DNA of 64,000 nucleotides from Patescibacteria group bacterium (GCA_038062015.1 JBBTXZ010000002.1:1266-65265), one strand, 5' to 3'; positions 1 through 64,000 are shown, counted from the stretch's first letter. Made by a program: numbers and translations. The notes: generated from the letters alone by a model not told the origin.

Positions 1-334
1 GTGAGGCCACGGGAACATCAAAGGGGTGATCCAGAACCAATACCTCATTCAACGAGCGAAGAGGGATTTGTGCGGCCTTGGGTATTGCCGACAATGAGCG
101 CCTAGGCTGCATAATCGTCAACTTAAGCCAGGCGACATACTCTGTTTTGAGCTCCACGGAGAAAAGCAACACGCTTAGTATGGTGGGGCTTTTCTGTTTT
201 TCATATATTATCTGGTTCTGTATCTGTCTCCAAACCCTCAATCCCTCTATAATCTGGTTCCCCCCTTAATCTGGTTCCCCCCTTCGCTAAAGCTTCGGAA
301 GGGTAAGCAAGCGGCTCCTACGAGGCGGACTAAA

Positions 335-1849
335 TTATTTCTTTTCAACCTCTTCCAACGCTTTTCTTAACCCCTCCAAATCCGGCTCAACGTTTTTTCT
401 CTTAAAATTCTCCGGTTCGCGCTTGATTAATTCGTCAAGCGATACGCTTTTCTCTCTCGGAATCGGAACTTCAGGCGATTGAACCCTTAGTTTCATCGCT
501 TTTGGTTTTGAAGGCCGAGCGCTTAGCGTCCCGAACGGCCCCGCTGAACGGAGGGCCGGCCCTATTGCCAGGCTCCAACTTTCAATCTCTTTTTCAACCG
601 CTTCAACCGGTCGGCTGTATTTTTTTCTTGACGCACCAATAATAATCTCTTTAATGCTGGCTCTCGATTCCAAAGGAATCGGCGGCAGAGTCAAAGCTGA
701 AAACGGTCTTGAGGAAATACCGTCAACCAGAAGCTTCAGATAAACATTGTAATTAGACAGGTTGACAAAATCTTGGGAGATAAGTTCCGGAGCAAACTGG
801 ATTTCCAAAAATTCGGCGTCGGTGGCGCCGACCCTGAATGTAATCATAGTTCCGACATTGCCAAAAACGGCGTCTCGGACCCGAGTGGAAGTTTCGGTTA
901 TCAGTTGGCCGATGTATTGATGAGCAATAATTAAAGCCAAACCGTATTTTCTTGACTCCGATAAAATTGTGGCAAAAGCATCGGTGGCAAAGTTTTGAAA
1001 TTCATCCACATAAAGAAAAAATGGGTGACGCTCTTCTTTATGAACCTTGATTCTTTCCATGGCCGTCAACTGAATTTTAGTTATCAGCATCGCTCCCAAT
1101 AAAGCCGAATTGTCTTCGCCGATAAGCCCCTTGGAAACATTGACCAAAAGAATTTTTCGATTCTCAATTATGTCTTCGATGTCCAAAGTGCTTTTTGACT
1201 GGCCGACGATATTTCTAACCATTTTAGTGGCCAAAAACTGACCGACTTTATTTTGAATGGGCACAATTGCTTCATTCCTGAACTTTTGTTCCCAAGCTTC
1301 GTACTCGGTTGTCCAAAATGCCCTAACTACCGGGTCCTTAATATTGCTGATTATTTTTTTGCGGTATTCTTTATCTACTAAGAGCCGTGGAATCCCCATT
1401 AAAGTTGAATCCGGCGTGTCTAAAAGCGCTAAAACGCAGTTATTTAAAATATATTCCATTCTGGCTGACCAGACTCCGGCCCAGATTTTAGTGAAAACAG
1501 CCATCAAACCTGAAGCAACCAAGTGCTTATGTTCCGGATTTTTGACTTCCAAAATATTAAAACCAATCGGGTATTCCGAATCAACCGGATTAAAATAAAT
1601 GGTATCGCCGACTCGCTCCTTTGGGATTGAATCCAATAAATCTTCGACAAATTCGCCGTGAGGGTCGATTACGGCCAAACCCTGGCCGGTTTTAATGTCC
1701 TGAACCGCCAGATTCTTCAAAAGAGTGGTCTTGCCGGTGCCGGTCTGGCCGATGACGTACATATGCTGGAGCCGGTCTTTTTCCTTGATGCCGAAAATCC
1801 GGTCCTGCCCCCGAAAATTGGTTTTGGCGAAATAGGTAATGTCAGACAT
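335..1849 (-). CDS. FtsK/HerA-superfamily P-loop ATPase (DUF87/VirB4-VirD4-like, no TM or HAS-barrel seen)
   Basis: Walker A GQTGTGKTT at residues 33-41 and Walker B-like FFLYVDEFQNF; 504 aa with a low-complexity charged C-tail; 23 bp downstream of the membrane-protein gene (1873..3156) on the same strand. Confidence 0.55.
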   Translation of the reverse strand: MSDITYFAKTNFRGQDRIFGIKEKDRLQHMYVIGQTGTGKTTLLKNLAVQDIKTGQGLAVIDPHGEFVEDLLDSIPKERVGDTIYFNPVDSEYPIGFNILEVKNPEHKHLVASGLMAVFTKIWAGVWSARMEYILNNCVLALLDTPDSTLMGIPRLLVDKEYRKKIISNIKDPVVRAFWTTEYEAWEQKFRNEAIVPIQNKVGQFLATKMVRNIVGQSKSTLDIEDIIENRKILLVNVSKGLIGEDNSALLGAMLITKIQLTAMERIKVHKEERHPFFLYVDEFQNFATDAFATILSESRKYGLALIIAHQYIGQLITETSTRVRDAVFGNVGTMITFRVGATDAEFLEIQFAPELISQDFVNLSNYNVYLKLLVDGISSRPFSALTLPPIPLESRASIKEIIIGASRKKYSRPVEAVEKEIESWSLAIGPALRSAGPFGTLSARPSKPKAMKLRVQSPEVPIPREKSVSLDELIKREPENFKRKNVEPDLEGLRKALEEVEKK

Positions 1850-1872
1850 ATCAAAATATCGAAATTTCGAGT

Positions 1873-3156
1873 TTAAAACGGTATGTAGCCGGGCGGACTT
1901 ACCTTTTTACTCTCTACTCTATCCAAAGTCGGCGCGGTCAAAACCACATTGGTCGGCGGATGATACAAAGTGGCCAGCTCCTCTGAATTTAAAATTGAAA
2001 TTGAAGAATTGAAATCTTTATCCGGCCTGTTAGGATCAGCCAGCCGCCCGACAAAAGTTTCTTCCGGAATGTATCTTGTTTTGTAGCGGTATAAAAGCCT
2101 TTTTTTTCTTGCTTTGGTCCGGCGGCCCGTCAGGATAAACGGCCATTTCCACCATCTTGTGCTGGTAAGAGCATTAGCGTTGATGGCGAAATAATTCATG
2201 GAAGAAGCATACTGATTAAAATAGCCCAGCATATTTTTCCAGGCGCCTCTATTAAATATGTCTTTGGGCGCCAAATAAGCCAGCCTGATTAAAACTTCAA
2301 AACCGCGCTTTGAAACTTTCTGACTCACCGCCTTAAGCGATGCTTCTTCGGCCGGACTCAAAATCGGGAATGAAATCGCTGTCTGACCGGGCAGCGGCTT
2401 TAAACGGGTTTTTTCTTTCAATTCTTTGATTATATTCTCTCCTTCTTTCTCCCAACCGGGCTTGGCCGGCCGGACTATCAATTGAATCCAGGTCCTTTCC
2501 TCCGGCCTGGTTCTGGCTATTAGTTCTAAAATATGCGAAATCGGATCAATAATTCTTTCTTCTCCGCCCTTTTCCTCAAAAAGCATATAGGTGTTTATGG
2601 GATGAGGCGAGGGGTTCTTCAATTTTGACTCCAAACCGAAAAAGTCATATCCGGTCCGTTCCAAATCATCAAAAGAATCGGGGAATTCAGCCGTATAATC
2701 CTCGACTCCGGCTATTTCAATATCCGGGTATTGGGCGTAAAGCATTGATTCCACCGAGTGGCGGAGTTTTTTCGGGGTTCTGATGTAAAAATGAGCTTTG
2801 CCGCCAGTGCCGACGATTTCAAAACTGAACCAAAGAATCACTTCGCCGTCCACGTATTTTTCCTTCCAGCTCATCGGTATGTTTATCAAAGTCCAGAGTC
2901 CGGTAAAAAACTGGTCCATCGCCTTGGGCCCTTTTTCAACCTCCCGGGGGACGCGGATTTCAAACATGTCCCATTCAATCTCGCTTCTGAATTTTGCCTG
3001 CCGATAAAAAAGCAGCGCGTTTCGGACAATTAAAAAAACCAGAAAAGCCAAAACCGGCAAGATAACCCGCTTAAAAGGCGCGAGGAAAGAAACTAAAAAT
3101 TTTAAATCTTCGTAAGTCCCAAAGAGAAGCTGAAAATCCAAAAAGTTCATCAACAA
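1873..3156 (-). CDS. hypothetical membrane-anchored protein (single N-terminal TM), partner of the upstream ATPase
   Basis: 427-aa ORF; N-terminal hydrophobic helix VILPVLAFLVFLIVRNALLF, the rest soluble; tight same-strand spacing with 335..1849. Confidence 0.45.
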   Translation of the reverse strand: MLMNFLDFQLLFGTYEDLKFLVSFLAPFKRVILPVLAFLVFLIVRNALLFYRQAKFRSEIEWDMFEIRVPREVEKGPKAMDQFFTGLWTLINIPMSWKEKYVDGEVILWFSFEIVGTGGKAHFYIRTPKKLRHSVESMLYAQYPDIEIAGVEDYTAEFPDSFDDLERTGYDFFGLESKLKNPSPHPINTYMLFEEKGGEERIIDPISHILELIARTRPEERTWIQLIVRPAKPGWEKEGENIIKELKEKTRLKPLPGQTAISFPILSPAEEASLKAVSQKVSKRGFEVLIRLAYLAPKDIFNRGAWKNMLGYFNQYASSMNYFAINANALTSTRWWKWPFILTGRRTKARKKRLLYRYKTRYIPEETFVGRLADPNRPDKDFNSSISILNSEELATLYHPPTNVVLTAPTLDRVESKKVSPPGYIPF

Positions 3157-3172
3157 TAATTATACCACCTAA

Positions 3173-4225
3173 TTAACTTCTTTCAATAAGTCTGTAAAAA
3201 CCGTCTTTATCTTTCTTAAAGAGTTTTTTGTCCTGAAGATTCAAAACTATGGTATTGGGTTTGACAAAGCGGGCCTCGGCGGTTTTAGCGATAATCTTTT
3301 CTCTAGGCATCGGGCCGTGTTTTTTTAAAATACTCGTTAAAACGTCCTTAACTGTGCCGGCTTCAAAGCCCCAATCCGAAAGAGCATAAAGGCCGCGGCC
3401 GACCAAAACAAATCTTTTGTCTTTTATAAGCTCGTTATGGACGGTCTGAAAGTTGGCTTTTTTAGAATCAAAATTATGGCTATTGATGGCATCGGTAATT
3501 TCTCTGAAATGGAGAGGTTTATTAATTCTTTTAAAAATAAGATAAGCTTTGTCTTTTATGCCTTTGGGCCGAATCTCGGGCCAGCTGACTAAGCCGGCTT
3601 CGCCGAAAATATTTTTACCCATGGCTTTATGCAGTCCCAAATAAGACAGGACTATTTTAGGGTCGCTTGCGTTTTCCTGAGAAGTTTTATTGAAAAACGA
3701 AACAAGCTCTGTTTCCGGAACGACAGAATTCTGTTTTTTAAAGGCATGAACTAATTTTTCGGTTGCCTCTTTGGCTTTATCTATATAGAAGGGATCTTTA
3801 ACCGTCCAGATAGAGTGATAATGATCGTCTTCGGGACAACGTTCAAAGTTACTTGATACGGTCATTAAAAAGACCAGAGCTCCGTTGGTTTTATTATACC
3901 GGCTGGAGCCCGAAAATTCATGGAATAAAAGATCTTCCCGGATGACATTTTCATAGCCTTGAAGAATCGCTTTTATCTTAAAAACCTGATCGCTCAAATT
4001 GAAACCGTCGAATTTTTTTCTGAACTCGCGCAAAGCCACTTCTTCAATCTGGCGGACCCTCTCCCGAGTGATATTGTATTTTTGACCAATAGATTCCAAG
4101 GTTTCAATATTACCGGTTTTAAGGCCAAATCTCCGGGAAACTATGTCCTGGGTTCGAGGATTCAAAGATTTTAAAATCTCTAAAATAGAATTTATAAAAT
4201 TGACTTTTTCTTGCTCATTTAACAT
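3173..4225 (-). CDS. sigma-70 region-4 HTH protein with C-terminal HARE-HTH-like winged-helix domain(s)
   Basis: N-terminus DIVSRRFGLKTGNIETLESIGQKYNITRERVRQIEEVALREF matches sigma70 region 4; C-terminal PLHFREITDAINSH...RFVLVGRGLYALSDWG resembles the HARE-HTH found in RpoE-delta and restriction-enzyme N-domains. Confidence 0.5.
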   Translation of the reverse strand: MLNEQEKVNFINSILEILKSLNPRTQDIVSRRFGLKTGNIETLESIGQKYNITRERVRQIEEVALREFRKKFDGFNLSDQVFKIKAILQGYENVIREDLLFHEFSGSSRYNKTNGALVFLMTVSSNFERCPEDDHYHSIWTVKDPFYIDKAKEATEKLVHAFKKQNSVVPETELVSFFNKTSQENASDPKIVLSYLGLHKAMGKNIFGEAGLVSWPEIRPKGIKDKAYLIFKRINKPLHFREITDAINSHNFDSKKANFQTVHNELIKDKRFVLVGRGLYALSDWGFEAGTVKDVLTSILKKHGPMPREKIIAKTAEARFVKPNTIVLNLQDKKLFKKDKDGFYRLIERS

Positions 4226-4253
4226 GTGAAAGCTATAATAGCACTCATCAGAA

Positions 4254-5522
4254 ATGTTGTCAAACTATTTTTTAAAACAAGAGGAAAACAAGAAAATAGC
4301 AGTTTTGGGGCTTGGCCGTGAGGGTCGGGCTACCTTGAATTTTTTTAAAAAAAATAAAATAAAGGCCGAGGCCCTCGATGCTAAATTTGACAGAAATTAT
4401 ATTAATAAACTTAAAAAATACAACCTTATTTTTAGAACGCCGGGATTCCCCCGCCTCCATCCCAAGCTTTTAGCCGCCGAAAAAAACGGAGCCGCTATCT
4501 CAAGCCACATTAAATTATTTTTTGATTTGTGTCCGGCGAAAATTATCGGCGTGACCGGAACCAAAGGTAAAACCACAACTGCTTTATTGATATATCAAAT
4601 ATTAAAAACTAAATATAAAAATTCGGTTTTTGTGGCTGGCAATCTTGGAAAACCGGCCCTGGATATATTGTCGAAATTAAATAAAAAATCATTGGTCATT
4701 TTAGAACTTTCAAGTTTCCAGCTTCAGGACTTGGACAAGAGTCCTCATATCGCCGTGATTACCAATATTACTATTGATCATCTTGATCCTTCAGGAAAAT
4801 TCGGACCAGCCACCCACCAAACCGCCAAAGAATACTTTGACGCCAAAGTAAATATAATCAAATATCAATCTGCCAAAGACTTTGCCGTAATTAATCCTTC
4901 GCTTAAAAATAAAATAAAAAAGACGGGTAGAGGTAAGAAAATCTATCCCAATCCCCTATTCTTTCAAACAAAGCTAAGGGGCCTATACAATCTTAAAAAC
5001 ATCGCTTTGGCGATTCAAGTCGGAAAAACTTTGAAAGTTCCGGAAAAAAATATATTGAAAGCAGTTAAAAATTTCAAAGGAGTCGAGCATCGACTTAAAT
5101 TCATAAAAAAAATAAACGGAGTTTCATTTTACAACGATTCAGCCGCCACTAATCCTGACGCAACTTTAGCCGCCCTAAAATCTTTTAATGAACCGATCCA
5201 CTTGATTCTTGGCGGTTCGGATAAAGGATTAAACTACCAAAAACTAGCTGGCTATATTTCAAAATCTAAAAATGTAAAGTCAGTAATGCTAATCGGCCAG
5301 CTAAAAAATAAAATATATCGAATTTTTAAACCAAGACTCGAATTTCAAGTTAAAAAAATAAAAAGTTTAAAAACTGCTGTCTTGACCGCTTTTAAAAATA
5401 CTGCTAAAAATGAAGTGGTTCTTTTGTCTCCCGGAGCGGCAAGCTTTGATATGTTCGAAAGTTATGCCGAGCGAGGGGAGAAGTTCAAAAAACTGGTGCG
5501 CGGTTTGAAATCAAGGAGGTGA
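4254..5522 (+). CDS. murD: UDP-N-acetylmuramoyl-L-alanine--D-glutamate ligase
   Basis: Rossmann-like N-domain KIAVLGLGREGRA; Mur ligase P-loop GVTGTKGKTTT; central DHLD motif; 422 aa. Confidence 0.75.
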   Translation: MLSNYFLKQEENKKIAVLGLGREGRATLNFFKKNKIKAEALDAKFDRNYINKLKKYNLIFRTPGFPRLHPKLLAAEKNGAAISSHIKLFFDLCPAKIIGVTGTKGKTTTALLIYQILKTKYKNSVFVAGNLGKPALDILSKLNKKSLVILELSSFQLQDLDKSPHIAVITNITIDHLDPSGKFGPATHQTAKEYFDAKVNIIKYQSAKDFAVINPSLKNKIKKTGRGKKIYPNPLFFQTKLRGLYNLKNIALAIQVGKTLKVPEKNILKAVKNFKGVEHRLKFIKKINGVSFYNDSAATNPDATLAALKSFNEPIHLILGGSDKGLNYQKLAGYISKSKNVKSVMLIGQLKNKIYRIFKPRLEFQVKKIKSLKTAVLTAFKNTAKNEVVLLSPGAASFDMFESYAERGEKFKKLVRGLKSRR

Positions 5523-5525
5523 AAA

Positions 5526-5852
5526 TTGGCAATAAAAGTCATACCGAATCGGCCAGAATCAGTAGTGGACGACAAAGTCGTGGTAAGGCATCTGGTTGCG
5601 AGAGGATCAGAATTAGTGAGAATTCTTCTTGAGGCCGGAGGCCTTATCGAAGGTATTTCTCCGACCAAAACGGACGCTTCCGGCATAACAATAGAAAAAA
5701 CGATCTACTTTAATAGGCCGGACTCTCTTGATGAAGGTGTCGTTAATAGGTACGTCGAAGAATTCGGCGGCATCGTTAAAAAACTGGAGGAGGTCTCTGT
5801 TTCGCTAACTTCCTGCATTTCACCATTTCGCTCTCCAGAAGGGGTCCACTGA
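5526..5852 (+). CDS. hypothetical small protein (108 aa), coding status uncertain; lies in a GC-elevated stretch
   Basis: ORF starts 4 bp after murD and ends just before a hairpin+T-run terminator; no recognisable family; local GC is clearly above the window background. Confidence 0.25.
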   Translation: MAIKVIPNRPESVVDDKVVVRHLVARGSELVRILLEAGGLIEGISPTKTDASGITIEKTIYFNRPDSLDEGVVNRYVEEFGGIVKKLEEVSVSLTSCISPFRSPEGVH

Positions 5853-5876
5853 AATTCGTGGACCCTTATTTTTTTA
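5842..5876 (+). terminator. rho-independent terminator closing the murD transcription unit
   Basis: gggtccac-tgaaattc-gtggaccc stem-loop followed by ttattttttt. Confidence 0.55.
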
Positions 5877-5881
5877 CGCGG

Positions 5882-6763
5882 CTAAGCGCCGCGATTATCA
5901 CGCTTAGCGTGATGAAACAACATCAAAATCGGGCTGGCTAAAAAAATTGAAGAATAAGCGCCGGAAGCGATGCCAATAATCAAGGCCAAAGAAAAATTCT
6001 TCAAGGTCGGCCCGCCAAAAATATAAATGGCGATTACGGCAAAGAGAGTGGTTAGGGTTGTATTTATTGAACGAACTAAAGTTTGCTTTATACTCTTATG
6101 AACTACCTCATTAAAGTTGCCGGATGGATTTTTTAAAATATTTTCTCTGATCCGATCATACACAACCACGGTATCATTTATTGAATACCCTAAAATCGCC
6201 AGAGCCGCGGCAATAAGCGGCGCGTCAATGGCTACTCCTTTAAACTGACCAAGCCAAGAAAAAACTCCGATCGGCAAAAGTAAATCATGAATTAAAGCCA
6301 CAATTGCCCCTAAAGCCAAAACCCAAGGACTAATTATTCCGCCGACTTTTGAAAAAACGACAGCCAAATAAAGAGAAATCAAAATTAAAGCAATAACTAT
6401 CGCGATAATGCTTTTTCTTTTCAATTCCGAGCCCAAAACCGAACCGATTGAATCAAAACGAATTTCTTCCACTTCTCCGAAATTCCGGAATTCCGATAAA
6501 ATCTGCTGATGAGTTTCTTCTGAAATTTCAGACATCTTGATTAAAAACCCGTCTTCGGTCTGGGAAACAGTCGAGTTGCTAACTCCTGATTTTTCCAACG
6601 ATTCTTTTATTATTCTAAATTCTATATTCTGCGTTCTAAGTTCTAATAATGTTCCGCCCGTGAAATCAATGCCTAAATTCAGACCGTAAATTAAAAACAA
6701 ACCTAAACATACGGCCATCAAAACCAGCGAAATTGAAAACATTACTTTGTAGAGTTTAGACAT
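5882..6763 (-). CDS. secF: protein translocase subunit SecF
   Basis: N-terminus LGIDFTGGTLLELR and a polytopic C-half typical of SecF; 293 aa; no SecD ORF adjacent. Confidence 0.85.
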   Translation of the reverse strand: MSKLYKVMFSISLVLMAVCLGLFLIYGLNLGIDFTGGTLLELRTQNIEFRIIKESLEKSGVSNSTVSQTEDGFLIKMSEISEETHQQILSEFRNFGEVEEIRFDSIGSVLGSELKRKSIIAIVIALILISLYLAVVFSKVGGIISPWVLALGAIVALIHDLLLPIGVFSWLGQFKGVAIDAPLIAAALAILGYSINDTVVVYDRIRENILKNPSGNFNEVVHKSIKQTLVRSINTTLTTLFAVIAIYIFGGPTLKNFSLALIIGIASGAYSSIFLASPILMLFHHAKRDNRGA

Positions 6764-6839
6764 TGAACAATTTTACCACAATAACAAATATTATCTTTCT
6801 TCAAAATCAAGACACCTCGATTTTAATTTTTTATTTGAT

Positions 6840-6857
6840 ATTATGATATATCATAAT
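6840..6857. promoter_or_regulatory. perfect 18-bp palindrome ATTATGATATATCATAAT in the secF upstream region (candidate operator)
   Basis: exact reverse-complement symmetry read directly from the sequence; lies in the AT-rich 133-bp spacer between the secA stop and the secF start. Confidence 0.25.
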
Positions 6858-6896
6858 ATCATATTTTCATATAATTAAACTCATAATTAATAAACT

Positions 6897-9662
6897 TTAT
6901 TTTCCATGGCATTTCTTAAACTTCTTTTTTGAACCGCACCAGCAGGGGTCGTTCCGGCCTAATGACGCTGATCTTTGCGGATTAGGTGCCGACTGACGCG
7001 GGATATTCTCTGAGTTTATCCGCATAGTTTCCGCACCTGTCCGCGATTGGATGCTGACTTTAAAAATCATATTCACCACCTGAAATTTTATTGATTTTAA
7101 TAACTGCTCGAACATCTTCTGCCCCTCGATCCGGTACTCAACCAATGGGTCGCGCTGGCCGTAAGCCCGCAAACTGACCGAGTTTCTCAAATAATCCATT
7201 GCTTCCAGATGATCAACCCAAAGTTCGTCAATCACCCGAAGCAAAACGAATTTTTCAAGCTGACGCATAATCTCTTCACCAACTTGTTTTTCTTTTTCAG
7301 AATATGCTTTTTCAAAAGTTTCCAAAATATCTTGTTTTAAGTTTTCTTTATTTTGAATTTGATTTAAAATTGAAAATTTAAAATTTAAAATTGCGCTTAC
7401 CGTTTCTTCTATCTCCCTCACATTCCACTCCGGCCCGGCAGTATGAATTTCTACTAATTCATTAACCACTCCTTCAATATAGTTTAGAATTTTAGATTTT
7501 GGTCTTTGGATTTCATCTGGATTTTGCCCGGCCTTCGCAGCCGAAGCTGCTTCGGCGGAGTGGGCGATTTTGTCATTGGTCATTACAATTTCTCGCCGCA
7601 GGCGATAAATTGTCTCCCGGTGCTTATTCATTACATTATCAAATTCCAAAACATATTTTCGGGCGTCAAAATGATGACCTTCAATTTTGCTTTGGGCCTG
7701 TTCAATTGCCCGACTGACAAAATTATGTTCAATCGGTTGATCTTCCGGAAAGCCGAGCCGTTCCATCAATCCTTTAATTCTTTCCCCGCCGAAAATCCTG
7801 ATAACTTCGTCTTCCAAAGAGACAAAAAATTGGCTTGAACCTTGATCACCCTGTCTTCCGGACCGGCCCCGAAGCTGATTATCAATCCGTCGCGCTTCGT
7901 GTCTTTCTGTTCCAATTACATGTAATCCGCCACTCTGGCGAACTAGATGCTGGGCACTGGAATCTGACGGATTACCTCCTAAAATAATATCTACTCCCCT
8001 GCCGGCCATATTGGTCGCCACCGTAACCTGGCCGAAGCGACCGGCTTGAGCAATAATCTGACCTTCTGACTCATGGTTTTTGGCGTTTAAAACATTATGC
8101 GGGATTCCTTCTCTCTTCAGCATCGCCGAAAGCAGTTCGTTTTTTTCAATCGAAACCGTGCCCACCAAAATTGGCTGGCCCCTTGAATGCCTTTCCTTAA
8201 TTTCTTCAACCACGGCTTTCCATTTGGCGCTTACGGTTTTATAAATCCGGTCAGGTAAATTTCCCCTTATCATCGGCATATTAGTCGGCACCTTGATAAC
8301 GTCAATATTATAAACTTTATGGAATTCCTCGGAAGATGTGGCCGCGGTTCCGGTCATGCCGGCCAATTTTTTATACATCCGAAAATAATTCTGGAAAGTG
8401 ATTGTGGCCAGAGTCCGCGATTCTTTCTGAACCGCCACGCCTTCTTTTGCTTCCACGGCTTGATGAAGCCCTTCTGACCAGCGCCGGCCCGGCAACAGGC
8501 GCCCCGTGAATTCATCAACGATTATCACTTCGCCGTTTTTTACCACATAGTCGCGGTCGCGCTTAAATAAAACATGGGCTTTTAAAGCCTCTTCAAGATG
8601 GTGAACGTGACGCATTCCAGCCTGATCATAGATATTCTGGAGGCCAAGTATTTTTTCAACTTTATCAATTCCGGCATCGGTAATGGTCACGGCCTTCAGT
8701 TTTTCATCAATGTTATAATCTTCGTTTTCATGAAGCCCCGGCGCGACTTTGGCAAAAGTTTTATAAAGTTCTCCTGATTCGGCGTCGGGGCTAGATATAA
8801 TTAATGGCGTCCTGGCTTCATCGATTAAAATTGAGTCAACCTCATCAACAATAACAAAGTTATGTCCAGCTTCCGGCCTCTGGCTCATCTGGTCTCTAGA
8901 GTAAGCCATATTATCCCGGAGATAATCAAATCCGAATTCGTTGTTGGTGCCGTAAGTTATATCCGCTTCATAGGCCTCGCGCCTTGTGACCGGTCTTAAA
9001 AATTCATGAACTATCTTAAACGCTCCTTGAGTATCTCTGACTTTATCTAAATTGTTTTGTTCATTTGGATTTTGGATTTTATTTGAAATTTGCCCGGCCT
9101 TCGCAGCCGAAACTGCTTCGGCGGAGTAGGCGATTTTGTCATTTGGAATTTGTGTATGACTCGGGTCATAAATATAACTCGCATCATGATTAATACCGCC
9201 GACACTCATCCCTAACGCATTATAAATCTGCCCCATCCAGACCGTGTCGCGCCGGGCCAGATAGTCGTTAACAGTAATGACATGAACTCCTTTTCCCAAC
9301 AAAGAATTCAAATAAACCGCCAGAGTCGCGGTCAAAGTCTTTCCCTCACCGGTTTTCATTTCGGCAATCTTGCCTTGATGCAAAACAATTCCGCCAATTA
9401 ACTGAACATCAAAGTGGCGCTGGCCCAAGGTTCTTTTTGCCGCCTCGCGGACTACCGCAAAAGATTCAGGTAATAAATCATCTAACAGCTCACCGCCATT
9501 GAGCCGTTGCTTAAATTCTTCTGTTTTTTCTTTTAGTTGAGTATCTGAAAACTGCTTGTATTCATTCTCAAGCTTATTTATCTTTTCAACCAGCGGCTGA
9601 ACCTTTTTTAGGTATCGTTCATTAGCATCGCCAAAAAGTTTCCCGAATATTGACATTGCCAA
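6897..9662 (-). CDS. secA: preprotein translocase ATPase SecA
   Basis: MKTGEGKTLTATL Walker A, ITYGTNNEFGFDYLRDNM, TERHEARRIDNQLRGRSGRQGD, C-terminal Zn finger GRNDPCWCGSKKKFKKCHGK; 921 aa. Confidence 0.9.
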   Translation of the reverse strand: MAMSIFGKLFGDANERYLKKVQPLVEKINKLENEYKQFSDTQLKEKTEEFKQRLNGGELLDDLLPESFAVVREAAKRTLGQRHFDVQLIGGIVLHQGKIAEMKTGEGKTLTATLAVYLNSLLGKGVHVITVNDYLARRDTVWMGQIYNALGMSVGGINHDASYIYDPSHTQIPNDKIAYSAEAVSAAKAGQISNKIQNPNEQNNLDKVRDTQGAFKIVHEFLRPVTRREAYEADITYGTNNEFGFDYLRDNMAYSRDQMSQRPEAGHNFVIVDEVDSILIDEARTPLIISSPDAESGELYKTFAKVAPGLHENEDYNIDEKLKAVTITDAGIDKVEKILGLQNIYDQAGMRHVHHLEEALKAHVLFKRDRDYVVKNGEVIIVDEFTGRLLPGRRWSEGLHQAVEAKEGVAVQKESRTLATITFQNYFRMYKKLAGMTGTAATSSEEFHKVYNIDVIKVPTNMPMIRGNLPDRIYKTVSAKWKAVVEEIKERHSRGQPILVGTVSIEKNELLSAMLKREGIPHNVLNAKNHESEGQIIAQAGRFGQVTVATNMAGRGVDIILGGNPSDSSAQHLVRQSGGLHVIGTERHEARRIDNQLRGRSGRQGDQGSSQFFVSLEDEVIRIFGGERIKGLMERLGFPEDQPIEHNFVSRAIEQAQSKIEGHHFDARKYVLEFDNVMNKHRETIYRLRREIVMTNDKIAHSAEAASAAKAGQNPDEIQRPKSKILNYIEGVVNELVEIHTAGPEWNVREIEETVSAILNFKFSILNQIQNKENLKQDILETFEKAYSEKEKQVGEEIMRQLEKFVLLRVIDELWVDHLEAMDYLRNSVSLRAYGQRDPLVEYRIEGQKMFEQLLKSIKFQVVNMIFKVSIQSRTGAETMRINSENIPRQSAPNPQRSASLGRNDPCWCGSKKKFKKCHGK
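7505..7580. repeat. copy 1 of an in-frame ~56-80 bp repeat inside secA (encodes NDKIAHSAEAASAAKAGQ...)
   Basis: near-identical to 9070..9146 (core tttgcccggccttcgcagccgaaRctgcttcggcggagtRggcgattttgtcatt, 2 mismatches); contains the palindrome gccgaagc-t-gcttcggc. Confidence 0.6.
9070..9146. repeat. copy 2 of the in-frame repeat inside secA (encodes NDKIAYSAEAVSAAKAGQ...)
   Basis: see copy 1; located in the NBD1 region just before the conserved REAYxADITYGTNNE block. Confidence 0.6.
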
Positions 9663-9683
9663 AAAATCTTAACAGAAAATGGG

Positions 9684-11389
<1,706 letters not shown>

Positions 11390-11390
<1 letters not shown>

Positions 11391-13633
11391 TATCTAAGAG
11401 AATTTATAAAATCCTGGGCTTCCTTGGCAAAAGAAGGATCAATTATGGCTGCGGCTTGAGCTTCTTTAATAGCTTTATCTCTCTCCCCTATTTCCCGATA
11501 AGCCACCGCCAAAGAGGCGTGATACTGGGGATCTTTAGGATTAATTTTTATCAAAGCCTCGTAAACTTCGGCAACTTTATGGAAATCCTTTAAGTTGAAG
11601 TAAATATCCAGCATCCTCAAGGCGTCAGTTTCAGTTGATTTATAATTATATTCTGATTTTTCTATAATCTCGGCGCCCTTTCGAAGCTGACCGGCCTGGG
11701 CGGTGGTAATTCCTAAATACCAATGGGAAAGCCCGACTTCCGGATTCAACTCAACTACTTTTTCAAACCACTCTATCGCTTTTTGGTAGTCTTTTTTATT
11801 GAGATAAGCCTGGGCGATTTCGTAATAAGTTCTTACAAAGGTCGGAGAAACTTCAAAAGCTTTGAGGCTGTACTCTAAAGCAGTATCATTGTGAGGCGAT
11901 TCCGGATCGCTTTTGCCAAGGATAATGTAAAGACGGCTTAAATACAGATAAGGAAGATAATCCTCTGGCGATTCTTCGGCGTTCTTTTTGATGTTTTCAA
12001 TAGCCGTGAAAAGACGATCCTGATTCTTTTTATCTATTGCTGAAGCGGCGTTGGTCCTTTCAAGAATATACTGGCCGTAACGGTGGCGTATTTCGTACTT
12101 CCCGAAAGTGTTATAGCTCATTGCTTTATTGAATTTTTCAAAAGCCAAATCATTATCCCCCGCCCAGGAAGCGATAATGCCTCTAGTGGTGGCATAGTTT
12201 GCCCGAGCCGGTCGGATTTCGAAAAAATAAATCGAAAACCCGACTAAAACCGCTAAAATCAGGCCAATGACATTCGCCTCCAAAAACATTCTGGTCTTTA
12301 AATTTTCGGGCGTCGGCCCCGCTGAGCGGGGCGCCGGTTTAAGATTACGGGCTGTTAAAAAATTAATAAATCCGATGACTAGGAAAAACATGATGTAATT
12401 GGCTGAAGTGTCAAAAATGAAGGCGTTATGGATTGCGTAAGCGACTAAGGCGGAGATCAGGCCGATTTTAAAAACTTTGTTTTCAGCGGTGTCATTTAGT
12501 TTTCTAACGACCTGAAAAGCCAGGATAAAAATTAAAATATAGGCGATAAAACCAATTATCCCCATGGTAAAAAGAATTTCCAAAAACTGGTTATGGGCCC
12601 GGTCAAAAAGAGTTTCCGAACCAAGTCCCCGGAAAAACTTGGGATTAAAATGTTTTGAAAAAGGGACGTTGAACATTTCCGGCCCCCAGCCAAAAACCAT
12701 TGTTTTTAAAGAATCATTCCAGCCGTCAAAGCCGGCTTGCCAGGCCCAGAAACGGGTTTGGACAGTAAAAGACTTGGGCGAAATATCGGCGTAACGGGAC
12801 AAATAGTGGCTTTCTTTTACAAATTCGGTATTCCGCAAAGAATATAAAATTCCAGCAGTAGTAATTACCAATACTAAGAAATAAATGGTGTATTTTTTGA
12901 TTTTCGCTGAGCCAAAATCAAATGAATAAAACAAACCGAAAACAATAATTCCGGTTATCACTCCCAAAACTGATCCCCTGACTCCAGTCATTAAAACCGC
13001 CAAAACGCCGATAAGAAAAACAAACCCGTAAAAATATTTTTCGTTCTTTGAGTTGGCCGGCCGGAAATAAAGCATCAAAGCTAAAAAAGCGTTGACGATC
13101 ATATAGCCGGCAAACAGGGCCGGATTGCCGATGGTCCCGAAAATTTTATTCCGGCCGCCGGAGCCGATTACCCACTTCAAATCGGTTTTCTGCAAAAATC
13201 CGTAAAAAGCCGAGAGCAAGCTGGCTACCAGAGAAAGTTTGATAAAGGTCAGCCAATCTTCTTTTTTTCTTAAAACTGCGGTAGCCATCACAAAAAACAG
13301 CCAAAAGTGGAAAAAACTAAACCAGCCACCCATCCGTTCAAGAGTCCCGAAAAAGCTTTGATAAAAATTGACGCTGGTAAAAGTGGTTAAACCGAAAGCC
13401 AGAGTAAAAAGAGTAACCGCCCAAAATAAAGGGGTCCGGGGCGGAAGATAAGCCTTTCCTTTTTGAATCAGCAAAATAACATAAAAAACGGCTAAAATTT
13501 CAACTAAAGAACGAAAAACAAGCACCTTCCCGAAATGGAAAGGAGACATAAACTCGCTGAATATCACCAAAGGAATCAAAGCTGAAAGATAGATTCCGTA
13601 TTTTATGATATTTTCCAGATTGACTTTAGGCAT
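11390..13633 (-). CDS. O-antigen ligase/polymerase-like (Wzy_C-type) polytopic membrane protein with C-terminal TPR repeats
   Basis: about 10 predicted TM helices in the first ~450 aa; C-terminal TPR-like repeats (YYEIAQAYLNKKDYQKAIEWFEKVVELNP...); 747 aa. Confidence 0.45.
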
Positions 13634-13659
13634 GGCTTTATGATATTTAAAGTTTAGTT

Positions 13660-15021
13660 ATGAAGCGACTTTTTCTTTTCTTAGGTGATGTTTTAATCCT
13701 TTATCTTTCTCTTTATTTAACCTTGTTTTTCCGATACGGAAGTAATTTCAGTTCTCAAATTTCCATCCATCTTCTCCCCTTCTCTCTGCTTTTCATCTTC
13801 TGGATTATTGTTTTTTACATTGCCGGGCTTTATGAACTTAATTTATCAAAAAATCTGCCCGACTTCTATTCTTCCCTATTCAAATCAATTGCTATTTCTA
13901 TAGCTTTATCCGTAATTTTTTTCTACCTGATCACTATTGAAATAGTCCAAATCGCTCCTAGAAGAAATCTTTTGATATATCTTGCCGTCTTCACCGGTCT
14001 TATCTCTCTATGGCGCTACCTTTACAACCGGCTCTTGGAAAAAACCTTTAAAAATAATACCATCATCGTCGGTTTTGATCAAATTTCTTTTGAGTTCGCC
14101 AAGTTTTTAAACCGCAATCCCCAGTACGGCTACAATTTAAGGTACGCCTTTGATATTTCCGAACAGGCCGCCTTTTCTTTCCGGGACATTGATTTCAGAC
14201 AACTTCGGGGGACGAGAGATATGGAAAGAATCTTGAACGACGAACATATCAATACCATAATTTTGAGTCCGGAGGCTTACCGCCTCCCCAACATTATAGA
14301 TTTTTTCTACAAAGCCAGCAAAAAAGGAATCCAGTTTGTGAATCTAGCCACGGCTTATGAAAGAATTCTCAAAAAAGTGCCTCTGGAAGCGATCAGCCAG
14401 CTCTGGTTTTTGGAAAAAGTTTCCCGGGCGGAAAAAAGATTTTATGAATTCGTGAAACGGTTGATTGATATAGTTTTATCTTTAATCGGCTTGGCCGCTT
14501 TAATCGTAATTTTTCCATTTGCCGGTTCGGCAATAAAACTTACATCGCCTGGACCCCTATTTTACAGGCAAAAAAGAATCGGAAAAGGCGGAAAAATTTT
14601 TGAAGTCATAAAATTCAGAACAATGATGGATGAAGCCGAAAAAAACGGAGCGGTCTGGGCCACAAAAGATGATCATAGAGTCACTAAGTTCGGCCGGTTT
14701 TTAAGAAAAACAAGACTGGACGAATTGCCTCAAGTTTTAAACATTCTAAAAGGAGAAATGTCTGTTGTCGGTCCACGCGCTGAACGGCCAGAATTCGTCG
14801 AAAAATTTAAAAAGGAAATACCATTTTATGAAGAAAGGCTTCTGGTTCGTCCAGGCCTTTCAGGCTGGGCCCAGATTAATTACGGCAAAGACTTGAATCA
14901 ATCTGATACTAAAGAAAAACTCCAGTACGATTTGTATTATATTAAAAACAGATCTCTCACTATTGACTTAGCAGTAATTCTTAAAACGATTAAAACTGTT
15001 TTATCGGCAACAGGCTGGTAA
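13660..15021 (+). CDS. polyprenyl-phosphate hexose-1-phosphate transferase (bacterial sugar transferase, WbaP/WcaJ family)
   Basis: N-terminal TM bundle; C-terminal PF02397-like block PLFYRQKRIGKGGKIFEVIKFRTM...VGPRAERPEF...LLVRPGLSGWAQIN. Confidence 0.85.
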   Translation: MKRLFLFLGDVLILYLSLYLTLFFRYGSNFSSQISIHLLPFSLLFIFWIIVFYIAGLYELNLSKNLPDFYSSLFKSIAISIALSVIFFYLITIEIVQIAPRRNLLIYLAVFTGLISLWRYLYNRLLEKTFKNNTIIVGFDQISFEFAKFLNRNPQYGYNLRYAFDISEQAAFSFRDIDFRQLRGTRDMERILNDEHINTIILSPEAYRLPNIIDFFYKASKKGIQFVNLATAYERILKKVPLEAISQLWFLEKVSRAEKRFYEFVKRLIDIVLSLIGLAALIVIFPFAGSAIKLTSPGPLFYRQKRIGKGGKIFEVIKFRTMMDEAEKNGAVWATKDDHRVTKFGRFLRKTRLDELPQVLNILKGEMSVVGPRAERPEFVEKFKKEIPFYEERLLVRPGLSGWAQINYGKDLNQSDTKEKLQYDLYYIKNRSLTIDLAVILKTIKTVLSATGW

Positions 15022-15125
15022 GTCCTCGGAGGGGGCTTCGCCCCCTTCCGACACTCGCTCCGCTCGTTGCCTCCCCCGATTTCGCCTGTTGTCGGTGCAG
15101 CGGCTCCTCCAACGGCGAAATCTAA
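15022..15125 (+). other. GC-rich structured element (two strong hairpins) immediately after the sugar-transferase stop
   Basis: ggagggggcTTCGcccccttcc and gatttcgcctgttg...caacggcgaaatc; about 65% GC in a ~38% GC context; no tRNA or known ncRNA hallmarks seen. Confidence 0.3.
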
Positions 15126-15218
15126 GAAACTTATCAACAATTTCTTATTTACTTCTTTTTTGGTTTTTCTAAAATTAAATCAGCACTTCTAACTTCGCGT
15201 TCATTTTGGAAAGGAAAG

Positions 15219-15410
15219 TTGAAAAGAATGGAAAGAATGGACAAAAATTCTGAAATCGCCGCGAAGCCGTCAGCACCCACCAAAGGAATTCCGTCACTCC
15301 CACAAAAAACGAAGCCAAGAAGAATTCACCATCACTACGAGATGGAAGAAACGCCAGAAGCTTCTTCCCCTAGTCGCGGCAGTATCAGCCGCGATCCAAG
15401 AATGGAGTGA
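15219..15410 (+). CDS. possible small disordered protein (about 60 aa) or ncRNA within a short terminated transcription unit
   Basis: RBS-like aaggaaag about 10 nt before ATG 15228; product rich in P/S/K/E/R with no fold signal; unit ends at the 15428..15461 terminator. Confidence 0.2.
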   Translation: MKRMERMDKNSEIAAKPSAPTKGIPSLPQKTKPRRIHHHYEMEETPEASSPSRGSISRDPRME

Positions 15411-15427
15411 CTGATTCCGAACAAAAA

Positions 15428-15461
15428 ACGGGACCCTAACCAAGTCCCGTATTCTTTTTTG
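15428..15461 (+). terminator. rho-independent terminator
   Basis: acgggac-cctaaccaa-gtcccgt hairpin followed by attctttttt. Confidence 0.5.
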
Positions 15462-15702
15462 TTTATTCTTCAAAAGTTTCGTCAATCATCTGGCAAATTA
15501 AAAGAGTTTACAATTTCTTCTCCCGCTGATTTAATGCTCTGAATTTGAGACCGGTTCAACAAACCGATTTTCGTTTCTATTGATTTTTTGATTAAGTCAA
15601 TAATATCCATAAATTGAAAAATTCTTATTTTTATGCTTCTATAAAGGTCGGCTCATCATAATACCTAACAGTTTAAAAAACAAGTTATCCAGCTAATTTA
15701 AA

Positions 15703-16989
15703 ATGCTTTCAAAAACAAAAAAAAGAGTTAATGATTTTTTGACCCAGCTTCAAGAATCTACCGGCATCGATATGCATTATATCGCCCGAGGCGGCGGCTG
15801 GTCTCTGTTTAGTTTTGTAATAAACTCTTCCCTTTCCTTAATCACGGCTGTTCTTTTTGCCAATCTTCTTCCAAAAGAAACATACGGAACTTATAAGTAT
15901 CTTCTTGCGATTGTAGGTTCAATTGGATTTTTGACTTTAACCGGAATGAATACGGCTGTTGTACAGGCTGTCTCCCGTGGTCAAGAAGGAGCGCTTCAAT
16001 TTTCAGTAAAACTTCAGCTGAAATGGAACCTGCTTCTTACTATTGCGGCGGTGGGAATCGGTTTATATTATCTTATAAAAGGAAATTTAATTTTCGCCTA
16101 TTCCATTTTTATTTTATCTGTTTTCTCCCCTCTTAACGCCACTCTAAATACTTACGGGGCATTTCTAGCCGGCAAAAAAGAATTCAGAAAAATTAATCTT
16201 TACGGTATCGCGGCCACTGTTTTTTTTGTCGGCCTAATGGCTGTTGTTTTAATTTTAACTGAAAATATAATCGCGTTAATAACGACCTACTCATTGGCTA
16301 CATTATTGCCAAAATTAATTTTCTACAGAAAGACCCTTAAAATTTTTCGGCCAAAAAAGATCCCCGAAGAAGAAAAGAAAAAACTTATTTCATACAGCGG
16401 CCATCTATCTTTAGTAAATGTTTTTTCCATCATATCCCAATATATAGATAAAATCGCCGTCTTTCAATTTTTAGGTCCCGTCCAGTTAGCAGTATACTCG
16501 TTTGCATTAGTAATGCCTGACAGAATCAAAGGTTTTTTAAAAAACGCAAGTGCAATTCTTATCTCTAAACTAGTCGAAAAAGAAATAAAGGAAATAAGAA
16601 AAGTGTTTTATAAGAGAGTTCTGCAGGGATTAGCTGTTGGAGCGACAATCAGTTTAGTTTATATACTTTTCGCTCCGATTATTTTTGGATTATTTTTCCC
16701 TAAGTATTTAGAATCTATAATTTACTCCCAAGTTTTATCTCTTTCTTTAGTTACTTTAATTCCGGCAATTTATATGGGCAGCGTATTCAGAAGCCATAAA
16801 ATGATCAGAATAATTTATCTAAGCAGTGCCGTTCCTCATATTGCCAGAATTATTTTATTTCTGACTTTGGGAAAAATCTGGGGAGTCTGGGGAATAATCT
16901 GGGCGGCTCTTTTAATCTCTGTTGTCGGCCCTTTCTATAATTTTCTGCTTTGGGGAATAGAAATGAGAAAACTTGAAAAATCCGGTTAA
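15703..16989 (+). CDS. Wzx-like oligosaccharide flippase (MOP/PST polysaccharide biosynthesis protein family)
   Basis: 428 aa, about 12 TM helices; N-terminal pattern typical of RfbX/Wzx proteins. Confidence 0.65.
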   Translation: MLSKTKKRVNDFLTQLQESTGIDMHYIARGGGWSLFSFVINSSLSLITAVLFANLLPKETYGTYKYLLAIVGSIGFLTLTGMNTAVVQAVSRGQEGALQFSVKLQLKWNLLLTIAAVGIGLYYLIKGNLIFAYSIFILSVFSPLNATLNTYGAFLAGKKEFRKINLYGIAATVFFVGLMAVVLILTENIIALITTYSLATLLPKLIFYRKTLKIFRPKKIPEEEKKKLISYSGHLSLVNVFSIISQYIDKIAVFQFLGPVQLAVYSFALVMPDRIKGFLKNASAILISKLVEKEIKEIRKVFYKRVLQGLAVGATISLVYILFAPIIFGLFFPKYLESIIYSQVLSLSLVTLIPAIYMGSVFRSHKMIRIIYLSSAVPHIARIILFLTLGKIWGVWGIIWAALLISVVGPFYNFLLWGIEMRKLEKSG

Positions 16990-16997
16990 TTCTATAC

Positions 16998-17891
16998 TTA
17001 TTGCAGCAACTTTCGCTTTAAAAATTTAAAAGTTTCGAGTTCTCTATAATCAACAAAAATTAAATGCCTTGGTTTAGTAGTCTTATGGGTACCCCGGCGA
17101 TGAAAGCCCATTGTATTTGCTATGACTAAGGTATTGGCTTTACCAGTAAACGGAATAACCTTCATCCCCTGTCTTTCAAGAGCTTCTCTCTCTACTTCCA
17201 TCGGCTCTTCTCCCTGGCGATTTCTAGACCACCGCCCAAAAGCTATACTCATTTTATATTCCATCCATAATCTTTTTAGGGTTAATTTTTGAGAGCCTCT
17301 GGCGTATTCAAAAGCGGCATTGCTATCGTCTATATCATTTAAATAATAAAGGCATTTAACCGTCGGATAGCTGACATCGAAATGAACCTGATCCTGAGTA
17401 TCAACGGCCCGCTTCCCGATATCTTCCTTATGGTAAAAAGTTTCTTCAAAGGAAACTTTTGGTTTAACTAAAATATCTTTGCCTAAAACAGCAGAAACAA
17501 TTTCATTGATGAAACTGTTGCTGGCTAAGTGTTTATCAAGAATAAAATTTGAATCCTTCTTATCATCCCTGACTAAAGCTGCTCGAGCCATATAGGGCGA
17601 CCGTTCGTTCATAATTTCTTTCTTTGCTTTATCACACTCATTTTTAATTTGTAAAAAAACCTCTTCCGGAAAAAAATTTGGAATAACGGCAATACCGTCA
17701 GCCATAATCTTTTCATAGATCGCTTTGCCTTGTTTGTCTTGAAGAAATTTTTTCCCCCGTAATCCATAAAAAGTATTAAAAACCAGAACTCTTAAGATAT
17801 GGTAGCCTAAAAGATTGGAAATGAATCCTCCCGCAAATCTGGGCGGGTAAGTATATAGTTTTTTAACCAGCGATTTAATAAATCCAATCAT
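16998..17891 (-). CDS. PhyH-like Fe(II)/2-oxoglutarate-dependent dioxygenase family protein
   Basis: H-x-D (HFDVSYPTV) and distal His (MGFHRRGTH) spacing typical of the PhyH fold; embedded in the sugar-modification operon. Confidence 0.4.
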   Translation of the reverse strand: MIGFIKSLVKKLYTYPPRFAGGFISNLLGYHILRVLVFNTFYGLRGKKFLQDKQGKAIYEKIMADGIAVIPNFFPEEVFLQIKNECDKAKKEIMNERSPYMARAALVRDDKKDSNFILDKHLASNSFINEIVSAVLGKDILVKPKVSFEETFYHKEDIGKRAVDTQDQVHFDVSYPTVKCLYYLNDIDDSNAAFEYARGSQKLTLKRLWMEYKMSIAFGRWSRNRQGEEPMEVEREALERQGMKVIPFTGKANTLVIANTMGFHRRGTHKTTKPRHLIFVDYRELETFKFLKRKLLQ

Positions 17892-17903
17892 TTTTTCAAT
17901 CTA

Positions 17904-18848
17904 TCACTGCTTGCTTTTATAAGCAATTAACAATGAAATCTCTTTGGGAAAATAATTTATTAAGCCGCTATAAACTTTATTTTCCTGAGATAGAATAAAC
18001 TTATGGCTGAATTTTGATTCTGGGAGTAATTTGTTAATTTTAGTTTGCACCCAAACCGGCATCACAGATAAAAATCTTTTGATAAACCGCTTATTTAATT
18101 TTGCCAAATAATAATTTTCGATCTTGGTAAAACCGGCCTTGTTAAAAAAATCATTCCAATCTTTCAAGCGATATTCTTTTTCTCCATTCATTCTTCTGGT
18201 AAATCTTTTATCTAAAGAAAAATCATATAACTTTTTGTCATTTTCGCTGTATTCCGTATCCAGTAATTCATTCAAGTCTTTTTCGGTAAAATAATCTGGA
18301 CGGGCTTTATCAAAACAAAAAATAAAACCGTCTTTTTTCAAGATTCTGAAGCATTCCTTAAGGGTTACAGCGAGATTATTTGAATGATGCAAAGAAAAGA
18401 AATCAAAAACAAAATCAACGGATTCATCAGGCAATTCCATATTGTCAAAACTGCCGATTACCCCTATGACTTTTTCTGATTTGCCGTTTAAAACATAGTC
18501 AGCAATTTTAGGCGCTAAGAGCTTTACTATCGGCTCACAAACTTCAACTGCATACATTTTTTCGATTGGTTTTCTTTTAGCTAAAACTGAACTAAAGGTC
18601 GCTGGACCAGCCCCAACTTCTAAACCAATCCCTTTTATTTTATTTTTTAAAAAATTATTTTCGACAAAATCAATTAGATTTTCCAAATCTTTTATTTCAA
18701 TATTCGGCGCTACTTTATCAAAAGTAATTTGTCGAATAATCGTAAGGGGTTCTTCATTTTTTAGGTCTAAAGCAAATTGAGTCCGATAATGCTCCTCGGT
18801 TTCCTTTTTTAATTCATCATTGATAGACCACTGAAGGATATTAAACAT
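17904..18848 (-). CDS. class I SAM-dependent methyltransferase
   Basis: motif I GLEVGAGPATF; motif post-I/II FDFFSLHH...LKKDGFIFCFD. Confidence 0.7.
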   Translation of the reverse strand: MFNILQWSINDELKKETEEHYRTQFALDLKNEEPLTIIRQITFDKVAPNIEIKDLENLIDFVENNFLKNKIKGIGLEVGAGPATFSSVLAKRKPIEKMYAVEVCEPIVKLLAPKIADYVLNGKSEKVIGVIGSFDNMELPDESVDFVFDFFSLHHSNNLAVTLKECFRILKKDGFIFCFDKARPDYFTEKDLNELLDTEYSENDKKLYDFSLDKRFTRRMNGEKEYRLKDWNDFFNKAGFTKIENYYLAKLNKRFIKRFLSVMPVWVQTKINKLLPESKFSHKFILSQENKVYSGLINYFPKEISLLIAYKSKQ

Positions 18849-19557
18849 AATTTTTGCTTATTATTATCGTCCCATGTGAATCAGGAATGGGAATTCCTGA
18901 AAGTTTATTTTCGGTTAGAAACTCATCAACTGCCTTCTTAACTCCTTCCCAGTGATCATTGTTGTAATCATGAACAAAAATATAGCCTCCCTTGCTTAAT
19001 TTTGGATAAAAACTCTTTAATCCTTCCAGTATCGGTTCATATAAATCAACATCAATTCTAACGAAAGAAAAATTGGTATCCGGGACTGAATCTTTATTGA
19101 ACTTTCCCACGTGCAATTGGCACACTTCTGGATATTTCATTTTTAAAAGAATGTCTTCTGGTGAAACTTCGGCAAATTTAAAGTTTCTCTCTATGTTCTG
19201 GGCTAAGTTTTTATTTACATCATGTTCAACGTGTTCTTTAATAAATCCTCCAAAAGTATCAAATAAATGAAGTTTTCTATCTGGGAATGCTTGATTTATT
19301 TTTTCAGCAAAATCGCCTCTATAGACTCCCAGTTCAGCCACATCTCCGTCAATTTTTTTTCTCTTTATTTCATCAACGCATAATTCAAAAGTGGCGAGAA
19401 GAATATAATCAGAATAAAAATTAGAGATTCTTGTTTGGAAATTAAGCGGCCGACTCATATTCACTAATGTCCTTGTGATGATAGCATTATTTTCCCAAAA
19501 CCACCTTACTATCAAACGATATAAAAATCTTTTAACTTTATCTTTTATTCTCTTCAT
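18841..19557 (-). CDS. TylF/MycF-family (macrocin-type) sugar O-methyltransferase
   Basis: DVAELGVYRGDFA...KLHLFDTFGGF and GGYIFVHDYNNDHWEGVKKAVDEF match PF05711 hallmarks. Confidence 0.65.
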   Translation of the reverse strand: MKRIKDKVKRFLYRLIVRWFWENNAIITRTLVNMSRPLNFQTRISNFYSDYILLATFELCVDEIKRKKIDGDVAELGVYRGDFAEKINQAFPDRKLHLFDTFGGFIKEHVEHDVNKNLAQNIERNFKFAEVSPEDILLKMKYPEVCQLHVGKFNKDSVPDTNFSFVRIDVDLYEPILEGLKSFYPKLSKGGYIFVHDYNNDHWEGVKKAVDEFLTENKLSGIPIPDSHGTIIISKNYV

Positions 19558-20468
19558 TCTTGATTTTTTAATCTTCCAAAATTTGAAAAATTTTTAATCT
19601 TATTCCAAATCAGTCGCAAAACGAATTTATATTTCTTCTTATAAATATATAGGAGCAAGACTTGCCAGCGGTTGTATTTATCAGGAAACTTTCGTAAGTA
19701 CTTGGGCAAAACTTGAATTTTTTCTTGGTCAATTTTAACCGAGGTCCATAAAAGCTTATTGCGACCCTCTTTAAGAACGAGTGTTCCATCATAAAGCTGA
19801 AAAATCTGCATTTGAGCCGACATATCTTTATGAATACAATATGGTTTATCGCAATCAATCTTGAAAAGTGGTAAAAATTCGTTTTTTACAAAAAAAGCAT
19901 TTAAGTAAGTAGTGGCAACTAATCTATAGCCTTTCTTTATAGCAAGATTGTAAAGTGCTAATAATGAATTACCGTGATTGATATCTTTATTCTTTTCTTG
20001 AATAAACTCAATATCAAGCGGAATTGAAGGATTAAATTCGATTACAACAACTTTCGGTTCATAAGTTTTAAGAGAATACCAAAGGTGGTAATCATTGCCA
20101 TCAACGTCAATAGAAAGTAAATCAAAATCTCTTAGTATATTTGTATTTTTTAAAATACTATCTAAACTATTTTCCCCTTCAAAATCAATGAATTTATTCA
20201 AACAGTCAACTTTATCTTTCTCTTTATAATTTTCCGACAATTTTTTAAATCTTTTTGGGTCGGCTTCAATTAAAACAGCACTCCATCCATAATTAACAAT
20301 TAAATTTCTGGTATTACTTAAATGTTCACCATCGTAAGCACCAAACTCCACGCACCATTTATCTCCTTTAATAATTTCAAATATTTTTTCTAAAATACCG
20401 TCCTCGCCGTATTGAGAGAAGATTTTTTTTGCGTGAGTGTTAAGCCAATCGTTTTGAATCGTATCCAT
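19554..20468 (-). CDS. FkbM-family methyltransferase-like protein
   Basis: N-terminal FSQYGEDGILEKIF and CVEFGAYDGEHLSN resemble FkbM-domain proteins found in glycan clusters. Confidence 0.4.
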   Translation of the reverse strand: MDTIQNDWLNTHAKKIFSQYGEDGILEKIFEIIKGDKWCVEFGAYDGEHLSNTRNLIVNYGWSAVLIEADPKRFKKLSENYKEKDKVDCLNKFIDFEGENSLDSILKNTNILRDFDLLSIDVDGNDYHLWYSLKTYEPKVVVIEFNPSIPLDIEFIQEKNKDINHGNSLLALYNLAIKKGYRLVATTYLNAFFVKNEFLPLFKIDCDKPYCIHKDMSAQMQIFQLYDGTLVLKEGRNKLLWTSVKIDQEKIQVLPKYLRKFPDKYNRWQVLLLYIYKKKYKFVLRLIWNKIKNFSNFGRLKNQE

Positions 20469-20598
20469 ATCTTTACTTCCCTCTTATTCTGTCTCTGATT
20501 TTTCTCACCTAATTATTCTACCTGATCCGGCACGATAATCAAATCTGCCTTGATATTTTCCTTATAACTATGTCTTTTAAAAATCTATAAAATGAGCT

Positions 20599-21792
20599 AT
20601 GATAGTGCGTGCGATGCTTTCAGCAAAAGAAATCAAACGCCTAATTCTAAAAAAGAAAGGGATTATTACGGCTTCAAGCGCCCGGGTTTTTCGCCAGTCG
20701 TATTTCGGCAATGACATCATCGCGCCAAATAGCGACCCGACTCCGGATAAAACCGACTGGCGCGGATACGCGCCGGTCGAACTCTGGATTATGTCTATAG
20801 TCGAAGCTGATAATCAAGTCCGGATGCCCGGCGAAGGAATAACAAAGGTATTAATCGACAGTGAGAAAATTCCCTTAACGCAAATCAAAGACCTTTTAGG
20901 CGAATTTGTTTTCGGTTCATATATAAACCATTGGCCGCTTACGAAAATTCTTGATATCGGCGGCCGAACTACAAGGACAAGTTTCGGCACAAAAGAAATT
21001 CCGCCGATCCCGGCACATGTTCACGGCGGAAAAATTTCAAAAGGAAAAGTCCTTAAGCCCGGAAAATCAGAAGCCTACTTTTTCCCGCCAACTAATTTAG
21101 AGCCTTATAACAAAAAAATTTCTGCCAAGACAAGAATCGGATTAAAACCAAAGGTAAAAAAAGAAGATATCCGAAAAAAACTTAAAGAATTCGGCAAGAA
21201 TGATTTAATGTACACATTGCTTAACGAATTTAAAATAAGACCGATGACCGGCTGGACCGTTCCCCAAGGAATCATCCACGCTCCGGGCCCCTACCTTACC
21301 TTTGAAATCCAGCTTCCTCAAGATGACTATAACTTGGCTTCGTGGAGACTAGGAGAACGTCTTGAAGAACAGGAAAGAAACCGCCGTTATGGGGAACTCG
21401 TCTTAAGGGGTCTAAAAAATGAAGGCGTCTTTGTGGAGTTGCTTCTTGACTGGCCCGCAAATACGGATAAAGATTTTGAGAAAAAATATTTCCGCGAACC
21501 GAAAGTAATCGAGTCGGGTTCATGGGGCAGAAGATTGCAGATATTCTTTGACCAGTTTTACGGCGAGGGATGGGAACTGTTTCCCGGACAAACCAAAACT
21601 TTACCGGTGAAAAACGTGCCCGTTGCCGGAGTTGTCTGGAGTGGCCAAGCGGCCATTAACGACAGCCGCCTCGAGCAAGGCGGCCAAAATGAATTTCTCG
21701 CCATTCCAGATACAAAAATCACCGTAACTAACCCGGGTATCCTACCTCTTTTCATTTACACCGTCGAACCGATTAAAAACCAGACTTCCTGA
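20599..21792 (+). CDS. cupin-fold protein resembling type I mannose-6-phosphate isomerase (tentative)
   Basis: 397 aa (E. coli ManA is 391 aa); YAPVELWIMS vs PMI ELWMGAHP; IPAHVHGG vs QVHP metal-ligand block; GIIHAPGPYLTFE vs ETPHAYLQG. Confidence 0.35.
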   Translation: MIVRAMLSAKEIKRLILKKKGIITASSARVFRQSYFGNDIIAPNSDPTPDKTDWRGYAPVELWIMSIVEADNQVRMPGEGITKVLIDSEKIPLTQIKDLLGEFVFGSYINHWPLTKILDIGGRTTRTSFGTKEIPPIPAHVHGGKISKGKVLKPGKSEAYFFPPTNLEPYNKKISAKTRIGLKPKVKKEDIRKKLKEFGKNDLMYTLLNEFKIRPMTGWTVPQGIIHAPGPYLTFEIQLPQDDYNLASWRLGERLEEQERNRRYGELVLRGLKNEGVFVELLLDWPANTDKDFEKKYFREPKVIESGSWGRRLQIFFDQFYGEGWELFPGQTKTLPVKNVPVAGVVWSGQAAINDSRLEQGGQNEFLAIPDTKITVTNPGILPLFIYTVEPIKNQTS

Positions 21793-21859
21793 TCCATCAT
21801 TCTGCTCTCTGTATTGAATTTGACTATAATTTAAATCTGATTTAAAATTTTATCTCGCA

Positions 21860-22621
21860 ATGAAATCAAAGAGATATAAATCAATACTCTTAGACGTAGA
21901 CGGAACCATTGTCCCAATTGGGCCCCATACCGTTCCCTCCAAAAAGGTAGTGCGTTATTTAAATAAGGCAAAAAGTAAAGTGATCGTTTCGCTTGTTTCG
22001 GGACGTCCCGTCAGCTGGCTCACTGATATTTTCCGACTGTTGAACATAACAAATCCCTGCATAGTCAACGGTGGCAGCCAGATTATTGATCCGAAAACTC
22101 AAAAGGTCCTCTGGGAAAAAAAGATTGACAAAAAATCTTTGGCTAAGATCCTAAAAATCATCCAAAACAACAAATTATCTTTTCTTGTGAATGACGGCGG
22201 GGTGGAATACAGAAATCCGAAAATTCTTAAATTCAGCCGGCCGATTGCAATTCAGGTATCATATTTAAACTCCGGAAAAATCTCCAAGTATTTAGAAAAA
22301 TTTAATAAAATTCCAAATATAACGGCACACTCTTTCCCCTCATGGGGAAAGAACAAAGTTGACATCTATATTACTCACGAAAAAGCCACCAAGCGCTCCG
22401 CGGTAGAAAAACTAGCGGCACTCTTAAAAATAGATATTTCCGACATGATTGCTGTTGGGGATGGGGAGAACGATGTCCCGCTCCTCATCGGGTGCGGCCT
22501 AAAAATTGCGATGGGAAATGCCGCAGAAAAACTTAAAAAAATAGCGGATTACGTCGCCCCATCTATCGATAATCACGGCGTGGCTCATATAATAGAAAAA
22601 TTCATCCTGCATCCGAACTAA
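21860..22621 (+). CDS. HAD-IIB (Cof-type) sugar-phosphate phosphatase
   Basis: LLDVDGTIV motif I; AVGDGENDVPLL motif IV; 253 aa. Confidence 0.7.
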   Translation: MKSKRYKSILLDVDGTIVPIGPHTVPSKKVVRYLNKAKSKVIVSLVSGRPVSWLTDIFRLLNITNPCIVNGGSQIIDPKTQKVLWEKKIDKKSLAKILKIIQNNKLSFLVNDGGVEYRNPKILKFSRPIAIQVSYLNSGKISKYLEKFNKIPNITAHSFPSWGKNKVDIYITHEKATKRSAVEKLAALLKIDISDMIAVGDGENDVPLLIGCGLKIAMGNAAEKLKKIADYVAPSIDNHGVAHIIEKFILHPN

Positions 22622-22647
22622 AACACGATATGCCTATCGCCTAATAG

Positions 22648-23235
22648 TTATTCAGATTCGTCAAACACAAAACGCACAGCTTCTCTAATCATATTTTCAA
22701 CACTGCTCTGCGGTATTCGTATAAGGCAGGACTCGGCAATGTTTTTATAATAATCATCGATGCGGCCGGCGCTTCTTAAAAAACTGGCCCGGATCGCCGG
22801 ATCCGACCAATTCTTCATGTCCGAATAGTCGTCAGGCAACATAAATTCCGAGCGGCGCTTGGCTTCTTCAAGATCGGGTGATTCAAGAACTATGAATTTA
22901 AGAGAAAACCCGAAACGCCGTGAAAGCTCTTTTATATACTCGTACGTTTCTACAAAATCGTGATCCATAACGACAACCGGAATTCCTCCGGAATCCAATA
23001 CTGCGGGCGCCATAACCTTGCACATGGCCCGGGCAACCCAGTGCCGATAACCAAGGCTCTCGGCTGAATCCGGCTTACCAGTATTCTCGCCGAAAATCTT
23101 CATTCTGATTTCATCCATATCAACCAGCGCCGGCTTTAGGCCTTTTAAACGAAGCGCCTCAATAATACCTTTTGCAACCGTTGTTTTGCCCGCGCGTTTT
23201 GCACCGTCTATATGAATCTGCAGTCGCTGTTTCAT
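22648..23235 (-). CDS. P-loop kinase (NK-superfamily small-molecule kinase, AAA_33/gluconokinase-like)
   Basis: IHIDGAKRAGKTTVAKGI Walker A; start moved to the internal Met (MKQRLQIHIDG) to avoid a 29-bp overlap with the upstream gene. Confidence 0.45.
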   Translation of the reverse strand: MKQRLQIHIDGAKRAGKTTVAKGIIEALRLKGLKPALVDMDEIRMKIFGENTGKPDSAESLGYRHWVARAMCKVMAPAVLDSGGIPVVVMDHDFVETYEYIKELSRRFGFSLKFIVLESPDLEEAKRRSEFMLPDDYSDMKNWSDPAIRASFLRSAGRIDDYYKNIAESCLIRIPQSSVENMIREAVRFVFDESE

Positions 23236-23236
23236 T

Positions 23237-23911
23237 TTATAGTTTATAGCCTGCTTCCTTGCCATCGTTATAAAACATTTTAACCGTCTCCAAAGATAAT
23301 TCCTTTAAATCCATGCCTTTAAATTTTTCGTATTTGGCTATCAGTTCAGAAGTACAGGTAATTATATCTGCTCCGGCTTCTTCGGCCTGATAAATATTTA
23401 AAACTTCGCGGGGCGATGCCCAAAGTATTTGAGCCAGCCCGCCGATTAAACTTTTAGATTTTGAAACATATTCACCGGGTTCTCTCCCTGTATCAGCAAT
23501 CCTTCCGGCAAAAATTGATATTATGCTTTTAGAGTTAATCACGGGTTTTAAATTTTCAACTTGGTCTAATTCCGTAACTGCCGTAATATTTAATTTTAAA
23601 TCAGAGAGTTTCTTTATTAATCCAACAGAGTACTCCCCTTTTGTGTTTGTAATCGGTACCTTCACATACACGTTTTCACCCCAGCCTGAAATTAATCTAG
23701 CTTGTCTTTCCATTTGATCAAAGTCATCAGCAAAAACCTCAAATGACACCGGCTTATCTCTAACTTCGGCAAGAACTTCTTTACAGAACTTTTCATAATC
23801 AACGACTCCGGCCTTCCTCATCAGAGTCGGATTTGTCGTAAAACCCTGTACTTTATCCTTATATTCCCTTATGGCATTTAAATCGCTTGAGTCCAGAAAT
23901 ATTTTAATCAT
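23237..23911 (-). CDS. transaldolase-family aldolase (TalC/fructose-6-phosphate aldolase-like, ~220-aa subfamily)
   Basis: MIKIFLDSSDLNAIREY...GFTTNPTLM matches the MKIFLDTA...GVTTNPTL signature; 224 aa. Confidence 0.75.
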   Translation of the reverse strand: MIKIFLDSSDLNAIREYKDKVQGFTTNPTLMRKAGVVDYEKFCKEVLAEVRDKPVSFEVFADDFDQMERQARLISGWGENVYVKVPITNTKGEYSVGLIKKLSDLKLNITAVTELDQVENLKPVINSKSIISIFAGRIADTGREPGEYVSKSKSLIGGLAQILWASPREVLNIYQAEEAGADIITCTSELIAKYEKFKGMDLKELSLETVKMFYNDGKEAGYKL

Positions 23912-23927
23912 ATTAGTAAATATTCTA

Positions 23928-24431
23928 TTAAACCTTCCGGGCGCCTAAAATCAAATCACACACTTCCCGCAAGGCATGATCGCCGCCTTGGCGCTTGGTT
24001 GCATAATCAGCAATTTTCAGACATTCGGAGGCGCCATCTTTAACCGTAAAAGCAACGCCGGCATATTTTAGACAATCCAAATCATTCAAGTCATCGCCCA
24101 TATAAGCGACTTCTTCTATGTTCATTCTTTCCCGTTTAATAAGGCTCTTAAATGAAGATAACTTATCATCCGGACTGTAAAGCATCTCTATTTTCAGCTT
24201 TTCACATCTTTTAGCGACGACGGGGCTTGATTCCATGGAAATAACCACAAATTTTATACCTTCTTTTTTGAGTAGATTCATGCCTAAACTGTCACGGCGG
24301 CTGCAAACAACCGTTTCGATTCCATCCTGATTCAAATAAACTTTAGCGTCGGTAAAAACCCCGTCAAAGTCCAAAGCAAATAGTTTTATTTTCTTAAGTT
24401 TACGATTTAAATCCGCACTTATTTTTTTCAT
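23928..24431 (-). CDS. KdsC-family HAD phosphatase (ulosonate-phosphate phosphatase; Kdo-8-P or KDN/Neu5Ac-9-P type)
   Basis: ALDFDGVFTDAKVY, VISMESSPVVAKR and EVAYMGDDLNDLDCL match the YrbI/KdsC subfamily. Confidence 0.75.
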   Translation of the reverse strand: MKKISADLNRKLKKIKLFALDFDGVFTDAKVYLNQDGIETVVCSRRDSLGMNLLKKEGIKFVVISMESSPVVAKRCEKLKIEMLYSPDDKLSSFKSLIKRERMNIEEVAYMGDDLNDLDCLKYAGVAFTVKDGASECLKIADYATKRQGGDHALREVCDLILGARKV

Positions 24432-24541
24432 AGGTTTATGCCTTTATTTTATCTTAAGTTGAATATCTTAATCATAGAAATCTAATTTTAACAAAATTCC
24501 CGGTTTTGTAAATATTCGCCAATTCTGATATTGTTTGTTAA

Positions 24542-24820
24542 ATGACCATTTTAAAAATATTTGACTATCTAACCATCGCCAGTTTAGCTTTTTTAAGTTA
24601 CGGGGTTTTATCGCAATGGCATTATATTTTTAAAAGCAAGTCGATTCGCGATATTGTTGTCCAAGATGTTTTAATCAGGTGGATTGCCACTTTAGTTTTG
24701 TTAATCAAAATAGTATTTGTTGGCGACCTTTATTTAATAATCGGACAGTCAATTTTTTCATTAGCTATTTCGACATACGCATTAACTTTATTATATATAA
24801 AGTCAAGGTATAAACAATGA
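24542..24820 (+). CDS. small membrane protein (3 TM), 4-bp overlap with the cytidylyltransferase gene
   Basis: 92 aa, hydrophobic segments; translationally coupled (ATGA) to the downstream gene. Confidence 0.35.
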   Translation: MTILKIFDYLTIASLAFLSYGVLSQWHYIFKSKSIRDIVVQDVLIRWIATLVLLIKIVFVGDLYLIIGQSIFSLAISTYALTLLYIKSRYKQ

Positions 24821-25557
24821 AAATTGTAGCTGTAATTCCGGCTCGGGGCGGGTCAAAAAGAATTCCCCGGAAAAATATAAAAAACTTCTGCGGCAAGCCG
24901 TTAATTGCCTGGACGATTTTAGGGGCGCTTAAAAGTAAATACCTGGATCGGGTGATTGTTTCAACCGACGATGAAGAAATTGCCAAAATCGCCAAAAAAT
25001 ACGGCGCCGAAGCGCCGTTTTTGCGGCCGGCAGAACTGGCAATCCCGACTATCGGCCTTGAACCAGTGCTTAAACACTCTTATGAATGGCTTTTAGAAAA
25101 CGAGAATTATAAAGCTGACGCGCTGGCGCTTTTGCTGCCGACAGCCCCCTTAAGACAAACACGTCATATTGACGATGCAATTGAAATTTTTAAAAAGAAA
25201 AAATCTGATTCAGTGGTGGCAATCAATGAAACGCCGGCCAGCCACTCGCCTTATTGGACTTTGGTTATAAATAAAAAAGGCAAAGTAACTTTATGGAACG
25301 GCTCTGGTTTAGAAAACAGAATAACCCGCAGTCAGGATTTTCCCCAAAAGTGCTATTCCTGGAACGATTTGGCATATGTTTTTAAGCCAAAAAACTTGTT
25401 TAAAAAAGTGCCTAATCTTTATGGCGACAATGTGGAACCATATATAATCCCTGATCCTTCCAGATACGAAGCTGATATAAATACTCCGGACGACTGGGAA
25501 GCCGCCGAAATAAAATTCAAAATACTCCAGAGAAAAAACTTTCTTAAAAACCGCTAA
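24817..25557 (+). CDS. CMP-ulosonate (acylneuraminate/KDN) cytidylyltransferase, NeuA family
   Basis: MKIVAVIPARGGSKRIPRKNIKNFCGKPLIAWTI...RVIVSTDDEEIAKIAKKYGAEAPFLRP is the NeuA/CMP-NeuAc synthetase N-terminal signature. Confidence 0.8.
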   Translation: MKIVAVIPARGGSKRIPRKNIKNFCGKPLIAWTILGALKSKYLDRVIVSTDDEEIAKIAKKYGAEAPFLRPAELAIPTIGLEPVLKHSYEWLLENENYKADALALLLPTAPLRQTRHIDDAIEIFKKKKSDSVVAINETPASHSPYWTLVINKKGKVTLWNGSGLENRITRSQDFPQKCYSWNDLAYVFKPKNLFKKVPNLYGDNVEPYIIPDPSRYEADINTPDDWEAAEIKFKILQRKNFLKNR

Positions 25558-26338
25558 CTGACCAGCCGCCGTCAACTGTAATATCCGACCCCGTCACATA
25601 ACTTGAAGCGCCTGATGCCAAAAAAACTGCGGCGCCGACAAGCTCTTTTGGTTCGCCGTATCTTTTAATCATGGCCCGTTCAAGCCTCGCAGCGCGAGCT
25701 TCAGGATCAGCATAACTTTTTGCAGTCATGGCTGTATGCATATAGCCGGGGCTAATGCTGTTTACCCTGATTCCATACTTTGCCCAATCTTTAGCCAAAG
25801 CCCTCGTCAAAGAAGCTAAGCCGCCTTTAGCCGCAACGTAAGCCGGATTATTAGAATATCCAAATTTACTGCTTATGCTTGCTATATTGATAATGCTGCC
25901 CTCTTTCTTTGATTTTATCATTTCTCTGGCAACCAGCTGGCTTAGTTGAAAATGAGCAGTTAAGTTGACGGCTATTGTTTTTTCCCATTGATCTATCGGA
26001 TATTCTTCAGATGGGTACCCCACTGTTATGCCGGCGTTATTGACTAAAGTATCAATTGTTCGGCCGGATTTTTTAATTTTTGAAATAATCCTTTCTAAAT
26101 CTTCTTTTTTGCTGATATCGGCATTTATAAAAACTGCTTGGCTTTGCTTTTTAAAAAGTTCTGGTTCTTCCGGATTGATAATATCCACAAAGTAAACAAA
26201 AGCTCCGGCGGCAAGAAAGCCGTTAGCAATTGCTTGACCATTTCCTCTTGCCGCGCCGGTAACTATCGCCGTTTTACCTTCCAAAGAAAAAATGCCGTCT
26301 AAGAATTGGCTGTTTTTTTGCTTACTTTTTTTATTCAT
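25544..26338 (-). CDS. SDR-family oxidoreductase
   Basis: TGAARGNGQAIA Rossmann motif, NNAG, and a YxxxK catalytic dyad region. Confidence 0.8.
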   Translation of the reverse strand: MNKKSKQKNSQFLDGIFSLEGKTAIVTGAARGNGQAIANGFLAAGAFVYFVDIINPEEPELFKKQSQAVFINADISKKEDLERIISKIKKSGRTIDTLVNNAGITVGYPSEEYPIDQWEKTIAVNLTAHFQLSQLVAREMIKSKKEGSIINIASISSKFGYSNNPAYVAAKGGLASLTRALAKDWAKYGIRVNSISPGYMHTAMTAKSYADPEARAARLERAMIKRYGEPKELVGAAVFLASGASSYVTGSDITVDGGWSVSGF

Positions 26339-26542
26339 AACTTAAGAGTCTACCTCTTTTTGTTCTATTTATCAAATCTCCGGAAAAATACTCCAACTGC
26401 TTCCATGCGGATCCGAGGCAGAAGATTGTAGATGGTGTACATTCTCATATTTTAACAAAGGGGTGGTTCCAAGGTATTGAACCATAACATAATTTAGACA
26501 TTTATTATATTTATTTTATAAAAAAACAATAAAATCACAAAA

Positions 26543-27250
26543 CTACTTATCAACACTGATTTCAACAAAAATCCCTTGGCCAAACAAAGACGGCCAGAGA
26601 CGGTTCAAAATCGGCATACCTTCATAAAGATGAATTTTGAAATTCTTATAACTCTGGTTTTTTAGCCACCAAGCCATATCGCGAACTGTCCAAAACCTTA
26701 AATGTTCTGATGGCCGCACCCGCCATTGAAGCGGAAATCGGCCAAAAAGTAACCTAAACCGATGCACAAAAAATCCGGTATTAGGTACGGAAAAAAACAC
26801 TCCTTTTTTCGAATTTTTAAAAGCCCACTTTAAAATTTCTTCCGAATTAGACAAATGCTCAATTACCTCAAAAAGAAAAACATAATCCGCTTGGGGAAGT
26901 CTGTTTAACTCTTCAACTTTTGAAATATCTAAATTAAGTATCTCAATTCCCTTCTCTTTAGCTAAAGCCAAAACCTCTTTTGAAAAATCCACACCAATCA
27001 TCCTGCCTAGCTTTTTTCTTTGATTAATATAAAAAAGAATTCCGCCGTCGCCGCAGCCGACATCAATCACTGAACTTCCCGATTCAATCGCCTTAACTAC
27101 AAAATCAGCTCTCTTTTTTTGAAAGCTATTTAGCGGTTTCTGGGATGCTGACTTTCTTTCTTTCCAATAAAGAGTATAGTCCGGGTCGTTGTCTTTCAAC
27201 GCCGGGTAAATAAATAATTCCTTAAGCCACTTTTTCAAAGTATAGAGCAT
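26543..27250 (-). CDS. class I SAM-dependent methyltransferase
   Basis: VIDVGCGDGGILFYIN motif I. Confidence 0.7.
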   Translation of the reverse strand: MLYTLKKWLKELFIYPALKDNDPDYTLYWKERKSASQKPLNSFQKKRADFVVKAIESGSSVIDVGCGDGGILFYINQRKKLGRMIGVDFSKEVLALAKEKGIEILNLDISKVEELNRLPQADYVFLFEVIEHLSNSEEILKWAFKNSKKGVFFSVPNTGFFVHRFRLLFGRFPLQWRVRPSEHLRFWTVRDMAWWLKNQSYKNFKIHLYEGMPILNRLWPSLFGQGIFVEISVDK

Positions 27251-28272
27251 TAAAAATCCTGGGTTTTTCGAAGCATCTTGATAATCGGAATTTCGGCTTC
27301 CAAAACGGTTTTTACGCCGGTGCCGGTTGCCGCGCTCATCGCTCTCACGGCTTTGACAAGTTCGACAAATTCCTGGGGCTCCAGACTGGCGGCTTGATCG
27401 CCGCCGAACATTTTTTTATCCAAAGTGATATGACGCTCAATCAGTCGGGCGCCGATGGTTGCCGCGGCAACAGAAGCAACAATCCCCTTCTCATGGCCGC
27501 TGTATCCTACTTGTACCGCTGGAAAAAATTTCCTGAATTTAATAATTGTTCTCAAATTCAGGTCCTTTTCTTCGGCCGGATAAGTAGAGACGGTATGAAG
27601 CAGGATTAAATTTCTGGTTCCCAAAATACTAAGCGCCTTTCTGACTTGTTCCATCGTACTCATACCGGTTGAAAGAATCACCGGCCTGCCGGTTTGCTTA
27701 ACTTTTCTTAAAAGCCCGGCATTAGTCAACATCGCCGAAGCGATTTTATGGCAGGGCGGATCAAGTTTTTCGAGAAAATCAAGGCTTTCTTCATCCCATG
27801 GAGAAGCAAAACACAAAAGCCCTTTCTGATTCGCGTAAGAAAACAATTCTCTGTATTCGGCTTCATTAAATTCACGGGCGTATTTTAGATCTCCGTCGGT
27901 AGAATCTTGAAAATCGGATTTGATTAATCGTTCAACCGATTCTTTCGGAAGAGCCTCTCGTTTAATCGCATTTTCCAAAAGATCTCTGGGCACGGCCCGA
28001 GGTTTAGCCAATTCTTCAGCCGAATAAACCATCGGAATAGTTCTTTTTTGAAATTTGACGGCTTGGGCGCCGGCCTCAGACGCTATATCAATCAGTTTTT
28101 TTGCAATCTCCATACCGCCGTTATGGTTAACCCCGATTTCAGCTACAAAAAAAACCGGCTGTGTTCTAGAAACCGGAATTTTACCTAAATAAACATCAGG
28201 CGGTTCTGATGGAATTTTCTTAACAATCCTTACAAATTTAGTGACAGCTCGATTGACCAAATTCGTAAACAT
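27250..28272 (-). CDS. NeuB-family PEP-dependent nonulosonic acid (phosphate) synthase
   Basis: PVFFVAEIGVNHNGGMEIAKKLIDIASEAGAQAVKFQKRT matches the NeuB/NANS N-terminal signature; 340 aa. Confidence 0.8.
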   Translation of the reverse strand: MFTNLVNRAVTKFVRIVKKIPSEPPDVYLGKIPVSRTQPVFFVAEIGVNHNGGMEIAKKLIDIASEAGAQAVKFQKRTIPMVYSAEELAKPRAVPRDLLENAIKREALPKESVERLIKSDFQDSTDGDLKYAREFNEAEYRELFSYANQKGLLCFASPWDEESLDFLEKLDPPCHKIASAMLTNAGLLRKVKQTGRPVILSTGMSTMEQVRKALSILGTRNLILLHTVSTYPAEEKDLNLRTIIKFRKFFPAVQVGYSGHEKGIVASVAAATIGARLIERHITLDKKMFGGDQAASLEPQEFVELVKAVRAMSAATGTGVKTVLEAEIPIIKMLRKTQDF

Positions 28273-28298
28273 AATAGCATTATAATCTTATTGCTTAA

Positions 28299-29675
28299 TT
28301 AAGCTGATGTCAATTGAGCCGATATCAAGTTAGCGATCCGTTCGCCCGCTTTCCCATCAAGCGAAAAAAGATGGTTTCTAACAATATTATCTCTCCCATC
28401 TTGATCAATGGCAGGATCAGTCAAATAATTATTGATCCATAAAATCAAGTCTTTTTTATTTTCAACCACTCTCGTCCCGCCCTGAATTATCAAGCTTCTT
28501 ATATTATCTTCATTATGATATCTTTTTACACTAATTTCGTAATCCTTTTTCTCCCAGCCGTCAAAACTGACAATAATCTGGGGCTTGTTAAAAACTGCGG
28601 CATCCAAGCCAAGAGAAGTAGCGATATAAATTATTATGTCGGAGTAAAAAACAGAATTACGGAGGTGGCTTTCGTCATCCGGATTAATCTCTGTTACTCT
28701 CACATTGGTACCGAATTTTGTGCCCGGGTTTTCGATTATAAAATTTTCATCGGCCTCAAACTTTGAAAAATCAGCCGGGTGGGACGGATGGTTTCTGACT
28801 AAAAACTGAATATCATCTGGCAAAGCGCCATCTTTAATTGCATCTTTAAGAATTCGGCAGATTTGCCAATCTGTGTCTGAAAGAATTTTTCCGGCCGGGG
28901 CAAAAAGGATTAGCCTCTTTTTCGGGTTAACCCCGATTTTAGAAAAAAATTCTTCCCGGCTTAAAGTCGGGCCTTTAATAAAACTATCGAACTGAGGCAG
29001 ACCGACGACAGAAATAATTTTTTCTGAAACACTGTGAAACCTCACTGCCTCTTCTTTGGCCAACTTACTGTTAACAATAGCTTTATTAGGAATGATTCTT
29101 AAAACTCCTTTGGTTGTGGTATTATCCCAGGAACGAACCATCCCTATGGTTTTTATGCCTGCTTTTTTTGCCTGTCTCAAAAAGAGCGCATCGTATTCGG
29201 AAAAAATATCAGTTGAAAAAAATAAATCAGGCTTATATTTCAAAAAATATCCTTTAAAAATTTCTTTTGGAGAAAATATAAAATCTAAAAATCTATACAC
29301 TCCTCTTAGGGCGCTGACGTGGCTTAAAATCGAAGCAGAAGTATTAACCAAAAAGTAGTTCAAATAGCCAATAATATTTCGGTGTTCATATAATCTTGTT
29401 TTTCTTTGATCCTGGATATAAAAACTATTTTGAAGCAAAAAGGCCAGCCGATACCAAAATTTATTGTATGATGAACGAATTATTTTATCTAAATCTATAC
29501 CTTCAATTTCAATATTGGCCCCGCTGTAATATTTATTAATAAAATCTTTTTTATACTCATGAGTAAAAATAACAATTTTAATATCTTTTTGATTTTTTAA
29601 AATCCTAAACGCATCCGTATTTAAGATATTCCGGGAAACAAATGGATGGAAACAGCTTAGAAAAATCGTTTTCAT
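28299..29675 (-). CDS. hypothetical glycan-biosynthesis protein (possibly a TagF/KpsS-like transferase); family unresolved
   Basis: 458 aa, soluble, first gene of the long overlapping minus-strand operon directly downstream of the NeuB-like gene; no unambiguous motif. Confidence 0.25.
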   Translation of the reverse strand: MKTIFLSCFHPFVSRNILNTDAFRILKNQKDIKIVIFTHEYKKDFINKYYSGANIEIEGIDLDKIIRSSYNKFWYRLAFLLQNSFYIQDQRKTRLYEHRNIIGYLNYFLVNTSASILSHVSALRGVYRFLDFIFSPKEIFKGYFLKYKPDLFFSTDIFSEYDALFLRQAKKAGIKTIGMVRSWDNTTTKGVLRIIPNKAIVNSKLAKEEAVRFHSVSEKIISVVGLPQFDSFIKGPTLSREEFFSKIGVNPKKRLILFAPAGKILSDTDWQICRILKDAIKDGALPDDIQFLVRNHPSHPADFSKFEADENFIIENPGTKFGTNVRVTEINPDDESHLRNSVFYSDIIIYIATSLGLDAAVFNKPQIIVSFDGWEKKDYEISVKRYHNEDNIRSLIIQGGTRVVENKKDLILWINNYLTDPAIDQDGRDNIVRNHLFSLDGKAGERIANLISAQLTSA

Positions 29676-30733
29676 AAAATTTCTTTATAAACCTTTAAAT
29701 ATTCATCAACGGTTTTATTTAAATTATGGCTCTGGGCCCATTCTAAACTCGCTTGGCTCATTTGATAATATTTCTTTGAATTAATAATCTCTAAAATCGC
29801 TTCTGCTGTTTTTTCGATATTTTTTTGAGGAATTAAAATACCGTTATACCCGTTTTTAACTGCATCTCCAATACCATTGCCCAAAGTGCCAATCACTGGT
29901 AAACCAGCGGCGGCGGCTTCTAAAAAACCCAGGCCGAATCCCTCAAAATGATAATTATGATTGATCGATGTCAAAACAAACAATTTAGCGGTTTGATAAA
30001 GTTTTTTTAATTCCTCGTCCCCCATTTCTTCCAAAAATCCGATATCATTCCCAATATTATTATCTTTTACTAATTTTTTAAGATGCCCAAAATAACTTTT
30101 ATCGCCCTGATTCCCAACTATTTTATATTTTAAATCCGGAATTTCTTTTTTTGCTAAAACAAAAGCCGGTATGGAAATATGATAGCCTTTTCGAAACTTC
30201 AAAGCTCCGACACTAAGAATAAATTTTTCATCAGTTTTAATATGGGGCCTGTAAAATTTTTCAAAGTTTATTCCTGGATTTATTACTTTTATATTTTCAA
30301 GTCTTATTTTCTTAATAATTTCGGATTTAGTGAAATTACTTATTGTAATTATTTGGTTGGCTTTTTTATAAGCCCATTTTAATAATAGAGAAGTTCTAAA
30401 ATTGTATAATGGTTCAACCGCATAAGTGCCAACCCCGGTAATTATCAGCTTTTTACTTAGCCCCGTATTGGCTATAGCGCCAATTACGCCATAAGGATAT
30501 CCATCTAAAGCATGGATTATATCACAATCTTTTAGTAATTTTTTAATTTTAAAAGCGGGAGTAAAAACTCTTATGCCTCTTCTAAGTATTGGCATGCCTT
30601 CAAGCCCGTCATCCTCTTCTTTTAAAATAACGATTTCGTGGCCACTTTTTTTTACGCCATAAATCAAATCAGAAGCGTATCGGCCCCAGCCGTTTTTAGA
30701 ATTTAAATTATTAATTAGGTAAGCAATTTTCAT
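29672..30733 (-). CDS. GT4-family glycosyltransferase (GT-B)
   Basis: C-terminal FEGFGLGFLEAAAAGLPVIGT (E-x7-E-like GT4 motif). Confidence 0.8.
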   Translation of the reverse strand: MKIAYLINNLNSKNGWGRYASDLIYGVKKSGHEIVILKEEDDGLEGMPILRRGIRVFTPAFKIKKLLKDCDIIHALDGYPYGVIGAIANTGLSKKLIITGVGTYAVEPLYNFRTSLLLKWAYKKANQIITISNFTKSEIIKKIRLENIKVINPGINFEKFYRPHIKTDEKFILSVGALKFRKGYHISIPAFVLAKKEIPDLKYKIVGNQGDKSYFGHLKKLVKDNNIGNDIGFLEEMGDEELKKLYQTAKLFVLTSINHNYHFEGFGLGFLEAAAAGLPVIGTLGNGIGDAVKNGYNGILIPQKNIEKTAEAILEIINSKKYYQMSQASLEWAQSHNLNKTVDEYLKVYKEIL

Positions 30734-31782
30734 TTCTTAATTAAATTTGAGCTAATTAAATAATCAAGCAAGGCTTCGGCTACCCACTGGTTACCGGTTT
30801 CATTCCAGTGGCCGTCGCAGGGCCAGGTAAAATCGCTTTTTTCACTGACGTATTTTTCTATAAAAACCGGCATCAAGTCAAAATAATCAAAAGTGGAATG
30901 GTCGGCTATCAACTTTAATCTTTTTGCTTCTTCTGTTCCCCCCATAAAATCATAAGCTCTGGCATCAGCCAAAGATGCCAATAAAAATTTCGAAGACGAA
31001 TTTTTAACTATATTATTAAAAGAAGTTAAAAGTTTTTCCTCAGTTTCCCACGCTTGGTTTATTTTTTCAGGATCATCGCTTATTGGTGTATTTATAGTCT
31101 TTTTTTCAAGTTTTGATTTTAATTGCAAAATCTCTTTTCGCAACGTCGTCACCAAAACTGACTTTCTTAAATTTTTTTTGAAAAAAGCTTCGACTGTTTG
31201 AATAACTGACTTATATTCAACCAGGCTAATTTCCAAAACCGGCTGGCCATATTCATTAAATTGAATCATTTCCCGGAAATCATCTTCCAGATCATTTAAA
31301 GAATAGGCGGCAATAACTAAATCAGGCTTAAAATCCAAAGCATAGGCCTTCAAATAAAAAAGGCTCTTATAAGTCCCGTGGCTTGAAATACCAAAAGGCA
31401 TAACTTCATAACTATATTGTTTATCCGTCTGATTATTTAACTTTTTTTCCAAAAGATAGGCAAAAGTTTTTTCAATCGGCACCTGCGAGGCTTCAATAAA
31501 AGAATCACCAATGACTGCTATCCTAAAAACACCTGCAGTTTTTTCAAGATTATATTCTTTAGAGTGAAATCCTAAACTATTTGTTTTAATAACATTCGAA
31601 AAACACTCGCTTCGGATGTAAATGGAACTATCTGGCTTAAAAGTCAAGAGGCCAGTTTTTTCATCAACCCTATAAATACTACTCGCCGGAAAACCTAAAA
31701 ACCTCAAAAATACTTCAGAAAAAAAAATAGCGATTAGCAAACCAACCAGAACCAAACTAATCTTTTTGTATAACCCTGTCAT
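30730..31782 (-). CDS. membrane-anchored SGNH/GDSL-type hydrolase (possible glycan O-acyl esterase/transferase)
   Basis: N-terminal TM; block I VIGDSFIEAS; C-terminal DGHWN (D-x-x-H block V). Confidence 0.5.
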   Translation of the reverse strand: MTGLYKKISLVLVGLLIAIFFSEVFLRFLGFPASSIYRVDEKTGLLTFKPDSSIYIRSECFSNVIKTNSLGFHSKEYNLEKTAGVFRIAVIGDSFIEASQVPIEKTFAYLLEKKLNNQTDKQYSYEVMPFGISSHGTYKSLFYLKAYALDFKPDLVIAAYSLNDLEDDFREMIQFNEYGQPVLEISLVEYKSVIQTVEAFFKKNLRKSVLVTTLRKEILQLKSKLEKKTINTPISDDPEKINQAWETEEKLLTSFNNIVKNSSSKFLLASLADARAYDFMGGTEEAKRLKLIADHSTFDYFDLMPVFIEKYVSEKSDFTWPCDGHWNETGNQWVAEALLDYLISSNLIKK

Positions 31783-33524
31783 TTTGCCATATATATCACA
31801 AAATCACTGTTTTCAAAAACACTTTCCAAGAATTTCTGATTATTTAACTGCCAGTCGGGATTTCTGTTTTTGTCCCAGATAAAGTAATCGGCTTTATAAT
31901 CCTTAGTCCCCTCTTCAATCCCCTCTTCCAAAGAATTATTTTGTATTTCTGCGGCCCTAGTTAAAACTTTATTTATTTCTTCTTCAGGTAAACGAGTTTC
32001 ATCTTTCAACTCCAAACCTAAAAGTTTTCGCCATTTATTTGCCTGAACCGCATCGCCGTATTTATCCACATATCTGACTCCCCAAATTGCTCTTTCATTT
32101 TCAACCGCAAAATCCCGATCAAACTCTTCAAAAAAATTATTGAGAATAAACCTTTCGCCTACCTCATTATCGGCCATTATGAATAAATTAGCGTAGCGGG
32201 AATAAAAAACATTATTTGACGTGTAAACTGGAATTAAACCTGAAATTTCTTCGTTGGCGTAAATAACCGAATCAGCCGGAGTATTTTCATTAAACCAGTC
32301 AAAAATTATTCTGTAGTTTTGGGCATAAATATCCTTATTGGAAACTCTTGTAATTCTTTGAGCATAGTCGTAAGCACCATTGACGCTAAGAATAACCATT
32401 AAAAAAGCGATGATAAATTTAAACCTGAAATTAACCTTGCTCCACAAATAGTAAAGTCCAAAAACCAAAAAGAATACCGCCGGCATCCGGTAATGGCCGA
32501 ATTCAAACTTCTGGCCGGTCAAAATATTCTGATTGGTGATTAATAGAATCGAGACAATGCCAATAATAAAAAATAAGATCTCTTTATTTATTTTTATAAA
32601 CTTAAAGCGGTATAAAATAATAAACAGAATTAGAATGAGAAATGACGGTAAAACGGTTTTAATCTCAGACGGAGAGCGGGAAAAAACCAATTGAACCCTG
32701 GTTAAAGTTTCCTGATACTCTGGAAGCTGATTAGTTAAAAAAGAAAGATAAAAATAAAAAGAGCCAATAATGAACCCGCCGGCTAAAATTTTAAAGAATT
32801 GTTTTGATAATAATCTTTCTCCAAAAAAATAAATCAAAGCGACTGCCGCGAAGAAAACCAAATAAAAAGTCCAATAAAACGGATAGAGATAAAATAACAA
32901 ACCGAAGTTAAAAATATTTAATATCAGAAGTAGTCTTTTGGAAATACGATGATATAATGATATATAATCGTATTTATATTCTACTAATAACCAAAGAAAA
33001 ATGAACTGTATCAACCAGAATAGAAAAACAAATTGCGGAATCACCGGCCGGGTGAATTTAAAAAGGTAAAGACCGAAAAACAAAAATACTGCAAAAAAAT
33101 TAGCCCAAAATCTTGAAGGATAAATCAAATAAAAAACTGTATAAGTCAGGATAAAAGCCAGAGCCGGAAGAACGAAATTATATACAATCCTTCCTTGAAT
33201 TACATCAAGATTAAATAACTTAAGCGGCTGGGCTAAAAGCCATTCCGGTAAAAATAACTGCTGGGGTAATTGATTTTTATATTCTGCTAAATAAGCATTG
33301 CCTAAAGTTGGATGACCGTCTAAAACGTCTTTAATTCTAGCCATATAAAAGAGTTCATCATCAATGATTTGACTAAGTATGCCTTCATATTGGCCGCCTA
33401 ATGATATCTGAAAATAAAAAAACGGCAGAATCATCAAAAAACCTAAAATAAAAGCTATTAAAATAGCCGGCCAGTGATTCTTAATTCTTAAAATAATTTT
33501 TAATTTTACATTGTCATTTTTCAT
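31779..33524 (-). CDS. polytopic membrane protein (GT-C-like transferase or polymerase candidate)
   Basis: about 12 TM helices in the first ~390 aa, then a soluble C-domain; sits next to a polyprenyl-P sugar synthase gene. Confidence 0.3.
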   Translation of the reverse strand: MKNDNVKLKIILRIKNHWPAILIAFILGFLMILPFFYFQISLGGQYEGILSQIIDDELFYMARIKDVLDGHPTLGNAYLAEYKNQLPQQLFLPEWLLAQPLKLFNLDVIQGRIVYNFVLPALAFILTYTVFYLIYPSRFWANFFAVFLFFGLYLFKFTRPVIPQFVFLFWLIQFIFLWLLVEYKYDYISLYHRISKRLLLILNIFNFGLLFYLYPFYWTFYLVFFAAVALIYFFGERLLSKQFFKILAGGFIIGSFYFYLSFLTNQLPEYQETLTRVQLVFSRSPSEIKTVLPSFLILILFIILYRFKFIKINKEILFFIIGIVSILLITNQNILTGQKFEFGHYRMPAVFFLVFGLYYLWSKVNFRFKFIIAFLMVILSVNGAYDYAQRITRVSNKDIYAQNYRIIFDWFNENTPADSVIYANEEISGLIPVYTSNNVFYSRYANLFIMADNEVGERFILNNFFEEFDRDFAVENERAIWGVRYVDKYGDAVQANKWRKLLGLELKDETRLPEEEINKVLTRAAEIQNNSLEEGIEEGTKDYKADYFIWDKNRNPDWQLNNQKFLESVFENSDFVIYMAK

Positions 33525-34221
33525 TTTTAACTTTTAATTTTATTGGCAGCCATATTGCTTCCCAGATATTTTCAAAAGACATTTTTGATTCCCCTTCTCT
33601 TCTTTCAGTAAAAGTAATCGGATGCTCAAAAATTTTATATCCAGCTTTAAAAATTTTATATTTAAATTCAACCAAAAAGGCGTAGCCCTCCGATTTTATT
33701 GAATCTAAATCAATGCTTCTCAAAATATTCTTGCGAAAACAGACAAAGCCCGTAGTCATATCGTTAACTGGAATTCCAAGAATCATTCTGACGTAAAAAT
33801 TGGCGAATCGGCTTAAAAACCGGCGCGACCAAGTCCAGTTTTCAATTCTTCCCCCTTTAACATAGCGAGAGCCGACAATAACATCGAGATCAGAAAGTTT
33901 TTCAATCATTTTTGGAATTTCTTTCGGATCATGAGAAAAATCCGCATCCATCATCACAATTTTTTCACACTGCTTCAGGTTAGCCGCTTTCTTAAAGCCA
34001 TCAATATAAGATTTGCCAAAACCTCGATCGGCTATTCTTTGATGACAAATTAATTGCGAAAATTCATTTTGCAATCCCCCGACGACCCCAGCCGTACCGT
34101 CTGGAGAATTGTCATCTACCACTAAAATTGAAATATCCGGAAGATTTTCAAAAATAGCACGAACCAAAGAAATAATGTTTTCTTTTTCATTATAAGTCGG
34201 AATAATAATTAAAGTCTGCAT
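33514..34221 (-). CDS. GT2 polyprenol-phosphate sugar synthase (Dpm1/ArnC-like)
   Basis: IIIPTYNEKENI...VVDDNSPDGT...MDADFSHDP. Confidence 0.8.
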   Translation of the reverse strand: MQTLIIIPTYNEKENIISLVRAIFENLPDISILVVDDNSPDGTAGVVGGLQNEFSQLICHQRIADRGFGKSYIDGFKKAANLKQCEKIVMMDADFSHDPKEIPKMIEKLSDLDVIVGSRYVKGGRIENWTWSRRFLSRFANFYVRMILGIPVNDMTTGFVCFRKNILRSIDLDSIKSEGYAFLVEFKYKIFKAGYKIFEHPITFTERREGESKMSFENIWEAIWLPIKLKVKNEK

Positions 34222-36012
34222 TTATGATTTATAAATTAAGAAACTTTCGATAACTAAAACATCCATTTCGCTTTTCCTGAATGTATTAATGGCTTCGGCT
34301 GGCGTATTAACTATCGGCTCTCCTTTAAGATTAAATGAGGTATTTAAAACCATTGGCACGCCGGTTCTTTGACGAAATCGGTCAATCAGATTCCAATAGC
34401 GGGGCGAAATCTCTTTAAAAACAAGCTGGGGCCGAGCCGTGCCGTCAACATGAGTAATAGCCGGAATAACGCTTTGTTTTTCTTTTTTTACCGGCACTAC
34501 ATAAAGCATGAATCTCGCCGGATAATGATTTTGGGCGTTGGGAATTTCAAAAAAATCTTCGGCGTATTCAGCTAAAACTGACGGCGCAAAAGGTCTATAT
34601 GGTTCCCGAAACTTAATTTTAGTGTTAACTATATCTTTCATTTCGGCTCGCCTCGGATCAGCGATAATGGAACGGTTGCCCAAAGCTCTCGGCCCCCACT
34701 CAAAACGGCCCTGAAACCAACCGATAACTTTTCCTTTTTCCAAGTTTTCTGAAACAGAATTTATCAATTTTTCTTCATCATCAAAGTATTCAAAACTATC
34801 AATATTTTTATTCCTTAAAGTTTCTTTAATTTCGTCATTTGAATAACTTTTTCCGTAATAAGCATGTTCAAACACAAACTTTCTGTCATTCTTCAAGCCC
34901 ATATGCCAAATTGCTAAAGCCGCCCCCAAAGCTCCGCCGCCGTCGCCGGCCGAAGGTTGGATGAAAATTTCTCTAAAAGGAGTCCCCTGAATAATTTTCC
35001 AATTTGCCACCGAATTTAAAGCCACGCCGCCTGCCAGGCATAATTTATCGCAACCGGTAATCTTATAAGCTTCTTTTGCAAGATTAATCACGCCTTCCTC
35101 TAAAACACTCTGAATTGAAGCGGCAATATCAGCATAATATTCCTGTTCTTTTGCCAACTGTTCAAATTTTTCATCTTCCGGCTTTAACCCGAAATAAGAA
35201 GGCCAACCAGTGGATCTGGTGAAAAATTTTGATTTGGGATCTCGGGGCCGGCCGAACAGCTCAATAAACTTTTTTGAAAATGTTTTTTTGTCTGATCGGT
35301 GAAATAAAAAATAATTAAGATTTAAAACAAATGATCCATCACCAAAAAAAGTAATCAGTTTTTTAATTTTATCATGGTAAATCGGTTTTCCATAAGGAGC
35401 CATGCCCATAACCTTATACTCGCCTTCGTTAACTTCAAAACCCAAAAAAGCCGTAAAAGCCGAATATAAAAGGCCAAGCGAATGCGGGAAATAGACTTTT
35501 TTTAAAACCTTAATCTTGTTACCTTCGCCTATGCCAATAGTTGTCGTAGCCCACTCACCCACTCCGTCAATCGTTAAAATAGCGGCCTTTTCATAAGGCG
35601 AACATAAAAAGGCGGAAGCGGCGTGGGAAAGGTGGTGCTCTGAAAATAAAATCTTATCCGGACTGATTCCTATTTCTTTTGAAATTATTTCCCTTATCCA
35701 AATTTTTGAAATGAATAAGTTTTTCATCCCGTGAATAAAAGCCAGAGGCGAATAAGGAAAGGTTGAAAGAAAAGTTTTGAAAATTCTTTCAAGTTTAAGG
35801 AACGGTTTCTCATAAAAAACCACATGATCTAACTCTTCAAGTTTTATACTCCCTTCTTTTAAAACAAATTCTATGGCGTTTTTAGGAAAATCAGAATCGT
35901 GTTTTTTTCTGGAAAAACGCTCTTCTTCGGCCATCGCTCGAGGAACACCGTTAATAAGCAAGGCTGCTGCTGAATCGTGATAATAAAAAGAGAGGCCCAG
36001 TATCTTACTCAT
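34222..36012 (-). CDS. carbamoyltransferase (NodU/CmcH/TobZ family)
   Basis: ILGLSFYYHDSAAALLINGV...AMAEEERFSRKKHD N-domain (ASKHA-like) and a C-terminal YrdC-like region; 596 aa. Confidence 0.85.
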   Translation of the reverse strand: MSKILGLSFYYHDSAAALLINGVPRAMAEEERFSRKKHDSDFPKNAIEFVLKEGSIKLEELDHVVFYEKPFLKLERIFKTFLSTFPYSPLAFIHGMKNLFISKIWIREIISKEIGISPDKILFSEHHLSHAASAFLCSPYEKAAILTIDGVGEWATTTIGIGEGNKIKVLKKVYFPHSLGLLYSAFTAFLGFEVNEGEYKVMGMAPYGKPIYHDKIKKLITFFGDGSFVLNLNYFLFHRSDKKTFSKKFIELFGRPRDPKSKFFTRSTGWPSYFGLKPEDEKFEQLAKEQEYYADIAASIQSVLEEGVINLAKEAYKITGCDKLCLAGGVALNSVANWKIIQGTPFREIFIQPSAGDGGGALGAALAIWHMGLKNDRKFVFEHAYYGKSYSNDEIKETLRNKNIDSFEYFDDEEKLINSVSENLEKGKVIGWFQGRFEWGPRALGNRSIIADPRRAEMKDIVNTKIKFREPYRPFAPSVLAEYAEDFFEIPNAQNHYPARFMLYVVPVKKEKQSVIPAITHVDGTARPQLVFKEISPRYWNLIDRFRQRTGVPMVLNTSFNLKGEPIVNTPAEAINTFRKSEMDVLVIESFLIYKS

Positions 36013-36223
36013 TTATAAAATCTGGCATAGTAAATGAATTCTTTGATCTAACCAGCCAGTTAGAAAAGTCTGTTTTTGATGTTAATGGATTCGAAAATAA
36101 TTTGAAGATAACGGCAAAAATCATAAAGATAGTGTAATAAAAAACAAACAAAAAAATACCGGAGATGATATTGCCGATAAAAAAGAGAGTTTTTTGGAGT
36201 CTATTCCAAAGGGCTTTAAACAT
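36005..36223 (-). CDS. small membrane protein often paired with carbamoyltransferases (SxtJ-like)
   Basis: 72 aa, 2 TM; overlaps the carbamoyltransferase gene by 8 bp. Confidence 0.3.
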   Translation of the reverse strand: MFKALWNRLQKTLFFIGNIISGIFLFVFYYTIFMIFAVIFKLFSNPLTSKTDFSNWLVRSKNSFTMPDFINE

Positions 36224-36229
36224 AGAGTT

Positions 36230-36424
36230 TCAAAAAATAGTGTAAATAAGCGGGCCAAGCGGAGAGCTCTGGGCAAAAATTATAATCAAGAAAAAAACAA
36301 CTAACAGCGCCACTATTGGGATCATCCACCACATCTTATTTATCCATAAAAAACCGAACAAACGGCCAATAATAGAAAATTTAAGTTTAATGGTTCGGAT
36401 AGCAGATTGTATAAATCCCATCAA
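36230..36424 (-). CDS. small membrane protein (DUF5989/SxtK-like)
   Basis: 64 aa; WWMIPIVALLVVFFLIIIF...SPLGPLIYTIF resembles the W-W-x-IP ... P-F-IYTLF pattern of this family. Confidence 0.35.
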   Translation of the reverse strand: MMGFIQSAIRTIKLKFSIIGRLFGFLWINKMWWMIPIVALLVVFFLIIIFAQSSPLGPLIYTIF

Positions 36425-36466
36425 AACTAATCTATCATTTTATTAACTTTTTATCAAAGAGGTTTT

Positions 36467-36531
36467 ACTCCCACACTCATCCCAAATACTCAAATTTAAG
36501 TAGTGGGGGCTTTCATGTATGAGTGTGGGGG
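36467..36531. repeat. GC-rich palindromic mini-element, copy A (arms actcccacactcat / atgagtgtggggg)
   Basis: inverted repeat read directly; right arm encodes the last residues NPHTHT* of gene 36513..37778; same termini as copies at 46046 and 61146. Confidence 0.55.
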
Positions 36532-37778
36532 TTTACCAAATCAAGACCGTTTTTAAAACCTAAAAGGCCGGTTAAAATAAATAACGGCTCAACCACAAAG
36601 CGCAATCCGGCTGAACTAACTGCACCGCTTAAAGCCGCAAAATAAAAAATCAGCAAAGCAAAAAATAAAATCAGTTCTTTATCTTGAGAATTTCTTCTAA
36701 AAAACGAGGATAAATAAAAAATCATCCCGGCAAAAATAACAAAAAGAGAGATTCTTTCAATCAAAATCAAACTAAATTCGTCTTGTTCTAGCCAGTACCT
36801 TATTCCATCCCGAACAAAGAATTTAAACCCTAAAATGCCTCTTGTGGCTAAAAGCCCAAGCGGCGACTCAAAAAAAACTTCTTTGGCTCTTTGTTTTAAA
36901 ATATCAGAATGAAAATAAGTGAAATATTCATCGAAAGATACAATTTGAGTTTGCTCGTTCATTTTATTCTCTAAAAATTCTCGGGCTTGAGCAAAAGAAA
37001 GATCATGATTAAAAGAATAAACTGCCGGGGCATCGTAAAAATACAGCTGATATGGACCAATTGAGGATAATGAAAATTCTCCAAAAAGACGGTAATTTCT
37101 TATCATCCACGGCAAAAGAATCAAAAAGAAAATAAAAATTAGCCCGAAAGATTTGTAAAGAAATAACTTCTTATTTAAAAACCTTTGGTTGTAAAAAAAT
37201 GAAATCAAAAATGGAATATAAATAAAAACTGCTATTGGCCTGATTAAAGCCAAAACCGGCAATAAAAACGAAACATATAAAAAGAACTTGTTTTGATTAG
37301 TTTTTAAAAACAAAACCCAGAACCAAACTGCAAGCATCAATGTAAAAAGAAAAAGCGGCTGGGTAAGAAACTGCAAAGAAACCTGCAAAGAAAAAGGCAT
37401 AAAAAGAAAAATTGCGGCGGCCAGCTCCCCTATTCTTTTCTTACCCGATATTTCGGCTAGCAAAAATAAAATGTAAGCCGAAGCAACAACCAGAATTGAC
37501 TGGACAACTAATGCGGCCAGATAATTCCCAAAAATGGCCTTATGTAAAAACAAAAAGAAAGGATATCCGGGAGTACGGAAAGAATTTGGTACGAATGGCT
37601 CATCGGCCTCCCAAGAGAAAATTTTATTTACCCTCATATTTTCGGCTAACTGGACATAGCCAAAAGAATCATCATCGTAAAAAAACTCCTGACTATCTAA
37701 AAAATTGAAAAACAGGAAAAGCCTCGCCAATAAACCGGCTAGAAGAATTAAATAAATTACTTTTCTGTTCTGATTCAT
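36513..37778 (-). CDS. GT-C glycosyltransferase of the ArnT/PMT (GT39/GT83-like) family
   Basis: N-terminal TM bundle with an acidic loop (FFYDDDSFGY) and RTPGYPFFLFL; 421 aa polytopic. Confidence 0.55.
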   Translation of the reverse strand: MNQNRKVIYLILLAGLLARLFLFFNFLDSQEFFYDDDSFGYVQLAENMRVNKIFSWEADEPFVPNSFRTPGYPFFLFLHKAIFGNYLAALVVQSILVVASAYILFLLAEISGKKRIGELAAAIFLFMPFSLQVSLQFLTQPLFLFTLMLAVWFWVLFLKTNQNKFFLYVSFLLPVLALIRPIAVFIYIPFLISFFYNQRFLNKKLFLYKSFGLIFIFFLILLPWMIRNYRLFGEFSLSSIGPYQLYFYDAPAVYSFNHDLSFAQAREFLENKMNEQTQIVSFDEYFTYFHSDILKQRAKEVFFESPLGLLATRGILGFKFFVRDGIRYWLEQDEFSLILIERISLFVIFAGMIFYLSSFFRRNSQDKELILFFALLIFYFAALSGAVSSAGLRFVVEPLFILTGLLGFKNGLDLVNPHTHT

Positions 37779-37779
37779 T

Positions 37780-38913
37780 TTAACCTACAAAATCTAGAAT
37801 TTTTTTTGCTCTATTCTCCCAAGTATGATTCTTAACTTTTTCAAAAGCTCTACTACTGATAGATCGGCCTAAATTTTCATTATTAAGAATATTTTTAATG
37901 CTTTCAGCTAATTGACTCGAATCGCCTGACTCAAAAAATACCGCACTATTTTCATCTAAAACTTCTCTAAGGGATGGCAAATCAGAAGCAATAATCGGCC
38001 GACCAGAAGCCATATACTCAAAAAGTTTTAAAGGCGAGGTATATAATTCGGATATTTTTTCTTCTTTTTTGTTAGGTAAAACTAAAGCGTCAGCGGCTTT
38101 CAAATAAAAAGGAATATCGCGGTAAGGCTTATGACCTAAAAATAAAATATTCTTTGCCTGATGTTCTTTAATTAAAACTTTAGAATCTTTTATATCTTTA
38201 TCAGTTCCTCCTATAAAAACAAAAAGAAATTCTTTAAGGATTAAGGCTGCTTCAATTAAAGTGTCTACACCCTTCCATTTAAACAAATGGCCAGAGTACG
38301 CCACTATTTTTTTATCCAAGGGAAGATTTAGTTTTTTTCTAGCTTCAGTTTTTGATACATTGATATCGAAATCTTTTAAATCAACAGCATCAAAAGCAAC
38401 CAAAATATTATTGGAATCAAAGCCGATTTTTTGAAATTCATTTTTAATGCCATTGGAAATAGCGATTATTTTTATTTTTCTGTTTTTAAACCTTTTATAT
38501 AAAAAAATCCTCTTTTTTGAAAATTTATGGACTTCAAAAAATAAATTTTCCCTAAAAAAACTCAAAAGATAAAGAGGCAGTTCGTCGCGGGAATAAATTA
38601 TATTGGCTTCATGACTCAAAGCATAAATCGCTAGAATAAAAGCTGAAATTAAATGTTTAATTTGAAAAGCAATCTGATCGAGACGACCAGGCAGATAAAA
38701 ATCCAAAGAAAAAATCTTTTTAAACTCAAAATTTTCTTTTACACCGTAGTATCTAAAAAAGTTTTCTTTTATTTTGCTGATTCGATACGGAGCAACTAAA
38801 CGAACTTTCATTCCGGCATCGCTAAAAACCTCACACATCTTAGAAATCTGTATCCCATAAGCTTTTTCAGTCGGCAGACGGTGATTGGCAAGGTATAGAA
38901 TCTTCAACGTCAA
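37780..38913 (-). CDS. GT4-family glycosyltransferase
   Basis: ELYTSPLKLFEYMASGRPIIASDLPSLREVL. Confidence 0.8.
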   Translation of the reverse strand: MTLKILYLANHRLPTEKAYGIQISKMCEVFSDAGMKVRLVAPYRISKIKENFFRYYGVKENFEFKKIFSLDFYLPGRLDQIAFQIKHLISAFILAIYALSHEANIIYSRDELPLYLLSFFRENLFFEVHKFSKKRIFLYKRFKNRKIKIIAISNGIKNEFQKIGFDSNNILVAFDAVDLKDFDINVSKTEARKKLNLPLDKKIVAYSGHLFKWKGVDTLIEAALILKEFLFVFIGGTDKDIKDSKVLIKEHQAKNILFLGHKPYRDIPFYLKAADALVLPNKKEEKISELYTSPLKLFEYMASGRPIIASDLPSLREVLDENSAVFFESGDSSQLAESIKNILNNENLGRSISSRAFEKVKNHTWENRAKKILDFVG

Positions 38914-38923
38914 TTTCTCTAAA

Positions 38924-39880
38924 TTATTTATTTGTGCTGACTAATCGACCGTCTTGATTAATTGATTTTTCTGCGGCCTCTAAAATTTCAACTACGGCAA
39001 TCCCCTCTTTGACCCCCGTTTTTGGCTTTTCTTTTAATCTAATATTTCTAAAAAACGACCTAAGTTCTAAAGTAAGCGGCGCGCCTTGATCGTATGAAGG
39101 ATGGATTATTTCAGGTTCTTTTCGCAATACCTCTGTTATATTTTTATTTTTCTTAAGCGCCGGGCCCATATTTTCATAAAGAGTGAGCTTCTGTTCTGCC
39201 GTATCATCAAAAATAATACTGCTTTTCTGCCCTATTATTGTGAGCCGTTTTCTTTTTTCAGGGAAAAGCCAGGAATTAAAAATGAAGCCCGCTGTTCCAT
39301 TAGAAAAACTAAGTTTTATATAGACAGTATCGTGAAGTTTTGTATTTGACCGCAGGGACGAAACACCCCAGGCCTGAACAGAAATCGGCCTGCTATCTAT
39401 AAGATCAAGCATCATGGCAATATCATGCGGCGCCCAGTCCCACATTGCCGATATATCGTTGCGATAAGGCCCGTTACTGGATCCCTCGCCGTATAGAAAA
39501 CGAACAGGCCCAATTTTTTTGACCAGTTCTTTTACCTTTTTGTAAGCCGGATTATAAAGATGGATGTGTCCGACAAAAACCAAACTCCAGCTTTTTTGGG
39601 CGGCTGCCTCAAGCCGTTTTGCGTCAGCAAGATTCGTGGTCATTGGTTTTTCAATAAAAACCGGCAGGCCTTGCTTTATAAAAGGCAGAGCAACCCGGGC
39701 GTGGGTGGAGGCCGGAGTAGCGACAATGATCGCATCAATATCTTTCTTTAGAATGAGTTTCTGGTAATTATGAGTTTCAATATAAGCCAAAACTGCCTCT
39801 GGCAGTTTTTCAAGCGCTGCAATGATTTTTTGACCCCATAGCCCTTTTCCTATGACAGCGGTTCTGTATGATTTTTTCAT
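38924..39880 (-). CDS. Gfo/Idh/MocA-family NAD(P)-dependent sugar oxidoreductase
   Basis: Rossmann start MKKSYRTAVIGKGLWGQKIIAAL; start moved to the internal Met to remove a 43-bp overlap. Confidence 0.65.
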   Translation of the reverse strand: MKKSYRTAVIGKGLWGQKIIAALEKLPEAVLAYIETHNYQKLILKKDIDAIIVATPASTHARVALPFIKQGLPVFIEKPMTTNLADAKRLEAAAQKSWSLVFVGHIHLYNPAYKKVKELVKKIGPVRFLYGEGSSNGPYRNDISAMWDWAPHDIAMMLDLIDSRPISVQAWGVSSLRSNTKLHDTVYIKLSFSNGTAGFIFNSWLFPEKRKRLTIIGQKSSIIFDDTAEQKLTLYENMGPALKKNKNITEVLRKEPEIIHPSYDQGAPLTLELRSFFRNIRLKEKPKTGVKEGIAVVEILEAAEKSINQDGRLVSTNK

Positions 39881-39900
39881 AGTGCGGCAAAGATTATAAA

Positions 39901-40980
39901 CTAAATAACGCCGGCCAGATAGTGCGGGTCGTTTCTGCACCACGATATAAATCGTGAGATGCCTTCTTGAAGAGAGGTTTGAGGCACAAAATTAAGATGT
40001 TCTTTCGCTTTTGAAATATCAGGACAGCGCCGCATCGGTTCGCCAGCCGGATAACTTTCGGGATAAGGAATTAAATTGTATGACGCGCCGTTGCCTTCCA
40101 GTGATACTACTAATTGAGCAAGATCCTTCATTGAAATTTCATTTGCGTCGTTGCCGATATTGTAGGCCTCGCCCGCTTGACCTTTTGCAAGAACTCTAAG
40201 AAAGCCATCGATAGCATCGGTAATATAACAAAATGTGCGCGTCTGGAGTCCATCGCCGTGCACGGGTATAGGTTTTCTATTTAAAACCATATAAGTGAAC
40301 ATAGGCAGTACCCGGCGATCATTATGAGACATACCCGGGCCAAACACATTAAATGGGCGCACGATTTTTGTCGGCAAGCCAAACTGTTCATTATAAATTA
40401 TAGCCAGGGTCTCGCCTAATCGTTTTGATTCGTCATAACAAGCGCGGGGACCGACAGAAGAAACAAACCCGTGGTATGTTTCAGGCGTCGGAACTGCGGC
40501 TGGATCCGGATCGCCGTAAATTTCGCTGGAGCTGAAAAAAAGAAACCCTTCTAGATTTTTATTTTTTCGTCCAAGATCGAGCAGATTTTTCGCCCCGGAA
40601 ACGGCGCTCTCAATAGTTTCGAGAGGATATTTCTTATAATAAACCGGCGAAGCAAGCCCGGCGGCGTGAATTATATAATGAATGTCTTCCCGCACCGGCA
40701 AAGGATGTATAACATCAGCCCAGACTTCAAGAACATCGGACCGGTCTCGATAGTTAAAATGAGGGTGGCGCTGACCGGTAATATAATTATCAGCTGAAAT
40801 TATCCGGCAAGGCCGGGAAAATACAGTATCGTTCAAATCGCATAAAGCGCCTACGATATATTTACCCAAAAAACCGGCGCCGCCGCTGATTAAAATAGTT
40901 TTGCCTTCAAAATTTTTTGCCGTTTCGCCTAATTTTTTGGTAATAGCGGCTATATCTTCTCTAACTATCTCCTCGTACAT
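39901..40980 (-). CDS. NAD-dependent NDP-sugar epimerase/dehydratase (extended SDR; UDP-glucuronate decarboxylase-like)
   Basis: GKTILISGGAGFLGKYIV; catalytic YDESKRLGE (YxxxK). Confidence 0.75.
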   Translation of the reverse strand: MYEEIVREDIAAITKKLGETAKNFEGKTILISGGAGFLGKYIVGALCDLNDTVFSRPCRIISADNYITGQRHPHFNYRDRSDVLEVWADVIHPLPVREDIHYIIHAAGLASPVYYKKYPLETIESAVSGAKNLLDLGRKNKNLEGFLFFSSSEIYGDPDPAAVPTPETYHGFVSSVGPRACYDESKRLGETLAIIYNEQFGLPTKIVRPFNVFGPGMSHNDRRVLPMFTYMVLNRKPIPVHGDGLQTRTFCYITDAIDGFLRVLAKGQAGEAYNIGNDANEISMKDLAQLVVSLEGNGASYNLIPYPESYPAGEPMRRCPDISKAKEHLNFVPQTSLQEGISRFISWCRNDPHYLAGVI

Positions 40981-40993
40981 AGAATTTATATTA

Positions 40994-42175
40994 TCACACT
41001 ACTTCTCTCGGTGGAATAGGGATTAAGTATCTATAAGAATTATTTGTTTTTTTCTTTATATCATCTAAGTACTCATAAGCAAACACCACTAAAATATCAG
41101 GCTTATGTTCATCTAAATAAGTTTTAGGAACAATCGGGATATGAGTTCCGGGGCTAAAACGATTCTGCTTCAGGGGACTGTCATCAATAATAAACTCAAT
41201 GAGCGACGAATCTATATTCCCGTAATTACAAATAGTGGCGACCCGGGCTGGCGCGCTATAACCGGCCACCTTGAGGCCGGCTTTTTTATATTCATTTAAT
41301 TTTTCACGAAAAGCAGAAATGTAAGAGTAAACTTTTTGTTTAAAGTCTTCTAATTTCAAACTATTTAAAGTAGTTTCTTCTTCGTCAAGAAGATTTTTAA
41401 CGGCGTCTGATATTAAGAAATCTGATCCGTTTTTACGGACAAAAATCCTGAGAGAACCGCCGTGAGGCTCTATTTTTTCCACATCAGATATATACATACC
41501 ATGTCCAGCAAATAATTTTGAAAGTGAAGTCAGCGAATAGTAAAATATTCTGTCCAAATAAAATCTTTCAAATTGAATATCAACTAAAATATTACCGATG
41601 TACTCGACCTCCAGTATAAAAACACCATCATCAGCCATAACTTTTTTTATATCTTCAATAAACTGATGAGGATTCTCTACATGAGTAAAAATACTGCTTG
41701 CCACGACTATGTCCGGACTTTCAAAATCTTTTTTTATCTTTTCTGACGTTTCCGAGTTAAAAAACGAAGTCAGCGTTGTTAATCCATAATCATTGGCTAT
41801 TTTTGAAACATTAATAGATGGATCAACGCCAACAGCTTTTACTCCTAATTGTTTTAAAGGTTTTAATAGTATACCGTCATTAGAACCGACATCAACCACA
41901 AACCGGGCCGAAATAAGCTTCTTGGCTAAATCTTCGAAATGCCTTACCAAACCGGGATTCACTGAAGAAAGATAATAATAATCTTCAAACATCCTTTCGC
42001 GGGAAATCATTTTCCCAAGCTGAACATTTTTGCAGTTTTTACAGAAAAATATCTGAAGCGGAAAAAAATCTTCTGTCTCAAAATTCTCTTTCTTGGGATA
42101 CTTATTCGCCAAAGGCTGACTCCCGAGATCAAGAAACAAAAAAATGTCCGAATGATTGCACAAATGGCATTTCAT
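40994..42175 (-). CDS. NDP-hexose C-methyltransferase (TylC3/NovU-like; Zn-ribbon + SAM MTase + C-MT C-domain)
   Basis: N-terminal Cys pairs CHLC...CKNC; SAM motif VVDVGSNDGILLKPL; about 390 aa as in sugar 3-C-methyltransferases. Confidence 0.6.
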   Translation of the reverse strand: MKCHLCNHSDIFLFLDLGSQPLANKYPKKENFETEDFFPLQIFFCKNCKNVQLGKMISRERMFEDYYYLSSVNPGLVRHFEDLAKKLISARFVVDVGSNDGILLKPLKQLGVKAVGVDPSINVSKIANDYGLTTLTSFFNSETSEKIKKDFESPDIVVASSIFTHVENPHQFIEDIKKVMADDGVFILEVEYIGNILVDIQFERFYLDRIFYYSLTSLSKLFAGHGMYISDVEKIEPHGGSLRIFVRKNGSDFLISDAVKNLLDEEETTLNSLKLEDFKQKVYSYISAFREKLNEYKKAGLKVAGYSAPARVATICNYGNIDSSLIEFIIDDSPLKQNRFSPGTHIPIVPKTYLDEHKPDILVVFAYEYLDDIKKKTNNSYRYLIPIPPREVV

Positions 42176-42196
42176 AGTAAGAATAATATCTTCGTT

Positions 42197-42724
42197 TTAG
42201 GGACTTTTCAAGGGGATATTATTAACAATTTCCCATTGATCAACGGCCCCAAAAGCCCGGCAAAGACAGATTGAGTTAACTGTAAAGCTTAGGGATTTAA
42301 TCGTTGAAGAATTAAATAAACGTATAGCTTTGTCTTTTAAACTATCACTGATACTCCCATATACCACACTCATATGGGGATTATAAGCATACTTTTTGTT
42401 AAAAAGTTTTTGAGCAAGATTATTTGTCCCCATAAGTCCTTTTGATTTTCTGCATCTCAAAAAAATAGATTTGTAAAATTCGTATGACTTAACCGGATTT
42501 ATAAAGGTAATCTTGAAAGGAGCAGTTTCCCGGGCGATTTGCTTCATTATCTTTATTATCTTTTCGGGTTTAAACTTAACGTCATTAATCAAAGTTACAT
42601 GGGGCTTAAAAGAAATAGTGTTGGTTTGTTTATTTACATTATTTAAAAAACCGGCCATAAATTCCAGTTTTTTATTATCAGGAACCAACCATAAAGAATA
42701 TTCTTTTAATGAATTATCCTTCAT
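42197..42724 (-). CDS. 2H phosphoesterase (LigT/cyclic phosphodiesterase-like)
   Basis: two H-x-[TS]-x motifs (HVTL and HMSV) about 80 aa apart; 175 aa. Confidence 0.5.
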   Translation of the reverse strand: MKDNSLKEYSLWLVPDNKKLEFMAGFLNNVNKQTNTISFKPHVTLINDVKFKPEKIIKIMKQIARETAPFKITFINPVKSYEFYKSIFLRCRKSKGLMGTNNLAQKLFNKKYAYNPHMSVVYGSISDSLKDKAIRLFNSSTIKSLSFTVNSICLCRAFGAVDQWEIVNNIPLKSP

Positions 42725-43566
42725 TAATTTTTCTTTAGTATATCTTTGAATACCAGCCGCAGGCGTTTTCTAAGTTCCGGATGACGAAGAGCAAAGATAA
42801 GTTCTGTTTTAATAAGATCAGCCTTATTCCCGGTATCAAAATGTCTATTTTTGCAAGTATAAGCGCATAGTTTATAATCTTTGGCGTAATCACGAAGAGC
42901 ATTAGCCAGCTTAACTTCTTCATTTGGCCCTCTTTCTTTTAAGAGTTTCCCAAGATAACCAAAGATCTTTGGCGTGAGAATATACTTTCCGGTCATAGCG
43001 TATTCGCTGGGCGCTTCTTTGGGCTCTGGTTTTTCGATTATTGACTTTAAAAAATGAATCCTGCCATCGCTTTTTTCTGGATCAATTATGCCATACTGTC
43101 TGCTTTTGCTGCGGTCAATTTTTTCAACTGAAATAACCGGAATTTTATTTTTCAAATAAATATTTTTCAATTCGCCGATAAGCGAAGTCCCAGGAAAGGA
43201 AATAAGATCACCCATCGTCACCGCGAATGCTTTTTCCCGTTTGAGAATATTCCTAGCTTCAAAAAGGCACTGGCCATCACCTAAGCGCTGGTCAGTTTCT
43301 AAAAATCTAAGGTTAATATTAGAAAACTCTTTTAATAATTCTCTAGCTCCTTTGCTTTTCAAAAAATTCCTCAAGTCTTTTCTCTCAACATGGGTGATAA
43401 AAATAACATTATGAATGCCAGCCTCATAAGCTTCTTTAATCAAATAATAAATGATTGGTTTATCAACCAACCTTAATAATTCTTTAGGCGTAACATAGGT
43501 TATAGGCCGCAATCTTGTTCCAGCTCCGGCAACGGGAATAACAATTGTATTAACAGCATCTTTCAT
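42724..43566 (-). CDS. sugar-1-phosphate nucleotidyltransferase (UTP--glucose-1-phosphate uridylyltransferase, GalU-like)
   Basis: VIPVAGAGTRLRPITYVTPKELL...DKPIIYY. Confidence 0.8.
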   Translation of the reverse strand: MKDAVNTIVIPVAGAGTRLRPITYVTPKELLRLVDKPIIYYLIKEAYEAGIHNVIFITHVERKDLRNFLKSKGARELLKEFSNINLRFLETDQRLGDGQCLFEARNILKREKAFAVTMGDLISFPGTSLIGELKNIYLKNKIPVISVEKIDRSKSRQYGIIDPEKSDGRIHFLKSIIEKPEPKEAPSEYAMTGKYILTPKIFGYLGKLLKERGPNEEVKLANALRDYAKDYKLCAYTCKNRHFDTGNKADLIKTELIFALRHPELRKRLRLVFKDILKKN

Positions 43567-43584
43567 AGTCTTAATAAATTACAC

Positions 43585-43616
43585 TAATTTTATTAAAAAA
43601 GGAAGCGGGACGATTG
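43585..43616 (-). terminator. rho-independent terminator after the GC-rich two-gene island
   Basis: minus-strand agcgggac-aatc-gtcccgct hairpin followed by tccttttttaat. Confidence 0.45.
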
Positions 43617-43639
43617 TCCCGCTTCTAGCGAAAGGTTCT

Positions 43640-44017
43640 TCACTTTCCGATGACTTGACTTGCGTCCGGGTGCGACGGCCAGCGAATCGTATCGCCGAAT
43701 GCCGGCACTTCTTTCACGATGACCCGCTTCTTGGTTCCGGGCGGAAGTATGATAAATTCATGCCTATCCCCCCTCAACGTAATCTCCAACTTCTCACCAT
43801 TTGGCAGCTCTAACTCAAATCTGAGCACGCCTCCATAGATGGTGATGAACTCGACACCAGCAAAGGTTTTCTGATCGTAATCAAAAGGTTTGTCGTAATG
43901 CCAAAGCTTGATTTCGAGATCGGCACTATGTGCTAAACCCTCTTGCATATGACCAACAGCCCAACCATTTGTGCAAGACGAGTTTATCTGTTGAGCGTTT
44001 CCGGTGATGATTTCCAA
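43640..44017 (-). CDS. hypothetical small beta-rich (cupin-like?) protein, GC-rich
   Basis: 125 aa; about 50% GC vs ~38% background; no firm family. Confidence 0.35.
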   Translation of the reverse strand: MEIITGNAQQINSSCTNGWAVGHMQEGLAHSADLEIKLWHYDKPFDYDQKTFAGVEFITIYGGVLRFELELPNGEKLEITLRGDRHEFIILPPGTKKRVIVKEVPAFGDTIRWPSHPDASQVIGK

Positions 44018-44028
44018 GACTTCCTCCT

Positions 44029-44859
44029 TTATGGCAACCTACCGGGCCAATGATGGGTATATTCCAAAACCAAATCGGCAAGTCCCTGATTTACCGCCAA
44101 AACCCAATCGCAGTTGACGTTATCCCACCGAAGCGGATTACCGTAGGGATCACAGGCAACCCCTCCGGCTTCTTGAACCGCGAGAGCCATTGCGGCGGCA
44201 TCCCAGATTTTGGCGATTCCGAGATTATAGTAAACGCCGGTCTGACCCAAAAGAACCCTGCGGCCGCCTTCCACCGCGGCCATTGCACTCAACATGTTGA
44301 AACGCTGCGACAGAGGTTTCAACACCAGATCGAAAACTTTCTGTTTGTGACTCCACGAACCAACGTCTGTTCCGATCTGGGTCTTATCCATCACGCCGTG
44401 CCAATATATCTCTATCGGCATTGGCACCCGGCAGCCAGATGTCAAAACCCAACAACCCTTATCTTTCTCGGCAGTAATAAGCATATTACGAACCGGGAAA
44501 TAAGTGGCTGAACAGACTGTCTGGCCAGTCCGCAGAGTGCAGGCAGTCACGCCGAATTCATCCAAACCGTTGAAGAAATTCGTCGTGCCGTCAAGCGGAT
44601 CGAAAACAGTGCAGTCAGGTGGTATTTCTCTGGCATTCTCCTGTTCTTCGGCAACAATCGTTTCTGCCGGCATGGCCCGGCTGAAAATTGAGAGTCCCTT
44701 TTTTAAAGACTCTCGGTCAGCTGTCGTGGAAAAGTGTTGACCAGGGCTTTCGTTTTTCTCTACAACTCCCTGATCTTCTTCACGCAGAGAAATCACCAGT
44801 TCTCCGCAAGCCAAAACGACCTCTCTAAGCACATCAAGTATCGCCATACGACACCTCAA
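44029..44859 (-). CDS. inositol monophosphatase-family phosphatase (IMPase/CysQ/FBPase-like)
   Basis: DPLDGTTNF and WDAAAMALAVQEAGG motifs; GC-rich. Confidence 0.8.
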   Translation of the reverse strand: MRCRMAILDVLREVVLACGELVISLREEDQGVVEKNESPGQHFSTTADRESLKKGLSIFSRAMPAETIVAEEQENAREIPPDCTVFDPLDGTTNFFNGLDEFGVTACTLRTGQTVCSATYFPVRNMLITAEKDKGCWVLTSGCRVPMPIEIYWHGVMDKTQIGTDVGSWSHKQKVFDLVLKPLSQRFNMLSAMAAVEGGRRVLLGQTGVYYNLGIAKIWDAAAMALAVQEAGGVACDPYGNPLRWDNVNCDWVLAVNQGLADLVLEYTHHWPGRLP

Positions 44860-44924
44860 TTCAGTCCAGTCGGCGTAAAAGACTTGTCAGTAAAGTACAC
44901 GATGATGCTTATTTTGTCAATGTC

Positions 44925-46181
44925 TTACTTTTTCAAACTATGGAAAAAATCCCAGAGTTTTTGGGCCACTGATTCGTGGCTAAAGTTGGCAATCATAAAT
45001 TCACGGGCCGCTTTACCTAGGCGCTCACGCAAATTTTTATCTTTTCCTAATTTTAACATCGGATCATAAACACCCTGAACATCATAAGGCGGTCCAACCA
45101 AAAAACCTGTTTCGCCGTCTTTAACCACTTCGTCCATAGAACCGGAACGGGTAGTTATAACCGGGAGCTCCATTAAAGACGCTTCCATCGTGGCGTAGCC
45201 TAATTGGTCTTCCCAACCTTTGTGAGGTAAACTGGGATAAACAAAGACGTCAGTTACCGAAAGCAATTCTCTCATTTCCTCATGGTCGATCCACGGAAAC
45301 CGATAGATTCGTTCTCTGAATTGAGAACCATTTATAAGCCCGTTAATCTCTTTTTCATAATCATCTTCACCCGTACCGACAATATACAAAACTGCATTTG
45401 GTATTTCTTTTGCCAAATTATTAAATGCCTTGATAATCAAATGAATGCCTTTTCTAAAACTGATTGAACCGACAAAAGAATAAACGATTTTACCCTCAAG
45501 GTTTTGACCGCGAAACTTTTTTGGAATATTTAATTTTTTGAAAAAATGACCGTTCACACCGCTGGCTGGAATCAAGGGATGGAGCCGCCCGGGAATGAAA
45601 CTATCAATTATCTTCCGGGCTTTCTGATTCCCGCAAATAACCCCGTCGCTGAATAAAAGACTAAATTTCAAAATAAAAAGTTTTATCCGGCCGCGCAATC
45701 CAAAAAGTTTTTCCCGATAATGTATGTTTTCCCAGGTCAAACAAAAGAATTTCGCGCCGTATAGTTTAGTCCAAATTAACTGCCAGGTAGTTGATAAAAG
45801 AGGCGGCTCGCTGCAGGCAAAGACAATGTCAATTTTTTTCTTAAATCCTAAACGCCACAGCCAAAACGGAAAAAACGGCGTTAAGCCTTTTAAAAGCCCG
45901 CCGATCAAAAAATAGTTAGAGTGGTAAAACCAAGTTCGCGCTCCAAAGACATTTTTCTTTTCCGGCGTCCGGTAAACAACTTTTCCACCTTTAATAGGCC
46001 ATTTTGAAGGCAGTAAAAAATAAAGCTCATCGCCATCGGGACTAGCCCCCACACTCATCGAGCGATTACCGCTTTGCGGTCCAGTTTTTAAACTTTCGCT
46101 CGTATGAGTGTGGGGGTAAAAATCAAAAACCTCTAAAATATTCTTTCTAACATAAGGGAAACCAGTAATAAGTATCTTCAT
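44925..46181 (-). CDS. GT4-family glycosyltransferase carrying an in-frame palindromic-element insertion near the N-terminus
   Basis: N-terminus MKILITGFPYV; C-terminal HKGWEDQLGYATMEASLMELPVITT; residues YPHTHTSESLKTGPQSGNRSMSVGASPDG are encoded by element copy B. Confidence 0.65.
   Translation of the reverse strand: MKILITGFPYVRKNILEVFDFYPHTHTSESLKTGPQSGNRSMSVGASPDGDELYFLLPSKWPIKGGKVVYRTPEKKNVFGARTWFYHSNYFLIGGLLKGLTPFFPFWLWRLGFKKKIDIVFACSEPPLLSTTWQLIWTKLYGAKFFCLTWENIHYREKLFGLRGRIKLFILKFSLLFSDGVICGNQKARKIIDSFIPGRLHPLIPASGVNGHFFKKLNIPKKFRGQNLEGKIVYSFVGSISFRKGIHLIIKAFNNLAKEIPNAVLYIVGTGEDDYEKEINGLINGSQFRERIYRFPWIDHEEMRELLSVTDVFVYPSLPHKGWEDQLGYATMEASLMELPVITTRSGSMDEVVKDGETGFLVGPPYDVQGVYDPMLKLGKDKNLRERLGKAAREFMIANFSHESVAQKLWDFFHSLKK
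46046..46117. repeat. GC-rich palindromic mini-element, copy B (19-nt arms cccccacactcatcgagcg / cgctcgtatgagtgtggggg) inside a GT4 gene
   Basis: inverted repeat with 1 indel and an internal accgc-ttt-gcggt hairpin; translated in-frame on the minus strand. Confidence 0.55.
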
Positions 46182-46852
46182 TGCTTTTTTGCTTTTACGA
46201 CGAATTGACGGACGAAAAGACTAGGCCACAACTTTAGAATCTTAGTTAGTTTGCCGGGGAAAATAATATGTTTTTCATTGGTAATTGTAAAGCCGCTTTC
46301 GGCTAAAACTTTTTTTAAATAAGGATAGGTAAACCAACGAATATGCCCAAAATCAAACATACCCTCTCTTTCGTATTTGAAAAAGCCAAAAAGGAAGCGA
46401 AAACGGTTGGTCCAGGTAAGAAAATTAGGAGTAGTTAAAATAATCTCTCCGGCCGGCTTTAATACCGCCGAAGATTTTTTTAAAACATAGACTGGATCAA
46501 ATACATGCTCTAAAATTTCAGATAAAATCACCAAATCAAACTTCTGACTCAAAATATCAGCTGACCACTCGCTTTCAACATCAAAAACATAAACTTTATC
46601 AAGCACTTTTTTGGCTTGGGCCGCGGCTGATTCTGAAATTTCAATCCCGGCGACATAATGGCCAAGTTTTTTAATTTCCCGGCCGAGGCGGCCGGAAGCA
46701 CATCCGACTTCAAGAACTCTTTGCTTCGACTTCCTACCCAAAAGTGATAAAATCCTTTTTAGCCGGGTATGGCTGACGCCGTAATTCAAGCTCTTATTCT
46801 CATAGTGAGATTTTTTAGTCAATTGATTCATAAAGTATTCATAATCTAGCAT
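46178..46852 (-). CDS. class I SAM-dependent methyltransferase
   Basis: VLEVGCASGRLGREI motif I. Confidence 0.7.
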   Translation of the reverse strand: MLDYEYFMNQLTKKSHYENKSLNYGVSHTRLKRILSLLGRKSKQRVLEVGCASGRLGREIKKLGHYVAGIEISESAAAQAKKVLDKVYVFDVESEWSADILSQKFDLVILSEILEHVFDPVYVLKKSSAVLKPAGEIILTTPNFLTWTNRFRFLFGFFKYEREGMFDFGHIRWFTYPYLKKVLAESGFTITNEKHIIFPGKLTKILKLWPSLFVRQFVVKAKKQ

Positions 46853-46899
46853 TATTTAAACATCTTGCAAAATCTTGAAAAAATCGTTATTTTAATTTA

Positions 46900-47934
46900 A
46901 TGCCCAGACAAAATAAGACTAAAACTGCTCTAATTTTTGGGGTCACCGGCCAAGACGGCAGTTATTTAACCGAATTGCTTCTAAAAAAGGGTTATCAAGT
47001 TCATGGAATTATCAGAAGAGCTTCTACTTTTAATACCGGGAGGATTGACCATATTTTCCAGGACCCTCATGAAAAAAACCTGAAGCTCGTCTTGCATTAC
47101 GGCGACTTAGCTGACGGAAACACCATTCGAAAACTTATATATAAAGTCCAGCCTGATGAAATATATAATCTGGGTGCCCAGTCCCATGTCCGGGTTTCTT
47201 TTGATATTCCGGAATACACCGCAAACATTACGGCTCTTGGCGTTTTAAGAATATTGGAAGCAATCAAAGATTTTCAGCAAAACGGCGGCAAAAAAGTTAA
47301 ATTTTATCAAGCCAGCTCAAGTGAGATGTTCGGCTCTGCTCCCCCGCCCCAAAACGAAAGTACGCCTTTTAAACCAGAAAGCCCTTATGGAATCGCTAAA
47401 GTTTTTGGCTATCATGTTACCAAATTATATCGCGAAGCCTATGGCATTTTTGCAGTAAACGGAATTCTTTTTAACCACGAAAGTCCTAGGCGCGGTGAAA
47501 CTTTTGTCACCAGAAAAATTACCCGAGGCATTGCCCGAATTTTAGCCGGCCTTGATAAAAAAATATACTTAGGCAATTTGGAGGCCCGGCGCGACTGGGG
47601 CTATGCACCCGAATATATGGAAGCGGCATACCTCATGATGCAGAAATCAAAGCCGGATGATTACGTCATCGGCACCGGCGAAAGCCATTCGGTTAAAGAA
47701 TTTCTGGAAGAAGCTTTTAGTTTAGTCGGCATTAAAAACTGGAAAAAATATATCGGCATAGATCCGCGCTATTTTAGGCCAAGAGAAGTAACCAGCCTTA
47801 TCGCTGATATAAGTAAAGCAAAAAAAGAACTTGGCTGGAAACCAAAAACAAAATTTAAAGATCTAGTAAGAATAATGCTTAAAGAAGATCTAAAAAAACA
47901 CAACCTCTCTGATATTGCCCGAAAAATCAAATAG
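46900..47934 (+). CDS. gmd: GDP-mannose 4,6-dehydratase
   Basis: [31 protein letters not shown]...; catalytic YGIAK; 344 aa. Confidence 0.9.
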
Positions 47935-47944
47935 GTATTTTCAA

Positions 47945-47989
47945 ACCAAAAAGACGCAGTGAGTATTCCCCTAAAACTCACTGCGTCTT
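47945..47989 (-). terminator. rho-independent terminator for the GC-rich gene 48011..48772 (13-bp perfect stem)
   Basis: agacgcagtgagt / actcactgcgtct stem with attcccctaaa loop; T-run (ctttttgg) on the minus strand. Confidence 0.5.
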
Positions 47990-48010
47990 CGCTTGCGAAA
48001 GAACTAAGGG

Positions 48011-48772
48011 CTACGAAGTCACTCTTTCTCTAAGCAGCTGGACCTCACACTCCACTGCCTCGATGAGTGAAGTGAGCTGAAGCATCCGTTTCTTGTAGTC
48101 GGTGAAGCCTTCCTCGGCGGCGGTTTGCTCTTGAGGGTGGATATAATCCACTACCACCTCTCCCACTCTCTGGCCTTCCGTAATCGCCCGAACTAACGGA
48201 ATAAAAATGGAATCCCAGCGATCGCCGTAGTATTTTGATCCATCAAGGGACTTCCCATCATAGGCGAGAAAGTATTTTGCCGCTTCAGTGGAAAAGGCGC
48301 GCGGGCCAAACCAAACATCCAGCGCCTTACCGGTCAGCAGACGGAACCCATCATTGCCGTAGAGCTCCGCATGCATTTGAAACTCGGGGTACGAGGCAAG
48401 GCAGTCCCTTCTTCGAGGCACGACGATCTCATACTGGCCATCGAGAATTGGCTGGACCATTTGATGGATGAATGACACCAGAGGATTCTTTTCCGGCTCC
48501 ATCCACACAACCACTCCATCCTCTCCAGCCAAGCGTACTGCTTCTCTGATGGCTTGGCGGCGGCTCAAACCCATCGTCCCCTTTTCCTCGGCCAGTAAGA
48601 CCGCACGCAAATCAATGAGCCGAGCTTTCACCTCCATGGAAGGAGAACCGTCGACAACCACAATCGGAAGGCTCGAGCTGGTTGCCGACCTGACTGTCTT
48701 GAACGCTTCTTTGGCCCTGACTTCGTCCGGCGACCGATACCAAGTAGTCGTAGCAATCACAACCCGTCCCAC
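48011..48772 (-). CDS. hypothetical protein, strongly GC-rich (~55%); possible GT-A-like nucleotide-sugar transferase
   Basis: 253 aa; PIVVVDGSPS segment faintly GT-A-like; composition very different from its neighbours; has its own terminator. Confidence 0.35.
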   Translation of the reverse strand: MGRVVIATTTWYRSPDEVRAKEAFKTVRSATSSSLPIVVVDGSPSMEVKARLIDLRAVLLAEEKGTMGLSRRQAIREAVRLAGEDGVVVWMEPEKNPLVSFIHQMVQPILDGQYEIVVPRRRDCLASYPEFQMHAELYGNDGFRLLTGKALDVWFGPRAFSTEAAKYFLAYDGKSLDGSKYYGDRWDSIFIPLVRAITEGQRVGEVVVDYIHPQEQTAAEEGFTDYKKRMLQLTSLIEAVECEVQLLRERVTS

Positions 48773-48907
48773 TTCATACCTCCAATCGAAAAATTCTAAT
48801 CCGCTTAAATACTTGCTATAAATTACAGTAATATATTTTAATTAAAAAGTCAAGTTTACTTAGATGTATTTTGATGTTTTAATTAATAGCGGCTTCAAAT
48901 AATTTCA

Positions 48908-50086
48908 ATGATTAAACTGATCAAATCAACCTTCTATAACGAGGCTGAAACTAAAGATAAGCTGATAAAATTCATAAAAACCAAGAGCCAGCTTAGTTTC
49001 GGGTCCGAGTGCGAAAAGTTTGAAAAAAACTTTGCCAAATACCAAGGAAGAAAATTCTGCGTTTTTTTTAACAGCGGCAGTTCGGCTAATTTAGCTTTAA
49101 TCCAAGCACTTTTAAATCTGGGGAAAATTAAAAAGGATAACACCACCGCTTTTTCTGCCTTAACTTGGTCAACTAATGTGATGCCTTTTATTCAACTCGG
49201 CCTTGAAGCTCTGCCGGTTGATGTCGAACTTGAAACTCTTAATGTTTCGAGCCGTAAATTTCTTGAATTTTTAAAACACTATCAGGTCAAGGTCTTTTTT
49301 CTGACAAATTTACTCGGTTTTTGCGATGATATAGATAAAATTAAAGAAATTTGCGATAAACGGGGGATAATTCTTTTGGAAGATAACTGCGAGGCATTGG
49401 GTACGGTTTATAAAGGTAAAAAACTTGGCAATTTCGGTCTTGCCAGTACATTTTCTTTTTATGTCGGCCACCATATGTCAACTATTGAAGGCGGGGCGGT
49501 TTGTACTAACGATAAAGATTTAGCCCAAATGCTTAAAATCGTCCGGGCTCATGGCTGGGATAGAAATCTTAATCCTAATGAACAAAAAAAAATAAGAATC
49601 GCTTTTAATAATCACTCTGACTTTTACGCCCGTTATACTTTTTATGATTTGGGTTATAATTTAAGACCCACGGAAATAAATGGGTTTCTCGGTAATAATC
49701 AGCTTAAGTTTATTGATAAAATCATAAAACAAAGAAACAAGAATTTTTTGCAATTAGCAAAACATATTTATAAAAATAATGGCCGCTATCTGCCGATAAA
49801 ATACAATCACATTGATTTCGTTTCCAGCTTTGCCATGCCGGTTGTTTGCAAAAACTCTAAAATAAAAGATGGCCTGGTTTCAACCTGCAAAGATAAAATT
49901 GAAATCAGGCCGATTCTATCGGGCAATGTACTCCAACAGCCATTCGCTAAAAAACACCTTACTCCCAAAGGCCATAAAATTAATTGTCCTAATGCCCGCC
50001 TGATTCATGAACAGGGTTTATATTTTGCCAATAATCCGGAACTTACTAAAAAAGAAATGAATCAAATTGTGAGTATCTTTGCATAG
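48908..50086 (+). CDS. DegT/DnrJ/EryC1-family PLP enzyme with His replacing the Schiff-base Lys (ColD-type GDP-4-keto-6-deoxymannose 3-dehydratase-like)
   Basis: FNSGSSANLALIQA; active-site block STFSFYVGHHMSTIEGG where a Lys is normally found; no E1-type Cys cluster. Confidence 0.65.
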   Translation: MIKLIKSTFYNEAETKDKLIKFIKTKSQLSFGSECEKFEKNFAKYQGRKFCVFFNSGSSANLALIQALLNLGKIKKDNTTAFSALTWSTNVMPFIQLGLEALPVDVELETLNVSSRKFLEFLKHYQVKVFFLTNLLGFCDDIDKIKEICDKRGIILLEDNCEALGTVYKGKKLGNFGLASTFSFYVGHHMSTIEGGAVCTNDKDLAQMLKIVRAHGWDRNLNPNEQKKIRIAFNNHSDFYARYTFYDLGYNLRPTEINGFLGNNQLKFIDKIIKQRNKNFLQLAKHIYKNNGRYLPIKYNHIDFVSSFAMPVVCKNSKIKDGLVSTCKDKIEIRPILSGNVLQQPFAKKHLTPKGHKINCPNARLIHEQGLYFANNPELTKKEMNQIVSIFA

Positions 50087-50088
50087 AT

Positions 50089-51054
50089 ATGAAACTAACC
50101 GATAAAACTTCGATAAAACTCAGTTCAAGTAAAATACTTTTAACCGGAGGCGCCGGTTTTTTAGGTTCTCAAGTTTATAAAAAACTAATTGAGCGGGGCG
50201 TTAAACCCAAAAATATCTTAATCCCCCGCTCTAAAAATCTTGATTTAAGAAATTTTGAGAATAGCCAAAAAGCAGTAAAAAATAAAGATTTAGTTATTCA
50301 TATAGCCGGTACTGTCGGCGGAATCGGCTTCAACCGGGAACATCCGGCTAGGGCTTTTTATAATAACGCCGCGATGGCTCTTAATTTAATTGAAGCCTCG
50401 TGCCGGACCGGGGTTCAAAAGTTTGTCGGCATCGGTTCGGTCTGTGCTTACCCAAAATTTACGCCCGTGCCATTTAAGGAAACAAACTTATGGGACGGTT
50501 ATCCCGAAGAAACAAATGCCTCTTATGGCTTAGCCAAAAAATTTATGATGGTTCAATCGCAAGCCTATGCCCAAGAATACGGTTTTCCGGCGATTCATCT
50601 TTTAATGGTTAACCTTTACGGGCCGAGGGATAATTTTGACCCTAAAAGCTCTCATGTCATCCCGGCTTTAATTAAAAAAATTCACGAAGCAAAAACAAAG
50701 AATAGTAAATTTATTGAAGTTTGGGGAACCGGTAAGGCCAGCCGCGAATTTCTTTATGTTGAAGATGCCGCTGAAGCAATTGTTTTGGCGACTGAAAGAT
50801 ATGAAAAGCCCGAACCGGTGAATCTTGGCTCTGGAATGGAAATCACAATTAAGGATTTAGTTAAATTAATCTGTAAGCTAATGAACTATAAAGGTCAAAT
50901 AAAATGGGATAAAACTAAGCCTGACGGCCAACCAAGACGTGCTCTTGATGTTTCTTTAGCTAAAAAAGAATTTGGCTTTAAAGCCAAAACCAGTTTTGAA
51001 AAAGGCCTTAAAAAAACAGTCGATTGGTACCTAAAAAACCAAGACCGAATTTAA
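50089..51054 (+). CDS. GDP-L-fucose synthase-family epimerase/reductase (Fcl/ColC-like)
   Basis: KILLTGGAGFLGSQV; YGLAKK catalytic pair; 321 aa; immediately after the ColD-like gene. Confidence 0.7.
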   Translation: MKLTDKTSIKLSSSKILLTGGAGFLGSQVYKKLIERGVKPKNILIPRSKNLDLRNFENSQKAVKNKDLVIHIAGTVGGIGFNREHPARAFYNNAAMALNLIEASCRTGVQKFVGIGSVCAYPKFTPVPFKETNLWDGYPEETNASYGLAKKFMMVQSQAYAQEYGFPAIHLLMVNLYGPRDNFDPKSSHVIPALIKKIHEAKTKNSKFIEVWGTGKASREFLYVEDAAEAIVLATERYEKPEPVNLGSGMEITIKDLVKLICKLMNYKGQIKWDKTKPDGQPRRALDVSLAKKEFGFKAKTSFEKGLKKTVDWYLKNQDRI

Positions 51055-51055
51055 G

Positions 51056-51910
51056 ATGATCACTTCCAGAAAATTTAAATTCGGCCGGTCAGGATTAGGC
51101 AATTGGCTTTTTAACTATGCCGGAACGAGGCTTTACGCCGAAAAAAACGGTTTTGATTTTGCGATGCCTGACTGGATCGGTACCAGAATTTTCCAGAATA
51201 TTAAACCTTGGACAGCGACGGAAAAAATCAAATCTTTTTTCTGCCGCGAAACCCAATTAGATGATTTAGATTCCTACACTAAACTTGATGCTCTTTTATG
51301 GTTATTCTCCAAAAATATAAAACTGCCCCAAACTCAAAGCCTGGAATCGCTTTATGAAAAACCAAAAGACAATATCAGTTTATACGCATACTTGCAGGAT
51401 GAATTCAGTCTTCAGCTTCTTAAACAAAACCGCGAAAAAATAAAAGACTGGTTCACATTTAATGAAAAAATACAGAAAGAATTCCAAAAACAAACTAAAG
51501 ATTTAAAGCCTTGGATAGGCGTTCATATAAGAAGAGGAGATTATATAAAACTCGGGATCAGCTTACCTGTTTCACAGTATAAATCTAAGCTTGATGAAAT
51601 ATTAAAGCAACTGCCTAATTATAAGGTTTTTATCGCCACCAATGATAGAAACATTATCTCGGAGTTCAAAGATTATAATTTATTGAAGGCATCTAATCCT
51701 CTATCTGATATACCTGATTATGTTTTTGATTTCTGGATGCTGGTTAATTCAGAATGGATTATCGGCGGTGGCTCAACCTTTTCCTGGTGGGCGGCATTTT
51801 TAAGCGATAAAGACTATTATCATAGCCCTCTCCTTACTAACTTTTGGACAAAAGATTATAGACCGGAATTCGCACTCCAAGATTTCTCTAAAGATTCCGC
51901 TATTAAATAA
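51056..51910 (+). CDS. GT11-family alpha-1,2-fucosyl(6-deoxyhexosyl)transferase
   Basis: N-terminal GRSGLGNWLFNYA and GT11 motif I GVHIRRGDYIK. Confidence 0.75.
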   Translation: MITSRKFKFGRSGLGNWLFNYAGTRLYAEKNGFDFAMPDWIGTRIFQNIKPWTATEKIKSFFCRETQLDDLDSYTKLDALLWLFSKNIKLPQTQSLESLYEKPKDNISLYAYLQDEFSLQLLKQNREKIKDWFTFNEKIQKEFQKQTKDLKPWIGVHIRRGDYIKLGISLPVSQYKSKLDEILKQLPNYKVFIATNDRNIISEFKDYNLLKASNPLSDIPDYVFDFWMLVNSEWIIGGGSTFSWWAAFLSDKDYYHSPLLTNFWTKDYRPEFALQDFSKDSAIK

Positions 51911-52937
51911 GTTTTGCTTTCCAGGTTTGAGGAAGATTCTTATGATCTAAATCCATCGAAGTAAGATAGACAAAAGACTGAGGACCTACTTCTTTAGCCC
52001 AAAAAATCATCTTTCTTAAACCGGTTCTTAAATCTGTTTTTGCTTTATAGCCTAAAAGTTTTTGAGCGACTTTGTGACTGCAATAGGCATACTTAACTTC
52101 TTGGGGTCGGTCCGGAAGATATTCAGGCTTAAATTTATCAGACATTTTGCCGTTTAAAAATTCGGATAAAAGCGTATCCGTTAATTCGTTTAGGGTAAAA
52201 GCTTTATCAGAACCTATATTTATTATTTCCCCTTCACATGATTTTAAAAAAGCAGATTTTGCCATTGCCGGAATGACATCATCAATATAAGAAAAGGCGC
52301 GTTTTTGCTTGCCATCTCCGTAAATATAGAAATTTTTGCTATGCATCAGCCGGTTTATAAAAATTCCGATAACATTCCGGTAAGGATCGCGCAGATTCTG
52401 CCTCGGGCCATAAACATTATGGGGCCTGAAAATTACGTATTTAAACCCATAGACCTGACTCATCACCCTGGTTTTTGCTTCCATAGCGGCTTTGGAAATC
52501 CCATAAATATCTTCAGGCAAGGGTGTCATGTCTTCTTTAAAAGGAGTCTGCTGGGCGCCGTAAACGCTCATAGAACTGGTTAAAATCATCTTCTTGAGGC
52601 CGTTTTTAATAGCCGGAACCAATAGATTTGTATAAGCGACAACATTGTTATCAATAGCGCTAAATGGCGTGAACTGGCTCCTGCCTTCGGTTGCGTCGGC
52701 AGCCAAATGAAATATTATTTCCGGTTTAAGTGATCCAATGTATTTTGCTGTTTTCTCACGGTCTCTCAAATCCAGTTTTGTGAATCTTGACTTGTCAGAG
52801 ACATTCCGCATAAACCCGCCGGATAAATCATCTACTCCATAAACATCATGACCCTTCTCTAAAAGATCATCAAAAAGATGACTGCCCATAAACCCGGCTG
52901 ACCCAGTAACCAGTATTTTGGTTTTATTTTTTTTCAT
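51903..52937 (-). CDS. NAD-dependent NDP-sugar epimerase/dehydratase (extended SDR)
   Basis: KILVTGSAGFMGSHL; YGISKAAME (YxxxK). Confidence 0.75.
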   Translation of the reverse strand: MKKNKTKILVTGSAGFMGSHLFDDLLEKGHDVYGVDDLSGGFMRNVSDKSRFTKLDLRDREKTAKYIGSLKPEIIFHLAADATEGRSQFTPFSAIDNNVVAYTNLLVPAIKNGLKKMILTSSMSVYGAQQTPFKEDMTPLPEDIYGISKAAMEAKTRVMSQVYGFKYVIFRPHNVYGPRQNLRDPYRNVIGIFINRLMHSKNFYIYGDGKQKRAFSYIDDVIPAMAKSAFLKSCEGEIINIGSDKAFTLNELTDTLLSEFLNGKMSDKFKPEYLPDRPQEVKYAYCSHKVAQKLLGYKAKTDLRTGLRKMIFWAKEVGPQSFVYLTSMDLDHKNLPQTWKAKLI

Positions 52938-54012
52938 TTATTTGAGTTAAATTACTGATTAACAATTTCAGTTCTCCGCCAAGAACTTTTGGAGTGCAGT
53001 ATTTTATAAATTTATTATAGCCGTTTTCAACCAATTTGCCTCTTAAATCCAAATTATTTTTTAATTCAAGGATTGCTTTGGCTAAACTTTCGGAGTCCGC
53101 TGGCTGAACCATCATCAAATTATCGTCACTAAATAATTCGCGGCAAGCAGAAGTATCGCCGCTTATCACCGGTCTTCTCATTGCTAATGATTCATAAATT
53201 TTATTCGGAATAACCAAAGCTGTTTTAGGCGTGTCTCCAAAAATCCCTAAACAAAGATGACACTTCTTAGCTTCTGTTAAAATACCTTCTGATAACATTT
53301 TACCCTTAAATTCGATATTTTTCAAATTCAGTTGGTGATTCAATTCAAGGATTGACTCTTTCTCTTGCCCGTCGCCGATAATAGTAAAAAATATATTTTG
53401 GTCCTCTAGAATTTTAACGGCCTGCAATATATACTTTATTCCTTGAAGCGGGATAAAAGTCCCGAAAAATAAAACCCTAAAAACATTTTTTTCTACTGGA
53501 AACGGCAAAGGCTTAAAAACTTTATCATCGGCCCCGATCCAGATTCTTCTGAATTTTTCGGGCGGAAGATTAAATTCTTCAACGAAAAAATTTATATGAG
53601 CTTGGGTATCGAGCAAAACCAAATCGGCCAAGCGGCAAGACCATTTATCAAGAAAACGATAGTATTTGGCCATTAAACTTGTTTTTGGATATTTTTTTCT
53701 ATCAATAATATAACCGCCGTAATGAGAAGCAAAGGCGTCAAAAATTATAGGTTTTCGGGCTTGCCCTGAGAAAAATCGAAGGGTTAAAAAACGGGCTAAG
53801 AACATCACTTCTTGTCCCGGGAATCCGACTATCATCACATCGTATGAAGTTTTTAATTTCAGATATTTTAAAAAAAGTTTCGGCAAGGCTCTAAAACCGC
53901 CGCCTTGAACATTGCATTCAAGAACTTCAACGCCGTTTTCTCTCAAACCGTCAATCAAAATACGGTTGCGGGCGTAATTAGGATTATAATTCCCAAAATA
54001 TAAAATCCTCAT
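52924..54012 (-). CDS. GT-B glycosyltransferase (GT4/GT1-like)
   Basis: MRILYFGNYNP N-terminus and a C-terminal nucleotide-binding-half pattern; 362 aa. Confidence 0.5.
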   Translation of the reverse strand: MRILYFGNYNPNYARNRILIDGLRENGVEVLECNVQGGGFRALPKLFLKYLKLKTSYDVMIVGFPGQEVMFLARFLTLRFFSGQARKPIIFDAFASHYGGYIIDRKKYPKTSLMAKYYRFLDKWSCRLADLVLLDTQAHINFFVEEFNLPPEKFRRIWIGADDKVFKPLPFPVEKNVFRVLFFGTFIPLQGIKYILQAVKILEDQNIFFTIIGDGQEKESILELNHQLNLKNIEFKGKMLSEGILTEAKKCHLCLGIFGDTPKTALVIPNKIYESLAMRRPVISGDTSACRELFSDDNLMMVQPADSESLAKAILELKNNLDLRGKLVENGYNKFIKYCTPKVLGGELKLLISNLTQINEKK

Positions 54013-55022
54013 TAGGTTTTTATTGTATCCAATATAGTTTTAACCCTATGATTTATTGTGTGGTCTTGTAAAATTCTCTGATACCCGGCCAAAGCAATTT
54101 CTTTTCTTTTTTCTTCGTTCGATAAATAAAACATAATTTTATCCAAAAGTTCGCCGGGTGTTTTATAAGTTTCAACCTCTTTCCCGGGCTGTAAAATATT
54201 TTTTAGTTCCGGCTGGCTGTCTGAAAGCTGAAAACCGCCGGCCGCCGGAATTTCAAAAGTCTTTAAATTCACTCCCCCATTTTGAGGCTGTAAGTTGCTG
54301 TTTAAGGAAATTTTTGACAAAGAATAAGCTTTGGCAATTTTTTCTGTAGAAAGCAAAGGCCCGCAGTAATTTTCAGCCAAAGAAGTGTTAAACCAGTCTT
54401 TCCAGCCAAAAATTTTAAGATTAACTCCCAACTTTTTTACTTCGGATAAGAGTTTTTCCCGCTCCGGATACAAAGCACCGACAAAACAAACATCGCAACT
54501 GTAAAATTCTTTGTCTTTTTGAGATAAATCACTGACTCTATAATAATCAGGATTCACTGCTACGGGTAAATATTTAAGGTTGCCAGACCCAAATTTATCC
54601 GTTATTGCCGGATCATAGTTAAAAAAATGGTCATAATAATGATGAGCCTTTAAAAACCAGCGATTATAATTTGGATGGTCAACATTTTCATAAAACCAGT
54701 TTATTAAAGTAGTACCCATGGCCTTTATTTTTACCAGCGTCTCCGGATAAATTATCACCCCTTTTGTGGTAAATAAAAAGTCGGGCTTTACTTTTTCGCA
54801 AAAGCTAATTAGCCTTTTATTCCACCTTTTATTATTTATCCCTTTTAAACGAGAGAACCTTTTGAGTAAACTCCAGGCCAATTTATTTTGACTTAAAAAA
54901 GAAGGCAAAAAAGTATTAATTCGTTCGTTAAAACGAAAAACCTCGGCGTCATGTTGCTTAAACGCTTTTTCAATATGCCGGTTAACAGGTGAATCTGCTG
55001 AAACAAATAAAATTTTCATCAT
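54012..55022 (-). CDS. CgeB-like/DUF3880-type glycosyltransferase-like protein
   Basis: C-terminal KISLNSNLQ...NLKTFEIPAAGGFQLSD resembles the CgeB/Glyco_trans_1_2 family. Confidence 0.4.
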   Translation of the reverse strand: MMKILFVSADSPVNRHIEKAFKQHDAEVFRFNERINTFLPSFLSQNKLAWSLLKRFSRLKGINNKRWNKRLISFCEKVKPDFLFTTKGVIIYPETLVKIKAMGTTLINWFYENVDHPNYNRWFLKAHHYYDHFFNYDPAITDKFGSGNLKYLPVAVNPDYYRVSDLSQKDKEFYSCDVCFVGALYPEREKLLSEVKKLGVNLKIFGWKDWFNTSLAENYCGPLLSTEKIAKAYSLSKISLNSNLQPQNGGVNLKTFEIPAAGGFQLSDSQPELKNILQPGKEVETYKTPGELLDKIMFYLSNEEKRKEIALAGYQRILQDHTINHRVKTILDTIKT

Positions 55023-56086
55023 TATAGTAACTCTGAAATTTTTCTTACTGTATCAGATAAATTGTGATTTTTAATGACTGATTCTTCCAAATAATCAATA
55101 ATATGCTTTGTTTTTTGTTCTGGCAAATTCAATAAATTCTGGATCTTTTCAGCTAAATCTCCGGCGGCGCCGTGTTTAAAAATCAAAAATCGGTTAAAAT
55201 CGCCAAAGTATCTTTTAAATATTTCATTGGCGACTAAAGTCAAAGAACCCGCTGCCATCGCCTCAAGAACAACTTTATCAATACCGCCTTTTGGAGCAAG
55301 ATTTACAAAAATATCGGCTTCTTTATAGTAACCGGCGATGCCGCTATAAGGAATAAAGCCGGTAAATTCGATGGAGCCTTCCAATTCCAAATCTTTGACC
55401 ATTTTTTTTAATTCATCGAAATATTCTATATCGTAATCCATTATTGGACGTCCAATTATATTAACCTTAAACGTTAGTCCATTGTCTTTTAAAATTTTTA
55501 CTGCCTTAATTAAGGTTTCGTAATTTTTAATTCTTGATATCCGGCCAACGCTTAAAATTCTGACCTCCCTAGAGTTTAAGTTATCTTGTTTCCTTTCGGT
55601 TTTAAATTTTTGAACATCAATCCCGTGTCCTACTTCAATTATTTTCTTGCTTTTGATATTCAAACTTTCAGCGGTTGAAGTTACGATTTTATAACAGAGT
55701 TTCTCGGCCAGTTTAAGGCGCCTTGTAACTGAACGGTGCAAATACCAAAGGACAATTCTTTTTCTAAAAATTGTGGCGACCGGCCAAGACAAAACCGCAA
55801 AAATCGGAGACATATGAATAAAAACCCCATCTGATTTCGGAATTAATCTAAATAAATACCAATAAAACTTTATGAACATTTTGATCTTTGAACTTCGAAA
55901 CTCTTTGCCCAATGAATAAATAAATACATTTTTAGGCAAATTATGACTTCCTTGTCCCAAAGTTATGACAAAAACTCTATCAAAATTATTGGCAAACTCT
56001 TTAAGCCACGAAACAAAAAAACCCAAAAGATCGTCATCCTGGTCAACTTTCTGGGTAATTATCAAAAGATTTTCCATTTTGTCCAC
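55022..56086 (-). CDS. GT4-family glycosyltransferase
   Basis: GGIDKVVLEAMAAGSLTLVANE. Confidence 0.7.
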   Translation of the reverse strand: MDKMENLLIITQKVDQDDDLLGFFVSWLKEFANNFDRVFVITLGQGSHNLPKNVFIYSLGKEFRSSKIKMFIKFYWYLFRLIPKSDGVFIHMSPIFAVLSWPVATIFRKRIVLWYLHRSVTRRLKLAEKLCYKIVTSTAESLNIKSKKIIEVGHGIDVQKFKTERKQDNLNSREVRILSVGRISRIKNYETLIKAVKILKDNGLTFKVNIIGRPIMDYDIEYFDELKKMVKDLELEGSIEFTGFIPYSGIAGYYKEADIFVNLAPKGGIDKVVLEAMAAGSLTLVANEIFKRYFGDFNRFLIFKHGAAGDLAEKIQNLLNLPEQKTKHIIDYLEESVIKNHNLSDTVRKISELL

Positions 56087-56123
56087 TCTTGAATTAAATT
56101 ACATATGTAAGATAACTCAAGAA

Positions 56124-57839
56124 TCATTTGCTAAAAGTAAAAGTATAAAAACTATCCAATTCTTTAAACTCTCCTCTTAAAATCTTCAAAGCTGATTCAT
56201 CTTTTACATCAGGGCCGAAGAAATCATAGATTGTCTGACTGGCCTCTTCAAAATGTCGATTTTTCGCCTGAATCAAGGCATAAAAAATAACATTGCCTTT
56301 CCCGCCGTATTCGAAAACTAAAATTTTAAGCGTTTCTTCGGCTTCCGGATATTTTTTCCTAGTGAAATAAACCCGGCTTAGATTCTGTAAAGTGTTTTGG
56401 TGCTTCGGTCTTAATTCAAGGACCCGTTCCAAAAATTTTTCCGCTTCGGCATAATCGCCTTCCTGAACTTCAACCGCCCCTCTAAGATTCAGATTTTGAA
56501 TATAATCGGGATATTTTTCATAAACCTCCAGAGATAACTTTTTGGCTAATTCTTTATCCTGATTAAGAATCAAGATTCCATAATTAGTCTTAGCCGCGAC
56601 GCTATTGGGCGACTTCTTAAAACTGTCGGTTAAAAGAGCTTCGCGGTTGGCCCAGACACGGTTCTGGCTGACAGTTATAAAACCATAAACAACCGATAAA
56701 ATCAATAAAATGGCTAAACCTAACCGCTTTGACAACTTGAATAACTGCTCGATGAATACAGCTAAAATCATCAACGCGCCCAAAGAAGGGAAATACATCA
56801 GCCGTTCAGCCATTATTGTTCCGGTCGGAAAAATCAGATTTGAAATTACAAGATAAGGAAGGAAAAAAAATATAAAGAGCCAACCTAAAACCGAACTCTT
56901 TTTTCGCGTTAGAATCTTGTAACCCTCCCAAAACATCAATCCTAAAAAAACGAGGCCCAATAATGAAAGTGGCGAAGAAAATAAGTTCGTTACTATCGAA
57001 ATCTGGTCATAAGAATAATCAGCCGAAAGATTGTAAGGCACAAAAACTTTTTGAAGATAAAGAACTAAAATTTTTAAAGCCGTAAAAATCCGTTCAAAAA
57101 AAGAAGCATAAGCCAGAGGATTAAAAACAAATTCAACCTGCGATTTGAAGGCGTATTGACCCAGAACAGCGATCCGAAGAATAAAATAAAAAATCATCGC
57201 TGCAAAATAATAAATCGGCCACCGCCAGCCCCGGTGATAATATAAGTTGAACAGAAAAATAATAGCCAGTACCATTATCACACTTTCCTTATTTAAAAAA
57301 GCTAAAAACAAAACTATAGCCGAGAGAAAATACTTTGAATCAAACCACAAAAGCAAAGTTAAAATTCCGAAAAAAAGCGAAAGCAGTTCGGTCCGGCCGC
57401 TAATTGCCGTCACGGCCTCAACGTGAATTGGCAAGACCAAGAATAATAAAGAAGCAATCAAACTGAGACGGCTATTGCTAGTCAACTTTTTCAAAAGTAA
57501 ATAAACCAAAAATGAGTTAATAATATGCAACAAAACATTGACCAGATGAAAACCGAACGGCGAAGAGCCGATTAAAAAATTAAGGCCGAAGCTGATTTGA
57601 ACCAAGGGCCGGTAAAGTCCGGCTTGGTAAAAATCTTCGAAATACGGCTGGCTGAAAAAAGAAAATATTTTGCTTGGCTGACCGAAAAGACTGTGCGATA
57701 AAATTAAATGATCATCATGGACAAATTCACCGTTCAGACCATTAGAAAAGACGGAAGAACCGATCAATAAAAAAAGAATGAAAACAGCCTTATTTGACTT
57801 CATAAGTAAAACTTTATCTAAAAACAAAAAACGGCGCAA
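56124..57839 (-). CDS. TMTC-like GT-C membrane glycosyltransferase with C-terminal TPR repeats
   Basis: N-terminal FVHDDH acidic motif in the first loop; about 11 TM helices; C-terminal TPR repeats (AEAEKFLERVLELRPKHQNTLQNLSRVYF...). Confidence 0.5.
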   Translation of the reverse strand: MRRFLFLDKVLLMKSNKAVFILFLLIGSSVFSNGLNGEFVHDDHLILSHSLFGQPSKIFSFFSQPYFEDFYQAGLYRPLVQISFGLNFLIGSSPFGFHLVNVLLHIINSFLVYLLLKKLTSNSRLSLIASLLFLVLPIHVEAVTAISGRTELLSLFFGILTLLLWFDSKYFLSAIVLFLAFLNKESVIMVLAIIFLFNLYYHRGWRWPIYYFAAMIFYFILRIAVLGQYAFKSQVEFVFNPLAYASFFERIFTALKILVLYLQKVFVPYNLSADYSYDQISIVTNLFSSPLSLLGLVFLGLMFWEGYKILTRKKSSVLGWLFIFFFLPYLVISNLIFPTGTIMAERLMYFPSLGALMILAVFIEQLFKLSKRLGLAILLILSVVYGFITVSQNRVWANREALLTDSFKKSPNSVAAKTNYGILILNQDKELAKKLSLEVYEKYPDYIQNLNLRGAVEVQEGDYAEAEKFLERVLELRPKHQNTLQNLSRVYFTRKKYPEAEETLKILVFEYGGKGNVIFYALIQAKNRHFEEASQTIYDFFGPDVKDESALKILRGEFKELDSFYTFTFSK

Positions 57840-57868
57840 TTACGGCCATTTTTCGTTTAAAAATCAAA

Positions 57869-58951
57869 TTATTTATTTATTAGCTTAAGATACTTGGCTT
57901 TGGATAAAGGTCCAAAGTAGCCGCTAGCCGGCGATATGTTGTTAGCTTTCTGCCAAGCGGCTACGGCCGCTTGAGTCACTGCTCCGAAACGACCAGTTGA
58001 ACCACCAGAATAAGTAAAATGCCCTGTAGTAGTCAGATAATCCTGCAAAGCCTTAACATCCGCGCCTTGAGAACCGACTGTCAGACTGCGGGTAAAATTA
58101 AAAGCAGCACCAAGAGCTTGAGGCGTCTGAACCGGAGTGGCCACCGGAACAGAAACAGAAGTAATTTTTGCCCTTGTTAACGGCCCAAAATAACCGCTCG
58201 CCGGGGGAACACCGTTAGCCACCTGCCATTTTGCCAAAGCCGTTTTGGTCAAAGAACCGAATAAATTGGTTTCACTACCCGGGGAACCGGGTCCGGAATT
58301 AGCAATTTTAAAACCTGCGGAGTTAAGGAATTTCTGCAAACTTTTAACGTCTTCTCCACTGGAACCAATAGTCAGGTTTCTGACAAATTGGGAAACTGAA
58401 GCTGGGCCTGATAATCCGGCTATCTTTGCCTGTAAGGCCGATATTTGAGAAGTTATCGCTTCTGCGCCTGCGGCCGGAGTTGGGGTCGGACTTGGAGTTG
58501 CTGAAGAAGTTGAGGAATCACTTCCGCCGCCAGTTCCGCCTCCGCCGCCTCCTCCACCACCACCACCAGTAAGAGTGGAACAACCGGACGAACTTGGTGT
58601 CACTTTTATCGTTCTCTGTCCGGAACCAGAAGGCAAGGTAATTGATATTTCAGAATAGGTGCTGGGGCAATTCTGACTAAGGCCGCCATCATTAGTCAAA
58701 ATTTTCCGGTCCGTTGATCTTAAAGTAAATGTCTGCCCTCCTGAAATTTTAAAGGTAAGAGTGGAGGTCTCGGTGCTTATTTCATCAGCGCTTGAACCGC
58801 CAATAATCGTAAAATTAGTAGATGATCCACCTATGGTTAGATTAATCGTGGTATCTTCCGGAAAAGTAAGGGCTGCGGCTGAGACTACGCCCGGAATTAA
58901 AAATAATGAAAGAACTAAAAAGAGATATGATTTTTTAATTAGTTTTTTCAT
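57869..58951 (-). CDS. secreted protein with Gly/Ser/Thr/Pro linker and two peptidoglycan-binding (PG_binding_1-like) domains
   Basis: signal peptide ...GVVSAAA; poly-Gly run; two repeats of the ...GxDVKxLQxxL...GYFGPLTxAK pattern. Confidence 0.65.
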   Translation of the reverse strand: MKKLIKKSYLFLVLSLFLIPGVVSAAALTFPEDTTINLTIGGSSTNFTIIGGSSADEISTETSTLTFKISGGQTFTLRSTDRKILTNDGGLSQNCPSTYSEISITLPSGSGQRTIKVTPSSSGCSTLTGGGGGGGGGGGTGGGSDSSTSSATPSPTPTPAAGAEAITSQISALQAKIAGLSGPASVSQFVRNLTIGSSGEDVKSLQKFLNSAGFKIANSGPGSPGSETNLFGSLTKTALAKWQVANGVPPASGYFGPLTRAKITSVSVPVATPVQTPQALGAAFNFTRSLTVGSQGADVKALQDYLTTTGHFTYSGGSTGRFGAVTQAAVAAWQKANNISPASGYFGPLSKAKYLKLINK

Positions 58952-59370
58952 TGTTTAAGTTTCGAATTGATAATCGTTTGGACTACTTGCGAATCCGGTT
59001 TTAAATTCTCCCAAAAAAGAATGTGATCTCGGTTAAGAATCATTTGATTCTTGGGGCTATGGGGTTCTGTTTCGCCCAATCTCACTAATCTACCGGAAGC
59101 AGAGCCCTCGCTTTCCAACTTAACATAATATACGTCCTCCAAAATCGGGTATTGCGAATCAATATCTCTTAATCTACCAAAATATATTTGCTTGTCATCA
59201 AGGAAAATCGCCTGATAAGTTGTTTGATCAATCCTCTCTTCTTCTCCGGCGCCTTTTAACAGCAACCAATATGCTTTAAAGCCCAAAACGAAAATCAATA
59301 ACAGCCCGACTATTACAGCCAGTCCCGTTAAAATTGGAGAAGATTGATTCTTTTTTAATAGCCACGCCAT
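58948..59370 (-). CDS. hypothetical membrane-anchored protein
   Basis: 140 aa with N-terminal TM LTGLAVIVGLLLIFVLGF; 4-bp overlap with the downstream gene. Confidence 0.4.
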   Translation of the reverse strand: MAWLLKKNQSSPILTGLAVIVGLLLIFVLGFKAYWLLLKGAGEEERIDQTTYQAIFLDDKQIYFGRLRDIDSQYPILEDVYYVKLESEGSASGRLVRLGETEPHSPKNQMILNRDHILFWENLKPDSQVVQTIINSKLKQ

Positions 59371-59388
59371 TAAAACATCCGCTATAAC

Positions 59389-61035
59389 CTATCTGCAATC
59401 AGTCGTGTTTATAGTTAAAGTTGACCCGAAAAGCCTTAGATACTGAACCGTGCCAGCGGTGTTTGTCATGACAAGACAAACGCCCTTGGTAGTCGAGCTT
59501 GTTTCGAAAATGATACTCGTCGTGGCGGTTGAAACCTCGCCGACATTTAAGTTAGTCCCGACAGAAGCCGTGCCGCCAACCTCAAATATCGTATCCTGAT
59601 ATCCGGTGGTGCCCACCCGAGCTGCCCTTGTAACAGTCAGGTCGCCTTTAAACGAGTGGGAAGCAGCAGTATCAGCAATAAATCTGCCTGAAATCTGAAG
59701 GTTGGAAGAAATAGATGCCTTTGAGTCAAAAAAGGCATTTGAATCCACTTCAAGCAAACCCGTGACAAGAAGGTCGTTGGCTGCTGCTAAGGAGCGGGTG
59801 GTGGCGCCAGTACCAAATCTTGAGTATGCCACAGAGGCGTTGCCGGCAAACTGGGCCGCATTCTGAGAAAAGAAATAAGCGGCCGAGGCGGTAGCGTCAA
59901 AGTAAGTTCTATTTTGATGTTCAGTAAAACCGGTTATCAGCAAATCATTACTTGCTGATAGGCCGTGATTAGTCGTATCGGTGCCGAGTCGGGAATATGC
60001 CACTGACGCATTGCCGGCGAACTGAACAGCACCCGAAATCATCAAATTGGTTGCCGAGGCCGTGCCGCCGACTTCAAATTTGGTATCCAAATCAGTACCA
60101 GGGCTCACTCCCACTCTGGTGTTGCTTGTATCAATAATTAATATGTTGGTTGTCCCGGCTGTATTCTGGAATCTAAAGGCGGTGGCAGAATTGGAATTTG
60201 GCCTGAAACGGCCGTCATTCATTGTAAATACGCCTGAAACAGAAGCAGTGCCGCCGAAAGAAACCGAACCTCTAATTTCAACATCGCCCGAAACCAGAAG
60301 GTCATTGGATGCTGAAATATAATTGGCATGATTGGTGGTAGTGGTGCCGAAACGGGAATAGGCCACGGAGGCATTGCCGGCGACCTGCAAGGTATTGCCG
60401 GTTAAGAGGTAAGAAGCAGAGGCGGTGCCTTGAATTTCAGCCCGGTCATCCACTGTTAAGACACCATCAGCAGTGATTAAACCAATCCCGGTTAAGGCGC
60501 CAGTTGAAGAGATATCCCAGTCTGAAGTATTAACCTCCCCAGTATCACCATTATCTCCGAAGACGAATCTGCCCCCAGTCTGAAAGTTGCCAGAGATTGA
60601 AGCTTTACCGTCTAAGAAAGCATTACCATCTACTTCTAAGGCCCCGGAGATTAGAAGATCATTAGAAGCATCAAGGTCTGATGAGTAGCCAGTGGTAGCA
60701 GTGCCGAAACGAGAGTAAGCCACTGACGCATTGCCGGCGAACTGAACAGCACCCGAAATCATCAAGTTGGTTGCCGAGGCCGTGCCGCCGACTTCAAATT
60801 TGGTATCCAATGACCCGAAATTTACTCCCAATCTGGTACTGGTACCGTCAAAAACTAATAAATTAGTTCCTGATCCGTTTTGAAATCTTACTGCTGTCGC
60901 AGAACCACTATTAACCGTAAGAGTTCCGGTAGTGGACATATTGACGCCGATAGTTGAATCAGCCCAAGCTCCATTTATTAAAACAAAAGAAAACACCATC
61001 GACCCGACTGCGAGAAAAGAAATTAATTTTTTCAT
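59389..61035 (-). CDS. secreted repetitive (beta-helix-like) surface protein
   Basis: signal peptide ...INGAWA; four or more copies of ...GTASATNLMISGAVQFAGNASVAYSRFGT...; Gly/Ser/Thr/Asn/Ala-rich. Confidence 0.55.
   Translation of the reverse strand: MKKLISFLAVGSMVFSFVLINGAWADSTIGVNMSTTGTLTVNSGSATAVRFQNGSGTNLLVFDGTSTRLGVNFGSLDTKFEVGGTASATNLMISGAVQFAGNASVAYSRFGTATTGYSSDLDASNDLLISGALEVDGNAFLDGKASISGNFQTGGRFVFGDNGDTGEVNTSDWDISSTGALTGIGLITADGVLTVDDRAEIQGTASASYLLTGNTLQVAGNASVAYSRFGTTTTNHANYISASNDLLVSGDVEIRGSVSFGGTASVSGVFTMNDGRFRPNSNSATAFRFQNTAGTTNILIIDTSNTRVGVSPGTDLDTKFEVGGTASATNLMISGAVQFAGNASVAYSRLGTDTTNHGLSASNDLLITGFTEHQNRTYFDATASAAYFFSQNAAQFAGNASVAYSRFGTGATTRSLAAANDLLVTGLLEVDSNAFFDSKASISSNLQISGRFIADTAASHSFKGDLTVTRAARVGTTGYQDTIFEVGGTASVGTNLNVGEVSTATTSIIFETSSTTKGVCLVMTNTAGTVQYLRLFGSTLTINTTDCR
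60001..60090. repeat. 90-bp near-identical intragenic repeat, copy 1 (partner at 60721..60810)
   Basis: cactgacgcattgccggcgaactgaacagcacccgaaatcatcaaRttggttgccgaggccgtgccgccgacttcaaatttggtatccaa occurs twice with 1 mismatch. Confidence 0.7.
60721..60810. repeat. 90-bp intragenic repeat, copy 2
   Basis: see copy 1. Confidence 0.7.
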
Positions 61036-61145
61036 ACTAAAATTATAAAACTTATTACTAACAAAGACCTGTGGATAAATAATTATCCTTTAAAAGCATT
61101 ATATCAGGGAAAAAAACATTACACTGTGGATAACTTTAAAAGTAA

Positions 61146-61247
61146 ACCCCCACACCCTTACGGGTGTGGCATTGGCCGATACGCGCTTCGCGCGAACAGA
61201 AACCATTCATCCACGGGCTTACGCCCGTGGCATTCTGGGTGTGGGGG
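61146..61247. repeat. GC-rich palindromic element, copy C (intergenic; termini cccccacaccc...gggtgtggggg with nested hairpins)
   Basis: outer inverted repeat plus nested hairpins cacaccc-ttac-gggtgtg, cgcgc-ttc-gcgcg and ccacgggc-ttac-gcccgtgg; same TA-CCCCCACAC termini as copies A and B. Confidence 0.5.
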
Positions 61248-61252
61248 TAAAG

Positions 61253-62377
61253 TTAAATCAATTCCTGTAGTCTTTCGGCATAATTTTTTATTGCCGATTT
61301 TTTTTCAAAACGAGTTGCTATTTCTATGGCCGACTCACTATATTTTTGAATTGATTCTTTAACAAAAAAATAACTTGCCTTTTTAGCAATATCTTCTGCA
61401 TCCCAATCTATTAATTGGCCAAGTTGGCCATCTTTAATGATATCGGCCACTATTCCGACCGGCGTGGCCAGTATTGGCAAACCGCAAGCCATTGCTTCTA
61501 CCACTACTCTTGGCCCGCCTTCATTATAAGAAGGCATCACTAGAATCTTTGACTGATTAAGTAGTCTGGCGACTTCATGCGAATCTTTAGCCCAACCGTG
61601 AAAAACAATATTATCTTTTAATCCCAACTTCTTACTTATTACTTCTAACTTCTTCCTTAATGGCCCATTTCCAATAACAAGCATTTTAAAATTTGAATTT
61701 TGGATTTTGAGCTTACTTGCTGCTTCCAGCAGCAAGTAAATCCCTTTATTTTTAGCCAGCCGGCCGACAAAAATTAAATCGTATTTTTTCTCCAAGTTCA
61801 TGGGCCTGAAAATATCCAAATCAATATAAATAGCCGGAATTAGTTTAATTTTTGATTCCGGAATTCCTAAATTTGCAAGTTTTTCGGCTATCTGACTATT
61901 CATTACTCTCACCGCTTTTGATTTTTTAGAGTCATATTTAATAAAAGAATAAAAAAGCAGCCGGTATATTTTTTCTTTCAGGCTCGCCGCTTTTGGATAA
62001 CCGGGGATATGGAAAATTTCCAAAATATAGGGGAGCTTAATTTTGCTCCATAATAATCTCGTACCGATGCCGTTATAAAACGGCGGATACTCATGAACTG
62101 TGACCAAATCGAATTTTTGTTCTCGGTAAATTTCGCGTCCTTTTTTGAGAATCCAAAAAGATTGGAAAATAAGCGGCCACGGCGACGGATGTAAAAAAAC
62201 ATTATCAAAAGGGGCGAGGGGCGACTCGACTGGGGATCCTCCAGCCCTTGGAATAATAATATCAATTCTTTCCCAGTATTTATGAAATTCTTCCAAAGTA
62301 TTATAAAAAGCACCCTTTTCCCCGGAAGCCAGATCAATGGCGCTGCCCCGCCCGGTTATCATTAATAATTTAGCCAT
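61253..62377 (-). CDS. GT4-family glycosyltransferase
   Basis: KILVMPSYNEGGPRVVVEAMACGLPILATPVG. Confidence 0.75.
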   Translation of the reverse strand: MAKLLMITGRGSAIDLASGEKGAFYNTLEEFHKYWERIDIIIPRAGGSPVESPLAPFDNVFLHPSPWPLIFQSFWILKKGREIYREQKFDLVTVHEYPPFYNGIGTRLLWSKIKLPYILEIFHIPGYPKAASLKEKIYRLLFYSFIKYDSKKSKAVRVMNSQIAEKLANLGIPESKIKLIPAIYIDLDIFRPMNLEKKYDLIFVGRLAKNKGIYLLLEAASKLKIQNSNFKMLVIGNGPLRKKLEVISKKLGLKDNIVFHGWAKDSHEVARLLNQSKILVMPSYNEGGPRVVVEAMACGLPILATPVGIVADIIKDGQLGQLIDWDAEDIAKKASYFFVKESIQKYSESAIEIATRFEKKSAIKNYAERLQELI

Positions 62378-63578
62378 TTTTAATTAACGAATTTAGAATT
62401 TCAACCGTTTCATCGGCCATCTTTTCCACAGTGAATTTTTCGGCCGTCTTTTTCCCTTCTTCGATAAATTTTCCTCTGATATCTTCGTGATCAAAGAGAG
62501 CCTTAATTGCTTCAATAAGATTCAACTCGTCATTATACAAAACCATAAAACCGTTCTCCCCCTGTTTTATTAATTCCGGATTCCCGCCGGCGTTAGTGGT
62601 GACTACCGGCACACCAAGAGCCATCGCTTCTAAAAGCTGATGAGAAAAACCTTCATAGGCCGTATTCAAAACAAACATGTCAGCCGCGGCCAGGTAGATT
62701 TTCAATTCTTCCGGCGATTTCTTGCCGACCAAATAAACCTTATTCTGGAGGCCTAAATTATTTTTCATCGTTTCTAAAATCTCTTTGTCAGGGCCGTCGC
62801 CGACTATCACCAACCTCGCAAAATTATATTCTTTTATCAGTTCGGGCATTATTTTTATCAACATCTTAAATCCCTTCCAAGGCACGAGGCGGCCGGCCGA
62901 TAAAATTATGTTGCCGGAGATGCCGATTTCTTTCCTTGCTTTTTCCTTGCCTTGAGCCACCGGTTTAAAATCAGTCCCATTATAAATAACTTCTATATTC
63001 TTATCTTCCACGCCCCAATACCCGACTACCTTAGCTAAAAATTTAGACGGAACGATAATTTTATCGGCCGCGTGACAAACTTTCATCTGGATTTTTCTTA
63101 AAGTGTGGAACTTGCCGGAAACTTTTTTATTCTGAAAATCCAAGACGTCAATTATTGATTTTGTATCTGACTTATTATTTATTACTTTTAGCTTATTACT
63201 TATATGATATTGCTCCCAAGCATAGTCGCCGGTTATTTTGACGACGAATTTCTTTTTCAAAAACTTATTGGCCAAATAACTTGGATAGCCGGAGCTTGCC
63301 GGCCCCTGGGCATAAATGATATCGCTCGACTTGGCGACTTTCAGTAATTTTAAAAAATAACGGAGATAATTTACCGGTTTTCCGGGCCAGTCTTTAAGCC
63401 GGTGAATCCTGTAATCCGAAACGGCGTCTTCCGGATATTTTCTTTTTTTTGAACGAGTTACTAAATCAATACCAAAACCGCCCTCTTTTAATTTTGGGAG
63501 TATCGCTTTTAGATAACTTGACGGCCCGCCGATTTCCGGCCAGAAAGAACCAGCGGCTATAGTGATTTTTTTAGTCAT
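62370..63578 (-). CDS. GT4-family glycosyltransferase
   Basis: YEGFSHQLLEAMALGVPVVTTNAGGNPELI. Confidence 0.75.
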   Translation of the reverse strand: MTKKITIAAGSFWPEIGGPSSYLKAILPKLKEGGFGIDLVTRSKKRKYPEDAVSDYRIHRLKDWPGKPVNYLRYFLKLLKVAKSSDIIYAQGPASSGYPSYLANKFLKKKFVVKITGDYAWEQYHISNKLKVINNKSDTKSIIDVLDFQNKKVSGKFHTLRKIQMKVCHAADKIIVPSKFLAKVVGYWGVEDKNIEVIYNGTDFKPVAQGKEKARKEIGISGNIILSAGRLVPWKGFKMLIKIMPELIKEYNFARLVIVGDGPDKEILETMKNNLGLQNKVYLVGKKSPEELKIYLAAADMFVLNTAYEGFSHQLLEAMALGVPVVTTNAGGNPELIKQGENGFMVLYNDELNLIEAIKALFDHEDIRGKFIEEGKKTAEKFTVEKMADETVEILNSLIKNG

Positions 63579-64000
63579 ATTTTAGTTAACAAGTTAAACC
63601 TGACTATATGCCAAATCGCGGCCAAACCGTCTTTCCAGTTTATCTTTTTCCCTTCTTCGTAAGTTCGGCCATAATATGATATGGGGATTTCAAAAACTCT
63701 GAATTTATTTTTCGCCGCCAAGGCGGTCAATTCAGGGTCTATCCCAAATCTATCAGATTCTATGACGGGAATAATTTTTTGGATTGCTTCTTTTGAAAAA
63801 ACTTTATAACAGGTATACATATCAGATAGCTTTAGTCCGCTCAAAAAACCAGAAAACCAGTTTAAAAAACGGCTGAACAAATATCCCCTTCTATAGATAA
63901 TTTTTGAATGAGAATTTTTTAAAAACCTCGAACCATAAACTGCATCAGCCCAGCCTTCAATTATTGGTTGAATTAATTTTGGATAATCGCTAGGATCGTA
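63575..64000 (-). CDS. GT2 (Dpm1-like) glycosyltransferase, 3' portion; gene continues beyond the right window edge
   Basis: frame stays open upstream of the listed TTG to position 64000 (...YDPSDYPKLIQPIIEGWADAVYGSRFLKN...); GSRF and the downstream pattern are typical of the GT2 C-region. Confidence 0.65.
   Translation of the reverse strand, partial: YDPSDYPKLIQPIIEGWADAVYGSRFLKNSHSKIIYRRGYLFSRFLNWFSGFLSGLKLSDMYTCYKVFSKEAIQKIIPVIESDRFGIDPELTALAAKNKFRVFEIPISYYGRTYEEGKKINWKDGLAAIWHIVRFNLLTKI

Follow-up and report, generated by a model that had tools for sequence, protein, structure and literature searches.

The window, by which we mean the entire 64,000-nucleotide (64-kb) stretch of patescibacterial DNA analysed here, contains three short elements, A, B and C, lying in or beside genes for glycosyltransferases and a repetitive surface protein, with all the genes near the elements being on the minus strand. 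The features are:

36464..36467, no strand: left target-site duplication of A, TTTA; a single TAAA (coding strand) stands at this site in a relative (L128)
36468..36531, no strand: element copy A, 64 bp, 47% GC; left arm CTCCCACACTCAT (one mismatch), right arm ATGAGTGTGGGGG
36532..36535, no strand: right target-site duplication of A, TTTA, matching the left one; single TAAA in L128
36513..37778, minus strand: PMT_2 (GT-C, ArnT-like) glycosyltransferase ORF, 421 aa, PF13231; its NPHTHT* lies in the right arm of A
44925..46181, minus strand: GT4 glycosyltransferase gene hosting B, 418 aa; close homologues have 391-395 aa
46042..46116, minus strand: insertion at B, 75 bp (25 codons), element B plus CTAG (46042-46045); translation PHTHTSESLKTGPQSGNRSMSVGAS
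46046..46116, no strand: element copy B, 71 bp, 54% GC; perfect 13-bp arms CCCCCACACTCAT/ATGAGTGTGGGGG, 20-bp extended stem
46117..46120, no strand: TAAA flank of B, which reads TTTA on the coding strand and is the target tetranucleotide; the empty sites have a single copy
59389..61035, minus strand: repetitive surface-protein gene downstream of C; start codon 111 nt from C
61143..61146, no strand: left target-site duplication of C, TAAA; only one TAAA in the empty site of L275
61147..61247, no strand: element copy C, 101 bp, 63% GC; arms CCCCCACACCC/GGGTGTGGGGG, three internal sub-hairpins
61248..61251, no strand: right target-site duplication of C, TAAA, pairing with the left one; single in L275
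61253..62377, minus strand: GT4 gene adjoining C; stop codon 5 nt upstream of C (gene direction), frame unaltered by the insertion

The three copies share terminal inverted repeats of 11-13 bp, CCCCCACAC[TC]C…G[AG]GTGTGGGGG, as an earlier note on this DNA had observed, and are GC-richer than the window as a whole (38.7% GC). They are spaced 10-15 kb apart, not in arrays, and every copy folds into a long hairpin (z −4.7 to −10). The motif CCCACACYC occurs six times in the window, as three inward-facing pairs, against 0.27 occurrences expected; none of 100 shuffles contained six or more, and the paired terminus pattern had no match in any of them. These counts do not agree with the likeness being limited to a short word expected by chance, which the earlier note had allowed for.

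Empty sites in related contigs

As judged from the aligned sequences, copies A, B and C are real insertions with precise empty sites in related contigs, and they are polymorphic for presence and absence between related genomes (A against L128, B against L128 and L125, C against L275). No element copies were found in approximately 40 kb of close relatives (L125-L128). Copy B had been described as lying wholly within a GT4 gene and being read through in frame; it indeed constitutes codons 23-47 of the 418-aa ORF, which reads ...FDFY PHTHTSESLKTGPQSGNRSMSVGAS PDGDE.... In protein alignments the 25-residue insert, with its PHTHT segment, is missing from all 16 aligned GT4 homologues, including those that are 84-87% identical, and the corresponding DNA of two relatives (L128 and L125) is shorter by exactly 75 bp, i.e., the 71 bp of the element and 4 more. 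The flanks of B do not match, one being CTAG and the other TAAA (read as TTTA on the coding strand), yet the insertion still has the length of the element plus 4. In an AlphaFold model of this GT4 protein (pLDDT 83.8, pTM 0.83), the confidence drops below 50 only at the inserted residues 25-48 and in the segment 86-100; accordingly modelled, the insert is predicted to form a disordered loop joining helix 1 to strand 2 of the enzyme.

The PMT_2 ORF ends, with ...LVNPHTHT*, inside copy A, whose interior holds a decayed half-site (AGTAGTGGGGG); the last six codons and the stop of this ORF belong to the element. The earlier note had ascribed these six codons to the element, which is correct, but the change went further, since about nine ancestral C-terminal codons (TKNILIKTR*) were replaced: the relative ends in ...GFDLTKNILIKTR and the window protein in ...GLDLVNPHTHT. 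The empty site in L128 reads GATTTAAC-TAAA-AATA as against GATTTGG-TAAA-[element]-TAAA-ACCTC in the window. Copy C was rightly called intergenic, being located 5 nt past the GT4 stop and 111 nt before the start of the surface-protein gene. The promoter region of the latter is found between C and the start codon; it contains two TTATCCACA boxes and has been conserved in a relative that has no C. In the empty site of L275 the sequence is GATTTAAGTTTGTTTTTAAAGTTATCCACAG, as opposed to GATTTAACTTTA[101 bp]TTTACTTTTAAAGTTATCCACAG in the window, giving an insertion of 105 bp.

The family, its duplications and its target

A metagenome scan with exact 11+11-nt termini recovered 106 further loci, a count that, like the conservation and length statistics, is biased by the choice of matches with perfect termini and in which subfamily members are not independent of each other. 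These loci come mainly from low-GC groundwater contigs (mostly 34-50% GC, many from the same aquifer), with named-genome occurrences in Candidatus Yanofskybacteria (L053) and Candidatus Saccharibacteria (L093); the family is widespread among the tiny-genome groundwater Patescibacteria (CPR). Besides the three copies in the window, at least three occur on one 53.6-kb contig (L165, L179). Interiors are unrelated between copies, leaving the symmetric terminal helix as the sole conserved part. Copy B belongs to a subfamily also found at four other loci (L172, L155, L206 and L223), in the extended stem of which pairing is preserved via two compensatory changes, while copy C represents a variant-terminus subfamily of the CACACC type with a like terminus at L144 638-761. 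The smallest copy (L164) is a 28-bp perfect palindrome made of the two termini, flanked by TTCA on both sides, and given this minimal copy the functional unit seems to amount to just the two 12-bp ends. Decayed copies are also present in the family.

Perfect 4-bp direct repeats abut the termini in 41 of the 88 unique copies, against a chance level of about 0.5% (p ~1e-69); they are absent in the remaining 47. The flanks had earlier been given as TA or TAAA: TAAA holds for C, but the unit of repetition is a 4-bp direct repeat and not TA, with TTTA on both sides of A and the CTAG/TAAA pair at B. Across the 41 copies the target has T at 40/41, T at 40/41, B (T19 G15 C7 A0), A at 39/41 and then Y at 35/41, i.e., TT[T/G/C]A, with TTAA seen 0 times. 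A non-palindromic TTBA target that is never TTAA is not what one would usually expect of a DDE transpososome with two-fold symmetry. Related copies have differing duplications (TTTA, TTGA and TTCA within one subfamily) and face either way with respect to the target, the interiors of about 11 pairs having the same orientation with respect to TTBA and those of 10 the opposite one.

We consider it probable that the three loci belong to a non-autonomous, MITE-like DNA transposon family of Patescibacteria (CPR) that is moved in trans. An improbable alternative is that they are REP/REPIN- or IS200/IS605-like, that is, single-stranded DNA hairpins moved by a Y1 HUH transposase (RAYT/TnpA), in which case the flanking tetranucleotides would not be duplications but the sites of cleavage and targeting. 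In its favour, the hairpin stems are strongly conserved, the asymmetric TTBA target recalls IS608-type targeting, some copies are lodged in the loop of a tRNA gene or of another hairpin, and no DDE transposase was found. However, flanks that are identical in 41 of 88 copies and yet vary inside one subfamily point to target duplication, and the mixed polarity conflicts with the fixed polarity of IS200/IS605-type insertion. Further, the conserved part is strictly terminal and never subterminal, copies occur inside genes, unlike REPs, and no RAYT-like gene was seen between paired copies (e.g., at L165); in the fetched loci no protein family was seen to recur near the elements.

The same data bear on a chance likeness confined to a short GC-rich word, to which we assign practically no probability. 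The 9+9 specified bases do match randomly in many unrelated, mostly high-GC genomes, and a few high-GC metagenome matches (L130, L152, L205, L208), as well as the viral ones, are probably unrelated to the family. Against this stand the excess of invariably inward-facing pairs in the window and the interiors common to B and copies in other genomes, and chance similarity is ruled out by the precise empty sites of all three copies and the target duplications.

Coding insertions and tRNA-carrying members

The termini leave two of the three frames open (PPHS…ECG or PHT(H)…SVG), with the third meeting a TGA. Every insertion found in an ORF keeps the frame and is stop-free, which agrees with the proposal of the earlier note that in-frame coding insertion is tolerated, as illustrated by GT4, lepA and dnaE. 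For instance, by comparison with solved structures, a LepA/EF4 protein (L233) has a 22-residue insert, SPHS…NECGD; at the start codon of dnaE there are in-frame extensions of 21-22 codons (L155, L223); and a Pyr_redox_2 gene likewise carries an insert (L202). Among the candidates checked, no gene had its reading frame broken by an element. Insertion lengths are divisible by three in 23 of 42 duplication-bearing insertions (p = 0.0034), a bias that is expected of translated DNA insertions and not of RNA that is processed out. As read from the frame, the inserted peptides would be made and tolerated.

Four related loci have an intact tRNA gene between the termini, nested in turn within another tRNA gene that has the same anticodon and is disrupted; the window has no such members. 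These are:

L135, L144: tRNA-Pro(CGG) cassette in the anticodon loop of the resident tRNA
L154: tRNA-Gln(CTG) cassette in the T-loop of the resident tRNA
L227: tRNA-Val(TAC) cassette in the D-loop of the resident tRNA

The tRNA-Pro junction, TTCG/element/CAAG-GGT, is identical in two genomes whose neighbouring CCA-adding enzymes are merely 50% identical, and four closer relatives (71-85% identical) have a single intact gene at this site. The interrupted outer tRNAs have decayed: that of L135 shows C1>T and has lost 1 nt, and that of L144 has several extra insertions. Such members might conceivably act as tRNA replacement cassettes, a doubtful reading at present, in which the resident gene is destroyed and a working copy of the same anticodon supplied within the 12-bp ends. 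The tRNA-Pro case suggests either site-specific insertion or horizontal spread of the cassette with the tRNA halves as homology arms. Replacement of this kind, if true, would be a behaviour previously undescribed for a MITE-like element, and spread by homology arms, if true, would amount to a homing-like, addictive persistence of a tiny element in streamlined genomes.

These contexts also raise an intron-like explanation, whereby the hairpin is excised from the RNA and the interrupted genes and tRNAs stay functional. Essential genes (lepA, dnaE) and tRNA genes are interrupted, deletion of the element with 4 nt gives the exact ancestral sequence, and Patescibacteria are rich in introns, some of them group I introns located in tRNA genes (PMC13011429). 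Nevertheless, we regard it as extremely improbable: in-frame, stop-free ORF insertions and an enrichment of multiples of three would be needless if the RNA were spliced out, and no out-of-frame gene split is among the candidates checked. Ribozyme or bulge-helix-bulge features and Rfam matches are lacking, and the outer tRNAs at L135 and L144 are decaying around an intact replacement.

Selection at each site for a functional RNA or DNA hairpin, such as a terminator, mRNA stabiliser or processing stem, would dispense with transposition altogether. Its attractions are the very stable folding; the setting of C, which on the transcribed strand ends with a hairpin and GGGGGUUUACUUUU after the operon and has a terminator-like score; the identical termini at orthologous positions in diverged genomes (the dnaE start at L155/L223/L206 and the tRNA-Pro locus at L135/L144); and the four loci at which termini bracket tRNA genes in the fashion of a processing stem. 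We hold it to be highly improbable, since the empty sites of close relatives attest recent gain of the entire unit plus 4 bp, copies inside coding sequence are read through, orientation relative to upstream genes is unbiased (13 versus 8), the interiors are unrelated and decayed copies exist; the conservation of the termini is itself partly an artefact of a search requiring them to be perfect. Moreover, Rfam 15 models matched no part of the window at gathering scores, nor any part of 36000-62000 when E was relaxed to 5, and in 20 related loci they matched only tRNAs. Hence, the structured RNA motif that the earlier note had thought equally likely is disfavoured by the lack of Rfam matches, the unrelated interiors, the inconsistent orientation of the copies relative to genes and the bias of lengths towards multiples of three.

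Putative mechanism and comparison with known systems

In the MITE-like reading, the mobile unit consists of 12-13 bp terminal inverted repeats, (C)CCCCACACTCA … TGAGTGTGGGG(G), with the CACACC variant in C, around a spacer of 4 to ~80 bp, the whole usually being a long imperfect hairpin. A transposase coded elsewhere would bind both ends, and the element would enter TT[T/G/C]A by 4-bp staggered cuts, with gap repair duplicating the tetranucleotide on both sides. The likeliest enzyme class would be a DDE-type transposase. Neither the window nor ~0.8 Mb of fetched loci yielded a transposase or autonomous copy bearing these termini, and the collection scans covered closely spaced ends; mobilisation in trans and the class of enzyme are thus inferred. 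The length of an element plus 4 bp is frequently divisible by three, and, given the open frames and such lengths, copies in tolerant parts of genes may persist as translated peptide insertions. Copies may also survive as new C-termini, as A in the PMT_2 enzyme, while C is a plain intergenic insertion between the end of an operon and the next promoter.

Several known systems invite comparison. Integron attC sites (RYYYAAC…GTTRRRY) were rejected, as the termini differ, the copies lie 10-15 kb apart and the scanned window ORFs include no integrase. With REP/REPIN-RAYT and IS200/IS605 palindromes the elements share the form of short, GC-rich, dispersed hairpins with an adjacent asymmetric tetranucleotide; they differ in their sibling-variable duplications, the lack of fixed polarity, the intragenic copies and the strictly terminal conservation. 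Thus, they depart from REPs/REPINs, which have no duplication, are extragenic and carry a conserved 5' tetranucleotide. IS200/IS605 derivatives insert 3' of a set tetra- or pentanucleotide with fixed polarity and have subterminal hairpins but no terminal repeats; the mixed polarity, terminal repeats and duplication of the flank on both sides speak against such a derivation. The IS1380 family has ends beginning with CC and AT-rich duplications of 4-5 bp. The C-run termini and 4-bp AT-rich duplications of our elements are similar, a likeness of general description that serves as a lead only; an IS1380-type transposase or a full-length element with these ends was not found in the available data.

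Mobile insertion cassettes (MICs) possess terminal inverted repeats and passenger genes but no transposase. The tRNA-carrying members at L135, L144, L154 and L227, and these only, are likewise made of termini enclosing a passenger gene without a transposase; unlike in MICs, a term that appears in PMC5444012, the passenger here is one tRNA gene, carried by a ~100-bp cassette inside a loop of the resident tRNA gene with the same anticodon, and no MIC description of this sort was found.

The Rickettsia palindromic elements (RPEs), reportedly described by Ogata and colleagues in 2000, offer a parallel in behaviour. They are ~100-150 bp long and restricted to Rickettsia, and their definition does not rest on conserved short ends and a distinct 4-bp target duplication. 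Our elements are similarly palindromic selfish DNA of a reduced genome, repeatedly inserted in frame in unrelated, even essential genes (here GT4, LepA, DnaE and Pyr_redox_2), where they would be translated into additional stretches of peptide, likely in surface loops. Having termini unrelated in sequence to those of the RPEs (summarised in PMC10969869) and Patescibacteria rather than Rickettsia as hosts, they are not members of that family, and the likeness is behavioural.

The earlier proposal of a small mobile element is upheld by the empty sites and by the many further copies in related genomes; of its two parts, MITE- or REP-like, the first fits and the second does not, given the 4-bp duplications, the intragenic copies and the want of fixed polarity. 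Prokaryotic MITEs, such as Correia/NEMIS of Neisseria, RUP of Streptococcus pneumoniae and MITEAba12, have been reviewed (PMC10969869). From these the present family is set apart by its own termini, its patescibacterial hosts, the lack of an identified cognate IS, a minimal copy reduced to a palindrome of 28 bp, a TTBA target of 4 bp instead of, e.g., TA, and members that carry a whole tRNA gene. Hence, while the kind of element is already known, this particular family seems to be undescribed. Like other MITEs, its members are small (28-105 bp; 64, 71 and 101 bp in the window) and non-coding, without a transposase ORF, have shared terminal inverted repeats (in A, B, C and the 106 loci) and a target-site duplication of fixed 4-bp length (imperfect at B), may occur in several copies per genome, form hairpins, and lie both within and between genes with the potential for in-frame fusions.

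Three insertions in a surface-glycan locus

The GC-rich palindromes termed here copies A, B and C belong to one MITE-like element family with the terminus pair CCCCACAC…GTGTGGGG, and Pfam searches on the window's ORFs place them in a large surface-glycan locus. All genes neighbouring them are on the minus strand, and the GC content of the entire window is 38.7%.

Copies of the element in the window (neighbouring genes on the minus strand)
Copy A: 36468-36531, 64 bp, 47% GC, one mismatch in the left arm
Copy B: 46046-46116, 71 bp, 54% GC, perfect 13-bp arms CCCCCACACTCAT/ATGAGTGTGGGGG
Copy C: 61147-61247, 101 bp, 63% GC, arms CCCCCACACCC/GGGTGTGGGGG

The terminal inverted repeats that an earlier note had seen at these three loci are as described: the CCCACACYC 9-mer occurs six times in the window against 0.27 expected, every time in an inward-facing pair, and the paired terminus pattern was never recovered from shuffled sequence. 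Folding likewise predicts a long hairpin for each copy on either strand (z -4.7 to -10). HIP1 (GCGATCGC) shows no enrichment in the window, on which ground a cyanobacterial origin was rejected, and a search for tRNA-like or other weak RNA similarity in copies A-C found none.

Comparison with relatives established that all three copies are insertions. Copy B, as had been claimed, reads through in frame inside a GT4 glycosyltransferase gene of 418 codons; contigs that encode an identical protein include some from the Hainich aquifer, and its homologues bear the names Paceibacterota, Parcubacteria and Yanofskybacteria, which makes the source a member of the Patescibacteria (CPR). The closest GT4 homologues are 391-395 aa long and 75-87% identical in alignment, and exactly 25 residues, PHTHTSESLKTGPQSGNRSMSVGAS, are missing from 16/16 of those aligned, making the PHTHT-containing segment an insertion. 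In the DNA of two relatives (L128 and L125) the empty site reads GATT(T/C)TTA|(C/T)CC…, while the filled site in the window reads GATTTTTA[71-bp element + CTAG]TCC…, an insertion of 75 bp. Copy A overlaps the stop codon of a PMT_2 (GT-C) protein, and its proposed role as supplier of the C-terminus holds: the ancestral tail …GFDLTKNILIKTR has been displaced by …GLDLVNPHTHT, with a single TAAA in L128 against TAAA-element-TAAA in the window. Copy C is indeed intergenic: it lies 5 nt beyond the stop codon of a second GT4 gene, with 111 nt separating it from the start of the repetitive surface-protein gene downstream. Its empty site, GATTTAAGTTTGTTTTTAAAGTTATCCACAG, is found in L275, from a different organism of the same well with a GT4 70% identical; the window has GATTTAACTTTA[101 bp]TTTACTTTTAAAGTTATCCACAG, and the insertion is therefore the element plus TTTA, 105 bp. 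No copy is present in ~40 kb of non-redundant sequence from the relatives L125-L128.

Other features of the locus deserve mention in their own right. Upstream of the repetitive surface-protein gene, two perfect DnaA-box-like 9-mers (TTATCCACA; 61070-61078 and 61125-61133, minus strand) bracket a promoter of the TGATATAAT type; the window has three such 9-mers against 0.38 expected, the box-promoter-box arrangement is kept in L275 (5170-5235), which is without copy C, and the reverse complement (TGTGGATAA) is present in a further locus, L276. Two small ORFs of 72 and 64 aa (36005-36424, minus strand) between the PMT_2 and carbamoyltransferase genes probably encode real small proteins, because they retain ~82% DNA identity with L128. 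The window edge, where SecA/SecDF and Mur-ligase genes also lie, has a coupling-protein ATPase of the TrwB/VirD4 kind (PF10412) next to a protein with sigma-70 region 4 and HARE-HTH domains (335-1849 and 3173-4225, minus strand).

A dispersed family and its probable mode of movement

Further copies, for which a search of related genomes had been proposed, were recovered in number. A genome-collection scan with only 9+9 specified bases gave matches that, among those listed, were mostly chance occurrences in high-GC genomes, the only true members among them being L053 (Candidatus Yanofskybacteria) and L093 (Candidatus Saccharibacteria). A metagenome scan, requiring exact 11+11-nt termini (its hits are thus selected for perfect ends) and an inner gap of at most 81 nt, yielded 106 loci, mostly on contigs of 34-50% GC and many from the Hainich aquifer; the taxonomy of most is deduced from GC content, habitat and neighbouring genes, and a handful of high-GC hits are probably due to chance. 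Viral contigs were considered as carriers, and the 40 loci returned there by a 10+10 pattern were all unrelated C-rich repeats; the family is not evidently phage-borne.

Perfect 4-bp direct repeats abut the termini in 41/88 unique copies, against a chance rate of ~0.5% (p ~1e-69, with the copies of a subfamily not being independent). The 41 reconstructed targets conform to TTBA: T in 40/41, T in 40/41, B (T19 G15 C7 A0), A in 39/41 and then a pyrimidine in 35/41, with TTAA never observed among them. Copy lengths range from 28 to 105 bp, the latter being the ceiling of the scan. The smallest (L164 4451-4482), TTCA|CCCCCACACTCATGCATGAGTGTGGGGG|TTCA, is a 28-bp perfect palindrome made of both ends only, has the duplication, and is apparently the minimal mobile unit of the family. 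Element interiors vary widely from copy to copy; in the subfamily comprising copy B, L172, L155, L206 and L223, a 20-bp stem is preserved via two compensatory changes as the loop drifts. Decayed copies also occur, and the 52-bp members of one subfamily sit inside another palindromic repeat, in its loop.

The terminal repeats, the duplication, constant at 4 bp but varying between siblings, the empty sites and the ends-only minimal copy together point to movement by a transposase that acts on the element's ends with 4-bp staggered cuts. The element would thus be a non-autonomous DNA transposon mobilised in trans, by an enzyme that would recognise its 12-13 bp ends and cut the target with a 4-bp stagger. 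The class of this enzyme we can only infer, because no transposase was found in the window or near other copies: Pfam on the window ORFs gave none, the ORFs between two copies on one metagenome contig (L165) contained no transposase-like candidate, a search for an autonomous element via extra half-sites near other copies returned only decayed or neighbouring small copies, and all-against-all clustering of 1,064 neighbouring ORFs recovered only housekeeping synteny groups. The IS1380 family, with its CC ends and AT-rich duplications of 4-5 bp, may be a lead. A fixed insertion polarity was considered and rejected, as the orientation of the interiors relative to the asymmetric target is mixed. 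This argues against strand-specific insertion of the IS200/IS605 or RAYT type. Of the earlier MITE/REP-like assignment, the MITE half fits and the REP half does not, given the target duplications, the insertions within genes and the mixed polarity.

Certain sites depart from this pattern. CTAG at window 46042-46045 (copy B) and CAAG at L135 5160-5163 and L144 920-923 (a tRNA-Pro cassette) are exactly four added bases that are not target copies, opposite a TTTA or TTCG that resembles the target; these CWAG additions are the cases with a known ancestral site and no proper duplication. The 52-bp subfamily, with a TTGA duplication, sits in a different palindromic family (GTCATTCCCG…CGGGAATGAC) at L165 5150-5350 and 5930-6060 (contig Ga0209542_10001556, also L179), and since this composite recurs on many contigs, such genomes contain two or more families of hairpin repeats, nested one in another. 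Eight further loci (L149, L153, L156, L184, L189, L193, L199 and L212; e.g. L199 12417-12650) have the common flanks …ATTGAGCA | element | TAAGGTTT… in at least two gene neighbourhoods, with four unrelated interiors and without the duplication. Each flank lies within its own hairpin, one of which touches the ATG of the next gene; Rfam returned nothing for this structure, which may represent a composite repeat of larger size or else a leader of an uncharacterised kind.

Insertions in protein-coding and tRNA genes

The right arm TGAGTGTGGGGG has a TGA in one reading frame, and two frames are therefore open through both arms; read from the sequence, these are PPHS…ECG and PHT(H)…SVG. Copy B is read in the latter. 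In a LepA/EF4 gene (L233) a 22-residue insert, SPHS…NECGD, lies between conserved domains, as judged by comparison with solved EF4 structures. At the dnaE start codon of L155 (266-330) and L223 (13339-13409) the arrangement is ATGAA|element|TGAA and the protein is longer by 21-22 codons; in L206 (1294-1363) the element is upstream of dnaE with the start codon downstream of it. A further element lies in a Pyr_redox_2 gene (L202), and homology-backed coding insertions are limited to these four, in GT4 (copy B), LepA, DnaE and Pyr_redox_2. The dnaE PHP-domain codons CAC ACT CAC ('HTH') just downstream resemble the element's CACACTCA core, which may be a coincidence. In an AlphaFold model of the window GT4 that is confident overall (pLDDT 83.8, pTM 0.83), the insert (residues 25-48) is an unstructured loop between the helix 13-20 and the strand 52-58, its low confidence being expected since no homologue has the segment; confidence also falls below 50 at residues 86-100. 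As the arm ATGAGTGTGGGGG provides an in-frame ATG, ORF calls with elements near the N-terminus are unreliable.

Among duplication-bearing insertions 23/42 have a length that is a multiple of three (p = 0.0034, related copies not being independent), and no gene broken out of frame was found among the candidates checked. Both observations argue against excision of the element from RNA. Apparent split genes (L183, L157, L139) proved to be different genes, with adjacent ORFs ending or starting in elements. The suggestion of a structured motif reused at the RNA level likewise found no backing, with no Rfam match at the elements at E up to 5 and no significant bias in how the copies face the genes upstream of them (13 against 8), on which count a terminator function was also rejected. 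On its transcribed strand, copy C ends in a terminator-like hairpin with a U-rich tract, and might secondarily serve as a terminator at that site.

A distinct set of members carries an intact tRNA gene exactly between the termini and is itself inserted in a second, outer tRNA gene.

tRNA cassettes and their position in the outer tRNA gene
L135 5057-5159: tRNA-Pro(CGG), in the anticodon loop
L144 815-919: tRNA-Pro(CGG), in the anticodon loop
L154 2446-2550: tRNA-Gln(CTG), in the T-loop
L227 762-861: tRNA-Val(TAC), in the D-loop

In all four, the cassette splits a tRNA gene with the same anticodon as the inner tRNA, and one half of the disrupted gene flanks it on each side. They represent only three independent loci, and their count is what fits the 81-nt gap limit of the scan, which is exactly the size of the cassettes. 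The ancestral tRNA-Pro state is seen in four relatives of L135 (L277-L280), with, in this order, a tRNA-Arg, a CCA-adding enzyme gene and a single intact tRNA-Pro(CGG) without the element. Removal of the element and CAAG from the outer gene of L135 leaves an almost intact tRNA-Pro(CGG) in alignment; that of L144 has decayed further and has a second element in its D-loop, whose ends are of the CACACC type and whose duplication is TATA. Compared over the same C-terminal region, the CCA enzymes of L135 and L277 share 85% identity, and identity between L135 and L278-L280 is 71-74%; all four of these loci are empty. With the enzyme of L144 that of L135 shares only 50% identity. L135 and L144 have the same nested junctions while closer relatives are empty, which suggests either that the site was gained repeatedly by site-specific insertion or that the cassette spread horizontally, the tRNA halves serving as homology arms. 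Purifying selection on the termini had been hinted at by the dnaE and tRNA-Pro loci, and no such claim is possible since the hits were selected for perfect termini. Immediately after the intact tRNA-Pro(CGG), L278 (2899-3756), L279 (1858-2559) and L280 (2973-3755) each have an HNH_repeat (PF18780) gene, which L135 does not have at the corresponding place. Nested structures of the cassette kind go unmentioned in a recent survey of Patescibacteria tRNA introns (PMC13011429).

Implications and comparison with known systems

Mobile DNA is generally considered scarce in the very small genomes of Patescibacteria (CPR), and an apparently active, phylum-wide miniature transposon is unexpected in them. 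Judging from the sequences, the element would reshape glycosyltransferases, LepA and DnaE by giving them additional peptide loops or new termini; it offers an explanation for odd 20-25-residue inserts and changed C-termini in predicted CPR proteins. Annotators should treat start codons close to the ATGAGTGTGGGGG arm as possibly spurious. As a simple sequence tag, the termini could also be used to type strains and to detect empty or filled sites in population data. Should the tRNA cassettes prove to be regular behaviour, they would constitute a new selfish-element strategy and a source of error in the tRNA gene counts of these genomes.

Literature searches on the motif and on MITEs in CPR/Patescibacteria turned up neither these termini nor such MITEs, and the tRNA-carrying, tRNA-nested members, if systematic, would be a new form. 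Structurally the element is a MITE, and it does not match REP/REPINs, IS200/IS605 derivatives, attC sites or known RNA families. Its behaviour is like that of the Rickettsia palindromic elements, whose host genome is likewise reduced and which also insert in frame (PMC10969869).

Follow-up and report, generated by a model that had tools for sequence, protein, structure and literature searches.

A putative GDP-L-colitose synthesis and transfer module in a surface-glycan island of a groundwater Patescibacteria genome

The genes at positions 46900–51910 of a 64-kb stretch of DNA (here called the window), derived from a metagenome-assembled genome of an ultra-small groundwater bacterium of the Patescibacteria (CPR), probably represent a module for the synthesis and transfer of GDP-L-colitose (3,6-dideoxy-L-xylo-hexose, equivalent to 3-deoxy-L-fucose). 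The initial annotation had predicted the synthesis and transfer of GDP-colitose or a related 6-deoxy/3,6-dideoxy hexose, and GDP-colitose or another 3,6-dideoxyhexose close to it still appears to be the best functional reading of the gene identities, the His substitution in the putative dehydratase and the HxRRGDY motif of the transferase. The locus adds one more case to a pathway that is already known and does not represent a new kind of system. The following genes are referred to below, the last two of which flank the module:

46900..47934, plus strand: predicted gmd, 344 aa (NCBI MEK7536908.1)
48011..48772, minus strand: X253, predicted GT-A-fold glycosyltransferase-like protein, 253 aa (NCBI 'hypothetical protein AAB584_00475')
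48908..50086, plus strand: putative ColD-type 3-dehydratase, 392 aa (NCBI MEK7536910.1)
50089..51054, plus strand: Fcl-family epimerase/4-reductase, 321 aa (NCBI MEK7536911.1)
51056..51910, plus strand: putative GT11-like transferase, 284 aa (NCBI annotation 'alpha-1,2-fucosyltransferase')
46178..46852, minus strand: SAM-dependent methyltransferase (PF13489, 73 bits)
51903..52937, minus strand: extended SDR (PF01370, 180 bits)

Open reading frames for the four plus-strand genes and the one minus-strand gene were found precisely where the initial annotation had placed them, and their positions, profile matches and structure matches agreed with its four gene identities. The stop of the ColD-like gene and the start of the Fcl-like gene are separated by 2 nt, and only 1 nt lies between the Fcl-like and the transferase gene. 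Because a gene on the opposite strand is located between gmd and the ColD-like gene, the four module genes do not form one transcript. The module is located in a Wzx/Wzy-type surface-glycan island, which also encodes a Bac_transf protein, a Wzx-like flippase and a Wzy_C protein.

The 344-aa protein is predicted to be a true GDP-mannose 4,6-dehydratase with GDP-4-keto-6-deoxy-D-mannose as its product. It passed the TIGR01472 equivalog profile (501 bits vs. a cut-off of 415), its top solved structures were all true GMDs (MUR1 with 451 and the E. coli enzyme with 408 bits), and it shares 52% identity with the Gmd of the E. coli O55 O-antigen.

The DegT-family protein encoded downstream is best described, as judged from its sequence, as a putative ColD-type, PMP-dependent NDP-4-keto-6-deoxyhexose 3-dehydratase with His188 as catalytic residue. 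It belongs to the DegT/DnrJ/EryC1 fold-type I family (PF01041, 203 bits, residues 14–390), and its best solved relative was E. coli ColD (2gms) with 197 bits, compared to 131 bits for E1 and 94 bits for perosamine synthase. The column of the catalytic Lys was fixed in the alignment by the PDB mutants 2r0t (H188K) and 3b8x (H188N). The first His of the motif SFYVGHHMSTIEGG aligned with His188 of E. coli ColD, which bears out the earlier claim of a His in place of the canonical Lys, and this His was invariant in 27/27 members of the ColD-like family. The same invariance (27/27) was observed for R219, N251, E332 and R334, the counterparts of ColD Arg219, Asn248, Glu329 and Arg331, which we take to be substrate-contact and signature residues according to the structures of the Holden laboratory. 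Three of these positions (R219, E329 and R331 in ColD) are occupied by other residues in the Lys-type DegT proteins encoded at these loci.

The best NCBIfam match of the protein was RfbH (NF011936), and relatives carry the JGI name 'CDP-6-deoxy-D-xylo-4-hexulose-3-dehydrase'. The E1-type CDP-4-keto-6-deoxyglucose 3-dehydrases (RfbH/DdhC/AscC), which work with an E3 reductase, are likewise DegT-fold 3-dehydratases with His for Lys, but the window protein differs from them in its RfbH score of 197 bits, far below the cut-off of 423, and in the missing Cys motif. In the alignment to E1 and ColD, the four-Cys [2Fe-2S] motif of E1, RDWGRDCYCAPGCDNTCKK (segment CYCAPGCDNTC), corresponded to the Cys-free RAHGWDRNLNPNEQKK, which matches the ColD equivalent RAHGWTRNL. 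In addition, neither a cytidylyltransferase nor a CDP-glucose dehydratase gene was found near the ColD-like gene. The His and Fe-S distinctions of ColD vs. E1 and SpnQ and the reaction mechanism have been reviewed (PMC8987622).

NCBI names the protein a DegT/DnrJ/EryC1/StrS family aminotransferase, and an enzyme forming a GDP-4-amino-4,6-dideoxy sugar of the perosamine type may gain some plausibility from SpnQ, another His-type enzyme, which transaminates without its reductase, whereas ColD and E1 showed no transaminase activity under similar conditions (PMC8987622). Moreover, Ser187, which stands beside the catalytic His, is one of two positions in ColD at which mutation confers transaminase activity, and the window protein and 26/27 family members have Gly187 there; this residue is a weak membership criterion because characterised dehydratases are reported to vary at this position (bioRxiv 10.1101/2021.09.04.459008). 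A GDP-perosamine synthase (Per) was rejected on account of the family-wide His in place of the catalytic Lys and the much weaker structure match (94 vs. 197 bits), and an amino product would leave the downstream Fcl-type 4-reductase without a keto group to reduce. We therefore consider an aminotransferase highly improbable.

The assignment of the 321-aa protein to the Fcl family in the initial annotation stood up to analysis. NCBI labels it 'GDP-L-fucose synthase', its best solved structures were GDP-fucose synthases (GFS, 210 bits), and it scored 286 bits with the GDP-L-fucose synthase equivalog NF047922, which is below the cut-off of 500. All catalytic residues are kept (S107, C109, Y136, K140 and H179 in E. 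coli Fcl numbering). The Ser/Tyr/Lys triad together with the Cys109/His179 epimerisation pair is the set expected for a ColC-type extended SDR. The phylogeny of Fcl vs. ColC that the initial annotation had proposed as a check was run and proved indecisive: the protein is no nearer to E. coli ColC (36% identity) than to E. coli Fcl (37%), with 39% between ColC and Fcl themselves, and the Fcl-like proteins linked to ColD were polyphyletic in the trees. The bootstrap support of the ColD-linked subclade was 65% for the window protein with those of the related loci L035 and L013 and decreased to 37% once L018 joined. Because the ColD-linked proteins are polyphyletic, ColC is not a clade and such a phylogeny is not a valid test. 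The protein cannot be called ColC from sequence alone; it is presumably an ordinary Fcl-lineage enzyme recruited to colitose synthesis, where its role would be ColC-like.

This lineage raises the question of a plain GDP-L-fucose module, in which Gmd and Fcl feed an alpha-1,2-fucosyltransferase, while the DegT protein works for a different pathway encoded in the island or has no activity on the Gmd product. Such a module would agree with the public NCBI annotation of the locus, which amounts to a fucose pathway plus an aminotransferase, and with the proteins most similar to the Fcl-like one (55–69% identity), which mostly belong to gmd-fcl pairs lacking a ColD gene and are encoded directly beside Gmd without a His-type DegT gene in 16 of 42 informative loci. 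Likewise, the window-type ColD-like family usually occurs without a nearby Gmd (of 25 genome loci, only 2 have a true Gmd and 13 an Fcl-family gene within 8 kb). However, we regard this alternative as unlikely in view of the 2 nt between the ColD-like and Fcl-like genes, the intact and invariant catalytic and signature residues of the ColD-like protein, and the lack of any other clearly assigned 4,6-dehydratase near the module. It also fits poorly with the recurrence of the gmd/ColD-like/fcl trio at 49–87% identity in L035, L114, L018 and L120, which is compact with overlapping genes in the latter three. The Fcl-like gene adjoins the ColD-like gene in the window as well as in L035, L114 and L013, and a GT11-like gene is adjacent to the trio in L035 and L114.

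The 284-aa protein appears to be a GT11-like GDP-L-6-deoxyhexose transferase with a fucosyltransferase GT-B-type fold. It exceeded the threshold of the GT11 profile PF01531 (28.5 vs. 23.9 bits), which covers only residues 147–253 in the C-terminal half, and the HxRRGDY motif noted initially is present as HIRRGDY at residues 157–163, with R159, G161 and D162 invariant in the family. With the colitosyltransferase WbgN of E. coli O55, it shares 23% identity across a segment of 159 aa (E = 3e-9). An AlphaFold2 model (pLDDT 93.2) retrieved GDP-fucose fucosyltransferases (FUT8, POFUT1, NodZ and POFUT2) in 50/50 top Foldseek matches; because no GT11 structure was among these matches, the fold is assigned at the superfamily level. 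The family profile likewise matched only FUT8, POFUT1, POFUT2 and NodZ in the PDB with E below 0.01. The GT11 enzymes WbgN and FUT2 both accept either GDP-L-Col or GDP-L-Fuc, the product being set, according to the authors, by substrate availability (PMC11987014). Given that colitose is the 3-deoxy form of L-fucose and that GT11 enzymes can use either sugar donor, a ColD-type gene in a gmd-fcl-fucosyltransferase operon would most simply turn fucosylation into colitosylation, possibly of a mixed type. Since the Fcl-like enzyme stems from an ordinary gmd-fcl lineage, the module may additionally produce some GDP-L-fucose and fucosylate part of the glycan.

In the proposed pathway, Gmd would yield GDP-4-keto-6-deoxy-D-mannose, from which the ColD-type enzyme, by homology, would expel the 3-hydroxyl group using PMP and His188 as acid/base catalyst, leading to GDP-4-keto-3,6-dideoxy-D-mannose. 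The PMP would be regenerated from L-glutamate, making an Fe-S cluster and a reductase unnecessary. The Fcl-lineage SDR may then epimerise C5 and reduce C4 with NAD(P)H, and the normal fucose stereochemistry applied to the 3-deoxy substrate would give GDP-L-colitose. Finally, the GT11-like enzyme, possibly together with the adjacent GT-A protein, would place the sugar on a lipid-linked repeat unit, which would then be flipped and polymerised or ligated.

The substrate of the ColD-like enzyme is assigned from gene context, because it shares only 34% identity with E. coli ColD and even homologs with 62–67% identity to ColD use GDP-6-deoxy-4-keto-heptose instead of a hexose, with different C4-reductases leading to different 3,6-dideoxy epimers (PMC10440746). 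A true 3-dehydratase serving another 3,6-dideoxy end product is therefore conceivable, in which another reductase (e.g. the SDR at 51903–52937) sets C4 and C5, the flanking methyltransferase adds an O-methyl group, or the enzyme uses something other than a GDP-hexose (e.g. a GDP-heptose as in Campylobacter jejuni). Many members of the ColD-like family are found without Gmd and Fcl neighbours, and both flanking genes recur in the near-ortholog L035, where the methyltransferase gene also adjoins gmd (79% DNA identity between window and L035) and the SDR gene is conserved at L035:5716-6249 (78% DNA identity). L035 additionally encodes a NanM-like sugar O-methyltransferase. The flanking methyltransferase is possibly a tailoring enzyme of the module, which is uncertain. 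The SDR, encoded convergently with the transferase, is of the generic NDP-sugar epimerase/dehydratase family and passed no NCBIfam equivalog. We rate a different dideoxy sugar as rather unlikely, since the window Gmd passed its equivalog threshold and matched only true GMDs, no GmhA-, HddA- or HddC-type heptose-activation genes were detected among the window ORFs scanned, and the gene packed tightly onto the ColD-like gene is the Fcl-like one. The GDP-3,6-dideoxy-heptose pathway of C. jejuni HS:5/HS:11 shows the same sequence of GDP-sugar 4,6-dehydratase, PLP-dependent ColD-type C3-dehydratase (regenerated with glutamate; PMC10440746), C5 epimerisation and C4 reduction. It differs by its heptose substrate and its separate epimerase and reductase, in contrast to the predicted true Gmd and single bifunctional Fcl-type enzyme of the window.

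Among the closest known systems are the GDP-L-colitose pathways of E. coli O55/O111 and Yersinia pseudotuberculosis (Gmd, ColD/WbdK, ColC/WbdJ and WbgN), which share all four enzyme classes with the window. Common features are His188, the missing Fe-S motif, the signature residues, an Fcl-family enzyme encoded beside ColD and a GT11-type transferase with HxRRGDY, whereas the identities to the E. coli enzymes are low (ColD 34%, ColC 36%, and WbgN 23% over the C-terminal half). In further contrast to the E. coli cluster, no manB, manC or gmm genes are present within the 64-kb window, and gmd is separated from the ColD-like gene by an additional GT-A gene. To our knowledge, LPS is absent from Patescibacteria, which excludes a classical, lipid A-linked O-antigen as the acceptor. 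A further known system is the classical GDP-L-fucose operon, in which gmd and fcl are combined with a GT11 enzyme (e.g. the gmd-fcl pair for colanic acid, or FutC-type enzymes of H. pylori). In many metagenomic loci, the lineage of the window Gmd and Fcl-like proteins occurs as neighbouring gmd-fcl genes, in some cases accompanied by GT11 genes. The difference is the ColD-type gene between gmd and fcl, packed onto fcl, which should divert the 4-keto intermediate into the 3-deoxy series. The module looks like the result of inserting a ColD-type gene into a gmd-fcl-fucosyltransferase operon.

3,6-Dideoxyhexoses are classically seen as O-antigen sugars of Gram-negative pathogens. The initial annotation had considered their pathway notable in this type of genome, which is weakened by the thousands of ColD-like family members present in CPR and DPANN metagenomes, although we found no paper tying colitose to these lineages. 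If our reading is correct, 3,6-dideoxyhexoses such as colitose would be frequent on the surfaces of host-attached, LPS-free ultra-small groundwater bacteria and archaea as well, public labels combining "aminotransferase" with "GDP-fucose synthase" would systematically hide the pathway, and colitosylation could have evolved from fucosylation in a simple way, by the gain of one gene. For practical use, annotation rules may be derived from the His/Lys column, the missing Fe-S motif and the gene context. More tentatively, and with considerable doubt, a single ColD-type insertion may suffice because any Fcl and GT11 enzyme tolerates the 3-deoxy substrate, so that 'ColC' would denote a function taken on repeatedly by ordinary Fcl proteins and not an enzyme family. 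In the same scenario, an unrecognised, very large ColD-type family, a deep clade of dedicated Fcl-like proteins and the unannotated GT-A family of X253 would jointly constitute a widespread system for 3,6-dideoxy-sugar glycosylation on LPS-free CPR/DPANN envelopes, and some Gmd-unlinked members might make undescribed 3-deoxy sugars.

The minus-strand gene X253 had been described initially as an inserted GC-rich gene. Its GC content is indeed 54%, compared to 36–41% in the neighbouring genes, and it occupies the slot of a Gmm-type Nudix gene in L035, but it does not seem to be a mere interruption. Because relatives recur beside ColD-like or gmd/fcl genes in other genomes (L013, L024, L031, L119 and L120), X253 is probably a functional partner of the module. 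No Pfam or NCBIfam match was obtained for the protein. Its AlphaFold2 model (pLDDT 96.8) matched GpgS, mannosylglycerate synthase, GtrB and DPMS in Foldseek at TM scores of 0.5–0.62, which points to a GT-A glycosyltransferase-like family without annotation as a recurrent companion of such modules. X253 is thus a candidate for a second transferase tied to the module and its family for a new glycosyltransferase family, in which an invariant EPEK is found at the DXD-like position.

The module at 46900-51910 seems, on balance, to make GDP-L-colitose and transfer the sugar, perhaps alongside fucose, to a lipid-linked glycan of the Patescibacteria cell. All five open reading frames of the initial annotation lie exactly at the positions it had given:

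46900-47934, gmd; TIGR01472 at 501 bits (equivalog threshold 415)
48011-48772, minus strand, gene for a 253-aa protein; 54% GC vs. 36-41% for its neighbours
48908-50086, gene for the ColD-like protein of 392 aa; DegT family, PF01041 at 203 bits
50089-51054, gene for the Fcl-like protein of 321 aa; NF047922 at 286 bits, under the 500-bit cut-off; solved GDP-fucose synthases at 210 bits
51056-51910, gene for the GT11-like protein of 284 aa; motif HIRRGDY

The identity of Gmd was confirmed, as the protein passes the TIGR01472 equivalog threshold and matches only genuine GDP-mannose 4,6-dehydratases among solved structures. Identical proteins are present at NCBI in a Patescibacteria MAG on a contig of 121.5 kb, and the same proteins in the same gene order occur in the Hainich aquifer and other groundwater metagenomes. 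NCBI names them GDP-mannose 4,6-dehydratase, DegT-family aminotransferase, GDP-L-fucose synthase and alpha-1,2-fucosyltransferase, the 253-aa gene being listed as a hypothetical protein. Our literature search found no link of colitose with CPR or Patescibacteria, although other uncultured bacteria do have annotated ColD and ColC (PMC8204192). The module is an additional example of a known pathway which is under-annotated in public databases, the more interesting by-products being that the ColC role is polyphyletic, that the ColD-like family is large and partly independent of Gmd in its context, and that there is an unannotated GT-A family.

The best solved relative of the 392-aa protein is ColD of E. 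coli O55 (2gms, 197 bits), with weaker matches to the CDP-sugar dehydrase E1 (131 bits) and GDP-perosamine synthase (94 bits). The window motif GHHMST aligns on SHHIAT of ColD, and the proposed exchange of Lys for His was verified residue by residue in this alignment, because the deposited ColD mutants H188K (2r0t), H188N (3b8x) and S187N/H188K (3gr9) alter exactly the column of the window His. When 27 proteins of the window-type family were compared at the ColD positions, His188, His189, Asp159, Glu162, Ser183, Trp217, Arg219, Asn248, Arg250, Glu329, Arg331 and Pro332 proved invariant or nearly so, and several of them separate the family from the Lys-type DegT aminotransferases of the same loci. 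Arg219, Asn248, Glu329 and Arg331 are presumably substrate contacts in the Holden-lab structures of ColD. A catalytic Lys replaced by His is common to all NDP-sugar 3-dehydratases according to a 2022 review (PMC8987622); that the protein is an aminotransferase, as its database name would have it, is highly improbable. Following the same review (PMC8987622), E1 and SpnQ hold a [2Fe-2S] cluster via four cysteines and require a reductase; ColD works without a cluster, the enamine is hydrolysed, and PMP is regenerated from glutamate. The alignment gave no counterpart of the E1 cysteine segment in the window protein: E1 RDWGRDCYCAPGCDNTCKK is aligned to window RAHGWDRNLNPNEQKK, which matches RAHGWTRNL of ColD. 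Ser187 of ColD is replaced by Gly, at a position reported as not conserved among characterised dehydratases (bioRxiv 10.1101/2021.09.04.459008). Because the E1 cysteine segment is absent, the ColD positions are kept and the Ser187 criterion is weak, the protein was filed on sequence grounds as a predicted ColD-type, Fe-S-independent 3-dehydratase.

The window protein shares only 34% identity with ColD, and its substrate is not assignable by similarity, since C3-dehydratases of C. jejuni that are closer to ColD (62-67% identical) use GDP-heptose (PMC10440746). The substrate was therefore inferred from the gene context, which is mixed. Gmd is the sole clearly assignable 4,6-dehydratase near the ColD-like gene in the window, where the other SDRs are generic. 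The compact order of gmd, ColD-like gene and fcl is also found in four of the compared loci, namely the near-ortholog L035 (77-79% DNA identity), L114 (69/55/65% protein identity, overlapping genes), L018 and L120. In L035 the ColD-like ORF (L035:1801-2742) is shortened from 392 to 313 aa, which points to a frameshift, pseudogene or assembly error. By contrast, when relatives of the ColD-like protein (51-68% identity) were compared in 25 species-representative genome loci (L007-L031), a true Gmd was encoded within 8 kb in only 2 of them, with none in that range in the other 23, and an Fcl-family gene in 13, the other 12 being without an Fcl-family ORF by the classification used. These loci span Levybacteria, Roizmanbacteria, Saccharimonadales, Yanofskybacteria, DPANN archaea, a Chitinophaga and MAGs labelled Gammaproteobacteria, and what recurs beside the gene there is GT2/GT4 enzymes and generic SDRs rather than genes of a CDP-glucose pathway. 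A CDP-sugar route of the E1 type was rejected in view of these neighbours, the GalU-like upstream NTP-transferase of the window, the generic SDR at 39901-40980 and the absent Fe-S motif. A different 3,6-dideoxy product or substrate, for which the C. jejuni enzymes set a precedent, is unlikely; GDP-heptose in particular is disfavoured by the equivalog-level Gmd and by the absence of heptose-activation genes among the scanned window ORFs. Eight of the loci (L008, L009, L014, L017, L020, L023, L029 and L031) come from third-party MAGs labelled 'uncultured Gammaproteobacteria'. Their ColD-like genes are 61-68% identical to the Patescibacteria gene, some have neighbour gene clusters in common with Patescibacteria-labelled loci, and the labels may be unreliable.

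Because colitose is 3-deoxy-L-fucose, GDP-L-colitose would be the product if an Fcl handled the 3-deoxy intermediate with the stereochemistry it normally shows. The E. coli O55:H7 cluster, reached by accession, supplied reference sequences of ColD, ColC, WbgN and the colanic-acid Fcl; gmd as a blastn query against E. coli genomes gave no lead to colitose serogroups. Pairwise identity was rejected as an uninformative classifier, the window protein being 36% identical to ColC and 37% to Fcl, with 39% between these two. A metagenome scan with the window protein yielded 79 loci, 42 of them with informative flanks. A true Gmd is directly adjacent in 18 of the 42, in 16 cases without a His-type DegT in the locus, and a His-type DegT is adjacent in 6 of the 42. 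The phylogeny proposed as the deciding check between Fcl and ColC proved indecisive: the Fcl proteins with a linked His-type DegT gene are scattered over at least 8 separate places of a neighbour-joining tree, E. coli ColC and the deep, fully supported clade described below among them, so 'ColC' is not a clade. The window protein joins that of L035 with a bootstrap of 100; a group that also takes in the ColD-linked L013 has 65%, and one with L018 as well has 37%. Support for a ColD-linked subclade is weak, and the tree was rejected as a basis for function. The window protein keeps all five Fcl catalytic residues and belongs to the ordinary Fcl lineage, with its gene in physical linkage to one of ColD type. 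Such a protein would be in keeping with a plain fucose pathway in which the DegT enzyme acts in some other process; set beside the compact gene order, this pathway appears unlikely. Ser at Fcl position 107 occurs in 14 of 22 proteins linked to a His-type DegT vs. 2 of 33 linked to Gmd only (31 of 33 have Thr), but this correlation was not used as evidence since sampling was not independent and Ser107 is found in E. coli Fcl too. A deep clade of Fcl-like proteins (L011, L012, L016, L017, L020 and L029; bootstrap 100), 38-42% identical to the window protein and with all catalytic residues present, was seen only beside window-type ColD-like genes. Its genes lie at most about 1.8 kb downstream of these, directly adjacent in L012, L016, L017 and L029, and it is a candidate for a dedicated colitose-type synthase of CPR bacteria.

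For the last gene of the module, the proposed GT11 family and HxRRGDY motif held, the Pfam threshold being passed over the C-terminal half only. A confident AlphaFold2 model (pLDDT 93.2) had only GDP-fucose-dependent fucosyltransferases among its best 50 structural matches, and the family profile matched only fucosyltransferases of the same kind among solved structures at E < 0.01. Identity to the colitosyltransferase WbgN of E. coli O55 is 23% (E = 3e-9) in the motif-bearing half. WbgN and human FUT2 each transfer colitose or fucose, and substrate availability dictates the product according to the authors (PMC11987014); the GT11-like enzyme thus fits colitose without proving it. The subfamily was rejected as a diagnostic of colitose because its contexts are mixed, with relatives accompanying the three pathway genes in L114 and occurring without them in L115-L117.

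The GC-rich gene between gmd and the ColD-like gene had been regarded as inserted. The same slot of L035 holds a Gmm-type Nudix gene (L035:1335-1796; NF011963 at 65 bits), whose product shares 35% identity with Gmm of E. coli O55; the GC-rich gene is therefore a replacement in the lineage of the window. It is not junk: the very confident model of the 253-aa protein (pLDDT 96.8) shows the GT-A fold of glycosyltransferases, with GpgS, mannosylglycerate synthase, GtrB and DPMS as matches at TM values of 0.5-0.62. Its unannotated family comprises about 139 clusters from CPR and DPANN and shows an invariant EPEK where GT-A enzymes have DXD. Relatives are found next to ColD-like genes in L013, L024 and L031, between gmd-DegT and fcl in L119 (one gene) and as a tandem pair after gmd-ColD-like-fcl in L120, and also occur in a peptidoglycan-synthesis cluster (MraY-Mur-FtsW-MurG, L118) and beside NeuB (L121). 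Judged from fold and context, the protein is probably a second transferase associated with the module.

The 64-kb surroundings form a large surface-glycan island, with genes for an initiating phosphoglycosyl transferase, a Wzx-like flippase, a Wzy_C/ligase-like protein, many GT4/GT2 enzymes and several methyltransferases. No manB, manC or gmm gene was found within the 64-kb window, searches for tRNA and Rfam elements gave none, and promoter and terminator scans stayed at chance level. The 747-aa protein encoded at 11390-13633 (minus strand) has a Wzy_C domain, of the O-antigen ligase/polymerase-like kind, and TPR repeats at its C terminus; the organism is expected to lack LPS. The genes at 24817-28272 and 34222-36012 specify a nonulosonic-acid branch (a NeuB-family synthase and a CMP-sugar-type cytidylyltransferase) as well as a glycerophosphotransferase and a carbamoyltransferase, and their presence in the same island implies a chemically complex glycan. 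A second sugar-nucleotide block at 39901-43566 (minus strand) contains the GalU-like nucleotidyltransferase, a 2H-phosphoesterase-like protein, the generic SDR, a GFO/IDH/MocA oxidoreductase and a C-methyltransferase of Methyltransf_13/14 architecture, as in NDP-hexose C-methyltransferases; its product may be a branched or 3-keto-derived sugar. Two further GC-rich genes at 43640-44859 (minus strand; 48-51% GC vs. a window mean of 39%) code for an inositol-monophosphatase-family protein and a 125-aa protein without a family match, and, along with the gene of 54% GC at 48011-48772, suggest a mosaic island pieced together by horizontal transfer.
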